DNA of 64,000 nt from Chiloscyllium plagiosum (lineage: Eukaryota), in contig NC_057717.1 in the NCBI RefSeq assembly GCF_004010195.1, positions 106,059,548 through 106,123,547 of the forward strand, written 5' to 3'. Below, piece after piece: positions 1 through 64,000 of this stretch. Within the stretch, counting starts at the first letter, position 1, and every line of letters begins with the position of its first letter. The position numbers and the translations under genes are program-made. A model generated the notes under the pieces. The model did not search any database and was not told the origin of the DNA. It was given only the letters and a program-made list of their open reading frames with translations.

Positions 1-189
1 GGGGTGGGGGAGTTCAGGTGGCGGTTAATATCGCGGCGGCAGTTGGATATGAAGAGGTCGAGGGCAGGTAGGAGGCCAGCACGGGGTGTCCAGGTGGATG
101 GGGTGTGTTGGAGGCGGGAGAAGGGGTCGTCAGAGGGTGGGCGGGAGTCTTGGTTAAAGAAATAGGTGCGGAGGCGAAGGCGGCGGAAG
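1..189 (-). mobile_element. Penelope-like element ORF fragment (N-terminal to RT)
   Basis: GC-rich open frame FRRLRLRTYFFNQDSRPPSDDPFSRLQHTPSTWTPRAGLLPALDLFISNCRRDINR, resembling the R.LRL..FF / S.WTP region of Penelope-type ORFs; abrupt composition change near 190. Confidence 0.65.
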
Positions 190-200
190 CCAAGTCTCAC

Positions 201-302
201 CTGTTTGAAGAGCTGAAGATGTACTGCATGTTGCAGGAAATCCTTCATCCAGGCAGGTTTGTGATTCAAAAATATCTCCTCACAAAATGTGACTGGTTCA
301 TC
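201..302 (-). CDS. DENND1: DENND1 coding exon 15 (102 nt, [34 protein letters not shown])
   Basis: gcttag|GAT...CAG|gtgaga; dDENN P.TFCEE and LQLFKQ motifs. Confidence 0.95.
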
Positions 303-3300
303 CTAAGCATAAAGGAAAACAGACTCCATTACCCCATAGCTTCTCTTCTTTCCCATTTTTTTCCTAGGTTCCTTGAACTGTTACCAATCATTGAATTAAT
401 CTGCATTAAAGGATGCCATTTGGCCCATTGTCAAAGAGCTATCTGATTAGTCTCACTACCCTGTTCTTTCCCCAAAGCTCAGCAGATGCTTCCTCTTTAA
501 GTATTTATCCAACTTACATAAAAAGTCTGTTTTGAATCTGTTTCCAGTGCCATTCTAGCTCTTCATTATCCTCTACCCTTCCCTTGTCCAATGGACAACA
601 GACAAGTAATGATCAGGGGCAGGAACTCTTTCTGTTATAGAAAGCAGCAACAATTGTCCCTCTCGAGATCAGGTTTCTGGGCTGTGGCAGTTTGGACACC
701 ATCATGTCATGCCATGTGACAGCCAAAACATTAAGCTCTCAAGGAAACTACATTAACCCCACGTAAAAATTAATGAGTAAATAATTACATTTCTATAATT
801 TTTGTCATTTTACTCAATCTCTTGGGAAAGTGGACTCACATTTAACATTAATATGTAGGAAAGAATTTATGGTTGAACACTCCGCCCCATCATATCCTTT
901 CTTGTTTCTTTCTATTTTAACATCGGGCCTCTGGCCAATAACCTCTGAATGTTCCTACAGTAACACTAATGCAAGTTTACATTTAAACAGCGCCTGGCTG
1001 TTAACTGTCAATCTTGCCATGTAATTAGCACTGTAAATGAAGTGTACATTTTCCTCCAGAATTTATATTCTTGGCAGTTGTCCTAATGAGTTCAAAACGG
1101 AAAGCTTTGTCAAAATGTATCTTTCCTCAACAACAATCTTTCCTCTGTACAATCAAATGATAACTGTACATTCAAATTAATTTCATTCTCTCTCTAATTA
1201 TTTGCTGTCTCACAATAAGATTTATATGCCCCTTCCTGATATCTTCAAAGTCCTCAGAGTAAAGGTAAAAATTGCTGTTTCCAACAATTGGTGAGTTTGG
1301 GAAAGATGCCTCCATATTGAACATTGAGTCTTCAAGTCTAAGTTGACAGGGTACAGGTGGAAGAGATGGAGTTGGGTCTGAGTGAGTGTGGACACTCACA
1401 GAGTTAAATTTAAGAGCATCCTGATAGCTTCCAAAGATTGCAGCCTGTGCCCTGAGAAAGGCTCTTGCCACCACATCGCCAGTAACTGCGGACTGCTTCT
1501 TCAACTTCATTTTCAGAACGGACACCTGAAACAAACAAAACCTCAGAGGTCAGAGGTCATCGAGGGCAGCCATCAACACTTCCCATTTAAACTCTCACCT
1601 CCTCCCAATTCTTCTCCAGAGATGAATTACTCTTGGCTGAAATCTTAGCCTTTAACCTGCCCTTTTCAGAATCATGGAATGTGGGCATCTCTGATGAGGC
1701 CAGCATTTATTCACCATCCCCAAAGATCCAGAGGACAGTTCAGAATCAGTTATACTGTTGTAGGTCTGGATCACATGTTGGCCAGATTAGGTAAGGAAAG
1801 CAGATTTCCTTTCCGAAAGGACAGTAGTGACCCAGATGGATTTTTGTGACATTGACATTTGTTAGATGGTTGTCGTTAGAAGAGGTTTTCAAATTCCATT
1901 CTTGATAACATTGATTTCAAATTTCACCATCTGCCATGATTGAATTCAAATATATGACCCAGAACATTAGCCTGGTGTTCAGGTTTACTTGTTCAGTGAG
2001 ATTACCATTACCCCACCACCTCCCTCCTTGTAGCCACAGTATTTATATGATTGGTTCAATTCAGTTTCTCGTCAATGGCAACCTCAGGCTGCTGATAGTG
2101 GGGTATTCAATGACGTAAAATCATTGAACATCAAGGAGTGGGCTGCTTGAGTATCAGAGGAGTCATGATTGGTGCTGAATATTGTACAATCATCAATTAA
2201 TATTCTCATTCTGTCCCAATGATGGACGGAAGGTCACTGATGGAACAGCTGAAGATGGTTGGGTAGAGCATTACGTTGAGGAACTCTTGAAGTTACAATC
2301 TGGGATTGAGATGACTGACTTTCAACAACAATCATCTAGTTTTAGTGTGCAAGGAAGGAAGGGAGCAAATTTCTTTTATGTCTGCAAATGCTATAGCCTT
2401 ATCTTTTAAAACTGGTGTGCTGGGCTCTCCCATTGTTGAGGATGGGGGCATTTATAGAGTTTTCTTTCTATGTTGGTTGTTTAATTATCCACACAGAGAG
2501 AGTGAAGACTGCAGATGCTGGTGAGACAGAGTTGATAAGTGTGGCGCTGGAAAAGCACAACAGGTCAGGCAGCATCTGAGGAGCAGGAGAGTCGATGTTT
2601 CGGGCATAAGCCCTTCATCAGGAATGTTTAATTATCCACCACCATTCATAACTAGATGTGACAGGACTGCAGAGCTGATATGTGATATGTTGATTGTATC
2701 TATCCCTTGTTACTTCTACAATTTGGCATGCAAGTAATCCTGTTTTATTGTTTCACCAGGTTGACACCCATTTTCAGTTCCAGCCAGTGCTGTTCCGGCA
2801 TGGTCTCCTATCCTTTTCATTAAACTTGGGTTGATCCAGCCTTGATAGTAATAATAGAGTGGGAGATATACCAGACTGTAAGGTAACAGAAAGTGGCTGA
2901 ATACACTTCTGCTGCTACTGACGGTCCACAATGCCTCATTGATATTCAGTGTTGAATTGCCAGATCTGTTTGAATCCATTCAACATGTCCTCCCTGGAGT
3001 GTTGGAGGCTGAGGGGTGACCTTATAGAGATTTATAAAATCATGAGGAGCATAGCTGGGGTAAATAGACAAGGTCTTTTCCCCTGGGTTGGGGGTATCCA
3101 GAATTGGGGGCATAGGTTTAAGGTGAGAGGGGAAAGATTTAAAAGGAACCTAAGGGGCAACGTTTTCATGCAGAGGGTGGTCTGTGTATGGAATGAGCTG
3201 CCACAGGAAGTGGTGGAGGCTGGTACAATTACAACATTTAAAAGGCATCTGGATGGGTATATGAAAAGGAAGAGTTTAGAGGGATATGGGTCGAGTGCTT

Positions 3301-6300
3301 GCAAATGGGACTAGATTAATTTAGAAAATCTGGTCGGCATGGATGAGTAGGACCGAAGGGTCTGTTTCCGTGTTGTATATCTCTATGACTCTATAACTAC
3401 ACAAGATGATAAGAGTATCCTCAAAATGAAGCTGCACTTTGTCTCCACATGGAGTGTACCGATCACTCTTGCTATAATGGATATGTGTATCTGTGCTAGG
3501 GAGACTGGTGAGACTGAGGTCACATCTGGTTTTCCCTCTTGTTGGTTCCTTTACAACCTGTTGTAGATTCAGCCTGGTAGCAATTTCCTTTAGAACTCAA
3601 CCAGTTCAGTCCATAGTAGTGCTGGCAAGTCACTCTTAGTAGTGGACATTGAAGTCCTCCACCTAGAGTACATTCGAGCCACCTCCGGTCCCAATCCAAG
3701 TGACGTTCAACATGGAATGGAACTGACTGATCAGCCGGGGGTGGGGAACAAGTAGTGAGAGGCTAGATGACAAGCAAGAGATTGGTTTGAGTTATAGAGA
3801 AAGGCTGGATAGACTGAGACTTTTTTCACTGATGTGTAGGAGGTTGAGAGATGGCTTTATCAAAGTCTATAAAATAATGAGGGATATAGATAGAGTTAAT
3901 GTTAGGGTGTCTTTTCCCTAGGATGTGGCATTTCAAAGCAAGGGGCACATTTTTACGGTGAGAGGAGAAAGACTTAAAAAAGACGTGGGGGCAAATATGC
4001 GTCCATGACTTAATGCAATGTGACCTCATGAGGTCTGGTGTCAATGTGGAAGATTCCTAGAGGAACTCCTTCCTTCCCATATACTACTCTGCTGTCACCT
4101 GGGCTGGGGCTATCCTGGCAGTGGGACAGACAATATTCAGAGATAGTGATGGTGGTATCTGAGACATTATGTATAAGATCTGATTCTGTACGTAACTATG
4201 TCAGATTGTTGCTTGACTGCTCTGTCAGATTGAGCTCTCCCACATTTGGCACTAGACTCCAGCTACATTCCCTCTAATTTTGGTTTCTTCTGCAGGTATG
4301 CAGCAGGGATTTCTGAAATGAGAAGCCAACGCTCGGAATGGCATCAGAATGCTGATTGGCATTGCATAGGCCTTCAAAGCAGCGTCTGTGCAGCCTAGAC
4401 AGAACATAGGTCCCCACACATTAGCAAAGAGGACTTGACAGTGTTGATCAGACAGTGTTTGCCCTTGTTGTATCTGCTGAAAATGTGTTGCTGGAAAAGC
4501 GCAGCAGGTCAGGCAGCATCCAAGGAACAGGAGAATCGACGTTTCGGGCATAAGCCCTTCTTCAGGAATGAGGAAAGCCCTCATTCCTGAATAAGGGCTT
4601 ATGCCCGAAACGTCGATTCTCCTGTTCCTTGGATGCTGCCTGACCTGCTGCGCTTTTCCAGCAACACATTTTCAGCTCTGATTTCCAGCATCTGCAGCCC
4701 TCACTTTCTCTCTTGTTGTATCTGCTGCCTGGGTGGTCGAAGCGGTAAGGTTTACTCGTTTTCATTTTTAGAATTCAAAGCAATTTAATGTAACTGCGTG
4801 GTTTGCTCGGCCAAATCAAAGACCATTAAGAATTAATCACTTCACTGTGGGTCTGAAGTTACATGCAGATTGAGTGAGATCAGCAAACCGAGTTTCCTAT
4901 ATTAAAAATCACACAACACCAGGTTATAGTCCAACAGGTTTAATTGGAAGCACACTAGCTTTCGGAGCGACGCTCCTTCATCGACACCTCCAAATCATAG
5001 TTCCCTATGGATCGTAGTGATCTAAATGAGTTTTTATGACAACTGACAATAGTTTTACGATCACTGTAGTCTTCAATTCTAAGTCTGTTACCTGAATTCA
5101 GATTTCACCAGCTGGTGTGAAGGAACTTCTGTGCCCAGGGTTTAGCATAACCTCTGGATTACTAATTCAATAACAAGACTGCCATACTGCTAACTCCCTT
5201 CAGTCACTCTCATTTGCAGTGGAATGTCATGGCTTACTTTGTCACTGTGAACTCACCACATCTGGCGGCAACTTATCCAGATCATTGAATGGCGATTCCA
5301 GTGTATTTGAGTCAACATTTAATATAACCACATCCTCCAGCGCTCTGCTTCTGACTTTCTGCAAAAGAAAGGGATATCTGAAGGAACAAACTTTCATTTC
5401 TCTCATTCGCATTTACTTTGGGAAAGATAGGGATCTGGGATAAAGTTAGGACTGCTGATGCTGGAGATCAGAGTCAAAAAGTGTGGTGCTGGAAAAACAC
5501 AGCCGATCAGGCAGCATCCGAGAAGCAGGAGAGTCGACATTTTGAGCATAAGCCCTTCATCAGGAATGTCTCAGAGTAAACCCATTCAGCAGTGCTACAT
5601 TCACTGTCTTCTCCACAGTCAGTTCTGATACTTCAGTCTGTGTGACCATACCCAATAGACCATTCCCTAACCCTCATATCAATGAGACTCGTGACTGGAA
5701 AACCAATTGTGATAGATTGGGAAATGTTCAGTGTCTTGTCACCTCAAAACACCTCAAAAATGCTTCATTCTGTTATTTGGATTTTGAAATTCAGTGACTA
5801 TTATTATGTAACTTGGTGTGGTGGCCATAATATATACTGAATGGTTCTGAAAACAGGTTATGTTTTGGGTGGAGGTTTATTGGATCAGATACTGGGAGAA
5901 TTTGTTACTCTATTGTGAAGTACCATAAGATCTTTAATATCTGTCTGAACCACTCGATTGCATTCTGAATTTCTGGAATGTGGTTTGAACTCACAATCTT
6001 GTCCTTCTGTTATTGTTTCTTCTGAACACTATTCTGCATGTATCTATTCTATCTGGACTTTTATCCTGTTGCAACAGTGGGAGAAAGCAAAGCAAGTGTC
6101 AGGATAAGGAATGTGTTTCTACAGGAGATGACAGAGACATTGAAGAGCTACCAAAGGTCAAAGTTTGTTCCTTGGCTGTGGTCAGAATATGGAGCTTGGT
6201 GGGAAAAAAGAAACAAACTTTGAGGAATGGCATTTGTCAGCACTACTGAAGAATGAGATAGTGAAACACACTGACCCACTCACCTCCATCAAGCTTGAGT

Positions 6301-9300
6301 GGATCCCTATGACGTAAGGCATTGGAGCACTGGAAGTATAACAGACAAGAGAAAGGGTTAATATGCTGACCTTTCACCTCCAGCATCTGCACTAAACTTC
6401 AACCATTACTGAGATGCCTACTGTTTACCAGCTCTCCCTCTCCAAGTAACAGTAAATGAAAGGATTTCTTACCAGCAGTAATCAAGGAGGTGTGGAGGGA
6501 GCACAGGGATGTAGATATGCTGCCAGTACATGGGATACAGCATCGAGGTTGAGCCGTGTACACAAGCAGTTAACTGTGGAACAGAAAACAAATAGCAATT
6601 TACAAATAGATAAATCACAGAGAATGACTCAAGCTCCTGACTACAACCTGTGGCCACCCTCTGACAAATTGAGGGGCATGTCTTCCCCAATACTGAAGGA
6701 AGAAGACAATGGAGGCTTGAAGATTAAGCAGGGATTAAAGGAGAACAACATGTGAGAGTCTAAAAAGCATGGTGCCAATGATTGAGAAATATTGATGGTG
6801 CTCATCACCACAGCAAAGTGCCAGTGAACACCGCCGTGAGTGTTCTGACTGGGAAGAAGGGAAATTGTTGAGGAAGTTTTTACCTTTCCCATTGCCAACC
6901 TCTGTCCAGTAGGTTGGTGTGGTCCAGAGTGACCAGATGTTCCTCTATACCACACCCATAGTACAAACATTCTCTGAATGCAGGTAATGTAATTGGGATT
7001 GTCCAGGAACACCTATACAGAGGCACCTTCCAACAGCTCTCCACTGACAAGGCTGAGGAGCAAGGAATCCTCCTGATTGTCTTGTCTTAAATTCTAGCCA
7101 CTTTGTTGATCTGGGGTGAGATTAGACAACTCTGAATGGATCAAAGAAAGCTGAATGTTCTGTCAGGGCATCTCAGTTCAAGAATCCATGAACTCTTTAG
7201 ATATAGACTGTCCCTGTAGATCCGATCACAGCTGTACTCTGTAGAGATAGATGGTTGAAGCTGAGTGCTGGAAGAGAATTGGGAAGGGATAGAGATTGAA
7301 GAATGACAGCAGTCTGAGCTGTCACTCACCGTGCTGAGCTTGCTGCAGGTGATAATGATGCGTCTCTCATGTAGCATACTGGCATAGAGGTGCAGCATGT
7401 TGTTCACATCCACAGCAACCACATATTCTGTCAGGTTCCTCTGTAAGCCAAAAATCATTTATACAAAACTGGCCAACAAACAGGAAATGAATTATGCAAA
7501 ATTGGGCAATATCTTATGAGAAAAACTGAATCAATATCAACACAGTAGTCAATAATCCCTCACTTATTTTTGTAACTGAGTAAAACCTTCTTCAGTTTCG
7601 TGTCATTGCACAAAATCATTAATTCAGATCAATTTCCTTTTATGTCTCTGTTCTCTCTCCCTGTACGACATACTGCTACTGCCTGAGACACTCAGAGACT
7701 CATGAAAAATGCAAAGGAACTAGACAGGGCAGATTTCTGAACAGAAGCAGGAGCTATGATCAATCTGGAATATCTTTTCCTACATGGGTTGACTGTTAGG
7801 GTGAGGTGGGGTGCAGGGCGGATTTGGAATAATAATGTATGGAGAATGCAGAAATCCATGCTCATTGTGATTATGATTCTTGATTCTGATATAAATGTAT
7901 TGTAGTTCAGTCAACTCTAACTCCTTCACGCAAAACATTCAGTGGAAGGTTTACTATGTACATTTTGCAGTGATATGAGGTATTTATAGAAAGACGGCTA
8001 TATAATGTCACTCTTAATAGGCCTCTGAACCTCCCAGTAACCTTACCAAAAAACAGCACCTTAAACTCATAAACTAGAATTTCACAGTCCCTATGACTGG
8101 GTTTACAGATTGAGTGTAAAATTCTGGTGTGTGAATAGATGTGACATTATCATCTCCTACTCCAATATCAAGACCTCTTTTCAGGTTTCTTTTCCCAAAT
8201 GGATGCCCCCACCCAGATATCCTCTCCCTGTGCTCTGACCCTGAGAAGCACAGGCCTTCCCAATCCCAATTCTCTGAGCTTCCTATCCTGGCCCTTGCCA
8301 CCTTCAAATAACCTCCCTGCTGACCAGCTCTTACTTATCCTGCAGGGACTGGGTGCCGTTCCAGCAGAGGGTTCACAACTCTTCAGGGAGGGACTAGGAA
8401 GCTGATGCCAACTAGACTGGTGGGACTCCCCAGAGCATTAATTGCCTATGGGGCAGCATGCCTGAGACAGGGTGAATTTCAGTACCTTTTAAGCAATGGG
8501 CAGTAAATACTACCATCTGTAAAATCCTGAACAATGTCTAATAAGTGTTCTATGAGTTCTATGCATTGTTCAATGTTCTTTCTGCCTGACATCAGCGATA
8601 TTCACACATACATGTCTCCAGCGGGGTTCATGGTAATGGGAGCTCTGGCTGGTTGTTATTTGGTGAGATTTGTTGGAAAGCGAATTGGACAGATCTGTGT
8701 GCGCGTGTGTCAATGTACAAATCTATTTTGAGTGTATTTTGCATTCTTTCCCAAGACCTAGAAGCTACTTCTTGCTGATCCCTGATTGCCCTGGATATGA
8801 ATGGCCATTTCAGAGGACAGTTGAGTGTCAATGTGGTCCAGTTAAGGTCCAAACCAGAGGACAGCAATTTTGCTTCTGTCCCTTGAGGACATTAGTGAAG
8901 CAGATACATTTTTACAACAGTCACTTCCACAATTACTGATCAAATTTAAATTCCATTAGCAGCCATTATCGGATTCCAACACGTATTCCCAAAGCATTAG
9001 CCCTGGATTACCAGATCAGTGATATTACCATTCTCCACTGGCTGTGCCTGATATAAATTGAAGGGGTTCCTGCAGGTAGTTTGCCAAACATCGGCCAAGC
9101 AGATTTCCCACTGGGATGATCACTGCCCCAGTCCGGCAGCCCACCACTGCCCCCCAACACTCTGTCATACTTACACTCTCTGGTATAGTAGGTAAGCTGT
9201 TGCTGTCGGGGGCAATAAAATAAGAAAGCTGGAAGGGGAAGAGATCAAAAAGTTATGTTTGTATTTGAAGTTATAAAACATACAGTTTGCAGAGTGTCAT

Positions 9301-12300
9301 TGCTCAGTGTTTGTTGCAATGAGATTAATTTTCAGGAATGTAGTTCCCACAAGGCATTAATGAGAGTAATGAGGCAGTTAACAGAGGTGCAAGGCAAAAG
9401 GATGCTTAATAATGCTGGAGACTGACATCTTCCCCCTCCTGGTTCCTCCCCTCTCCTTCTCTTCTCTCTCCCCATGTCTCCTGTATCCCTTCTCCCCCTT
9501 TTCTCCCATCCCATTTTAATCCATCCCCCACCCACCTTGAAAGGGAGCCTACAGCAGCAGTTTAATCAGGCGATGGAGACAATGGTCAGGCCTAAAGGAC
9601 CTGATGTTCCAGCAATGATTTACTGTTTCCCAATAAGAAATGTCCCAATGTCTTTCTGAAACCTGGTTACAGCTAATATTGCCAACACTGGGACTCATGC
9701 CTCCCTGCAACAGAGGCTGATTCATAGCCTTCAGGCTGTCAACTTCCCTTCTCCAAGGAAGAAATATCAGACTGAACAATAGGTTAACCATGATGATTGA
9801 TCTGTAAGGGAGATGGAGTGCAACCTGTGGGATACCTGGAGGGGAAAGTATCCAATGGTTGCCTCACACAGTCCGAAACGGACTGCTCTGTCCTGGATGG
9901 CCTGTTGCTCCCAAGCTGAGCCAGAGAGAACATGGTCTCTCTTTCACATCTCCCATCTAGATAGCCCCCTTAGGATCTCTGCCTCAGAATCTCCACCCTC
10001 AGGGGCTCCCTTTCAGGTTCTCCACCTCAGGATCTCCCCATCAAGAGCTCCCCATCAGGAGCTCCCCTTCAGGATCTCCATCGGGGTCTCTACCATGCAA
10101 ACTGACTCTATAGTTACCAGGCTTCTATCCTTTGAATTATAAAGACTGAATTGTAGAGTTATATTTGCAAACTAGGAAACCATTGTTAACAAAAGAAAGA
10201 TTGACAATCTGCACAATTAGAGTACGTTAGCCTGCAGACAGCACATTTTTTACACAATAGGAGCACAAGTTGCTAGTTAAGTTGGCCAGCATGCATGGGG
10301 TGCTGCTTGAGGTAAATTAGATTGAAGTTAGGTGCTGTTTGGGTTAATCTGGTCAATTCCAGTATAGTGGCTTTGGTTATCGGGTTTCACCCGACTCACC
10401 GATAGCATACCACTACTAGGATCCCTCTTCTGATCTTTCAGAAACCGTCCTGTTGTAACTCCCAGCTTCTGGGCCTTGTGAAACAGTATTATGTATTATT
10501 TTTCATTCTAAAATATCACATTACAATGTACACACTACCAACTTTATGTTAAACAAAATGCTGCACTTGCTGAGGTGAGCTACAGATCAGTAGGCAGTGC
10601 TCTCACTGAGTCAGAACCTGGGAGCCCTTGTCCCACTCCATAGATATCAGCACATAATCCAGGCAGACACTCTGAGTGCAGTGCTGAGGAAAGGCTGTAT
10701 TGTCAGAGGCACTGTCTTCCAGATCAGACTGCTGGCCTCTTGGGTGTATATAATTCCATGGCATTCTTTCAAAGAAGAGCTGAGGAGTTCTCTTCAGTGC
10801 CCTGGTCAATAATTAACCAACCAGCATTTCAAAAGCAGATCATCTCATCATTGTCACATTGCTGTTTGTGGGAGCTGTTGCTCTGAAAATTGGCTGTTGT
10901 GTTTCTCGAATTACGACAGCAACTACTCTTTGAAGGTACTTTATATCACAAAACATTCCTGAAGAAGGGCTCATGCCCGAAACGTCGATTCTCCTGCTCC
11001 TTGGATGCTGCCTGACCTGCTGCGCTTTTCCAGCAACACATTTTCAGCTCTGATCTCCAGCATCTGCAGCCCTCACTTTCTCCATCACAAAACATTATCA
11101 ACCTGAAATATTCACTCTGTTGACCCTATTTCAATCTGGATTGTAAATAACTTATGGCTATGTTTATAAATCGGGCAGATGTATTTTCCAAAGAAAGTAA
11201 ATGGCCAATTTTAGATGCTCCCCACCTAGAATTACTAAAACCACCCATTGTACTGTACCCTAGTTTATCTCAGGGATTTATGGCAGTTTTGCTGGTTTGT
11301 TTGACTATAGAAAAAGATTTAAAAAGTACATGAGGAGCAGTTTTTTTACAGAGAGAGTGTTTCATGTGTGGAATGAACTGCAGAGGACGTAGTGGTTGCA
11401 GGTACAGTTACAACATTTAAAAGACATTTGGATAAGTCCATGAATAGGGAAGGTTTGGAGGGACAAGAGCTAGGAGTAGGCAGGTGGGACTGGTTTAGTT
11501 TGAGAATATGTTCTGCATGGACTAATTGGACCGAAGAGTCTGTTTCCATACTGTATGACTCTATGACTCTATCCAAAGATGGTATACTGACCAAGTCATA
11601 ATTCCTATTAATCGAAGGTATACAAAATGAACATCGCTTTGCTTTTTTAACAGGCCTATAGTGCACAGTCCAGAAAGTGGGAATGGGGACAGTATGAAAC
11701 GATTGTAGATGTCCTGAGGTTGTGAAAGATGCTAAATAAATGGAGTCTCTTTCGTCTTTTTAACTTACAAGTTCAAGTTTGAGTGGAGAGTCTGGTTGGG
11801 GAGGTGGGTGAATATACAGGATTCTTAAGAGTTCTTTCACTTCATTGTCCTGCAGAAATGAAAACAAAACTTATTATAACACACAAAGAGGTGGCCAGTG
11901 CACTGAGGCAAAGGAGCAAACTCTCAAAAACGTCAGCACGTGGTAAGGTTGGAAGCGTTCTAAAGGGAAGGGGTACAGGTTGGGTGAATTTCCATCATAT
12001 TAGGAGTTTGATTTATTGTTGTCACATGTACCAAGATACGTTGAAAGGTGTTTTGTGTGGTTTACAGGCACATCATACCATACAAAGTGCATCAGGGTAG
12101 CAGAACTCAAAATTCAAACAAACTCACATTAACATGTGTGATACAGTAGATTGACTGAGGTTATAATTTTACACATTGTGATATTTACCTGTCCTTTTGC
12201 CAGGCAGTCAGCGATATTGTTTAGGAGCTTGTAGAAAACTTCAAACCAGGGCAAGAAACTAGAAAATAAATGGAGCAATGAATAAAAGGTTGCAAGGACC

Positions 12301-15300
12301 TAGTTACAAAAGAAAAGCAGTCCCAGTTCAGTTAAGAGATTTCATTCAATTTATCCTTATTTTAAAATAATTATTATATTGAAATGGTGGAGGCTGGCAC
12401 AATTGCAACATTTAAAAAGCATTTGGATGGGTATATGAATAGGAAAGGTTTGGAGGGGTATGGGCTGAGTGCTGGCAGGTGGGACTAGATTGGGTTGAAA
12501 TATCTGGCTGGCATGGATGGGTTGGACCGAAGGGTCTGTTTCTATGCTGTACATCTCTATGACTCTATGCTGCATACTTTGCCAATGATCACTCCTGGTT
12601 TATATTCCCTTTAATATCTTCATTACGTTCCAATGTCTCTAACATTATTGTCTATTTCTATCCATTCATTGACCTTCTCTGGAAATGCTTCCCAGAAAGT
12701 GTTCCTGTCTCGCTGGGCATGAACTGAGAGCTACTGTCTGTCCTTCAGCATCTTGAATTCGCACTCACTGTTCAGGTGTGAGCCTAGATACTGAGAGTCA
12801 GGAGACACTTACTTTTAAATTAACCTGACCCGCCTCCAACATCTTACGGAGGGTCTCATACTCCTCTCTCCCCAGTGATGGGTCTCTCACACTCCACGTT
12901 CCCCCTGGGACAAGAATCTCACACCCCTCTCTCCCGAGGGGTGAGTCTCTCACACTCCTCTCTCTCCAGGGACAAGTCTCCCACATCCCTCTCTACCCCA
13001 GGGGTGAGGCTGTCACACTCCTCTCTCCCCCAGGGACAAGTCTCTCACACCCCTCTCTCCCGAGGGGTGAGTCTCTCACACTCCTCTCTCCCCCAGGGAC
13101 AAGTCTCCCACACCCCTCTCTACCCCAGGGGTGAGTCTCTCACAGTCCTCTCTCCCCCAGGGATGAGACTCGCACATCCCTCTCTACCCCAGGGGTGAGT
13201 CTCTGACACTCCTCTCTCCCCCAGGGATGAGTCTCTCACATCCCTCTCTACCCCGGGGATGTGTCTCTCACACTCCTCTCTCCCCAGGGATGAGACTCGC
13301 ACATCCCTCTCTCCCCAGGGACAAGTCTCTCACACTCCGCTCTCCCCAGGGACAAGTCTCTCACACTCCGCTCTCCCCAGGGACAAGTCTCTCACATCCC
13401 TCTCTCCCCCAGGGGTGAATCTCTCACATCCCTCTCTACCCCGGGAATGAGTCTTTTACACTCCTCTCACCTCAGGCGATGAATTTCTCACATCCCTCTC
13501 TCCCCAGGGACAAGTCTCTCACACTCCTCTCCCCCCAGGGGTGGGTCTCTCACACCCCTCTCTCCCCAGGGACAGGTCTCTCGCAGTCCTCTCTCCCCAG
13601 GGGATGAGTCTCTCACACTCTTCCGCCCCAGGGATGTGACTCTCACACTCCTCTCTCCCAGAGACAAGTCTCTCACACCCTCTCTCCCCAGGGGTGAGTC
13701 TCTCTCACTCCTCTCTGCCCAGGGACAAGTCTCTAACACTCCTCTCTCCCCAGGGGTGAGTCTCTCACACATCTCTCTCCCCAGAGATGTGTCTCTCACA
13801 CCCCTCTCTCCCTAGGGGATGAGTCTCTCACACCCCTCTCTCCCCAGGGACATCTCTCACACACTCCTCTCTCCCCCAGGGATGCTCCTCTCTCCCCAGG
13901 GATGTGTCTCTCACACCCCTCTCTTCCTCAGGGACAAGTCTCTCACACCCCTCTCTCCCCAGGGTATGAGTCTCTCACACCCCTCTCTCCCCTGGGACAA
14001 GTCTCTCACACCCCTCTCTCCCCAGGGTATGAGTCTCTCACACCCCTCTCTCCCCTGGGACAAGTCTCTCACACTCCCCTCTCCCCAGGTATGAGTCTCT
14101 CACACTCCCCTCTCCCCAGGGACTAGTCTCTCACACTCCTCTCTCCCCAGGTATGAGTCTCTCACACTCCTCTCTCCCCAGGGACGAGTCTCTCACACTC
14201 CTCTCTCCCCCAGAGACAAGTCTCTCACAGTCCTCTCTCCCCAGGGATGTGTCTCTCACACCCCTCTCTCCCTCAGGGACAAGTTCTTACCCCCCCCTCT
14301 CCCCCAGGGACAAGTCTCTCACACCCCTCTCTCCCCAGGGACAAGTCTCTCACACCCCTCTCTCCCTCAGGGACAAGTCTCTCACAGTCCTCTCTCCCCA
14401 GGGATGTGTCTCCCACACTCCTCTCTCCCCAGGGATGTGTCTCTCACACTCCTCTCTCCCTCAGGGACAAGACTCTCACACTCCTCTCTTCCTCAGGGAC
14501 AAGTCTCTCACATCCCTCTCTCCCCAGGGATGTGTCTCTCACACCCCTCTCTCCCTCAGGACAAGTCTCTCACACCCCTCTCTCCCCAGGGATGTGTCTC
14601 TCACACCCCTCTCTCCCTCAGGGACAAGTCTCTCCCACTCCTCTCTCCCCAGGGATGTGATGGGTACATTCTGACACAATATCAGTGCATGTGAGATGAT
14701 TTGTGGTTTAAACCAGCTCTCCTGGCACCAATAAATTATTGCTGAGGTCTTTATTTTGGACAGGATGTGAAACTGGGACAAGAACAGAAAGTCCTGGAAA
14801 AACTCAGCAGGCCTGGCCACATCTGCTGAGAGCAAAACAGAGTTAATGTTTCAAATCCAGTGATGCTTTGTCAGAATTGTGAAACTGGAATCTCACATCT
14901 CGATATCAATGTGGCAGAGATTCCCTATTTGAAGGGACTGAGAGGGGTGTTTCCTCGTCGTGCTCATATTCCTGGAAAAAACAATGACACCGCAGGGAGA
15001 TAACAATGCAAACATTGCTAGCCTGCCGTATAGAAGGGGTGACACATAGCTAACAGATTGAGACAGATTTAACTTAAAACTGAAACCTGTAAACAGACAG
15101 GGTGGAAATTTGTTTTCAAACACTAAGAAACACGATCACAGAGGATTAATTAGCCATACAAAGGATGTGGTCATTGTAAAAGGCATCAACTGGAGATTCA
15201 TCCAGTTTCACAAAGAAATGTAAAGTACTGTAATAGTTTGTAGTCATTGGATAAAGAAAATGCACATATCAACATGATTGCCAAATAAGTAACTGTGTAA

Positions 15301-18300
15301 ACCCATCGATGCTCAGACAGGCAGTTTGTCCAAGAACTGTCCTGTGCTTCCATTAAGTTACTGTCTTGTTCCATCTTTCAACCATCTCAATCGTTGATGT
15401 CACTGTAACACTACAGCAGCACTGAAACAGATTAGCTGGTTGTTTGTCACTGTGCTTTTTTGAGGGTCCTACCTGAGGATGCAGACGCAGGTCTTCGATC
15501 CTCCAGTCAGCCGGCAGAAGCCAAACCGTTGGTTTCCATTTAGATCTGTCAGCACGAAGGTGAACTGCTGGACCACTGAGCTCTCCCACACCCTGCCAAA
15601 CACAAACATGATTGACAGCTCATACAGTCAGTGGTGCTGGAAGAGCACAGCAATTCAGGCAGCATCCGAGGACAGGCAAAATCGACGTTTCGGGCAAAAG
15701 CCCTTCATCAGGAATAATTCCTGATGAAGGGCTTTTGCCCGAAACGTCGATTTTGCTGCTCCTCGGATGCTGCCTGAACTGCTGTGCTCTTCCAGCGCCA
15801 CTGATCCAGAATCTGGTTTCCAGCATCTGCAGTCATTGTTTTTACCTAGCTCATACAGTCAGTTCACATATGACCATCCAGATTCAGATTTGTAACCCAG
15901 TAATCAACTCAGCAGAGGACTTCATGCAGTCTATGCAAATATTACTTTATGCTCTCATTGCAAACTACCATTACATACACACTAAAGATCCACTCAATTG
16001 TCAACACATTTGGCCAGTTAGCTGGCAGATCAGGACACTCGCCATTGGGAGTTATATGGACACGCCTGATGACTGCTACAGCAAAATTAGTCTGTGTGTG
16101 CTTTGGACAAAGATAGGATGCCTGGGCTATAATGCCCCATCGTTAAATATCCTTCCAGTGTTCACAGTCAGTGTCTGTCAAGAGTGTGCTTTGGGTCCTG
16201 GTTTGGATATGAATAAAGAGTTTACCCAAAACGAATGACCCCAAAGGGGTGAATCAGCACTGGGTGAATGTGGCTCAAAGGATAATAACGACAATATTCT
16301 CCAACCTATGAACATCACTCAATGTCAGGGTCAACTTTATAACAGGACGGAAGCAAGACAAAAAGACAATAAAATTTAATCAGCCCTCACGAAAATAGTA
16401 CCTTAGTCTTAGTCATAGAAACAGCATTGTTTTTAACCCAGGGATGGGGAAAAAGAATTAACTTTAAGACATACACAATCCAGAGTCAAACTGTAATCTT
16501 GGTCCCAGTATGAGTGCCCTTTGCAGTAAACAAGTTATCTCACTAATACACTATCACAAACTGATGTTTAGCAATTACAGATGGAAATGTGTTGCTGGAA
16601 AAGCGCAGCAGGTCAGGCAGCATCTAGGGAACAGTAGAATCGACGTTTCGGGCATTAGCCCTTCTTCAGGAATGCCCGAAACGTCGATTCTACAGTTCCC
16701 TAGATGCTGCCTGACCTGCTGCGCTTTTCCAGCAACATATTTCCATCTCTGATCTCCAGCATCTGCAGACCTCACTTTCTCCGTTTAGCAATTACAGTAT
16801 GTTTTTAAAAAATGCAACCCCACTAATTCCCGGTCTTTTGCACACTTGATGTTGAATTAGCAGAACATGCAGAAAAACTCAGACTATCTTGTTATCTTGT
16901 TGGTATGTCGTTTCATAACATATTACACAGAGATTGCTGGCAGTGCTGTGGAAACAACCAGTTTTTCAAGTGCTCTATCAAACGTTGGAACATAGGACCA
17001 GAAGTGGGCCATTCAGCCCATTGAACCTGTTCTGTCATTTAGAACATAGAACATAGAACGTAGAAGAATACAGCGCAGTACAGGCCCTTCAGCCCTCGAT
17101 GTTGCGCCAATCCAAGCCCACCTAACCTACACTAGCCCACTATCCTCCATATGCCTATCCAATGCCCGCTTAAATGCCCATAATGAGGGAGAGTCCACCA
17201 CTGCTACTGGCAGGGCATTCCACGAACTCACGACTCGCTGAGTAAAGAACCTACCCCTAACATCTGTCCTATACCTACCACCCCTTAATTTAAAGCTATG
17301 CCCCCTCGTAATAGCTGACTCCATACGTGGAAAAAGATTCACACTGTCGATCCTATCTAAACCCCTAATCATCTTAATTCCTCTACCTATAAAAGCCAGT
17401 ACGCCATATGCCTTCCTCACCGCACTATTTACCTGGGTGGCAACTTTCAGAGATCTGTGTACATGGACACCAAGATCCCTCTGCTCATCCACACTACCAA
17501 GTATCCGACCATTAGCCCAGTACCCCATCTTTTTGTTATTCTTCCCAAAGTGAATCACCTCACACTTAGCTACATTGTATTCCATTTGCCACCTTTCTGC
17601 CCAGCTCTGCAGCTTCTCTATATCTTGCTGTAACCTGCCACATCCTTCCTCACTGTCAACAACTCCTCTGACTTTCGTATCATCCGCAAACTTGCTTACC
17701 CAACCTTCTAACCCCTCTTCCAGGTCATTTATAAAAATGACAAACAGCAATGGTCCCAAAACAGATCCTTGCGGAACACCGCTAGTGACGGCACTCCATG
17801 AAGAAACTTTGCCATCAACTACTACCCTCTGTCTTCTTCCATCCAGCCAATTCCTAATCCAAACCTCCAACTCACCCTCAATGCCATATCTCCGTATTTT
17901 CTGCAGTAGCCTACCATGGGGAACCTTATCAAACGCCTTACTAAAATCCATATATACCACCTCTACCGCTTTCCCCTCATCAACCTCCTTCGTCACCTTT
18001 TCAAAGAATTCAATAAGGTTTGTGAGGCACGACTTGCCCTTCACAAAACCATGCTGACTATCCTTGATCACATTATTCCTATCCAGATGTGCATAAATCC
18101 TATCCCTTACAATTCTCTCTAAGACTTTGCCCACAACAGAAGTGAGACTCACCGGCCTATAGTTACTAGGGTTATCCCTACTCCGCTTTTTGAACAAGGG
18201 GACCACATTTGCTATCCTCCAGTCTTCTGGGACTACTCCTGTAGACAAAGAGGACATAAAAATCAAGGCCAATGGCTCTGCAATCTCCTCCCTTGCTTGT

Positions 18301-21300
18301 CAGAGAATCCTAGGATAAATGCCATCAGGCCCAGGGGACTTATCTATTTTCACCTTTTCCAGGATTTCCAACACCTCTTCTCTACATACCTCAAAGCCAT
18401 CCATTCTACTTAATTGTGACTCAGTATTCACATTGACAATAATGTCCTGTTCCTGATTGAATACTGACGAAAAGTATTCATTCAGTGTCTCCCCAATCTC
18501 TTCCGCCTCAACACGCAACTTCCCACTACTATCCTTGACTGGACCTATTCCTACCCTAGTCATTCTTTTATTCCTAATCATTTAATATGATTATGATTGA
18601 TCAAACACTTCAATGATTTTTACCCACACTATCACCATAATTCTTTACACTATTGTAATCAGAAATCTATCAAACTCTACCTCAAAGACTGAGCTTCCAC
18701 AGCCCTAGTGGTACAGAATTCCAAACATTCTCAGTTTGTCTAAGGTAGGTGCAGAATAAAGCTTGTGTATCTAAACACCTGAAGCACACAAACTCTGTAA
18801 CACTATTGGCTTCCCAGTTCCCCCGCCACCAGCCCAATTGTGCTTGTCTTTTCTCAGATTGCCCTTTTATGAGTTTGATGTTACCAGAGCAGTTTCCAGC
18901 ATTGGAAATGATTATTCAGTTCATCCTGTCCATGGAGGATCTTTGCTACAGTCATTTGACATTATGCCCACATTCTGGTCCTCTTCCTAAAGCTCTGCAT
19001 CTTCCTTGGCATGAACTCTCCAGTAAATTCAGTAATGGCCCCAAGTCTCAGCCACTCCATGTAGTAAAGGATTCCAATAATAAAGAGCTGTTTCCTTCTT
19101 TCCTTAATGGGCGGCACGGTGGCACAGTGGTTAGCACTGCTGCCTCACAGCGCCAGAGACCCGGGTTCAATTCCCGACTCAGGCGACTGACTGTGTGGAG
19201 TTTGCACGTTCTCCCCGTGTCTGCGTGGGTTTCCTCTGGGTGCTCCGGTTTCCTCCCACAATCCAAAAAATGTGCGGGTCAGGTGAATTGGCCATGCTAA
19301 ATTGCCCGTAGTGTTAGGTTAAAGGGGTAAATGTAGGGGTATGGGTGTGTTGCGCTTCGGCGGGTCGGTGTGGACTTGTTGGGCCGAAGGGCCTGTTTCC
19401 ACACTGTAAGTAATCTAATCTAATCTAATCTCCCTCTCACACTCATTCTCCTCATGATAATATTAATTGTTGACCCTTGGGTTCGACATCTTCTGGTTGA
19501 ATAATAATCTCTAAAATTCTTTTGGAGTTAATTTAGTGAAAAAAGGAATATTTAAGAAAAACTTAAACACTGCTTTAACCTGTCACTGTGACTTGTGGTA
19601 TTGCACCCAACAGGAACTACTGAGGCCTAACGTTCAACTTGATTTCAATGAGGAACTGAAACTGACCTCAGACTAAGGAGGTTTAGGGACATGACATTTA
19701 GCCCCAGGGTTCAGTCTTACCTTTCCACATCGAAAGGAAAGCAGAATTTGGGCAGGCTCTGCAGAGATTCCTGTGAGAGAAAAGCAGGCATAGATTCATG
19801 TTTAAGAACTGCTGTCGGTAACATATCAGGTTAGTGTGTGTATGTGTCTGGGCCTCTGATAGCTCAGGTCATTGTGACACTGAGTCAAATATCCCTGGAT
19901 TTGATTCCTGGGCCCCACTCTAGCTTACTGACCACTGGTTTTGAAGGCTGCATGCATATTGTAGGATTTGACAATATGTGTACAATGGGGCATTGATCAC
20001 TTGGGCCAATGGACCAATGGGTCAAGGAGTTTAATTTAGATAAATGTGAGGTGCTGCATTTTGGTAAGGCAAACCAGGGCAGAACTTATACAGTTAATGG
20101 TAGGACCCTGGGGGGGCGGGGAGGGGGTGTTGCTGAACAAACAGACCTAGGGGTGCAGATTCATAGTCCCTACAAAGTGGAATTGAAAATAGACAGGGTG
20201 GTGAAGAAGGCATTTGGTATGCTTGCCTTTAGTGGTCAGAAGATTGAGTATAGGAGTTGGGATGTTAAGTTGCGGCTGTACTGGACATTGGTGAGGCCAC
20301 TTTTAGAATATTGCATACAACTCTGGTCGTCCATCTATAGGAACAATGTTGTTAAACTTGAAAGAGTGCAGAAAAGATTTACAAGGATGTTGCTGGGATT
20401 GGAGTGTTTCAGCTATAGGGAAGAGCTGAATAGGCTGGGGATTTTTTTCCTGGAGCATTGGAGGCTGAGGGATGACTTTATAGAGGTTTATAAAATCATG
20501 AGGACCCATGGATAGGGTAAATAGGCAAAGTCTTTTTCCTAAGGTGGGGGAACCCAAAAGTAGAGAATGTAGGTTTAAGGTGAGAGGGGAAAATTTTAAA
20601 AAGGACCTGTGGGGTAACCTTTTCATGTGGAGAGTGGTATGTGCCTGGAATGATGCTCCAGAGGAAGTAGTGGAAATACTTAAATTACAACATCTGAAAG
20701 GCATCTGGATGGGTACACAAATAGGAAGGGTTTAGAAGGATATGGGCCAAATGCTGGCAAATAGGACTCGATTAATTTAGGATATCTGGTTGGCGTGGAC
20801 AAATTGGACTGATGGATCTGTTTCCATGCTGTACAAATCTTTGACCCTATAACTGTGATGTCTTCACTTGTCACATAACCTGTTGACAATTCATGATGAG
20901 TTTTTAACTCATTCGAAACATGTCCACTTAGAGTTAAAGTTGGGCCTTTACTGCCTGGTTTCAAGATAAACGTGTGGATGAGTAAACTGAGGAAAACAAG
21001 GTGGAGGGATAAATGGATTAAACTAAAGAAGGTGAAGAATTCCCATTTAGCAACCATGTTGTAAAGGATTAGGAGATGGCACTGAGACAGCAGTCAGCCA
21101 GGCACTCTGATTAGCTGTTGTGTATTAGGACTCCCTCAGCAGTGTGCATATACGATAAAACAATTCACACACAAGATAACAAAACAGTATTATAATCAAT
21201 AAATACTTAACATGACCCATGAGAGCATAAGAAATAGGAACAGGAATGGGCAGTACAGCCCTGAGCTTGCTCCACTATTCAAAAGCTGAATCCATAGCTG

Positions 21301-24300
21301 ATCTCATCTTCCTCACATTCCTGCCCTTTCTGCATAACCCTTGATTCTGTGACTGATTAAGAATCTATCTAGCTCAGCCTTAAATATCCACAAGGACTCT
21401 GCTCCCAAAGCTCTATGTGGCAAAGACTCACAACCTTCTGAAGGAAGGACTCCTTCCTCATCTCAGTCTTAACTGGCGCCCCTTTTATTGAGACTGTGCT
21501 CTTTGGTTCCAGACTGTCCCATGAGGAAAAACATCCTCTCAGCATGTACCCTGTCAAGTCTCTTAAGAATTCAACAAGTTTCAATGAGATCATTTCTCAT
21601 TCTTCTAAACTCCAGTGGGTAGAGTCCCAACCTGTTCAGCCTTTGCTCATAAGACAATCCCTCCAAACCAGGATCATCCGAGTGAACCTTCTCTGAACTG
21701 CCTCCAATAAAATAATATCTTTTCTTAAATAAAAGAACCAAGACTGCTCACAGTACTCCAGATGTGGTCTCCCTAGCACCTTGTACAGTTGCAGTAAGAT
21801 TCTCCTACTCTTAAAATCTAACCTCCTTGAAATAAGGGCCAATATTCCATTATCTTTCCTCATTACCTGCTGCACCTACTAGCTTTCTATGTTTCATGTA
21901 CAACTACCCCCAGTTCCCTCTGTTTTGCAGCTTTTTGTAGTTTCTCTCCAGTAAATAATATTCTGTTCTTTGGTTCTCTTTTCCAAAATGAACAACTTCA
22001 CATGTTCCCATATTGTACTCCATTTGCCCACTCATTTAACCTGTAAATATCTTCCTGTAAACTGTTTGTATCCCTCACACATCCTGTCTTTCTACCTGTC
22101 CTTACGTTGTCTGCAAATTTGGCTACAGTACATTCACTTTCTTCCTCCAAGTCATTAATATATTATAACTAGTTGCAGTAGCAGCACTGATTCCTGTGGA
22201 ACCCCACTGGTCACGGGTTGCCAGCCTGAAAAAGAGTCCCTTATCCCCACTTGCTGCTTTCTGCCAATGAGCCAATTCTCTCTCCATGCCAATACACTCC
22301 TCCAAATACAACACATCTACTAGTTACCCTCTATTCACTCTGGTTGAGATTTCCTTGAAAATATGAATAAGTTAGTCCAATATGACTTCCCTTTCTTGAA
22401 TCCACACTGACTCTGCTTGACTGGATTATGATTTTCCAAATGTTCTGCGATAACTTCCTTAATAATTGATGCCAATACTTTTCTAACAATAGATGTTAGG
22501 CCCAAAACAATCTATTAAAACCTATTAGAGTTCATACTCCAAAGTAACTTACATCCTTTTAAACAGGAGCTCAGAATTAGTATGAAAGTTCAGCAGATAC
22601 CTGCACCCTGCTTCAGTTGGTGGTCTATCATCAACCAGTTCACTAATGAGTTAGTTTGATGCTAAAACTGCAAAGCACACAGTGAGAGAAAGGATGCCGC
22701 TTACCTGGTCATTGTAATCTTCAGGAAACTGCCTAAGCACTTCAGGGTCTGAAAGAGCAAGCCAAACAAACAGTCATCAGTCTCAGCACTCAAATTGTAC
22801 CCTGTATTCATGGTTACTCATGACATGTTGGGTCGTGTACTAATCTGCAAACTTTGCAGGAAGGTTTACTGCAAGAAAGTGAACTGGAAGTTCAGAGTCA
22901 GAGTCTGTTGAGCCTGTACTGAATTGATTTGGAAGAGCTAGAGTGGGGGGGGAGGGAGGGGGTTTAGCTTAGCTAAATACAGGAATTATGCTCAAGTTAC
23001 AGAGTTCCCACTGAGCTCATCACCAACTTTTGAAGGGTTGAAATTACCCACAGACATATAATCTCTTCAAAAAAGTTCTGCGATGTCTTCAGAATTGGTG
23101 CATGGCCTATATGCTGTCAGGGAACAAGGCAGCAAAGCAAGTTGAATAGTATAACCATGATGGACCAGGTGGCCTCCTTCCATCCTATATCATTCCAGTT
23201 CTGAGACTGATCTACAAGATGGAGTTTAGCAGATCCTTATTGGAGTAGCAATGATGCTGTCTAGTATAACTTCTGTGGAAACATCTCAACATAAAAAATG
23301 CTCACTAATCCCTCCATTAGGGCCTATTTGGAAGCTGTCCCTCTTCACTTGAGTTTGATAGTTGGAGAGTACATATAGATTGGCGGTAGGGTGCTTGGCT
23401 TTGTTAGTATTGATACCTGCCTAACAACATGTGGATGGCAAAAATACTAGTATTGATGTGAAATATGAGGCTGAGTGTCTCCAAATGGTTCCTTTAGGAA
23501 TCACAGATTACAATGATATGGATGTAGTACTGGATAGGAAACCCACAGGGTGAGGATTCAAATTCTACGTGTGAAATTGAATTCAACAATGCAGTCCAGT
23601 AACTCATCCAGTTGTGGGTTTTCCCACTAGCAGAGGACTTCAACATGTGTCAGTTGTCTGGCTTTCTTTAGCTGCCTTGATAACCTGATATTCTCACCCT
23701 GGACTCTGGCTGCCCAATATATTGCTCAACCAATCTCAACAGCCACTGCATCAGAGGTCAGATCAGTTTTCCTTCGTGTGAATCCAAGGAAAGTGATGGG
23801 ACCAGATGGAGTACCAGGCCATGCACTCAGAGCATGTGCAGATCAACTGGCAGAGGTCTTCTCAGACATCTTCAACCTCTCCCTGCAGCAGGCCTCTGTC
23901 TCTGCCTGTTTCAAGAGGCCAACATCATCCCTGTGCCTCAGAAGGCTCATGCAGCATGTCTCAATGACTACCGCCCAGTGGCCCTAACTTCGGTGGTCAT
24001 GAAGTGCTTTGAAAAGCTGATCATGGCATTAATCAACTCCAGCCTCCCCACTACTCTTGATCCACTTCACTTTGCCTATCTGACCATCAGATCCACGTCA
24101 GATGCCATGTCACTTGGCCTTCATTTCTCCCTAGAACATCTTGACACCAAGGACAGCTAAGGAACAATCTTACTCTTTGGCTACAGTGCAACCTTCAACA
24201 CTATTATCCCCTTAAGACTGATTATTAAACTTAGTGATCTCAGACTGAGCCCCACTCTCTGCAACTGGATCCTCAGTTTCCTGACCCACAGGCCACAATC

Positions 24301-27300
24301 AGTGAGGCTTGGGACAATATTTCATCCTCACTAACACTCAACACTGGAGCCCCCCCAGGGGTGTGTACTCATCCCCTACTGTACTCACTGTATACCCAAG
24401 ACTGTGTCGCCAAATACTAGACTAATGCCATTTACAAGTTCACTGATGACACCACCATAGTCGGTCGAATCTCAGATGATGATGAAACAGACTACAGAAG
24501 GGAGGTGGAAGATCTGGAAAAATGCTGCACTGAGAACAACCTCGCTCTCAATGCCAGCAAAACCAAAGAACTCATTACTGACTTTTGGCGGGATGTTACT
24601 CATGCCCCCCCCCTACACATTAACAGCACAGAGGTGGAACGAGTGGAGAGTGTCAAGCAGCTCCTGGACTCCTCACGTGGATGCACTGGTTACAAAGGCC
24701 CAACAATGTCTCTTCTTCCTCAGGCAGCTGAGGAAATTGGACATAATGGCGAATACCCTTGCCAACTTTTATAGGTGTACCATCGAGAGTATTCTGTCTG
24801 GATGTATCACTACCTGGTATGGTAACTGTACCATTCAAGATCGGAGACGGTTACAGAGAGTGGTGAACTCAGCCCAGACAATCACAAAGGCCAACCTCCC
24901 ATCCACAGAATCCACCTACCAGGCCCGCTGTCAAAGGAAGGTTGCCAGCATTCTTAAAGATGCATCCGATTCTGGCAATGTTTTTCTATAGCCTCTACCA
25001 TCTGGGGGAAGATACAGAAGCCTGAAAACACGCACCAGCCAGTTTCTAAACAGTTTCTACCCTATTGCTGTTAGAATACTGAATGGACTCACAAACCCTT
25101 AACATTTGCCTGTACTTGTGGTTTTGTTTTTGCTGCTGTTTACCTATTATTTACTATCGATGCTACTTAACCCTGTGATCTGCCTGTATTGCTCACATGA
25201 CAAAACTTTTCACTGTGCCTCGGTACACATGACAATAAATTCAAATTCAATTCAATTCAATTCAACTCTTCCCCCATTGTCAGCCCCTTTATATCACCCT
25301 CAGCTCCCCCATTGTCAGCCCCTTTATATCACCCTCAGCTCTTCATTGTGCAATCTCTCTAACCTGCTTCCCTCTCTAACTGTCCTGTCTCCTGAATATT
25401 GTATCCCTCCACCCTATTTCATTTTTCTGGATTTATAATTTGAATGCAATGGTAGTTCACCTAAATTTTGTCCTCGATATGATATTGATCCACAGAGAAT
25501 GACAGCTCTTTGATTCATGATTAATGAATGAATATGAGACCTCAATTTATATAATGTGGATAAATGTGAGGTTATTCAGGTTGACATGCAGGTATAGCAG
25601 GCAGTGAGGAACGCTAATGGCATGCTGGCCTTCATATCAAGAGGATTTGAGAATAGGAGTAGGGATGTCTTGCTGCAGTTATACAGAGCTGAAAATGTGT
25701 TGCTGGAAAAGCGCAGCAGGTCAGGCAGCATCCAAGGAACAGGAGAATCGACGTTTCGGGCATAAGCCCTTCTTCAGGAATCTGTTATACAGGGCCTAGG
25801 TGAGGCTACACATTGAGTATTGTGTGCAGTTTTGGTCTCCCAGTCTGAAGAAGGACATTCTCACTATTGAGGGAGTCCAGCAAAGGTTCACCAGACTGAT
25901 TCCCGGGATGGCAGGACTGACATATGAGGAAAGGCTGGATCGACTGGGCTTGTACTCACTGGAATTTAGAATAATGATGGGGGAGTCTCACAGAAACATA
26001 AAATCCCGAGGGGACTGGACAGGCTAGATGTGGGAAGAACGTTCCTGAGGTTGGGAAAATCCTAGGGGCCACAGTCTAAGAATAAAGGGTAAACTTTTCA
26101 GGACTGAGATGAGGAAGAATTTCTTCACCCAGAGAGTTGTTGTTGTGGGCTCAGTGTCAGACTGCTTTCCCACAGGAAGCTGTTGGGGCCAGTTCATTAC
26201 TAATTACTAATATTCAAGAAAGGATCAAGGGGGATAGGGAGAGGGCAAGAGTGGGATTCTGAGATTTTGTGACCAGCCATGATCACATTGAATGGCGGTA
26301 CAGGCTCGAAGGGCCAAAAGGCCTACTGTACCTATTTTCTATATTTCCCTTTTTAATTATTCTACTGCTCACAATCAGCCTGTTCAAACTATCATTGGTC
26401 TCTTTCATCTGCAAACTTCAGAGAATTAAGCATGAAAGCACACAAAGATGTAAAGGCTGCCATACCTAGTAAATATTCCAATGTGATTGTGGATAGTATG
26501 CTGTTTGCTCTTTCTGCAACTGTGATCAGGGATTGGTCTAGGCACATCTGTGTGCAGCAAGAGTCAGCATTTTCAGGAGAGGAGGGAAGAAAGAGAGAAA
26601 ACCACATGCAGTAGTGGAGCATTTGTGAGAAATCCCTGAACTGCACCAGCAGAGAGCTGGGCCTGCTTCCTAGCAGACAGGATGTGGTTTAATACAAGAT
26701 GGGGCAGCTCATTAACTGGAACGCGATTCAGGCTTATTTAAATATAAAATGTCTGCTTGAAGCATCTTGCCTTGTCTTCTCATCCCCTGTCAGCACACAA
26801 CCAATTCTCTGGCTACAAATACTTTCTGCATTAAGTGTGTTTTCTGAGTTGTGGAGATGATATTTTGTGGGTACTTCTGTCTCCTTCACATGTTCACTTA
26901 ACGATGAGCTCAGCAGGAAACTTGTGGCTTAAGCACAACATTTTTAAAAAGTCCAGTCGACCGAAAGCAGTCTGACACTGAGCCCACAACAACAGGAGCC
27001 ACTGCACCTGTTTCAGTGCCTTCAGATTTCTCCTTTCCTGCTCCCAGGGCTCTGGGCTTGACCAGTGACAGTCTTATATACAACTATTCAGGTGGCCATT
27101 CCACATTTCTGAACATGCGATGGCTGGCTATTTGACCACGGGAGGCATTATTGCTAAGCAGGTTCTGTCTATACATGTACTCAGACCAATCACAATACTC
27201 AGGGCTTCTATGTCACTTTAAATAAGGTTAATCATCTAGCCCTCTGGTCTCACCCTGGCTGAACTCAGCTTAACTGATCCGAGAGGAGAAATTGAAACTG

Positions 27301-30300
27301 AGATCTTCATGGTGTGTAAAAGTCACAAGCATATATAATAACAGTTGTAGCACCTTTAACATTTCAAAACCACCCAAGGTACTTCACAGTAGCGATACCA
27401 AACAAAAATTTGACATCAGGCTGCGCTTGGAAATTTAAAATAGATGACCAAGAAGGAGGCTTTCGGGAGTGTCTCAAAGAGAGTGGACCACCTTTTCAGA
27501 GAGGGCTTCTGCAGGATGTGCATAATGCCATTCAAATGGGTTGCTTTGTCTTGATGGTGTCAAACCTCTTCAGTGACATTGGAGCTGCACTAATCCAGCC
27601 AAGTGAGGAGTATTCCATCACATTCCTGACTTGTGTCTTGTTGGTGGTGGACAGGCTTTGGGGAGACAGGAGGGAAGTTACTCATTGCAGCAACCCTAAC
27701 ATCTGGACTTGTTCTTGTAGCCACTGTATTTATAAAGCCGTTCCAGTTCAGTTTTGGGTCAATGGTAACCCCTACGATGTTGGTAGAGGGGTTCAGTGAT
27801 GGTTATACCATTGGATGTTAAAGGGCAATGGTTGTAATGTCTTTTGTTGGAGTTGATCATTGCCTGGTATTTGTAAGGTGCCAATGAAACTTGCCTGTTG
27901 TCAGCTCAAACCTGGATATTCTTCAGATCTTGCTGCATTTGAACATGGGCTGATGTCTCCTTTCAACTGCATGGTTGCAGTGAGTCAGGAAACTCTAGTT
28001 CAGAGTCAGAGAATTGGGTTACAATACATACAGGAGAATTCCACAGGACTAGTTTTATGTTTCTTAAAGTTTTGATGTCTGGTGGGGACAGGACAGGACT
28101 TTGGGTTGTGAACTTTAACAAATGTAATTGGAAGCATGTGACCAGTAGTGAACCACAGCAATCGATACTGGGATCCCTGCTATTTGTCATGTATATAAAT
28201 GACTTGGATGTAAATGTACAAGGTATAACTAGTAAGTTTGCAGATGACACGAAAACTGTTGGTGTTGTTGACAGTGAAGAGGGTGGTCTCAGGCTACAGT
28301 CTGATATTGATCAGCTGGTAAATTGGGCAGAGGAATGGCAGATGGAATTTAATCTCAATAAGTGTGAGATGATGCAGTTTGGGAGATCTAATAATGGAAA
28401 GATTTACACAATGAATCGTAGGTCCTTAGGGAGTACTGTACTGAGGAACAAAGGATGTTGGTGAGCAAGTCCATAGATCCTTGAAGATGTCACTACAGGT
28501 AGGTAAGATGGTGAAGAAGGCATAGGGATGTCCACCTTCATTAGCCAGGATGTGGAATATCAGAACAAGGAAGTCTTGTTACAACTTCATAAAATATTGG
28601 TTAGGCCACGATTGCACTGGAGAAGATGCAAAGGAGATTCACCAGGATGTTGCCTGGGATAGAAACTCTCAGCTATAAGGAGAGACTGGATAGGCTGGGT
28701 TTGTTTTCCCTGCAGCAGAGGAGGCTGATTGAGGTTTTCAAAATCATGAGAGGCATAGACAGAGTAGATCATGAAAATCTCTTAGTCATAGTAGATGGGT
28801 CTAGGACCAAAGGGCAGAAGTTTAAAGTGAGAAGATCTGGGGAAAAGTTTTTCCCCCAAGAGGCTGGTAGAAATATGGAACATGCAGCTTGAGAGGGTGT
28901 TGGGGGCAGATAGTCTTGCAATATTTAGGAAGAATCTGGATGAGCACTTAAAATGCCAGGGCATTATAGGCTATGGACCATGTGGAGGGAAATGGGATTA
29001 GTGTAATTTGGTGTTTACTGGTTGGCATAGACAGGCTGGCCTGAAGGGCCTGTTTCTATGGTGTATGACTCTGTGAAAGGAAAAGATCACTGAGGATAGG
29101 CAGCACTTAGAGAATATGTTGAAAGGAGAATATGGTTAAATATATGCTGCCAGTGAGCTGCCTTTTTGTCAGCTATGCCACGAGTTTTGCATTATTAGAC
29201 ATTATTAAGTGCCGAAAAAGAACTAAACTTAAGCAAAATCCCCTTATGTGAGTATGAGAGGAACAAGTGTGTTTAGAGATTGCTGAGACTGTGCAAACTT
29301 GTTTCCTGCAGCATTTGGTAATTGCTCAACCACATCAACACTCTAGCTCAGTCACTCTGTCATGATTTTAAGGTGTGTCTTGTTAGGCCCAACATGCTTA
29401 GACAGATAATGACAAGGTTGCATAGATCTGGCTCCTGTTCCTACATGTTTAGAAGTTTGAGGGACAATCTAGTTGAGGTGCTTAAAAGTAATTACAGGTT
29501 CAATACCATAGATATAGAGAAACTATTCCCCTGGTACTGGTGGGGGAGAAAAGGGATGGAATCTAGAGCAATGGTCAGTCTGGAAGCACCCCTTCAACAC
29601 ACAAAATGAAAGGGAAATGTGCAACTCTCTTCACTAAAGACTGTAGAAGTGTTAATAATAAGTTATTCAACTATTTAAAAATACTTGTGTAAGCTAAGGG
29701 TATTAAAGGATTTGGTCAGAGGCAGGTAAAAGGAATTCAGAAAGTAAGATGAGCAGTTGAGGCAAATTTGGGAGTTTGAGTGGACAGGACCAAGTGCGTT
29801 TGTCTATATCCATCTCAAGAGAACATTTGTAGATACATTTAAGATAGAACAACTTTTCAGGATTTATATTGAACAATTTTTCTCACTTACCAACATCTGA
29901 TGATTTTGGACATGAGGCCTCGATAAATAACTCGAATGTCCTTTCTGGGCTTTCTCTGAAAACAAATATACATGGTGAAGTCACAGCATGATCTGGAGTA
30001 AAAAAGCCTTCTCTTACTCCTCAACATTGACTCAAGCTGGGTATTGAGGCCTTCTGACAGCCAATGGTAACTAAGCCTTGTGTACATGAACTTCAGACAT
30101 ATCTCAGAACATCCCACACACTTTTACACACTCTCACATACTTTCTCTTGCTCTGTCTCTCACACATACAAACTCTCACATTTGCAGACTGTCTCTCAGA
30201 CACACTCACAGTCATGCAGACAATTTCTCTCTCTCTCTCACACACACAAAGACAGCCCTGACTGCCTGAGGTAGACAATCTGAAAATCAAGCCCCACTCA

Positions 30301-33300
30301 TCACAGAGTCATGACAAAGTGAAAATTTGATTAAACCAATGATTTGCTAAATGTCACTTCACCTGATGAAAGGGCTACACTCCGAAAGGTTGTGATTTCA
30401 AATAAGCCTGTTGGACTATACCCTGGTGTCATGTGACTTCTGATTTTGTCCAACACCGGGACCTCCACATCAATCCTTTAATGATGACTGAAGATTATCG
30501 TTACATCAATTCTCATTCTGAAAGGTTATGGGTACATCGATTCTGAGTCTGGAAGGTTATGGTTACATTGATCCTCAGTCTGGAAGGTTATGGTTACATC
30601 GATTCTCAGTCAGTGTCATGGTTACATTGATTCTGAGTCTGAAAGGTTATGGTTACATCAATTCTCAGTCTGGAAGGTTATGGCTACGTCGATTCTCATC
30701 TGAAAGGTTATGGTTACATCAATTCTCAGTCTGGAAGGTTATGGTTACATCGATAGTCTGGAAGGCTATGGTTACATCAATTCTCATTCTGGAAGGTTAT
30801 GGTTACATTGATTCTCAGTCTGGAAGGTTATGGTTACATCAATTCTCAGTCTGGAAGGTTATGGTTACATCAATTCTCAGTCTGGAAGGCTATGGTTACA
30901 TGAATTCTCATCTGAAAGGTTATGGTTACATCAATTCTCAGTCTGGAAGGTTATGGCTACGTCGATTCTCATCTGAAAGGTTATGGTTACATCAATTCTC
31001 AGTCTGGAAGGTTATGGCTACGTCGATTCTCATCTGAAAGGTTATGGTTACATCAATTCTCAGTCTGGAAGGCTATGGTTACATCAATTCTCATTCTGGA
31101 AGGTTATGGTTACATTGATTCTCAGTCTGGAAGGTTATGGTTACATCAATTCTCAGTCTGGAAGGTTATGGTTACATCAATTCTCAGTCTGGAAGGTTAT
31201 GGTTACATCAATTCTCAGTCTGGAAGGTTATGGTTACATCAATTCTCAGTCTGGAAGGTTATGGTTACATCAATTCTCAGTCTGGAAGGTTATGGTTACA
31301 TCAATTCTCAGTCTGGAAGGTTATGGTTACATCAATTCTCAGTCTGGAAGGTTATGGTTACATCAATTCTCAGTCTGGAAGGTTACGGTTACAGCGATCC
31401 TCATCTGGAAGGTCATGGTTACATCAATTCTCATTCTGGAAGGTTACGGTTACATCAATTCTCAGTCTGGAAGGTTACGGTTACATCAATTCTCTGTCTG
31501 GAAGGTTATGGTTACATCGATTCTCAGTCTGGAAGGCTATGGTTACATCAATTCTCATTCTGGAAGGTTACGGTTACATAGATTCTCAGTCTGGAAGGTT
31601 ATGGTTACATCGATTCTCAGTCTGGAAGGTTATGGTTACATCAATTCTCAGTCTGGAAGGTTCTGGTTACAGTGATTTTCAGTCTGGAAGGTTATAGTTA
31701 TAGCGATTCTCAGTTTTTCATTCACTGGTTCAGCATTTTCCCTTCGAGATACTCTGAAGGTGTTTATTCGCTTTTCTTTTCATTAGTTGATTTGCAGATG
31801 GAATAGATTTAGTGTAAATAGTGGGGAGAACAGCTGCCTGGAGACTCTCTGTTACTTCCTGCACAGAAGGGAGAGCCTGATTTAGACGCATTCTCTTTGT
31901 TTATTGAGCATTCACCCTCGTTGTGGTCACCTGGCTAGGAATCATTCAAGTGGTTATATTATGCTGAACTCTCCTGTGTCCACAATAGTTGGTCCTGATT
32001 GAAAAACCAATAAAAAGACTGTCTTTGGGCAAAACTATCCAGAATACACATATGTGGTGCTATTCTATCCAGAATTGTCCCTCACTGTTTGTAGATACAA
32101 CTCACAATTGTTCCAGTTACTCATTTTCAAAACATCTTCAACAGTTTCTTTGGTTTAAAATAGTATCTCTTCCTATTTTAGTCTACAGTCCAAAACAAAA
32201 GTAATCTTTACATGCTTCTGTATTTAGGAGACATGAGAGATCATGCCTTACAAATTTGTTACGAGTTTTTTGGTGAAGTGAGCAGAACATTTGATGAGGG
32301 CAGGGCAGTAAATGTAGTCTATATAGGTATCAATAAGGCCTTTAAGTTCCATGTGGTAGCTGCACCAGAAGGTTAGATCGCATGGAATCCAGGTCAAGCT
32401 GGCAAACTGGACACACAATTGATGAGATGGTAGGAGACAGAGAATAATAGTGGAATTGTCGGACTGGATGCCTGTGAGTGGAATACCTCAGCGGTCGATG
32501 CTGGGCCCATTACTGTTTGTTATTTATATAATTTATTTGGATAAGAAAGAACAAAGCATGATTAGTAAGTTTGCAGATGGCACTAAAATAGGCGGTATCG
32601 TGGACATTGAGGAAGGTTATCAGAAATTGCAGCAGGACCTTGATCATCTGGGGATGTGGGCCCAGAAATGGCAAATGGAGTTTAATATAGATAAGTGTGA
32701 GGTCTTGCATTTTGCAAAGTCAATTAAGGTAGAAGTTTCATGGTGAATGGTAGGGCCTTAAGGAGCGTATGGAACACTGGGATCTTGGCGTTCAGGTGCA
32801 TGGCTCTCTGAAAGTGGAGTTACAGGTAGATGGGGCATTGAAGAAGGCTTTTGGCACACTGGCCTGCATCAGTCAGGGCACTGAGTATCAAAGTTGAGAA
32901 GTTATGTTGCAGTTATACAGGACATTGGTGAGGCAGCACTTGGAGTATTGTGTTCACTTTTGGTCACCTTGCTACAGGAAGGATGTCATTTAACTGAAAA
33001 CAGTACAGAAGAAATTTACAAGTGTGTTGTCAGGACTCAACAATCTGAGTTATAGGGAGCGGTTGGACAAGCGAGGTCTTTTTCCTTTACAGCGTAGGAG
33101 ACCGAGGGGGGGGATCTTATTGAAGTGTATAAGATCATGAGAGGCATGGATTGGGTGAATGCACTCAGTCTTTTTCGCAGGGTTGGGGAATCATGGACTA
33201 GAGGAAATCAGTTTAAGGTTAGAGGGGAAAAAATAAAAGGGAACCTGATGGGCAAACTTTTTTACACAGAGGGTGGTACACATATGGAATGAGCTGCCGA

Positions 33301-36300
33301 CAGAAGTGGTTGAGGCAGGTACATTGACAACACTTAAAAGGCATTTGGACAAATACATGGATAGGAAAGGTTTAGAAGGATATGGGGCCAAGTGCAGGGC
33401 GTCACTGCCAGTCCGAGAGGTGGTCAGGTCTGCCAATCAGAAATTGCCATGGAGGCAGAGCCGAGGAGTCAGACAGCACACAGAGCCATGGTAATAGGGG
33501 ACTCCATAGTGAGAGGAACTGAAAAGGGTTTCTGCGGCAACAGGTGGGATTTGAGGATGGTGTGTTGCCTTCCTGGTGCCAGGATTAAGGACATCGCAGA
33601 AAGAGTGCAGGAAATCCTCAAAGGCGAAGGCGAAGAGCCAGACGTGGTGATGCATGTCAGCACAAATGACGTCGGGAAGAAGAGGAGGGACATTCTACAG
33701 CGGAACTTCGGAGAACTCGGAAGAAAGCTGAAAAGCAGGACATCCAGGGTGGTTATCTCCAGTTTGCTTCCAGTTCCTCGGGCTGGAGAGGACAGGAACA
33801 GGAAGATAATGGACTTGAATGTGTGGCTGGGGAACTGGTGCAGGAAGCAAGGATTTAAATTCTTGGATCACTGGGATATGTTTAGCGGTAAGGATAAATT
33901 ATACAAGAGGGATGGGTTGCACCTTAATAGGTGGGGGACCAACATTCTGGCAGATAGGTTTGCCACTGCAACACAGCTGCGTTTTAAACTAAATAGCTGG
34001 GGGGAGGGGACAAACTGGAAGTTTAAGAAGGAAGTTCACGAAGCATTAGAAATAAGGTGGATGAGCTTGAGGCTCACTTGGAAATTGGCAGTTACGATGT
34101 TGTGGGGATAACGGAGACGTGGCTTCAAGTGGACAGGACCTGGGAAATGAATATTCAAGGCTATACGTGCTATCGTAAGGACAGACTGACTGGCAGAGGG
34201 GGTGGGGTGGCCCTGTTGGTAAGGAATGATATTCAGTCCCTTGCGTGGGGGGACCTAGAATCAGGGGATGCCGAGTCAGTAAGGATAGAGCTGAGAAATT
34301 CTAACGGCAGAAAGACCCTAATGGGAGTTATCTACAGGCCCCCAAATAGTAGCCTGGATGTAGTGTGTAAGTTGAAGGAGCTGAAATTGGCCTGTTGGAA
34401 AGATATTACTACAACATGCAGGTAGACTGGGAGAATCAGGATGGTACTGGACCCTAAGAAAGAGACTTTGTGGAGTGCCTCCGAGATGGATTCTTAGAAC
34501 AGCTGGTACTGGAGCCTACCAGGGAGAAGGCAATTCTGGATCTGGTGTTGTGCAACGAACCGGATTTGATCAGGGACCTCGAAGTAAAGGAGCCATTAGG
34601 AGGTCGTGACCACAATACAATAAGCTTTAATCTGCAGTTTGAAAGGGAGAGGGTGGAATCGGAAGTGACAATATTTCAATTGAATAAGGAGAACTGTGGA
34701 GCTATGAGGGAGGAGCTGGCCAAAGTTCAATGGTGCAATACCCAAGCAGGGATGGTGATGGAACAATAATGGCAGGGATTTCTGGGTAAATTGCAGAAGG
34801 TGCAGGATCAGTTCATTCCAAAAAGGAAGAAAGATCCTAAGGGGAGGCAGGGGTGGCTATGGCTGGACGAGGGAAGTTAAGGACCATATAAAGACAAAAG
34901 GGAAAAAGTATAACATAGCAAAGATGAGTGGGAAATCGGAGGATGTTTTTAAAGAACAACAGAGGATAACTAAAAAGGAAATACGCAAAGAAAAAATAAG
35001 GTACGAAGGTAAACTGGCCAGAAATATAAAGGAGGATAGTAAAGGCTTTTTTAGGTATGTGAAAGGGAAAAAAATAGTTAAGACTAAAATTGGGCCCTTG
35101 AAGACAGAAACAGGTGAATTTATTACGGTGAACAAAGAAATGGCAGAAGACTTGAATTGGTATTTTAGATCTGTCTTCACTGAGGAAGACACGAGCAATC
35201 TCCCAGATGTAATAGTGGCTGAAGGACCTGAACTGAAGGGAGTTTATATTAGGCAGGAATTGGTGTTGGAGAGACTGTTAGGTCTGAAGGCTGATACGTC
35301 CCTGGGACCTGATGGTCTACATCCCAGGGTACTGAAGGAGGTGGCTCAAGAAATCGTGGATACATTGGTGATCATTTTCCAATGTTCTATAGATTCAGGA
35401 TCAGTTCCTGCAGATTGGAGGGTGGCTAATGTTGTCCCACTTTTTAGGAAAGAAGGGAGAGAGAAAACAGAGAATTATAGACCAGTTAGTCTGAGCTAAA
35501 TGGTGGGAAAAATGCTGGAGTCAATTATAAAGGATGAAATTACGACACATCTGGATAACAGTAACAGGATAGGTCAGAGTCAGCATGGATTTATGAAGGG
35601 GAAATCATGCTTGACTAATCTTCTGGAATTTTTTGAGGATGTAACTCTGAAGATGGACAAGGGAGATCCAGTGGATGTAGTATACCTGGACTTTCAGAAA
35701 GCTTTTGATAAAGTCCCACATAGGAGGTTAGTGTGCAAAATTAGGGCATATGGTATTAGGGGCAAAATACTGACATGGATTGAAAATTGGTTGGCTGACA
35801 GGAAACAAAGAATAGTGATAAATGGCTCCCTTTCGGAATGGCAGGCGGTGACCAGTGGGGGACTGCAAGGATCAGTGCTAGGACTGCAACCTTTTACAAT
35901 GTACATTAATGATATAGATGAAAGTATTAAAAGTAATATTAGCAAATTTGCTGATGACACAAAGCTGGGTGGCAGGGTGAAATGTGAGGAGGATGTTAGG
36001 AGATTACAGGGTGACCTGGATAGGCTAGGAGAGTGGACAGATGCATGGCAGATGCAGTTTAATGTGGATAAATGTGTGGTTATCCACTTTGGTGGCAAGA
36101 ACAGAAAGGCAGATTACTACCTAAATGGAGTCAAGTTAGTTAAAGGGGCAGTACAGAGAGATCTAGGTGTTCTTGTACAGCAGTCAATGAAAGCAAGTAT
36201 GCAGGTACAACAGGCAGTGAAGAAAGGTAATGGCATGGTGGCCTTCATAACAAGAGGAATTTTGAGTATAGAAGCAAAGAGGTCCTTGTGCAGCTGTACA

Positions 36301-39300
36301 GAGTCCTGGTGGGACCGCACCTGGAATATTGTGTGCAATTTTGGTCTCCAAATTTGAGTAAAGACATTCTTGGCTATTGATGGAGTGCAGTGTAGGTTCA
36401 CGAGGTCAATTCCCAGAATGGTGGGACTATCTTACGCTGAAAGATTGGAGCATCTGGGCTTGTATACCCTTGAGTTTGGAACGCTGAGAGGGGATCTGAT
36501 TGAGACGTATAAGATTATTAAAGGATTGGACACTCTGGAGGCAGGAAGCATGTTTCCGCTGATGGGTGAGTGCCGAACCAGAGGACACAGTTTAAAAATA
36601 AGGGTAGGCCACTTAGAACAGAGTTGAGGAGAAACTTCTTCACCCAGAGAGTGGTGGGTGTTTGAAATGCTCTGCCCCAGAAGGCTGTGGAGGCCAAGTC
36701 TCTGGATACTTTCAAGAAAGAGTTGGATAGAGCTCTCAAGGATAGTGGAATCAAGGGTTATGGGGATAAGGCAGGAACAGGATACTGATTGAGGATGATC
36801 AGCCATGATCATAATGAATGGTGGTGCTGGCTTGAAGGGCAGAATGGCCTACTCCTGCACCTATTGTCTATTGTCTATTGAAATGGGATTAGCGTGGACC
36901 GACATTTTGGTCAGCTTGGACCAGTTTGAGCCAAAGGGCCTGTCTCTGTGCTGTAAGACTCTATGACTATGACTCTGCAATACATTATTCCAAAAATGTG
37001 TGCTGTCACACTGACTTTCACATGTGGAAGACACTGCTGTACATGGACCTCAGAGCTATTCTTTCTCAAAGAGTCTCCACTTCCTCATCAGAGCTCCATT
37101 TGTAATAGGTGAAAGTGAGGATTGCAGATGCTGAAATTCAGAGTTAAGAGTGTGGTGCTGGAAAAGCACAGCAGGAGCTCCTGATGAAGGCCTTATGCCC
37201 AAAACGTCAATTCGCCTGCTCCTCGGATGCTGCCTGACCTTCTGTGCTTTTCCATCACCACACTTTCAATTCCATTTTTAATAGCACTCTAGAACTTCAT
37301 TAGCTTTAGCATCAGTATGAGCTATCCGTGCTAACTTAAAATGTAACTCCAGATCTCAGACTCAGTTAATGAAGAACACTTTCACTGCTGAACACTTCCT
37401 TTGAATTATCTCCATCTCTCAGGATGGTTGTGGCTTCTCTAATTTCCACTTGTGTTATTACTGTGAGCTCTGGTGATGGACTTTCTTTAATAATTGCTCT
37501 GGTCACTACAACAATAGTCAAATACCTGGAACCTGTTCCTGTAACTGTTCTGTCTCTTTAACCTCAGACTTTCCATGATAATGAGTGGAGCTACATCCTT
37601 TGCCTAGTCAAATAATTACCATGGAACAAGTCAACTCTGTCCATGAATGGTTTTTTAACAACTCTGCACAAATTGCACTGATTTATACAATGGAACTAGA
37701 ACTTACTCTCCACTTTGACTTTCCTTTCACTGTCTCAAGGAAAAAGTATATCCTTCTCCACCAAAGCCATTTCAGCAGCCTCTGTCTCCCTTAGTACAGT
37801 TACAGGTTTGGTTATATTGTTTTGACAAAAAATCTTTATTTTTTTTTTTACTTTATTCATTCCTCCTGTACTCACAGCAGTATTTACTTCCAGTGTTATG
37901 CTGTAACCAAAGCTACAGTTTAATCGATGGTATTTTCCTTTTGAGTTCTCTTTCTGGACTCACTCTTGTGAACCCCAGTAAGTCTCATGGGCTGTTAGCG
38001 TTCTGAAGTAAAGAATCCCAATTTATTAAAATTGAATTAACACTTACGCCTTCAATTTTTACCTCCACACTTCATTTCCATAAGACAATAAGACACAGGA
38101 GCAGAATTAGGTCATTCAGCCCATCGGGACTGCTCTGCCATTTGATCATGGGTGATCTGTTTCTCAACCCCATCCTCCTGCCTCCTACCTGTAACCTTTG
38201 ATCCCCTGACCAATCAACAGCCTATCTAACTCTGACTTCAATACACTCAATGGCGTTGGCCTCCACAAACCTCTGCGGCAAAAGCTGCACAGATTAACTA
38301 CCCCCTGGTTGAAGAAATTCTTCCTCATCTCTTCTCTAAAGAGTCATTCCTTTTCACTCTGAGGTTGTTCCCTCAGGTCCTAGTCGCTCCTACTAGTGGA
38401 AATATCTTCTCCAAATCCACTATACTGAGGCCTCTCAGTATTTTGATCTGGTCTTTCTGACCTGAGGAGGACCTCTTGGCCATACCCAACTGTCCTTTCT
38501 TTACCGTGGGGTATTTGCCTTCCTTTCACTTTCCCATCCTCTGTCCTTCTCAAGTTTAGGGGGTGACAGAAGAAAACAAGTCTCGTTTTACATATCGGAT
38601 CATAATCATCAGCCATTACTGCTGCCTCTTTAGCAGCTGCAATTCTTCAGCCTTCAGCATGGCTTCTTATTAAAAAAGCTAGCGAGTTCTAAATTCTTCC
38701 AAGAGAAGGGTCTTTCTGAGAGCTTTAAACGTGGTTACAACTCCTGATGCTCATATCTAACTGTCAATATTGCTTGTTTAATCCTTTCAAATTCAATGTA
38801 AATTTCCTTAAATTTCCAAGCTTTTGCCTGTATGCTCCTGGTACTAATTCACATGCATCCAGAATACCATCATAATCCTTAAGAACCCACTCTCATAATG
38901 CAGCATACCTTCCCTGTGGTCCTCTATATGTCAGTTTGCTCTGTGTGGGCAATACCTAGTTTAATCTGGTTTGCCTTTTCTCAAATGCCTCCATATTCTT
39001 TTCCTCAAATCTTGGTAGGGCCTTTACAAACTGAAACATTTCCTTACTGGACTCTAAGATTATGATAGGAATTTCCCTATAACTTTGGCTTCAGGGGACT
39101 CCTTTCTTAACTACTTCATTCTAACAGATTTATTTGAAATCAAAAGCTTTTGGAGAGCTGCTCTCTGTCAGGTGCAGTGTGCCAAAAACTTGTGATTACA
39201 AATAAACCTGTTGGACTATAACCTGGTGCCATGTGACTTCTGACTTTGTCTACCCCAGTCCAACACCGGCATCTCCACATCATGCTTCATTCTCAGCTTT

Positions 39301-42300
39301 GACTCCTTTTTTTCTCCCCTGCATCTCTAGTTCCATCCTTCTCATTTCAATTCCATCTTGCTTTCCTTATCTTTCTCAGCCATCTCTAGCATCTTAATTT
39401 CTTTTTCCATTTCAAGTGACATTAATACTTCGACATATTTAAACTGATTCCAATATGAACAGACTCTCATGTCTCACTATATGGAATATATCACTCCAAC
39501 ATCTCTATTAAGTCCAAATTCTGTGCTAGTCCTTCAATTATTTCTAATATCTTAGCCCTTGTGAATTGTGGTTGCTTTTAAATTCATCAGAGGCAGCTTT
39601 GCCACTTCTCTTTTAGCAGCTTCTAGTGCCACCTTTTTGTCTGTATAAATCTGGTGTTCAATCTTTTAACCATTATCACTTACTCTAACTCTACATCCAA
39701 TCTTACATTGTCTTTGTTACAAAATCCGGGATGTGCCTCCAAACAATGTCACATCTCCCTGAGATAGTGAGCTGGAAATCAAGCTCCAGTATTCCTGTCA
39801 CTGTTACAAATGTAACCATTTGATTAAACCACCAATTGGCCAATTTTACATAACTCTCTCATTCAGGTTAAAAGAAAACACACATCGTTTCTTTTCCCTC
39901 AATAACAGGAAAACAACTATGTATTATAATTAAACTATGTTTAATTGGGTGTACATGAACTTGACAATGACTCTGAATTCGTGAGTCTGAGAAGATTTGT
40001 AGCTCAGGTTGAGGTTCTGGATGTAAGTTTGCTCGCTGAGCTGGAAGGTTTGTTTTCAGACGTTTCATCACCATACTAGGTAACATCATCAGTGAGCCTC
40101 CGAATGAAGCACTGGTGGCATGGCCCACTTTTTATTTGTGTGTTTAGGTTTCCTTAGGTTGGTGATGTCATTTCCTGTGGTGATGTCATTTCCTGTTCTT
40201 TTTCTCAGGGGGTGGCCATGGGATCCAAATTGATGTGTTTGTTGATAGAGTTCCGGTTGGAATGCCAGGCTTCTAGGAATTCTCTGTATGGTTTGCCTGA
40301 GGATGGATGTGTTGTCATAGTCAAACTGGTGTCCTTCCTCATCTGTATGTAAAAATACTAGTGAGAGTGGGTTATGTCTTTTTGTGGCTAGTTGATGGTC
40401 ATGTATCCTGGTGGCTAGTTTTCTGCCTGTTTGTCCAATGTAGTGCTTGTTACAGTGCTTGCAAGATATTTTGTAAATGACATTAGTTTTGCTTGCTGTC
40501 TGTATGGGGTCTTTCAAGTTTATTAGCTGCTGTTTTAGTGTGTTGGTGGGTTTGTGGGCTACCATGATGCCAAGGGGTCTGAGTAGTCTGGCAGTCATTT
40601 CCGAGATGTCTTTGATGTAGGGGAGAGTCGCGTTTTGTCTGCGTGTTTAGGTTTGTTGCTGAGAAATCAATGGACTGTGTTCATTGGGTACCTGTTCCTT
40701 TTGAATATGCTGTACAGGTGATTTTCCTCTGCTCTTCGTAGTTCCTCTCTGCTGCAGTATGTGGTGGCTTGTTGAAATAATGTTCTAATGCAGCTTCATT
40801 TGTGGATTATGATTGTGAGGATGATTGCTTCTGTAGTTCAGTATTTGGTCCGTATGTGTTGTTTTCCTCTAGATGCTAGTTTGAAGATCCCCATTGGCTG
40901 TTTGCTGTACTTTAACATCTAGGAATGGCAGTTTGTTGTGATTTTCCTCCTCTTTTGTGAACTTTATGCCAGTAAGGGTATTATTGATGGTCTTGAAGGC
41001 TTCCTCTAATTTGTTTCGTTTAGTGCTGACGAAGGTGTCATCCTTGTAGCGGACCCAAAGTTTGGGCTGGATGGTTGGCAGAGCTGTTTGTTCGAGTCTC
41101 TGCATTACTGCCTCTGCTAAGAACTTGACTGTGAATGTGAAAACATATGTGTGTGTGTGTGTTTGTGTGTGTGAGCGAGTGAATGACTGACTGAGTGAGA
41201 GTGTGTGTTAATATGAGTGTTCGTATGTTTCTAGCACCAAGTAGATCACCAGCGAGTACTCCTCCTTAAGGCTCAGCCGTATGGATCAGCAACTTCAGAA
41301 TCTCTCATTCCTGCACTGAAATATATTTCTCCCCTACATCCAGCACCAGCTGGTAAAGCGGTTAATATACCCACAAACTCCATTGTGGCTGGCTATCGTT
41401 GCCCTCAGGATCGTGCTGATAAAGCCTATAGCAACCGAAGACATGTTTTTCTTATTCTCTCCTTTTCAGCTTTACAGCTTCCATTCTTCACAAACTCACT
41501 ACAACAAGATAGATTTGTATAGTGCCGTTGAGGTAGTGAAACATCCCAAGGTGCTTCCCAACAGTATTATAAAACAAAGCATGATACTGAGCCATATAAG
41601 GAGATTATGAGGTCAGATGATCAAAAGCTTGCTTAAAGAGGTATGTATTACAGGGTAAGCAAAATAAAAGGCATACAGATTTAGGGCAGGAATTTCGGCA
41701 GCAGAAATTCGACTTGCTTGCATCCATCTAAAATTATATACTGACCTTTGGTCAAGTGAGGTTCTTCCTTCAAGCAAACATTCTATTCCTGCCTTGCTTA
41801 CAAACATTCCAAGGAATGGGGGCGGCTATTTGTCAGAAAGCAGACGTTGGATAATCTGCCAAAACTTTCCTCTTCTCACCTAGCACTGTTGTTAAATAAG
41901 CATCACTCCTACATGTCCCATTGGCTGACTGAGTAAAGCTTAGAAAATGAACCTGAAGGTGTTAACTTCTTGCTGGAAGGAAGGAAGAGGGGACAGCTGC
42001 TCATTACTAAATCAGCCCAATCTTCATTCAATGGGGATGTGGTAGGTTGGGTTTAAAGTGAAACCTAATCCTGTTCTCATCTGACTACTATGCACCTTCC
42101 AACTGTCCATAATTAGCATCTGTCCATGAAGGCTGGTAGACATCTCTCTCTGTTATAGTGATACATAGCTTATAGCTTGAGGGGAATCATTCCACGTCAA
42201 CCATAGCTGAGCAGGAATTTCCCTTCAGGGATGACCTGGTATCAGATCTGAAATCATTCTTTTTCTTACAGTGAGAGCCAATCACCCCAAGTCAGGCAAG

Positions 42301-45300
42301 ATTAGATGAATCAACACTTGAAATAAACCAGTACTCTGGTGTTCTGTGTGGTTAATTACTTGCTAGCTAATCCACCAGGTCTTTCCTCATTTAGTAATTG
42401 TCCAGAAGGTGAAGAAACATCCAGCTCCCCTTCCTCTGTCATCCTTGTTGGCGGAGTAAGGGAAGGCTACAAAAGACTCAACCTCCTGTTGCCCATCGAA
42501 AACCTAGAGTCCGTCCTTGTCACAATGGCACTAGAGAGTGTGTTAATATAGCAGTTAAACTCCTGTCACTGTGATTGCTGTATTACTGACATAATAAAAA
42601 AACTGGGTGAATTGATTGTATAAGAAGGCAGATACAACATCTACAATGAGAAGGCTTCTCATGCCACCACATTAACACTGAGTGGATAGAACAGAATAGA
42701 AATTTATTGTCACATGAAGGGTTCCTGACTCAATATGTATATAGGCCAAGTAGAGGGGAGGCCATATTGGATTTGGTGCTTGGCAACAAACCATGGCAGG
42801 TATCAGATTTCTCGATGGGAGAGCATTTTGGTGATAGTGATCACAACTCCCTGACCTTTACAATACTTACGGAGAGGGATAGGAGCAGACAGTATGGGAA
42901 AGTATTTAATTGGGGGAGAAGCAATTACAATCCTATTAGGCAGGAACTGGGGCGGCTAAATTGGGAACAGATGTTCTCGGGGAAATGCACGACAGAAATG
43001 TGGAGGTTTTGGATGTAGGTCTGCTCGCTGAGCTGGAAGGTTCATTTCCAGACGTTTCATTACCCTACTAGGTAACATCTTCAGTGGGCCTCAGGTGAAG
43101 CAATGCTGAAAATTCCTGCTTTCTATTTATATGTTTGGGTTTCTTTGGGTTGGTGATGTCATTTCCTGTAGTGATGTTATTTCCTATGGTGAAGTCACTT
43201 CCTGTTCCTTTTCTCAGGGGTTGGTAGATAGGGTCTAACTCGATGTGTTTGTTGATAGAGTTCTGGTTAGAATGCCATGCTTCTAGGAATTCTCGTGCGT
43301 GTCTTTGTTTGGCTTGTCCTAGGATGGATGTGTTGTCCCAGATGAAGTGGTGTCTTTCCTCATCCATATGTGAGGATACTAGTGAGAGAGGGTCATATCT
43401 TTTTATGGCTAGTTGGTGTTTACGTAAGCTGGTGGCTAGTTCTCTGCCTGTTTGTCCAATGTAGTGCTTGTTACAGTTCTTGCAAGGTATTTTGTAAATG
43501 ACGTTAGTTTTGCTTGTTGTCAGTATAGGGTCTTTCAAGTTCATTAGCTGCTGTTTTAGTGTGTTGGTGGGTTTCCTGGGCATTGTGGAGGTTGTTTAGG
43601 GAGCACTTGCTGATGGTGCTGGACAGGTTTGTCCCACTGAGGCAAGGAAGGGATGGCAGGGTGAAAGAATCTTGGATGACATGAGATGTGGAACACCTAG
43701 TCAAGAGGAAAAAAGAAGCTGACTTAAGATTGAGGAGGCAGGGATCAGATAGGGCTTTAGAGGTTTACAAGGTAGCCAGGAAGGAACTGAAGAATGGATT
43801 TAAGAGAGCTGGAAGGGGGCATGAAAAAGCCTTAGTAGGTTGGATTAAGGAAAACTCCAAGGCCAATCAGGGATAGGCCAAGGGTAGGGCCAATCAGGGA
43901 TAGAGGAGGGAACTTGTGTCTGGAGTCAGTGGAGGTAAGAGAGGTCCTTAATGAATACTTTGCTTCAGTATCCACTAGTGCGAGGGACCTTGACGTCTAT
44001 GAGGACAGCATAAAACAGACTGATATGCACAAACAGGTTGATCTTCAGAAGGAGGATGTGCTGAAAACTTTGAAAAACGTAAGGATAGATACTTCCCCTG
44101 GGCCAGACAGGATATACCTAAGGTTACTACAGGAAGGGAGGGAAGTGATTGCTGCGCCTTTGGCGATGATCTTTGTGTCTTCACCCTCAGAAGACTGGAG
44201 GGTGGGAAATGCTATTCCCTTGTTCAAGAAAGGAAATAGGGATAATCCTGGGAATTAGAGGCCAGTCAGTCTTATATCAACGGTGTGCAAATTATTGGAG
44301 AGGATCTTGAGAGACAGGATTTATGATTATTTGGAAAACCATAGTTTGATTAGAAATAGTCAGCATGGCTTTGAGAGGGGCAGGTCATGTCTCACAAACC
44401 TTATTGAATTCTTTGAGGATGTGACAAAACACAATGATGAAGGTAGAAGAGTGAATGTGGTGTACATGGATTTTAGCAAGGCATTTGATAAGGTTCCCCA
44501 TGGTAGGCTCATTCATAAAGTCAGGAGGCAAGGGATACAGGGAAATCTGGCTGTCTGGACACAGAATTGGCTGGCCCATAGAAGACAGAGGGTAGTAGGT
44601 GATGGAAAGTATTCAGACTGGAGTTTGGTGACCAGTGGTGCTCCACAGGGATCAGTTCTAGGACCTTTCTCTTTTTGATTTTTATAAATAATTTGAATGA
44701 GGGAGTGGAAGGGTGGGTTAGTAAGTTTGCTGATGACGTGAAGGTTGGTGGAGTGGTGGGTAGTGTGGAGATCTGTTGTAAGTTGCAACAGGACATTGAC
44801 AGGATGCAGAACTGGGCTGATAGGTGGCAGATGGAGTTCAAACTGGAAAAATGTGAAGTGATTCACCTTGGATGGTCAAATGTGAATGCAGATTACAGGG
44901 TTAAAGGCAGGATTGTTGGCAGTGTAAAGGAACAGAGGTATCTTGGGGTCCATGTCCATAGATCCCTCAAAGTTGCCACTCAAGTTGATAGAGTTGTTAA
45001 GAAAGCATATGGTGTGTTGATTTTCACTCACAGGGGGATTGAGTTAACAGCAATGAGGTTATACTGCAGCTCTATACAGCCCTGGTTAGACCACACTTGG
45101 AATATTGTATTCAGTTCTCGTCGCCTCATTATAGGAAGGATGTGGAAGCTTTATAGAGGGTGCAGAGGAGATTTACCACGATGCTACCTGGACTGGAGGG
45201 CAAGTCTTCTGAAGAAAGGTTGAGGGAGCTAGGGCATTTCTCATTGGAGCGAAGAAAGATGAGAGGTGACTTGAAAGAGTTGTACAAGATGATGAGATAG

Positions 45301-47284
45301 ATAGAGTGAACAGCAGAAATGGCTGTCACTTGGGGGTGTAATTTTAAGGTGATTGGAGGAAGGTTTAGGGGAGATGTCAGAGGTCAGTTATTTATAAAGA
45401 GAGTGGTGGGAGTGCATGAAATGCACTGCCAGTAGTGATAGTAGAGTCAGATACATCTAAGTGACTCTTGGATAGGCACATGGAAGGTAGTACAATGAAA
45501 GGGTATGTAGGTTAGTTGATCTTAGATTAGGATAAAAGGTCGGCATAACATTGAGGGCCGATGGGTCAGTGCTGTGCTGCACTGTTCTATGTTCTATATG
45601 TACTTTTATTTGAAATATACAGTGAAACGTTTTATAAGTCACCACACCACGGCACTTATATTAATGACAGAAGTTATATATAATAAATTGGTAAATTCAC
45701 ACAAATCTCAAGGACAACAAACAATATGGAGATGGACAGGGTGCTTGAGTCCTGGATGGACAGGAGGAGGGAGTATTTGATCGCTTTGTTGTAATGTGTA
45801 ATTGTATTGTGCACCATGTCTTTTAGCTCTTAATGTAACTGTTTTGTTTGCTTAGTTTAGTGTTGTTACTCAACACTAGTTGTGAGCTGCAGTACTGTAC
45901 CAAAACTGGTAACTCTGTTTTTAGAAACAACGTTGAAAGAAACACTGAAACCATAACTCAACAGAAAGGAAGTATGATCAATATGAAGGAAGAAGGTGGG
46001 GAGATGGATCACTTCTGAAGCCAGCTTAAGCTAAGTCCTAGTGTTAAACCTGTATGATAATAATGACCCACAACAAGGGGGAAGTGGGGATCAATCTGAA
46101 AAAATATTTGTGGAATGGGGCATAAATAGACTAACCAAATCTAATGAGAAACAGTGAGGTTTGCCCTTTATGAAGTAGGAACCATTCAGGGATCACACTC
46201 TGGCCTGGGGGGAGGAGGCCAGACTAGAAGAGACTTGTCTTCAGATTGATCTAATCTGCTCATGATAGTTGATAGTTGCTAATGAGTGGAACAAATGCAC
46301 CATCTGAAATAGAACAGGCATTATTAAGGAACAAGATAATGGAAAATGAAGAAGGATCACTGAACCCAAAACTCAACTCTGCTTTCTCTCCATAGATGCT
46401 GCCAGACCTACTGTGTTTTTCCTTTCGATTTTTGTTTCTGATTTCCGCAGTTCTTCAATGGTTTTTTGGTTCAGTATAAGGGAAAACTTCTCTATGTTTC
46501 TGTTTCCTCTGTTCAGAATCTTTTATTTTCAACCTTTGGAGATTTAGCTGGCTTTTACTGGAGTAATATGACAAATCTCGAGATTATACACAGCAGATAG
46601 ACTGTGCACAAACAGCACCATCGATCTTGGATGGAATAGCTTCTTACAAACTACTCTGTTGAGTGAGTTTAACATCTGCTGTCTGTGCTACTTCAAAGCT
46701 TACTACTTCTGAGAATGACGGTTTTGTTGTTTGAAAAAAAAGCTGTCAGTTTTTTTAGTGTAATCTGTATTGTACATAGAAAATATGATAAATTAAGGGT
46801 GCACAACAAGATGGCAGCAAGAATGATCTGCATCTATCAGTTCACAAACCTTCACAGAAGGTACGAATCTCACACCAACTTCCTTTTCAAGCAACCATTT
46901 TGTCATATTCAATTTCTTGTACAGACTTAATCTCAGGTGTACAGACATTACCATCTCCCAATCCTTGCTCAGCAATTACATTTGTTGGCAAAGGCTAAAG
47001 CATGAGCTTAGAAATATAAAAAAAAACTTTAAAAAATTATTACTTAAATGTACGTCAACAATACAAAACTACCTGTTAACTCAAGCATCAGCTAAACTGT
47101 GGTTTCAGCTCCTTCCTTTCAAACTCTCTACTTGTCTTCAAACACCTAACTGTCACTTCAGCACCAGCTGAGTAGAACAAATTTAGAGAAGGAAAGCATT
47201 CATCAGGCAAATTTTAAAAAATATATCACAGTCCTGTAATCGCATTGGAATTGATTGAGTCTCTTACTTGATTCTGGATCCCAT
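201..47284 (-). CDS. DENND1: DENN domain-containing protein 1 (connecdenn; DENND1B/1C-like Rab35 GEF), spliced, first 15 coding exons; gene continues beyond the window start
   Basis: Fifteen GT-AG exons join in frame to [59 protein letters not shown]...[27 protein letters not shown]...[16 protein letters not shown]...-HLQLFKQ, the recognisable DENND1 uDENN/cDENN/dDENN sequence. Paralog assignment is uncertain. Confidence 0.95.
1400..1525 (-). CDS. DENND1: DENND1 coding exon 14 (126 nt, [42 protein letters not shown])
   Basis: gtttcag|GTG...TCT|gtgagt; [14 protein letters not shown] motif. Confidence 0.95.
2493..2624 (-). mobile_element. Short Penelope-derived hammerhead-bearing element (family A)
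   Basis: 15-bp TSD tgtttaattatccac (2478-2492 / 2625-2639); minus strand reads CTGATGAAGGGCTTATGCCCGAAACATC. Confidence 0.8.
2985..3400 (+). mobile_element. CR1-type LINE 3' fragment
   Basis: [13 protein letters not shown]...GHRFKVRG...WNELP C-terminal motif followed by a (ctatga)-like tail. Confidence 0.85.
4480..4711. mobile_element. Family A element, head-to-head palindrome
   Basis: 16-bp TSD cttgttgtatctgctg (4464-4479 / 4712-4727); two inverted arms with a small central hairpin (aggaatgagg...cctcattcct). Confidence 0.9.
4903..5000 (-). mobile_element. Short Penelope-derived element (family B), partial
   Basis: aaaaatcacacaacaccaggttatagtcc... is also present at 50994; minus strand GATGAAGGAGCGTCGCTCCGAAAGCTA is a truncated hammerhead-like core. 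Confidence 0.7.
5257..5358 (-). CDS. DENND1: DENND1 coding exon 13 (102 nt, [34 protein letters not shown])
   Basis: tttgcag|AAA...GTG|gtgagt. Confidence 0.95.
5440..5568 (-). mobile_element. Family A element, older diverged copy
   Basis: Similar to the other family A copies, with a degenerate core; about 80 nt upstream of the exon 13 acceptor. Confidence 0.75.
6284..6329 (-). CDS. DENND1: DENND1 coding exon 12 (46 nt, [C][15 protein letters not shown])
   Basis: cttccag|T...GAG|gtgagt; APMPY.IG motif. Confidence 0.95.
6473..6573 (-). CDS. DENND1: DENND1 coding exon 11 (101 nt, [33 protein letters not shown])
   Basis: tccacag|TTA...TG|gtaag; cDENN YPMYWQH.YIPVLP motif. Confidence 0.96.
7330..7440 (-). 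CDS. DENND1: DENND1 coding exon 10 (111 nt, [37 protein letters not shown])
   Basis: cttacag|AGG...ACG|gtgagt; lies within ORF 7141..7458. Confidence 0.96.
9175..9228 (-). CDS. DENND1: DENND1 coding exon 9 (54 nt, [18 protein letters not shown])
   Basis: ccttccag|CTT...AGT|gtaagt; SYFIAPD..LPTIPES motif. Confidence 0.95.
9960..10092. repeat. Degenerate ~15-bp tandem repeat (ctcccc(a/t)tcagga(g/t))
   Basis: About 8 imperfect copies seen directly. Confidence 0.6.
10400..10474 (-). CDS. DENND1: DENND1 coding exon 8 (75 nt, [25 protein letters not shown]), probable variable/cassette exon
   Basis: tttcacaag|GCC...TCG|gtgagt; open and phase 0-0, at the position of the extra insert exon I recall in DENND1B/1C (LKDQ motif). 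Confidence 0.7.
10590..10940 (+). mobile_element. Old DeuSINE-like (SacSINE1/AmnSINE-type) SINE
   Basis: Recalled similarity to the Deu domain (gcagtgctgagg...gtcagaggcactgtctt...ccatggca...gaagag) and tail (cattgctgtttgtgggag...aaattggctg). Confidence 0.5.
10958..11083 (+). mobile_element. Family A element with intact hammerhead core
   Basis: 13-bp TSD atcacaaaacatt (10945-10957 / 11084-11096); CTGAAGA-A-GGGC-TCAT-GCCC-GAAAC-GTC. Confidence 0.9.
11305..11572 (+). mobile_element. CR1 LINE 3' fragment
   Basis: TTFKRHLD motif and a (ctatga)n tail. Confidence 0.8.
11769..11849 (-). CDS. DENND1: DENND1 coding exon 7 (81 nt, [27 protein letters not shown])
   Basis: ttctgcag|GAC...CTT|gtaagt; phase 0-0, with size and sequence like the family. 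Confidence 0.9.
12189..12258 (-). CDS. DENND1: DENND1 coding exon 6 (70 nt, [23 protein letters not shown])
   Basis: ttttctag|T...GGACAG|gtaaat; [12 protein letters not shown] motif. Confidence 0.95.
12383..12570 (+). mobile_element. CR1 LINE 3' end fragment
   Basis: Same 3' UTR as the 2985-3400 copy. Confidence 0.8.
12850..14658. repeat. ~31-32-bp C/T-rich minisatellite (cagggacaagtctctcacacccctctctccc and variants), about 1.8 kb
   Basis: Tandem units seen directly; variant heads ggacaagt, ggatgagt, gggtgagt and ggatgtgt. Confidence 0.95.
15473..15592 (-). CDS. DENND1: DENND1 coding exon 5 (120 nt, [39 protein letters not shown][S])
   Basis: ttggcag|G...CTCAG|gtagg; FTFVLTD and RFGFCR DENN motifs. 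Confidence 0.95.
15633..15847. mobile_element. Family A-related element, near-perfect palindrome centred at 15716
   Basis: 16-bp TSD agctcatacagtcagt (15617-15632 / 15848-15863); ...cttcatcaggaat-a-attcctgatgaag...; intact hammerhead core on each strand. Confidence 0.9.
16581..16782. mobile_element. Family A element, head-to-head palindrome
   Basis: 15-bp TSD gtttagcaattacag (16566-16580 / 16783-16797); the inverted arms share the same private variants. Confidence 0.9.
17041..18577 (-). mobile_element. Young 5'-truncated CR1 LINE (RT domain), internally deleted, inserted in an older repeat
   Basis: ORF 17127..18272 has [30 protein letters not shown] and KFADD; (agaacat)n tail at the left end; a jump at [14 protein letters not shown] skips the usual C-terminal segment. 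Confidence 0.93.
19109..19430 (+). mobile_element. HE1-type tRNA-derived V-SINE, full length
   Basis: A box TGGCACAGTGG, B box GGTTCAATTCC, V-domain (gtgtggagtttgcacgttctccccgtgtctgcgtgggtttcc), CR1-like tail and (taatc)n. Confidence 0.9.
19721..19770 (-). CDS. DENND1: DENND1 coding exon 4 (50 nt, [16 protein letters not shown][R])
   Basis: ctcacag|GAATCT...GAAAG|gtaag; uDENN FCFP motif. Confidence 0.95.
19985..20850 (+). mobile_element. CR1 LINE 3' portion
   Basis: [35 protein letters not shown]. Confidence 0.9.
21220..22500 (-). mobile_element. Decayed CR1 LINE 3' portion
   Basis: RPHLEYC and [11 protein letters not shown] motifs; frameshifted RT remnants. Confidence 0.85.
22705..22748 (-). 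CDS. DENND1: DENND1 coding exon 3 (44 nt, [15 protein letters not shown])
   Basis: ctttcag|ACCCT...GACCAG|gtaag; conserved RQFPED motif. Confidence 0.95.
23720..25265 (+). mobile_element. Rex1/Babar-type LINE (RT plus C-terminal domain), 5'-truncated
   Basis: [59 protein letters not shown]; (attca)n tail at ~25244-25265. Confidence 0.85.
25550..26345 (+). mobile_element. CR1 LINE 3' fragment interrupted by a family A element
   Basis: EYCVQFWSP and [14 protein letters not shown] motifs. Confidence 0.85.
25687..25783 (-). mobile_element. Family A element nested in CR1
   Basis: 9-bp TSD gttatacag (25678-25686 / 25784-25792); intact core at 25750-25777 on the minus strand. Confidence 0.88.
28125..29075 (+). 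mobile_element. CR1 LINE 3' portion
   Basis: [29 protein letters not shown]. Confidence 0.88.
29891..29955 (-). CDS. DENND1: DENND1 coding exon 2 (65 nt, [21 protein letters not shown])
   Basis: ttttcag|AGAAAGC...GATGTTG|gtaagt; phases fit both neighbours. Confidence 0.9.
30300..30470 (+). mobile_element. Family B short element, diverged
   Basis: cacCTGATGAaagggctacactccGAAAggttgtg followed by aataagcctgttggactataccctggtg, as in the other family B copies. Confidence 0.65.
30488..31715. repeat. 31-bp minisatellite (gttacatcaattctcagtctggaaggttatg), about 39 copies
   Basis: Tandem units seen directly, with a run of identical units at ~31137-31380. Confidence 0.97.
32230..33398 (+). mobile_element. 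Decayed CR1 LINE (RT to 3' end); its tail resumes at ~36881-36975 after a nested insertion
   Basis: [13 protein letters not shown] and TLKRHLD motifs; the 3' UTR is split at ...ccaagtgcaggg / aaatgggattag... Confidence 0.85.
33399..36880 (+). mobile_element. Long CR1 LINE: ORF1 SGNH/GDSL esterase plus ORF2 APE endonuclease-RT (disrupted)
   Basis: VIGDSIVRG...DGLHLN (esterase); [21 protein letters not shown] and DHN (APE); QHGF, DFQKAFD and KFADDTK (RT); (ctattgt)n tail. Confidence 0.92.
37109..37270. mobile_element. Family A element with partial inverted arm
   Basis: 14-bp TSD with one mismatch, tccattt(g/t)taatag (37095-37108 / 37271-37284); degenerate CTGATGAAGGCC..GCCCAAAAC core. Confidence 0.8.
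38078..38440 (-). mobile_element. CR1 LINE 3' end fragment
   Basis: cataagac tail and the reverse complement of MRKNFF.Q.VV.LW-type sequence. Confidence 0.75.
38450..39720 (-). mobile_element. Highly decayed Gypsy-type gag fragment (coiled-coil plus SCAN-like region)
   Basis: Frameshifted minus-strand peptides [34 protein letters not shown] and EAAVMADDY resemble Gypsy gag; interrupted by a family B copy at ~39130-39283. Confidence 0.5.
39988..41127 (-). mobile_element. Penelope-like element (RT C-terminus plus GIY-YIG endonuclease plus 3' hammerhead)
   Basis: [10 protein letters not shown] and LPFLDV (RT); [27 protein letters not shown] (GIY-YIG). Confidence 0.9.
40056..40095 (-). ncRNA. 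Putative minimal type-I hammerhead ribozyme
   Basis: TCA-CTGATGA-T-GTTACC-TAGTAT-GGTGAT-GAAA-C-GTC-TGA: stem I TCA/TGA, 6-bp stem II with G-U pairs, GUC triplet. Confidence 0.65.
43009..43583 (-). mobile_element. Penelope-like 3' fragment (GIY-YIG plus hammerhead) nested in CR1
   Basis: 10-bp TSD tgtggaggtt (42999-43008 / 43584-43593); [21 protein letters not shown]...REFLEAWHS. Confidence 0.92.
43048..43087 (-). ncRNA. Putative minimal type-I hammerhead ribozyme
   Basis: CCA-CTGAAGA-T-GTTACC-TAGTAG-GGTAAT-GAAA-C-GTC-TGG. Confidence 0.68.
47268..47284 (-). CDS. DENND1: DENND1 coding exon 1 (17 nt, MGSRI[K])
   Basis: acaacATGGGATCCAGAATCAA|gtaagag. Strong Kozak context, and phase 2 fits exon 2. 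Confidence 0.9.
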
Positions 47285-47570
47285 GTTGTCTACATGATCA
47301 GTCTTCCCAGCTGCAAAGAATCCTGGGCTGGATATGGATAAATCATAGAGTTAGGAAGTGGTGGGGATTGTGGGGAAATGGGGGAGGGGAGGGGGGTGTA
47401 AGGGGTGATGGGGTGTCTAGTATTGGATCTAACAGTTTTCTGCCAGCATATAATGCTGCAATCCTTCCGTTACGCTATAGGAAGTACGATGTGTGACGTG
47501 CCACTCAGAGCACAGTCACTCTATAGTGAGACTGCAAGCTCAGTCCACAAGCTGAGATGTAGATTTCTGC

Positions 47571-47702
47571 GGGGAGAAAGTGAGGACTGCAGATGCTGGA
47601 GATCAGAGCTAAAAATGTGTTGCTGGAAAAGCGCAGCAGGTCAGGCAGCATCCAAGGAGCAGGAGAATCGACGTTTCGGGCATAAGCTCTTCTTCAGGAA
47701 TC
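47571..47702 (-). mobile_element. Family A element just upstream of the first coding exon
   Basis: 14-bp TSD atgtagatttctgc (47557-47570 / 47703-47716); one stem II mismatch. Confidence 0.9.
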
Positions 47703-48319
47703 ATGTAGATTTCTGCACCATAATCTCTCTCTACAACAGTCTTCAATATATTCCAATTTTAACAATCATAAAGATATGATAGTGTATGTGATATGGAAAT
47801 GTAAACATGTCCTGAAGAATTTCAAAGTAGGATCACTGCCCAACAGGGGAATGAAAGAAGACGTGAAATCCATCACAGAATTAAAGTTTCAAGTCAGTCG
47901 CACTTTCAGTGGTACAAGTTCAAAAACAAAAGCCAGTCATTTCCTCTTGATTCCTTTTAACCTGGTGCACAGAGGTTTAAAAATTCATCCTCCCTTTCAC
48001 TAAATTCACTGAAATCAAATAGTCATCTATTGAGGGGAATGACCAGCAATTCAGAAAGGATCAGATCTATTTCTATCAGGCACCACCTTAAGAGCAGCAT
48101 GCTGTGAAGTAGGAAACTGGACACCTTTCCACCAGTAATGCCACCGGATAAGTGAGTAGACGCAGGAATAAGAACAAAATATTTTGCTTTTGTAAAAGGA
48201 GGAATGGTGCTGTAACCTGAAGATTCGAAGGAACAAATTTGGAATCTTTCATTAATTTGATTGTGGGCATTTTTGTAAAGGTCGGAAAGGGGATTGTTTG
48301 ACCTTCTCTCCTCTAGTTC

Positions 48320-48636
48320 TCCTCGACAGGGTAAACTTGGGAAGAACGTTCCTCCAACTGGAGAGTCTAAAACCAGGGGTCACAGTTTAAAGATGTACGG
48401 TAAGCCATTTGAGACTGAGATAAGGAGAAATTTCTTCAGCCAGAGAATGGCGAGAATGCTCTGCCACAGAAAGTGGTTGACATTTAATGTTTTCAAGATG
48501 GAGTTAGATATAGTTTTTTGGGCCAAAGGAATAAAGGGTACCGGGCAAAAGTGGGACGAGGGGACTGAGTTGGATGAATAGAGGAGCAGGCTCGAAGGGC
48601 TGAATGGCCCACACCTGCCCCTACTTTCTATTTTTC
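48320..48636 (+). mobile_element. CR1 LINE 3' fragment
   Basis: TRGHSLK...RRNFFSQR motif. Confidence 0.8.
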
Positions 48637-48989
48637 TGTGTGAAAGTAATGACATATTTCTGAGATATGATTCCACAGGGACCCAGCCTCTGGTGGCATT
48701 CAAGACAGCAGTGACATAATAGGCAGTATCTGGGCTCCTTTGCCTGGGGTTCATCCACTCTGTCCACTTTTCTTTTTTTCCTTTTCTTTTTCACTCTTTA
48801 TTTGTGCTTCTACTTACCTGCGATAGAGAGCTCAGTCATGGCGGTACTGGTGGTGACAGCATTGACTAAGAAGGCAGCTTCATTGGGGTCCACAGCGTGT
48901 TGGTGGCTGGTAAGCTAGGAGTGGGACTCTCGCAGCAGCATTGAGGAGGTGAGCACAGAACCCATATCGGCTGCTACATCAGCAGAGGC

Positions 48990-49155
48990 AAAAAAACTGC
49001 AGATGTTGGAATCCAAAGTAGACAGGCAGGAGGCTGGAAGAACACAGCAAGACAGGCATCATCTGGAATTCTGAAGAAGGGTTACACCCAAAACATTGAC
49101 TTCTACACCTCCAGATGCTGCCTGGCTTGCTGTGTTCTTCCAGCCTGCTGCCTGT
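48990..49155. mobile_element. Family A-related element with inverted arms
   Basis: 16-bp TSD ctacatcagcagaggc (48974-48989 / 49156-49171); degenerate CTGAAGAAGGGTTACACCCAAAAC core. Confidence 0.8.
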
Positions 49156-50799
49156 CTACATCAGCAGAGGCGACATCGGTGAGGTAGGGCCAGCAGCGAA
49201 AAATGGCGCCTGAGGAACGGTGACTTCAAAGACAGCTGGCTATGTCCTTTTATATTTTAAATTATTCTTTAACTATTCAAAATGGCACCAGAATCATGGC
49301 GATAGTGGAAACTTTTCCCTGTATTTTGTGGTATTTTTCACTGTAAAATACATGTTACAATAAAATCATTTATACATTCTTCCAGGATCTCACCTTAGTG
49401 GGTCATCTGTATGTACAGACATCAATGTGAGAAGGCCGTTAGATCATGGGAAACTAGCAGGTCAGCTTAATGTTGTCCACAAACTCAAAGCTCAGACGAA
49501 AGTGGTACTGGATTGCAATCAGGCTGGGGGCGATACAGCAATATTCTCCACTTGCCTGGATGGGTGCAGCTCCTACAACATTCAAGAAGCTTAACACCAT
49601 CCAGGACAAAGCAGTAGCTGGATTGGCATCACATCCACAAACACCTAATCCCTTCACCACCGATTCAATAGCAGCATCTACAAGATGCATTACAGTAATT
49701 CACCAAGTACCTTCCAAACCGACAGCCAATTACATCTTGAAGGACGAGTATATGAAACAAGAACAGTAGTAGGTCATTCAGTCCTTTGAGTCTGCTCCAC
49801 CAATCATTTAACTCAGTCCCCTATTCCTCCTTTCTCCCCACTTGATACCTTTAGCTCTAAGAAGTATATCTAACTCCTTTTTGGCATCATTCAATGTTTT
49901 GGCCTCAACTATTTCCTGTGGCCGGGAATTCCACAGGTTCACGCCTCTGTGGGTGAAGACATTTCTCCTCATCTCAGATTTAAATGGCCTACACCATATC
50001 CTTAGATTTGTACCTATCATCACAGTAGAAAGCTCAAGTTGCATACGCAAAATACAGGGTAAATCTCGGTGATGAAAACAAGTAAAAATTAATATCAGTA
50101 AAATAAAAGTATTGGGGAAACCTACAACACAACAAACCACTGGAGCTGTTTGTCTACATCCTCGGATTCTAAAAGAGATATATGGGAACACCGGCCCTCT
50201 GAGCCACTCACTATTCTGATTTGGAAATATATTGCCATTTCTTTCGTGTCACTAGGTCAAAATCCTGGAATTCCCTCCCTAACGGTCTTTAAGGCCTACC
50301 TACAACATATGGACTGCAACGGTTCAAGAAGACAGCTCACTACCATCTTCTCAAGGGCAGCTAGGATTGGGCGATCAATGCTGGCCCAGCCAGCGAGGTG
50401 CACATCGTGTTCTCTAACTGCGGGCACTGAGGAATGTGAACATCACTGGCAATGCTAACATGTAGTGCCCATCCTTAACTGCTAACCGAGGTCAAACCAG
50501 GGTGAAGCAGAGTAGGCTTAGGACTAAGTCAGGAAGCTGCTGCTGTGTGTAACTCAGTCACTTGCAGATTGTATGGAAATCAGATTGTGGGATCATGCTG
50601 ACACCTAGTGCCACAATCTGTATATTAAACAGAAGTGTGAAGGAAAGAAAAACATATTTCAATACATCCTTTTATTATCTCAGGATATCACAAAGCACAT
50701 CATAGTCAATGAGGTATTTTTCCAAAATGCAATCACGGTTGTGACAGAGAATGTATTAAGCTAATTTGCCTACGGTAAATTCCACAAAAAAGGAATTCT

Positions 50800-51600
50800 A
50801 TTTTAGGAATATAGTTGAAGGGAAAACAAGATTTTCCACACTTACCCTGTCAAGTTCTCTAAGAATAGGGTTTCCTCTCATTCTTCTATAGTCCAATGAG
50901 TACGGACCCAATCTGCTCAACCTCTCCTCATAGGACAGTCCTTGTACCTGGTCATGATTTGGAGATGCGGGTTTTGGACTGGGGTGTACAAAGTTAAAAA
51001 TCACACAACACCAGGTTATAGTCCACCAGGTTTAATTGGAAGCACACTAGCTTTCGGAGCATGGTATTCAAACAGATGAAAGACTCAACAATCAAGGTAT
51101 TTTTCAATGTATAATTTCAATTACATCACACTGTAAACTTTTGCTATAAATTCTGTGTCTTATGATCTTATACTCCACAACCCCCTGATGAAGGAGCGAC
51201 GCTCTGAAAGCTAGTGCTTCCAAATAAACCTGTTGGACTATAACCTGGTGTTGTGTGATTTTTAACCTTGTACCTGGTATCAGTCTGGTGAAACTTCTTT
51301 GGACTGCCTTCCTTGTCAATATATCTTTCTTAATTTAAGAGGCCCAAAGTATTCACAGTATTTGAGCTGTGGTCTGACTAATGCCTTATGTACAGTTTTA
51401 GCAAGATCTCCCTGTTGTTATACTCCATTCCCTTTGAAATAAAGGCTAACAATTAATTTGCCTTCCCTACTATCCACTGAACTTGGATGTTAGCTTTTCT
51501 GTGATTCATGGGCTAGAACTCCCAAATCGCTCCATGCTGCAGCCTTCTGCAGTTTTGCCCCATTTAAATAATATTCAATTCTTCTATTCTTCTCACCAAA
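50800..51600 (-). mobile_element. Decayed CR1 fragment containing a nested family B element
   Basis: GLSYEERLSRLG and AVQRSFTRLIPG lie on either side of the insertion. Confidence 0.8.
50953..51265. mobile_element. Family B Penelope-derived element with inverted arms
   Basis: 13-bp TSD ccttgtacctggt (50940-50952 / 51266-51278); core CTGATGA-A-GGAGC-GAC-GCTCT-GAAA-G-CTA at 51185-51213. Confidence 0.85.
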
Positions 51601-54600
51601 CTGCTTTGGGACAATGCTATGTACAATATGGCTACTGTTATGCAATTACTAAGCAGTCCACTATCCTTACAAACCCTAGCACATCAGGTCTATGGGACTT
51701 TGAAATCTAAAGTGGGGAAACAAATGACCTGCAGTTACACTGTCAATGCAAAAGCTTTTCACTACACTCCCTACAAGCCTGCCAACCGACAAATGTGGCA
51801 TTATATGGTTCTACAGTAGTGTCAGTGTCATTGGTCAGGACACCTGTCTGGATATTCTCCTCTGATCTTGCTGATAGCGGAGGATTCCCATACCAATCGC
51901 AGGGAACTGGAGGACCTTTCAAACCCTTGGAGACAGTTACCTCATTCCTCACAATGTCCAGTATAACCCAGCTCTGTGACTTATAAATTCAGTTATATCC
52001 AGCTACATTCTGACCTGCAGAAGATGGGAGTAGCTGTAGTATTTATGAACAGGCAGCAAATAGGCTCACATTCGCAAGATGCACATATTGACCGTAATGC
52101 ACCACAATTTCTCGATCCTACATACACCAACTCCTTGGCCTCAACTTCCTGCCACCCAACCATTAGTTAAAGGTGAATTAAAATGAAACAGTTGGAATAT
52201 TTTACTGTTACAATCTGATCAATTGGGTTCAGATAGGTCTGGTGTGTTAACATTGTTTAAACAATAGCAGTCAGTCATCATGATGACAATTATGGACTTG
52301 GAAGCACTATCCATTGTAACTGAAGTGATTTAAAGGGAAGGCCTACAAGCAGCATGCAAGCAACTTGGGATGTGCAATAATTGCTTACCGACCAGCAATG
52401 CTCACATTGTGAGAAATAACACTTGCAATTGATTCTTTGAGAGAAGGAGGCCATTCTTGTGCTCAATATTGAATTGGCCACACACTAGATTCTATGGATT
52501 TCTGATCAAAGATGTCCGGGCCATTATGAACCAGTTACTCTTTCAAGTTTTGACATTTGTAGAGATTATAAACAAACCTGAAGGTTTAGGGGAATCAAAC
52601 TTTAAAATCAGAGTGTTACAAGCAGATCAAGAGAGCAATATTAGACCCTGTCTCCGACAGTATTGTCACTTTATACATATCCTGACTGGTAGGAAACTGT
52701 GGTTTATCAATTTCCTGAATGTATGATGCAGAGTAACCAGATTTCTGACAGAGGTGAAATAACTCCACAGAGGCTGGTATCCTGTTACCAAGTACCCTTT
52801 ATTTACACGTGAGTAGAACTTGGCACTGGTCTGGCTTCCAAAAAGCCAGTTCTCAGAGTGAACAGAATCTCCAACACACCGTCAGCCAGGGCTTTCTGAT
52901 TGGGACTGTTAATCTGGTCCTTTCAGGGAATTCGTAGTCTATGATGTCCACCAGGCTGACTTCGTTACAATCACTTCATGCCTTTCCTCTAAGTCTGGGG
53001 ATACGGGCCTGTTCATTTTTGTGTAGCCTCTCCTGGGGCATTTTTGCACTGGGTCCAGTTTCTCCAATTCAGCCTCGGATATGGGTGGTGTGTACCAGAC
53101 CAGAACCTGCCTCTAGTATCTGAAGAGTCTTGGAAGGAATTCATCCCCTGCTTCAGGCAGCAAAGGTGTCAAGGCTGCAACATCCGCAGTGTCCATCTCA
53201 GACTCCAAAGTTTCTTCAAGACTAGACAGAAGGGAGAACCCATAGGTTCTGACAGTCTTTTTGGATGTTCTAAAGGGCCAGGTATATTGTGCTCCTGCCT
53301 CATTTGCGAATCTGCAGCTTTCATGTGGTCAATCTGCTTCAGGACTGCCTCACCTACCTGACCTGAACTTTGTATGTCACAGGACCTGACTTCGCAACAA
53401 ACACACCTTTTACCCATGCAGGACCACGTTGACACCAAACTTCGTCCCCTGAAGTAAACTGTCTCTCTTGCTTAGATGAATTTTGTATCCAACACTGGAA
53501 TTCCTGATGCCACTTCACCCTCCTGCCTCCCAGGTCTGGGAAGATCAGATTTAACCAGGAGCGGAGTCTTCTTTCCATTAGCAAACCTGCTGAAGCTATT
53601 CCTGTAGTTGCATGAGGGGTGGTCTAATAATTAAATAGAAACTGGGACAGTTTCATACTGAGTGAAGCTGTAGGCTGTTTCTTTAAGCTTGCCTTTGAAG
53701 TTTGAACTGCTCTTTTCACGAGACCATTGGATGAAGGATGGTGTGCAGCTGTTCTAACATGCTGAATGCCATTCGACTTTAGGATTTATTTGAATTTCCT
53801 GCTGGTTATCTGTGACCAACACTTCCGAGAGCCCATGTATAGCAAAGGATGCTCACAGTTTTTCTATTGCGGTCCTCATGTTTGATGAATGAACTCTATG
53901 CACATCCAATCACTTTGAATGGGTGTCCACAATGACTAAGACTGTTGAGCCTATGAAAGGTGCTGTTTGGTCAACATGTATCCAAGTGCAGAATTTACCT
54001 GGCTATTCCCATAAATGTGGAGGAGCTGCTGTCAGAAATGTTTGTCCTTCTTGGCACTCTGAGCACTGCCCCACTGACATGGGCTATGTCTGCATCCAAT
54101 CTGACCACCAGACAGAACCTGTCACTAATGGCTTCATAATGGATACCCCTGGATGACCCTGGATGACCCTGGTGGAGTACAGCCAGTACTCATATCTGAT
54201 GACGACCTTTGTTTGGGACAAATACTCTTGCTCCCCATAATAAAAAGCCATCCTCTATGGTGATCTGGTATCACCAGATCCAGAAAGGCTTCAGTTCTAG
54301 TTGGATGGGCCTTTTGTTTCCCCAATCACCGCCAGCAGTTTTAGTTTTGTCAGGACGGGATTGTTTTGTGTCTACACTCTGATATTGTCAGCGGTGACAG
54401 AAAGGGTGCCCAGAAAGTTTAAAACCACAACGATTCTTCCAGTGGTAACACCACTGTGGTGGATCTGCTAGCGGGAAGTGGTTCAAGGCACCTGCATTTG
54501 CCACTTGGCATCGCAAACAGTGTTCCAGCTTGTAACTGTAGGCACTTACAATGACAGCCCACCGCTATGAAGCAATGGGCAGCACAGCCTTGTCCTTTTT

Positions 54601-54897
54601 AAGTAGCCCTAGCAGGAGTTTATGATCCATTACTATTACAATTTACTTCCGTAAAGGATTTGGGAGAACTTCCTCATACCGAAGATGACTGTCAAACCTT
54701 CCTTCTGTATCTGGGTATATTTGTGCTTTGCATCAGACAAAGTTCAGGAAGCAAACATTCCTCTCCATTGGACCATCTGTGAGCCAACACTACCTTTTAC
54801 TGTTTTGCATGTCAGCACTAGATCCCACTTGGGATCAGAGTGTGCTAACCGCTTCGACGATGATAACCACTTCTTCACTTTCCTGAAGGTTATGGCT

Positions 54898-55278
54898 TGG
54901 TTTGCCACAAAAAGACACGACCCTCCCTCGTAGCCCTACACACACCATTTCGACTGGGACAACACATCTATCCTGGGACAGGCTAAGCAAAGACATGCCA
55001 GAGAATTCCTAGAGGCCTGGCACCCCAACCACAGCACCATAAACAAACACATAGATCTAGATACCATCTATCAACCCCGCAGAAAATGAACAGGAAATGA
55101 CATCACCACAAACCCCAGGAACCCCGTCCAGGACAAACATATCAAAAAAAGCAGGAGACAACAGCTTTGCTTCACTTGGAGGTCGCCACTGTAGCCAGGT
55201 AATGAAATGTCTGGATATCAAACTTACAGCTCAGCGAGCAAACCTACACTCTAAACCTCAACTTGAGCTACAAACCTT
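54898..55278 (+). mobile_element. Penelope 3' fragment nested in Gypsy pol
   Basis: Homologous to 43009-43583 ([18 protein letters not shown]); hammerhead core partly deleted. Confidence 0.85.
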
Positions 55279-57113
55279 TGCGTTTAAGTGCTCTTTGTGA
55301 AGGCTTGGGCATTTATCCAGCTGGGAGAAGCAGTGTACCATTTGTTTAAAATCCTCACAAAGATGAACTGACCTGTTGGGCTTCACAATTGATACGACTG
55401 GTGCTGCCCATTCCGCAAATTGGACTGTTTTGATAATTCCTTTGCTCTCCAGCCTCCTGATTTCTGTCTCTACTTTTGCATGTAAGGCAAATGGCACTGG
55501 GTGAGTTTGGCAAAATTGTGGAATTACTTCCTGATCAACAAGCAAGGTGGCCTTGGCTCCTCTGACTGTTTCTAGACCTTCCTGAAAAACCTGAAAAAGG
55601 TATTTAATTAGGACTTCACTCAAGTAGCCATTTTCTAATCGCAAAATGCTGAGCCAATCATGGCGAATCTTTCTCAACCAATTTTGCCACATCAGGCTTA
55701 GGCCTGAGCCTTTTATTCCAATCAGTGGTAACTGAACCAACTGCTTTTCTTATGAGATTGGAACCAAATTTGTGCCCTTAAACTATAAAGGCTCCGCAGT
55801 ACAGGATCTCAGTCTGGCCAATGTCTTATGGAAACTTTAAGGGTTAGAGTGAATTTTGTTAAAGACTGGCTTTGCACACACTGATATAGCTGCGCCAGTT
55901 TCAACCTCCATTAGAATCAGGTGACTAATTAACCAGATGTTTATTTTGATTGGTACAATTTAACTGTTCCAAGCCAGATGTAGGTAGACTCTCTAGGATG
56001 CACATTCTCCTTCTTACTGGCCTATGAGTTCTCTTACTCAATTCAGGCCTATGGAACTCTTTTGCTGTCTTGAGTCTGCATACCAGCAGCAACTACAAAG
56101 GCTTCTGAGGAAGGATCTCTGAACCTGAAATTTTAACTTTGATTTCTCTTCACAGATGCTTCCAAACTTGCTGAGCTTTTCCAGCAACTTCTGTTTTTGT
56201 ACAATGGCTTGCCAGCCCGCATCATGAAGAAAATGTTAACCGTTTGACCAAGGCTCGGCTTTGATTTGGGGTATTGCTGTGGGTTGACCTAGAGTCCCTC
56301 TGTTCAGAATATGTCCTGAGTGGATATGCAATGATCTTGACTCAAGTGGTGTTCCCCCAAGCTCAGTTGGCCTGGGGAGGGTGTCCACTTTTGTCAGCAT
56401 ACCCTGTAACTCATATGATCCACTTGCCACAAACCCAGTTGCAATGCCTGTCTGAAGTCCAGTTGGGCTTCAGCTAGTGGGTGCTTTTGCATGGTACATC
56501 ATTAATCCTGCATAGCAAACAGTAACTCAGCATCACATTAAGAGTTAAACCAAAGTCATATGCCTCCACCAGTCATCTTAACCTTGTCAAAAATCCCAAA
56601 GTGGATTCCCCTGATTCTCGAATTGCCGAGCAAAACCAACAATGTCTCAGAATTAGAGTAGGTGTGAGGTCATCATATTCCTTAACTAAATCCATCAGCT
56701 CTTGAAAGGTTTTAGCATCTGGTGCCTCAAAAAACATTAGGCTCCTAATAGCCAAAAAGGTTGCAGTTCAACAAACCATCAGGAGAATTACTCAGTGCTT
56801 TTCATTTGCTCTAATATCATTTGCCCAGAAAACAAATGCATTCTTTTCACATACTGGGCCTGGTTTTTCGATGGCAAACTTCCCAAATAATGGCATGATG
56901 CCAGAAATGCTTACTCCAACTGAAAGATGACCACTGTGAGAGAATTTCTCCAGAACTGTATTTTTTTCTCTTGTTCCCACTGAAGTAACTCCACAGAACC
57001 AGTATCCTGTCACCAAGTCACCCTTTATTTACATGCACATAGTTCTTGACACTGGTCCGGCTTCCTCAGAGCCAGCTCTCAGAGTTGATAGAACCTCTGA
57101 CGTTTCTGTTTCT

Positions 57114-57637
57114 TTTTTTTTTCTTTTTTCTAAGGGGAGGGTGACACTCCTGTTTATTTATTTATTTATTTTTTTATTTTAACCCCCACACTACCACCTA
57201 AGTGCGGTAGTGCTTATTTGTTGGTCGACACCACGTGCTCCTTCTCCAAGGATACCCGGGCTCTAACGTAACCGCGGAAGAGGGGCAGGCAGTCGGACGT
57301 TTCTGTTTCTTTTTTTTTTTTTTTTTTTTTTACAGTGAAAGACACAAAGTGCACCAATCTTTTATTCAATTTCCACCACCAGGAAGATAGGAAAACACCC
57401 GGGTGGCCAGTGACAAACACTGCCCTTCACAGCAAGGGACAGTGCTGTGTGATCAAAAACAGTGAAGGGGTGGGTAGGGACTAAATCAAAATAGAATTGG
57501 AGGGAGAAATGATGCACTCCACTCCCCGCGGCGCCCACCTCTCCCTGAACAACTCCAGGGTGTTGGTCGACACCACGTGCTCCTTCTCCAAGGATACCCG
57601 GGCTCTAACGTAACCGCGGAAGAGGGGCAGGCAGTCG
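57114..57637 (-). mobile_element. Tx1/L1-like LINE 3' end, tandem double insertion inside the Gypsy LTR
   Basis: Minus-strand DCLPLFRGYVRARVSLEKEHVVSTNTLELFRERWAPRGVECII*; two poly(A) tails; the target gacgtttctgtttct occurs three times. Confidence 0.7.
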
Positions 57638-58914
57638 GACGTTTCTGTTTCTATCTGTCAGCCTGGGCTCCCTGATTGGACCAAATTAACAGTCCTGATC
57701 AGGGAACTCATTCTATGAGGTCCGCCTCGCTGACCTCGATATAATCACTATAAGACTCTTTTCAGAAGTAGCAGCTGCTAAAATTGAAGTGCTCACACAG
57801 GCAGGCTGCAATTATCCAGTTGAGAGTCAGAGTGCTAAGTGGGACCCTCTGACAGGGAAAACATGATGATAGCAGTATATTTTCATGAAACAATCCATCA
57901 GTTACATTAATACAGCATGTGCCTGAGACTGCCTAGCTCAAAGGGCAGCTCTTCCAATTTACTTCTACCCGCCAGATCCTCAAAGTGTCCTGAATTCCAC
58001 TTACCATAGACAGGGTGAGGATTTGATGAAAGGACCATATCTGAGAGTATGTTGCACCAAATGTGACACTCCCCAGGGAAAGGCATTCTGCCCAGCTGGC
58101 AAATGAGAAAATATGGAATGAGTCAAACAACAGCTATCCCACCCACAGGCACAGGTGACTTCTTGAACAATAGAAATTATGCTCTGAATTTAGTATTATT
58201 CTTCCAATTGCTTCTGGCAAAAGTGCCAATACTCAGACTATACTCCAACAGTAATTGGGGCACAGAGGGAGCCCCTCAACCCTGAACAGTTGATAAACTA
58301 GGTTAAGATGTTTAAAGTGTGTGCTATTACATTGTTCATGTGCTTCTATAATGCAACCGTCTCTGGGAAGTTAGTATGATGGTTACAATCTGTAATGGTG
58401 CAAGGTCTCAAACTCTGATAGCCCCTCAGTGATCTCTGCAATCAATACGGGTAGAAATCTTGGGTATACAACATCATCTTTATTTTCCCTTTCAAATTTC
58501 CGGACTTGGACATTTTCTGATGGAAGATGTGTGATTTTTTACATGTTATCATTTTTTAAATTAATAGTATTGGGCTGTTGGTCTATTTTTGAAGGTGTTT
58601 AAAAATTAATTAGATCAGTCTTTTCAGAACCACAAGTTTTAAACCAGTATTTGTCAAAAAGTTGGTCTGCAAGCCTCCTGGAGTGTTAATAGAAGTTTGT
58701 TTATATTGTGAAGGCTTACAACTAGAGAAAAAAAATTACGACATTAATTTAGCAGAATCTAGGATGAGCAAGATTTTTAAAAATTTAGTTCAAAGGTGAT
58801 TGGGTTCAGTTTGAAGGGGAACTTGAAGTAAGTATAGTGTCTACTAGACAAAGAGATCGTTTGGAGGATTTAGGGAAATTATTCACCTTAATGAAGGAAT
58901 ATAATTTGTGAAGT

Positions 58915-61900
58915 TTCCAGATCAGGAGTATTTGGTTGGAAATCTATACCTTCAAGACAATGTCCCAACCACCACCATCACCATCCTTATCTCACTGGCA
59001 GGACAGACCGCAGCAGAGGAGACAGCACAGTGGGATACAGTCGGGAGGAAATTGCCCTGGGAGTCCTCAACATTGACTCTGGATCCCATGAAGTCTCATG
59101 GCTTCAGGTTTAACATGGGCAAGGAAACCTCCTACTGATTACCACACACCATCCTCCCTCAGCTGATGAATCAATATTCCTCCATGTTGAATAACACTCA
59201 GAGGAAGCACTTAGGATGGCAAGGGTACACAATGTACTCTGGGTGGGGGATTTCAATGTTCACCACCAAGAGTGGATCAGCAGCAGTACTATTGTTCGAG
59301 TTGGTCGGGTCCTAAAGGATATAGCTGCTCGACTGGGTCTGCGGCAGGTGCTGAGGGAACCAACATGAGGGAACCAACATGACTTCATCCTTATCAAACT
59401 GCCAGCTGCAGATGCACCTACTCATGACAGTATTGTTAAGTTCTTGTTGAGACAAAGTCCTGCTTTTACATTGAGAATAAACTCCATTGTGCTGTGTGGC
59501 ACTATCACCGTGCTAAATGGGACAGACTTTGAACAGATCTAGCAACTCAAGTTTGGGCACCCATGAGGCTCTGTGGGCCATCATCAACATCAGAACTGTA
59601 CTCTAGCACAATCTGTAACCTCATGGCCTGGCATATCCCCGACTCAACCATTACCATCAAGCCAGGGGGTGAACCCTGGTTCAATGGAGAGTGCAGGAGG
59701 GCATGCCAGGAGCAGCACCAGGCATACCTGAAGATGACGTGTCAATCTAGTGAAGCCACCAAACAGGACTATTTGCACGCCAGTGTAAGCAGCAAATGAT
59801 TGACAGAGCTAAGCGATCGCGCAATGAACGGATCAAATCTAGGCTCTGCAGTCAAAGAACAAAACAGCACAGGAACAGGCCCTCCAGCCCTCCAAGCCTG
59901 TGCTGACACATTTTGTCCTTTCACACTAAAACAGTGTTCACTAACAGGATGTGTAACTCTCTATACCCTTTCTATTCATGTATTCGTCCAGATACTTCTT
60001 GAATGCTGCTGTTGTGTGTGCTTCCATCACCTCCTCTGGCAGCGCATTCCAGGCACTCACCATCCTCTGTGTGAAAAGATTGTCTTGCACATCTCTTAAA
60101 CTCCCCCATCGCATTTTGAACCTGTGTTCCCTAGCAATTAACCCCTCCACCTCGGAAAAGCCTCATACTTTCTTCTATCTATGCTATTCATAATCTTATA
60201 AATTCTACCAGGTCGCCCTGAACTTCCTGTAAAAACAAACCCAACGTATCCCATCTTTTCTTGTAGCTAAAACTCCCCATACCAGGCAATGTCCTGGTAA
60301 ACCTGTTCTGTGTCCTTTCCAAAGCGTCCACATCCTTGTGGTGGTATGGTGACCAGAACTGGATGGAATATTCCGAGTGTGGCCTGACTAAAGTTCTATA
60401 AAGCTGCAGCATAACTTGTCTATCCTTATACTCAATGCGCCTTCCAATGATGACAAGCATGCCATAAGCCTTTTTTTACCCACCTTACCTACTTGTGCTG
60501 CCATCTTTAGTGATCTGTGGACCAGCACACCCAAATCCCTGTGCATATCAATATTCCTAAGGGTTCTGCCATTCACTGTATAAGTTCCACCTGCACTTAA
60601 CCTTGTACTGGTCCAGATTAAACTCCATCTGCCATTATTCTGCCCATGCCTCCAACTGATGTATTTCTTGTTGTATACTCTGACAATCCTTCTCACTATC
60701 AATCTTTGCATTGTCTGCAAACTTACTATTTAGACCTGCTATATTTTCCTCTAAATCATTCATGTAGACCATGAATAGCAGAGGTCCCAGCACTGATCCC
60801 TGTGGAACACTACTCCTTCCACAACCAATCATGAATGGTGTTGGACGATTAAACAATTCACTGGAGGAGGAGACTCCACAAATATCCCCATCCTCAAGGA
60901 TGGAAGAGCTCAGCACATCAGTGCAAAAGATAAGGCTGAAGCTCTCACAGCAAATCTTCAGCCAGAAGTGCTAAGTAGATGATCCATCTTGGCCTCCTCC
61001 ACTGGTCCCCTGCTTTACAGATACCAGTCTTCAGTCAATTTGATTCACTCCATGTGATATCAAGAAATGGTTGGAGGCACTGGATACTGCAAAGGCTACA
61101 GGCCCTGACAACATTCCAACAGTAGTACTGAAGATTTGTGCTCCAGACCTTGCTGGTCCGCGAGCAATCTGTTCCAGTAACAACACTAGCACCTACCCGA
61201 CAATGACCTGTACATAAAAAGCAGGAAAGACCAACTCGGCCAATTCCTGTCCCATTAGTCTATTGTCGATCATCAGTAAAATGATGGAAGGTGTCATCAA
61301 CAGTCCTATCTGGTAGCACAAGCTTAGCAGTGATGCCCAGTTTGGGTTCTGCCAGGGCCACTCAGCTCCTGACCTCATTACAATTTTGGTTCAAAGATGA
61401 ACTGAAAAAGAACCTCCAAAGGTGAGGTGAGAGTGACTTGACATCAAGCTGCATTCGACCGAGTGTGACACCAAGGAGACCTAGCAAAACTGGGATCAAT
61501 GGGTATCAGGGGGCAAGCTCTCTGGTGGTTAGAGTCATACCTGACACATAGGAAGGTGGTCATAGTTGTTGGAGGTTAGTCATCTCAGCTCTTGGACATC
61601 TCTCAGTTCCTCAGGATAGTGTCCTTGGCCCAACTATATTCAGCTGCTTCATCAATAACCATCCCTCCATCATAAGGTCAAAAGTGGGGACGTTCGCCGA
61701 TGATTGCACACTGTTGAGCACCATTCACAAGTCCTCAGATACTGAAGCAGTCCACGTCCAAATGCAACAAGATCTGGACAATATCCAGATTTGAGCTGAC
61801 AAGTAACATTCATGCCACACAAATACCAGGCTATGACCATCACCAATAAGAAACAATTGAACCGCTACCCCTTGACATCATTGAATTCCCACCAACATTC

Positions 61901-62545
61901 TGGGAGTTATCATTGATCAGAAACTCAACTGGACTCACCAGATAAACACAGTGGCTACAAGAAAAGGTCAGAGTCGAGGAATTGTGCAGTGACTAACTCA
62001 TCTCCTGACTCTCCAAAGCCTCTACCATCTATAAGGCCCAAGTCAGGAGTGTGATAGAATACTCCCCACTTGCCTGGATGGGTACAACGCCAACAATGTT
62101 CAAGAAGCTCAACACTTTTCAGGACAAAGCATCCTGCTTGATTGACACTACATCCACAAGCATCCACTCCCTCCACCACTGACACTCAGTAGCAACAGTG
62201 TGTACCATCTACAAGATTCACTGCAGAAATTCACCAAAGATCCTCAGACATCACCTTCCAAACCCATAACCACTTCCATCTAGAAGGACAAGGGGCAGCA
62301 GACACATGGAAAACCACGACCAGCAAGTTTCCCTCTAAGCTACTCACCATTTGACTTGGAAAATTATTGCTGTTCCTTCACTGTTGCTGGATCAAAATCC
62401 TGAAATACCCTCCCTAATGGCATTGTGGGTTAACCCACAGTAGGTGGACTGCAGCAGTTCAAGAAAGCAGCTCACCCCATCTTCTCAAGGGCAACTAGCA
62501 ATGGGCAATAAATGTTGGCCAACCAGCAATACTCCCACAAAATTA
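58915..62545 (+). mobile_element. Decayed CR1/L2-clade LINE of a second family (APE plus RT)
   Basis: GDFNVHHQEW, GPDNIP, QFGFCQGHSAPDL, VLGPTIFSCFIN and FADDCT remnants; related 3' pieces at ~27500-27950 and ~49520-50400. Confidence 0.75.
59855..60812 (-). mobile_element. CR1 LINE 3' portion nested in the older LINE
   Basis: [36 protein letters not shown]. Confidence 0.88.
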
Positions 62546-63123
62546 ATAAATAAGAAAATAATAAATTTTAAAAATCCTTTGTGTAATGAATTTCTGTTTT
62601 ATAGTTAAAACCAAACTTGAACCCTTGCATGCTTATGTTTCAGTGGAAAACTGCCACGTTAAGTTAACAAAAAAACAAAGTACGATTTATCAGGCCAGAT
62701 TGTATCTGGGATCTGACTTGTCCAGTTGTAACATCAGCTAGGATCAGAATTAGATATTGTTATTTTTACTGTCACTGGATCATTATTCTTATACAGAGCA
62801 CCACCACAGGAGCAATGGGGATTTAGACTGGCTTCACTACCACTTTGTTAGTCAATGATAAACACTAAACAAAAAAAAATCAGACAGAGTTTCTGCATCA
62901 GTGATTCCTATGGATACTGAATAAATTTTGAAGGCAGTAGTGAGGCCTTCTGCAGTGGACCAGCCTATCAGCACTTACTGTTTATACTGACATTTGAAGA
63001 GTTGAACTGTGATGAAGTATGGTCAACACCATGACGAAAGGTCTAGCAAAGATGCGCCATTTTCACAAAAGGTAAAAACACTTTTCAGGAGGGTGGAATT
63101 GTGCACTTTGTTTTATACTCAAC

Positions 63124-63255
63124 ACTGCTAACTTGCCCATAGTGTTAGGTGCATTAGTCAGAGGGAAATGGGTCTGGGTGGGTTACTCTTTGAAGGGTTG
63201 GTGTGGACTTGTTGGACCGAAGGGCCTGTTTCCACACTGTAAGGAGTCTAATCAA
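63124..63255 (+). mobile_element. HE1-type SINE 3' fragment
   Basis: Matches the 3' part of the 19109-19430 copy. Confidence 0.75.
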
Positions 63256-63634
63256 ATTTAAAAAAGAAAACTGCAGCCTGACCTCCTGGCTGAGTGGCGT
63301 GAGTACAAAGGGGCTGGAAGGAAGCATGAGGTTCCTGGAGAAGAGATAAAAACACAGGGTAACTCCTCAGACAAAGCACCTTGAAACTTCAGAAGGAAGA
63401 AAGACTTGCAAATATAAAAAAAAGGTAATTACTCAAAGATGAATTGCTAATAAATTCTCAAATTCTTTTTATTAGGGCATGAAATTGAAGATGACAATAT
63501 CGACAATATTCTGAACAAGTGTCATTCGCAGTTGAAAACATAAACAAACTTCCTTCTTCAACCTGTGAATGGCCAAGTAAACTTATAAATTTTTAATTTA
63601 TTATAAATGAGACTGCAAAGGAAAAAAAACATTG

Positions 63635-63960
63635 GGTGATACAGATTCACCACCCTCCAAGAGAAGAAATTACTCATCATCTCTGTCTTAAATGTATCAC
63701 CCCTTATTTTGAGATTATGCCTCTCATCCCTGATTCTCCCACAAGGGAAACAACCTCCTTGCATTGACCCTATCAAATCCCCTAAGAATCTTGCATGTTT
63801 CAATAAGATCACTCCACATTCCTCTGAAGGTGAAAAGTACAGGTTGAACCTCCTCAACCGCTCCTCAAAAGAAAATCCCTCCATGCCCAAGATAAACTGA
63901 ACGAACCTCTTCTGGACTGCCTTCAACGTCAGAATATTTCTTCTTACAGAAGGGGACCAA
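63635..63960 (-). mobile_element. CR1 LINE 3' fragment
   Basis: AVQKRF...FEERL...NFFSWRVVNL. Confidence 0.8.
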
Positions 63961-64000
63961 TGTGGGTCAATTGCCACACTTACTTTATTAGCCTGGATAT

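Follow-up and report, generated by a model that had tools for sequence, protein, structure and literature searches.

Hammerhead-bearing inserts of a 64,000-nucleotide window as probable 3′-terminal modules of endonuclease-bearing Penelope-like elements

What kind of mobile element leaves short inserts that carry a hammerhead motif, are flanked by target-site duplications (TSDs) and recur at ten places within a single window of 64,000 nucleotides (the whole stretch of DNA analysed here)? A sequence-only reading had described these inserts, at ~100–230 bp, as a retrozyme-like, Penelope-derived family, and BLASTN and nhmmer searches using one copy or a profile as query recovered all 10 units, measuring 97–232 bp and comprising 15 arms (five single arms and five head-to-head pairs; Table 1). 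The pairing of five units had not been spelled out in that reading. Three weak module fragments beyond the 10 units were also detected by nhmmer. It is probable that the ten inserts are 3′-terminal modules of endonuclease-bearing Penelope-like elements (PLEs), left by target-primed reverse transcription; they comprise several closely related subfamilies of PLE end modules, and constitute a very abundant example of a kind of element already described, not a new class.

Table 1. Module insertions, their parts and weak fragments in the window
Feature	Positions	Strand	Remarks
Single arm, tailed	2478..2639, insert 2493-2624 (132 bp)	-	Old copy; 88% best identity to pooled copies
TSD of 2493 insert	2478-2492 and 2625-2639		15 bp
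Hammerhead core of 2493 insert	2597-2621	-	
Head-to-head pair	4464..4727, insert 4480-4711 (232 bp)	.	TSD 16 bp; centre of 13 nt, including a few nt of parent UTR per arm (5′ ends -7 and -3)
4480 pair, left arm	4480-4569	-	Without tail
4480 pair, right arm	4583-4711	+	Tailed
Single arm, tailed	5438..5567	-	No TSD detected; core decayed; 87% best identity
Single arm, tailed	10945..11096, insert 10958-11083	+	TSD 13 bp, its final three bases overlapping the element's first three
Hammerhead core of 10958 insert	10959-10983	+	
Head-to-head pair, TTTT-loop subfamily	15617..15863, insert 15633-15847 (215 bp)	.	TSD 16 bp; tail on right arm, none on left arm
15633 pair, hammerhead cores	15687-15711 and 15721-15745	- and +	1 nt apart at centre
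Head-to-head pair	16566..16797, insert 16581-16782 (202 bp)	.	TSD 15 bp; left arm with complete 5′ end, without tail; right arm tailed, 5′-truncated at module position 19
Single arm without tail	25678..25792, insert 25687-25783 (97 bp)	-	TSD 9 bp
Hammerhead core of 25687 insert	25753-25777	-	
Head-to-head pair, old	37095..37284, insert 37109-37270 (162 bp)	.	TSD 14 bp with 1 mismatch; core mutated; left arm tailed, 5′-truncated at position 62; right arm starting at position 3, without tail
Single arm, tailed	47557..47716, insert 47571-47702 (132 bp)	-	TSD 14 bp; one additional G between TSD and element's first base; single change breaks helix II
Head-to-head pair, old	48974..49171, insert 48990-49155 (166 bp)	.	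TSD 16 bp; helix II GGGU/ACCC subfamily; CpGs decayed, core broken
Weak fragment, profile positions 25-93	14785..14852	-	nhmmer E 6e-4
Weak fragment, profile positions 6-104	46347..46446	+	nhmmer E 5e-7
Weak fragment, profile positions 5-83	56105..56188	+	nhmmer E 4e-6

The boundaries of the inserts agree with the earlier account, which had listed nine TSDs of 9–16 bp and no poly(A) tail. A mismatch-tolerant direct-repeat search found duplications at 9/10 units, eight of the nine reaching at least 13 bp and one containing a single mismatch, and found none for the unit at 5438-5567; random placements (n = 300) reach a score of 8 at their 95th percentile. Insert 3′ ends run directly into the TSD, without an intervening run of A. 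In the window and in the genome-wide sample described below, these 3′ ends fall at two sites ~36 nt apart (profile ends ~85–103 or ~121–129), a spacing that constitutes the ‘tail’ signature of PLEs, and a TTCCAGCA octamer recurs ~16–22 nt before each site. When 3′ ends were tallied across all retrieved loci, their distribution was likewise bimodal, these loci not being de-duplicated and including alignment-end artefacts. Tails numbered 80,834 genome-wide; the first 100 listed had no clearly shared continuation downstream of the tail, three of them sharing a motif located in a LINE-like ORF region.

The internal sequence points to the same class of element. PLE minimal hammerheads (min-HHRs) reside in the terminal repeats of metazoan PLEs (Cervera and de la Pena 2014, PMC4209133), and the helix-III-less core noted earlier in the best copies matches every sequence feature of that motif: CUGANGA and GAAA boxes, an unpaired base between 9 and 10.1, a G10.1–C11.1 pair, a short helix I, a helix III consisting only of palindromic ACGU, and, at the genome level, mostly dispersed single motifs and opposite-strand pairs in many sequence families. 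The strict motif CTGAWGA-N-GGGC-N3-6-GCCC-GAAAC occurs exactly seven times in the window vs 0 in 100 dinucleotide shuffles, and core and helix II are intact in 8/15 window arms. The catalytic boxes CUGANGA (C3–A9) and GAA (G12–A14) are present, with GAAACGUC next in intact copies; all seven intact window copies read A9-A-GGGC...GCCC-G12, and ACGU stands directly between GAA and C17 (palindrome at 15.2–16.2), an arrangement implying that the PLE minimal hammerhead would act as a dimer (PMC4209133). The inserts carry, by sequence criteria, a PLE-type minimal hammerhead motif, a predicted ribozyme, with a helix II of 4 bp vs 7–8 in the Schistosoma families (PMC4209133).

Variation within the motif is of limited kinds. 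Loops TTAT, TCAT, TTTT and TAAT do occur over a constant GGGC/GCCC stem, as had been reported, which is loop variation and not covariation. Helix II is invariant within the main subfamilies, the GGGU/ACCC subfamily (850 intact copies genome-wide) represents one double change, and two further window lineages have unrelated helix II sequences, found with a descriptor that itself required pairing; the helix changes (helix II GGGU/ACCC; helix I variants) amount to few independent events. The caution previously voiced over a weak stem I was justified for the AUUC/GAUU helix of 69 pooled copies, and a perfect AUUC/GAAU helix I occurs in 11/11 copies of the CTGT-loop subfamily. Rfam hammerhead models, the proposed means of recognising the motif, gave no match at the gathering score, at E up to 10 across the window or on a 161-nt stretch, possibly because the models require helix III, and the minimum free energy fold of one module was no more stable than its shuffles (z 0.07). 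An ATG in loop II is missing with TTTT and CTGT loops and is not conserved among subfamilies, whereas the Anolis element has a start codon at stem II (PMC11167929).

A Penelope derivation, also proposed previously, is favoured both by the min-HHR features and by upstream sequence that runs in the same sense into an RT-type ORF end. Of 90 sampled arms located by means of an internal 24-mer, 34 (~38%) extend 10 to >400 nt into shared upstream sequence, 39 (~43%) end at the 5′ edge of the hammerhead (-6 to +9 of its first base) and 15 (~17%) stop inside the module. Parent upstream bases are present in 8,600/20,361 and 22,650/47,866 hammerhead-complete copies in two genome-wide counts, a share with parent sequence directly upstream of at least 42–47%. 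Going upstream from the module, long copies have ~150 nt of UTR in common and then, ~300 nt upstream and in the hammerhead's own sense, the ORF end; conversely, 14 of the best 20 ORF-end loci, drawn from 150 scored candidates (150/150 matching), are followed by a same-strand hammerhead ~200 nt further downstream.

The readable portion of this ORF next to the module is its last ~60 codons, the ORF body being N in 13/20 loci; neither a complete RT–GIY-YIG ORF beside the module nor a full-length unit flanked by it on both sides appeared in the readable sequence. The ORF end matches the C-terminus of P0025 at 55% over 42 residues, P0025 being a protein with RVT_1 (E 5.6e-19) and, after it, a weakly scoring GIY-YIG match. 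An exhaustive phmmer search with the ORF end gave 30 matches, mostly short fragments, and some of these lie within chimeric gene models, for example a 7TM receptor. Pfam matched no family on three ORF-end fragments, no longer relative of the ORF end emerged from a word-based protein search, and a whole-genome Pfam GIY-YIG scan returned one weak match, on another (1-kb) contig. Mobilisation by a Penelope RT/GIY-YIG protein, as suggested at the outset, would fit the ORF-end homology to an RVT_1 protein; the GIY-YIG matches in the relatives (16.9 bits, in P0025, and 19.4 bits) fall below the Pfam cut-off of 22.6. On homology of the shared UTR and the RT-type ORF end, the derivation of the short inserts from a putative PLE-type parent holds.

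The proposal of a discrete non-autonomous family fares less evenly, since 5′ ends are in excess at the hammerhead edge but 34/90 arms enter parent sequence. The competing expectation, random 5′ truncation of a long Penelope, was likewise borne out in part, the 90 sampled arms forming a truncation series together with an edge excess. By our arithmetic on these arms, the stopping rate per base at the edge is ~5–7 times that of the flanks, an excess not explained by plain truncation and compatible with a discrete short RNA species.

Inverted pairing is equally characteristic of the module, with 2,845 head-to-head loci vs 24 head-to-tail loci genome-wide and 38/90 sampled arms (~four in ten), having their 5′ end at or inside the module, in head-to-head pairs. 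The 5′ ends of the two arms meet mid-unit and one TSD is shared, arm identity within pairs is 97.4% (median of 41) vs 89.1% for random arms, and exactly one arm bears the ~36-nt tail in 47/50 pairs; tailed and untailed arms stand at 54:46 among 100 single arms, and at least 47/50 one-tail pairs would arise with a probability of ~2e-11 at p=0.5 (our calculation). Central 5′ ends and the almost invariable single tail indicate that each pair arose in a single concerted event and not through two independent insertions side by side. The commonest junctions among the first 50 loci listed join arms that both end at the hammerhead first base or one base before, with AT/AATT microhomology in the commonest.

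These features can be accommodated by a mechanism modelled on published PLE biochemistry. The PLE RT-endonuclease would nick both target strands with a stagger, giving rise to the 9–16-bp TSD, and cDNA synthesis would begin internally on the RNA, at either of two positions ~36 nt apart, yielding a tailed or an untailed copy; copying would then proceed toward the RNA 5′ end and stop at variable points. The cDNA start sites lie ~95–130 nt downstream of the hammerhead motif, which would be carried along by virtue of this position, and copies containing it must stem from uncleaved RNA. Arms that lack upstream parent sequence are, we infer, probably dead on arrival.

An alternative that we regard as unlikely, yet by some distance the most serious of three, treats the 95/130-bp units not as truncation products but as the full length of a discrete non-autonomous mini-element, whose short RNA would start at the hammerhead from its own or a neighbouring promoter and be copied in trans by the PLE protein. 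The clustering of 39/90 sampled arms at the hammerhead edge, where 5/5 single window arms also end, and the position of the commonest head-to-head junctions argue in its favour, as do a match to the initiator consensus YYANWYY that spans the hammerhead first base, and a hexamer TTATCT ~25–31 nt upstream that is common to diverged subfamilies. A unit starting at the hammerhead without upstream sequence, however, could not pass its promoter on; 34/90 arms extend further and 15/90 stop earlier, and the window pair at 4480 holds 3–7 nt of parent UTR centrally. The 1,113 raw RNA reads, from a single-cell polyA library and for that reason a weak test, have no pile-up of ends at the hammerhead first base; in this library 93% of reads continue into unlike sequence and read depth tracks genomic copy number, with both strands present. 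A second raw-read run yielded 0 placed reads.

Preferring the reading as PLE end modules also means setting aside two highly improbable ones, an animal (non-LTR) retrozyme and a fold-back DNA transposon or MITE. Retrozymes are tandem units that are transcribed, cut by the hammerhead, circularised and copied back to DNA, and the type I-like core and missing poly(A) recall them, as does their being non-coding, hammerhead-bearing and PLE-related (Cervera and de la Pena 2020, PMC7229834; Li et al. 2026 preprint); a preprint also ties vertebrate retrozymes to PLE terminal repeats (10.64898/2026.07.22.740005). The same accounts describe tandem arrays, canonical type I hammerheads and circular RNAs (PMC7229834; Li et al. 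2026), whereas the module here is dispersed and head to head: tails number 80,834 and A-type starts 47,866 genome-wide, head-to-tail junctions 24. It has no helix III, no loop–loop contact motif and no Rfam match, and the predicted cleavage site, after H17, coincides with the 5′ start in 1/90 sampled arms. A unit-length circular template is ruled out by the single 5′ start common to short-site and long-site copies, and the retrozyme-like label given earlier is not sustained by either the junction counts or this shared 5′ end. Inverted arms serving as terminal inverted repeats, as a MITE would have them, suit the 5/10 window units that are near-palindromic with flanking TSDs, and Rfam microRNA-like hairpins were matched on two units, far below threshold; yet single arms and pairs with identical ends are equally common, TSDs range in length from 9 to 16 bp, the fixed 36-nt tail makes the arms unequal in 47/50 pairs, and arms run into an RT-type ORF end.

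Within the PLE reading, a joint account of the pairs and of the edge excess may be offered tentatively, as possible if still somewhat doubtful. Within a single PLE complex, each of the two protomers would take a different one of the adjacent start sites, both probably on the same RNA and one per nicked target strand; this would explain the single tail of 47/50 pairs and, as both cDNAs would run to a common RNA 5′ end, their joining through AT/AATT microhomology. The edge excess of 5′ ends would in turn mark the transcription start of a 3′-UTR promoter, from which 5′-truncated copies with at least 35 nt of UTR could fire read-out RNAs that the PLE protein would turn into 95/130-bp stubs; extended copies, if this is true, would be a self-amplifying non-autonomous source of at least 100,000 stubs. 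Both the fold-back and the promoter readings go beyond the PLE literature consulted.

The established part of the anatomy has close counterparts. Endonuclease-bearing (EN+) PLE insertions have an adjacent inverted 5′-truncated copy and a 30–40-bp tail at one end, and the Anolis PLE has two internal RT start sites, with both strands cut and extended (Craig et al. 2021, PMC8557442; Frangieh et al. 2024, PMC11167929). The module shares with these elements variable TSDs, absence of poly(A), 5′ truncation, the inverted partner copy, a ~36-nt tail between two alternative 3′ ends and cDNA start sites ~100 nt downstream of a hammerhead; unlike the canonical EN+ PLE, most copies here consist of the last 95–130 nt only (PMC8557442; PMC11167929). 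The end-stub anatomy quantified here is not described in the main text of PMC4209133. Schistosome Sm-alpha and Sj-alpha SINE-like elements are similarly short, dispersed, hammerhead-bearing retroposons, but have a promoter ahead of a canonical active hammerhead, whereas the motif here is without helix III (PMC6765202).

The module is exceptionally numerous, at least 168,314 copies being found in the 3.56-Gb genome, the strict motif itself occurring at least 79,576 times (reversed control, 0); at ~100 bp per copy this corresponds by our arithmetic to ~17 Mb or 0.5% of the genome, a lower bound. These numbers far exceed the ~4,000 published for coelacanth and the ~9,000 for Xenopus (PMC4209133). 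Near-identical copies, which the sequence-only reading had described as differing at only ~2 positions, include the left arm of the 15633 pair (83/83 nt identical to a copy on contig C1) and the 10958 insert (2 differences/129 nt from a copy on that contig), and the 25687 insert has 1 difference/95 nt. Some window arms have best matches of 97.5–100% to copies on another contig, and old ones 78–89%. On this near-identity, recent activity of the PLE module in the genome, as had been proposed, appears plausible.

So large a set of dated insertions constitutes a natural record of PLE integration, part of a transposition mechanism for which in vitro work has to date concerned one lizard element. 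The insertion patterns provide testable constraints on it: cDNA starts fall into two separate zones, fold-back insertions follow a one-tail rule almost without exception, 5′ ends stop preferentially at the ribozyme edge, and almost no insertions come from ribozyme-cleaved RNA. Genome annotation has to reckon with the head-to-head stubs, whose perfect hairpins resemble microRNA precursors and which can be mistaken for MITEs.

The ten short inserts proposed in the sequence-only reading were recovered, at exactly its coordinates, as ten insertion units by BLASTN with one module copy as query (the module being the ∼95–130-nt hammerhead-bearing 3′-terminal piece) and by an nhmmer profile of 15 natural copies; the units comprise 15 module copies, or arms, alongside three weak fragments. 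The hammerhead motif claimed there, CTGAWGA-N-GGGC-loop-GCCC-GAAAC, occurs seven times in the window and never in 100 dinucleotide shuffles, with core and helix II intact in 8 of the 15 arms. Target-site duplications (TSDs) of 9–16 bp bracket nine of the ten units, as had been described, and reach at least 13 bp in eight of these; the identical procedure at 300 random places gave a 95th percentile score of 8. The reported absence of poly(A) also holds, an A-run terminating none of the ten. Best identities of window arms to copies on another contig span 78% to 100%, so several ages are represented. Rfam scores the centres of two head-to-head pairs as microRNA precursors (mir-680, mir-2007) at 35–36 bits, against gathering scores of 100–104, and such hairpins could mislead miRNA or miniature inverted-repeat (MITE) annotation.

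Positions of insertion units and other features in the window, and of fetched loci in the searched genome (G000, contig C1)
Feature	Position	Strand	Description
Single arms	2493, 5438, 10955, 25687, 47571		five units
Head-to-head pairs	4480, 15633, 16581, 37109, 48990		five units, each pair within one TSD
Pair centres	4529–4623, 15676–15757		sub-threshold microRNA precursor matches
Histone 3′ UTR stem-loop	23482–23528	+	sub-threshold match (25.5 bits, gathering score 34, E 0.007)
LINE-type sequence	25800–25990	+	adjoins insert at 25687; resembles C-terminal part of non-LTR reverse transcriptase ORF, by eye only
Second lineage, copy	39990–40200	-	motif at 40092
Second lineage, copy	42990–43200	-	motif at 43084
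Third minimal hammerhead-like motif	51185–51215	+	helix II GGAGC/GCUCU, palindrome AGCU instead of ACGU
L129	G000:C1:1467479–1468179		head-to-head pair
L130	G000:C1:1469030–1469730		head-to-head pair
L141	G000:C1:1842430–1843130		hammerhead deleted

Across the 3.56-Gb genome, a strict 30-nt motif with all CpGs intact is present 79,576 times (0 in a reversed control) and an internal 24-mer of the module 168,314 times; the tail, an additional ∼36 nt carried by some arms, is represented by 80,834 matches to its final 13 bases (209 in the control), under a pattern covering three quarters of such ends.

A Penelope-derived origin, as first suggested, is supported by long copies, in which ∼150 nt of UTR ahead of the hammerhead is preceded by an ORF end in the same sense. 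First-look screening of the genome with a 62-residue fragment of this ORF end yields 78,479 candidates, of which all 150 scored match; in 14 of the best 20 loci the same strand carries a hammerhead ∼200 nt downstream. The fragment matched no Pfam family, and a word-based protein search found nothing; exhaustive phmmer returned 30 relatives, among them P0025, whose C-terminus is 55% identical over 42 residues and follows RVT_1 (E 5.6e-19) and a GIY-YIG match below cut-off, and P0027, with a GIY-YIG match of 19.4 bits ahead of the aligned part. On these protein alignments the parent looks like a Penelope-like element (PLE), known here from its ORF end rather than from a complete RT-GIY-YIG ORF or full-length unit, the ORF body being N in 13 of 20 loci. 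LINE-type RT ORF fragments adjoin several sampled copies (as at fetched loci L053 and L054), and N runs in fetched loci also span LINE-type ORFs, and are thus not specific to a Penelope-type parent. At a further locus, L141, parent UTR is joined straight to module position 36, with the entire hammerhead deleted.

Many arms in the fetched loci run past the hammerhead into upstream sequence common to copies. Genome-wide, the parent's eight upstream bases accompany at least 8,600 of 20,361 copies with a TTTT helix II loop (42%), and its six upstream bases at least 22,650 of 47,866 hammerhead-complete A-type copies (47%). A sample free of selection for an intact ribozyme, consisting of the first 90 contig C1 matches to the internal 24-mer on the plus strand, was measured against six long copies, all rows being counted: 34 arms extend 10 to >400 nt upstream (12 running into N), 39 have their 5′ end between -6 and +9 relative to the hammerhead's first base (12 are singles and 27 lie in pairs), 15 are cut at +12 to +33, and two are ambiguous (one N from -2, one internal deletion). 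Arms are thus truncated at a series of 5′ positions, with clear over-representation of the ribozyme's 5′ edge: per base, stopping is ∼5–7 times as frequent there as on either flank. A discrete short family, as originally envisaged, accordingly survives in part: the edge excess favours it, whereas the longer parent and the extended and truncated arms do not.

The 3′ ends of arms fall in two zones (profile positions ∼85–103 or ∼121–131) that differ by the tail, each lying ∼16–22 nt behind one copy of an octamer, TTCCAGCA, which is found twice in every subfamily. These zones match the pair of internal sites at which reverse transcription starts in an Anolis PLE; its protein, predicted to dimerise, nicks both strands and extends them (PMC11167929). 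Single arms are tailed in 54 cases and untailed in 46 (n = 100); non-redundant head-to-head pairs (n = 50) combine one tailed and one untailed arm in 47, with no tail in two and two tails in one, where independent choice would leave about half of pairs mixed (P(≥47/50) ∼2e-11 by our arithmetic). Arms within a pair are a median 97.4% alike (41 pairs), against 89.1% for random arms. Head-to-head junctions with both arms complete number 2,845 genome-wide, and among the first 50 loci listed the two ends most often either overlap by AATT or are separated by a single base. Together, the one-tail pattern, within-pair likeness and junctions indicate that a pair is one concerted event, with two cDNAs meeting at their 5′ ends. 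L129 and L130, which count as two of these 50 pairs, are ∼1.5 kb from one another and have the same junctions and ends; they are probably a local segmental duplication of one insertion.

Read in its own sense, a complete arm opens with four bases that supply the 5′ side of helix I; next come the CUGANGA box, a single unpaired A, a helix II of 4 bp whose first pair is G–C, GAA, the palindrome ACGU, and C, the predicted cleavage-site base. These are the features listed for the minimal hammerheads of metazoan PLEs, including a palindromic 15.2–16.2 and the additional base that separates positions 9 and 10.1 (Cervera and de la Pena, PMC4209133). Two results count against a working ribozyme. The Rfam hammerhead models proposed as a check produced no match, whether at gathering score, with E relaxed to 10 across the window, or for a 161-nt stretch. 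Helix I is also weak (AUUC/GAUU with a U–U mismatch) in 69 pooled copies; the early caveat over this stem applies to those copies but not to the CTGT-loop subfamily, with perfect AUUC/GAAU in 11 of 11. The loop of helix II does vary above an unchanged stem, as claimed; covariation is thin, with GGGU/ACCC in 850 intact copies of one subfamily, of which the old pair at 48990 is also a member. Three further window motifs, from two or three other lineages, share this architecture but have helix II sequences unrelated to it; the descriptor required pairing, so that only the excess over shuffles is informative (10 matches versus 0–1 in 20 shuffles).

On the best-supported reading, canonical PLE insertions left the inserts behind as end-stubs and fold-backs, with steps inferred from published PLE biochemistry. 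As the cDNA start lies downstream of the cleavage site, a copy bearing the putative hammerhead implies an uncleaved RNA template; cleaved RNA as a common template would yield arms beginning at the base after GUC, where 1 of 90 sampled arms starts, no more than at neighbouring positions. The retrozyme-like character first attributed to the family fails on tandem arrays, its defining test, with 24 head-to-tail junctions genome-wide against the thousands joined head-to-head, and on the 5′ end common to short and long forms.

In a weaker form of the discrete mini-element, 5′ ends may be so common at the ribozyme's first base because an RNA begins there. The base in question sits within a match to the initiator consensus, a hexamer common to diverged subfamilies lies ∼25–31 nt upstream of it, and PLE terminal repeats are known to hold the promoter (PMC6765202). 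One window pair, however, carries a few UTR bases at its centre, and no RNA support was found in single-cell polyA reads. In the one raw single-cell polyA run with signal, 1,113 reads fall on a long copy, on both strands; 93% continue into unrelated sequence, depth tracks the genomic copy profile, and read ends pile up at no place, which adds little. A second raw-read run gave no reads.

The motif, PLE association, dispersed single copies, opposite-strand pairs, 5′ truncation and tail are already in print; the Chiloscyllium plagiosum genome adds scale, a one-tail rule that is cleanly quantified, a hotspot of 5′ ends, and the observation that insertions from cleaved RNA are lacking. Literature searches on Penelope with shark and hammerhead ribozyme, on Penelope-like hammerheads and on dimer work did not find the family described in the papers they covered.

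The second hammerhead-bearing lineage in the window carries CUGAWGA, an unpaired U, a 6–7-bp helix II of unrelated sequence, and GAAACGUC; its two copies have ∼100 nt upstream and ∼85 nt downstream in common at 83% identity, and one has a canonical TATAAATA ∼47 nt ahead of the core. Sequence ∼40 nt downstream of the third motif reappears directly behind the tails of two genomic main-family copies.
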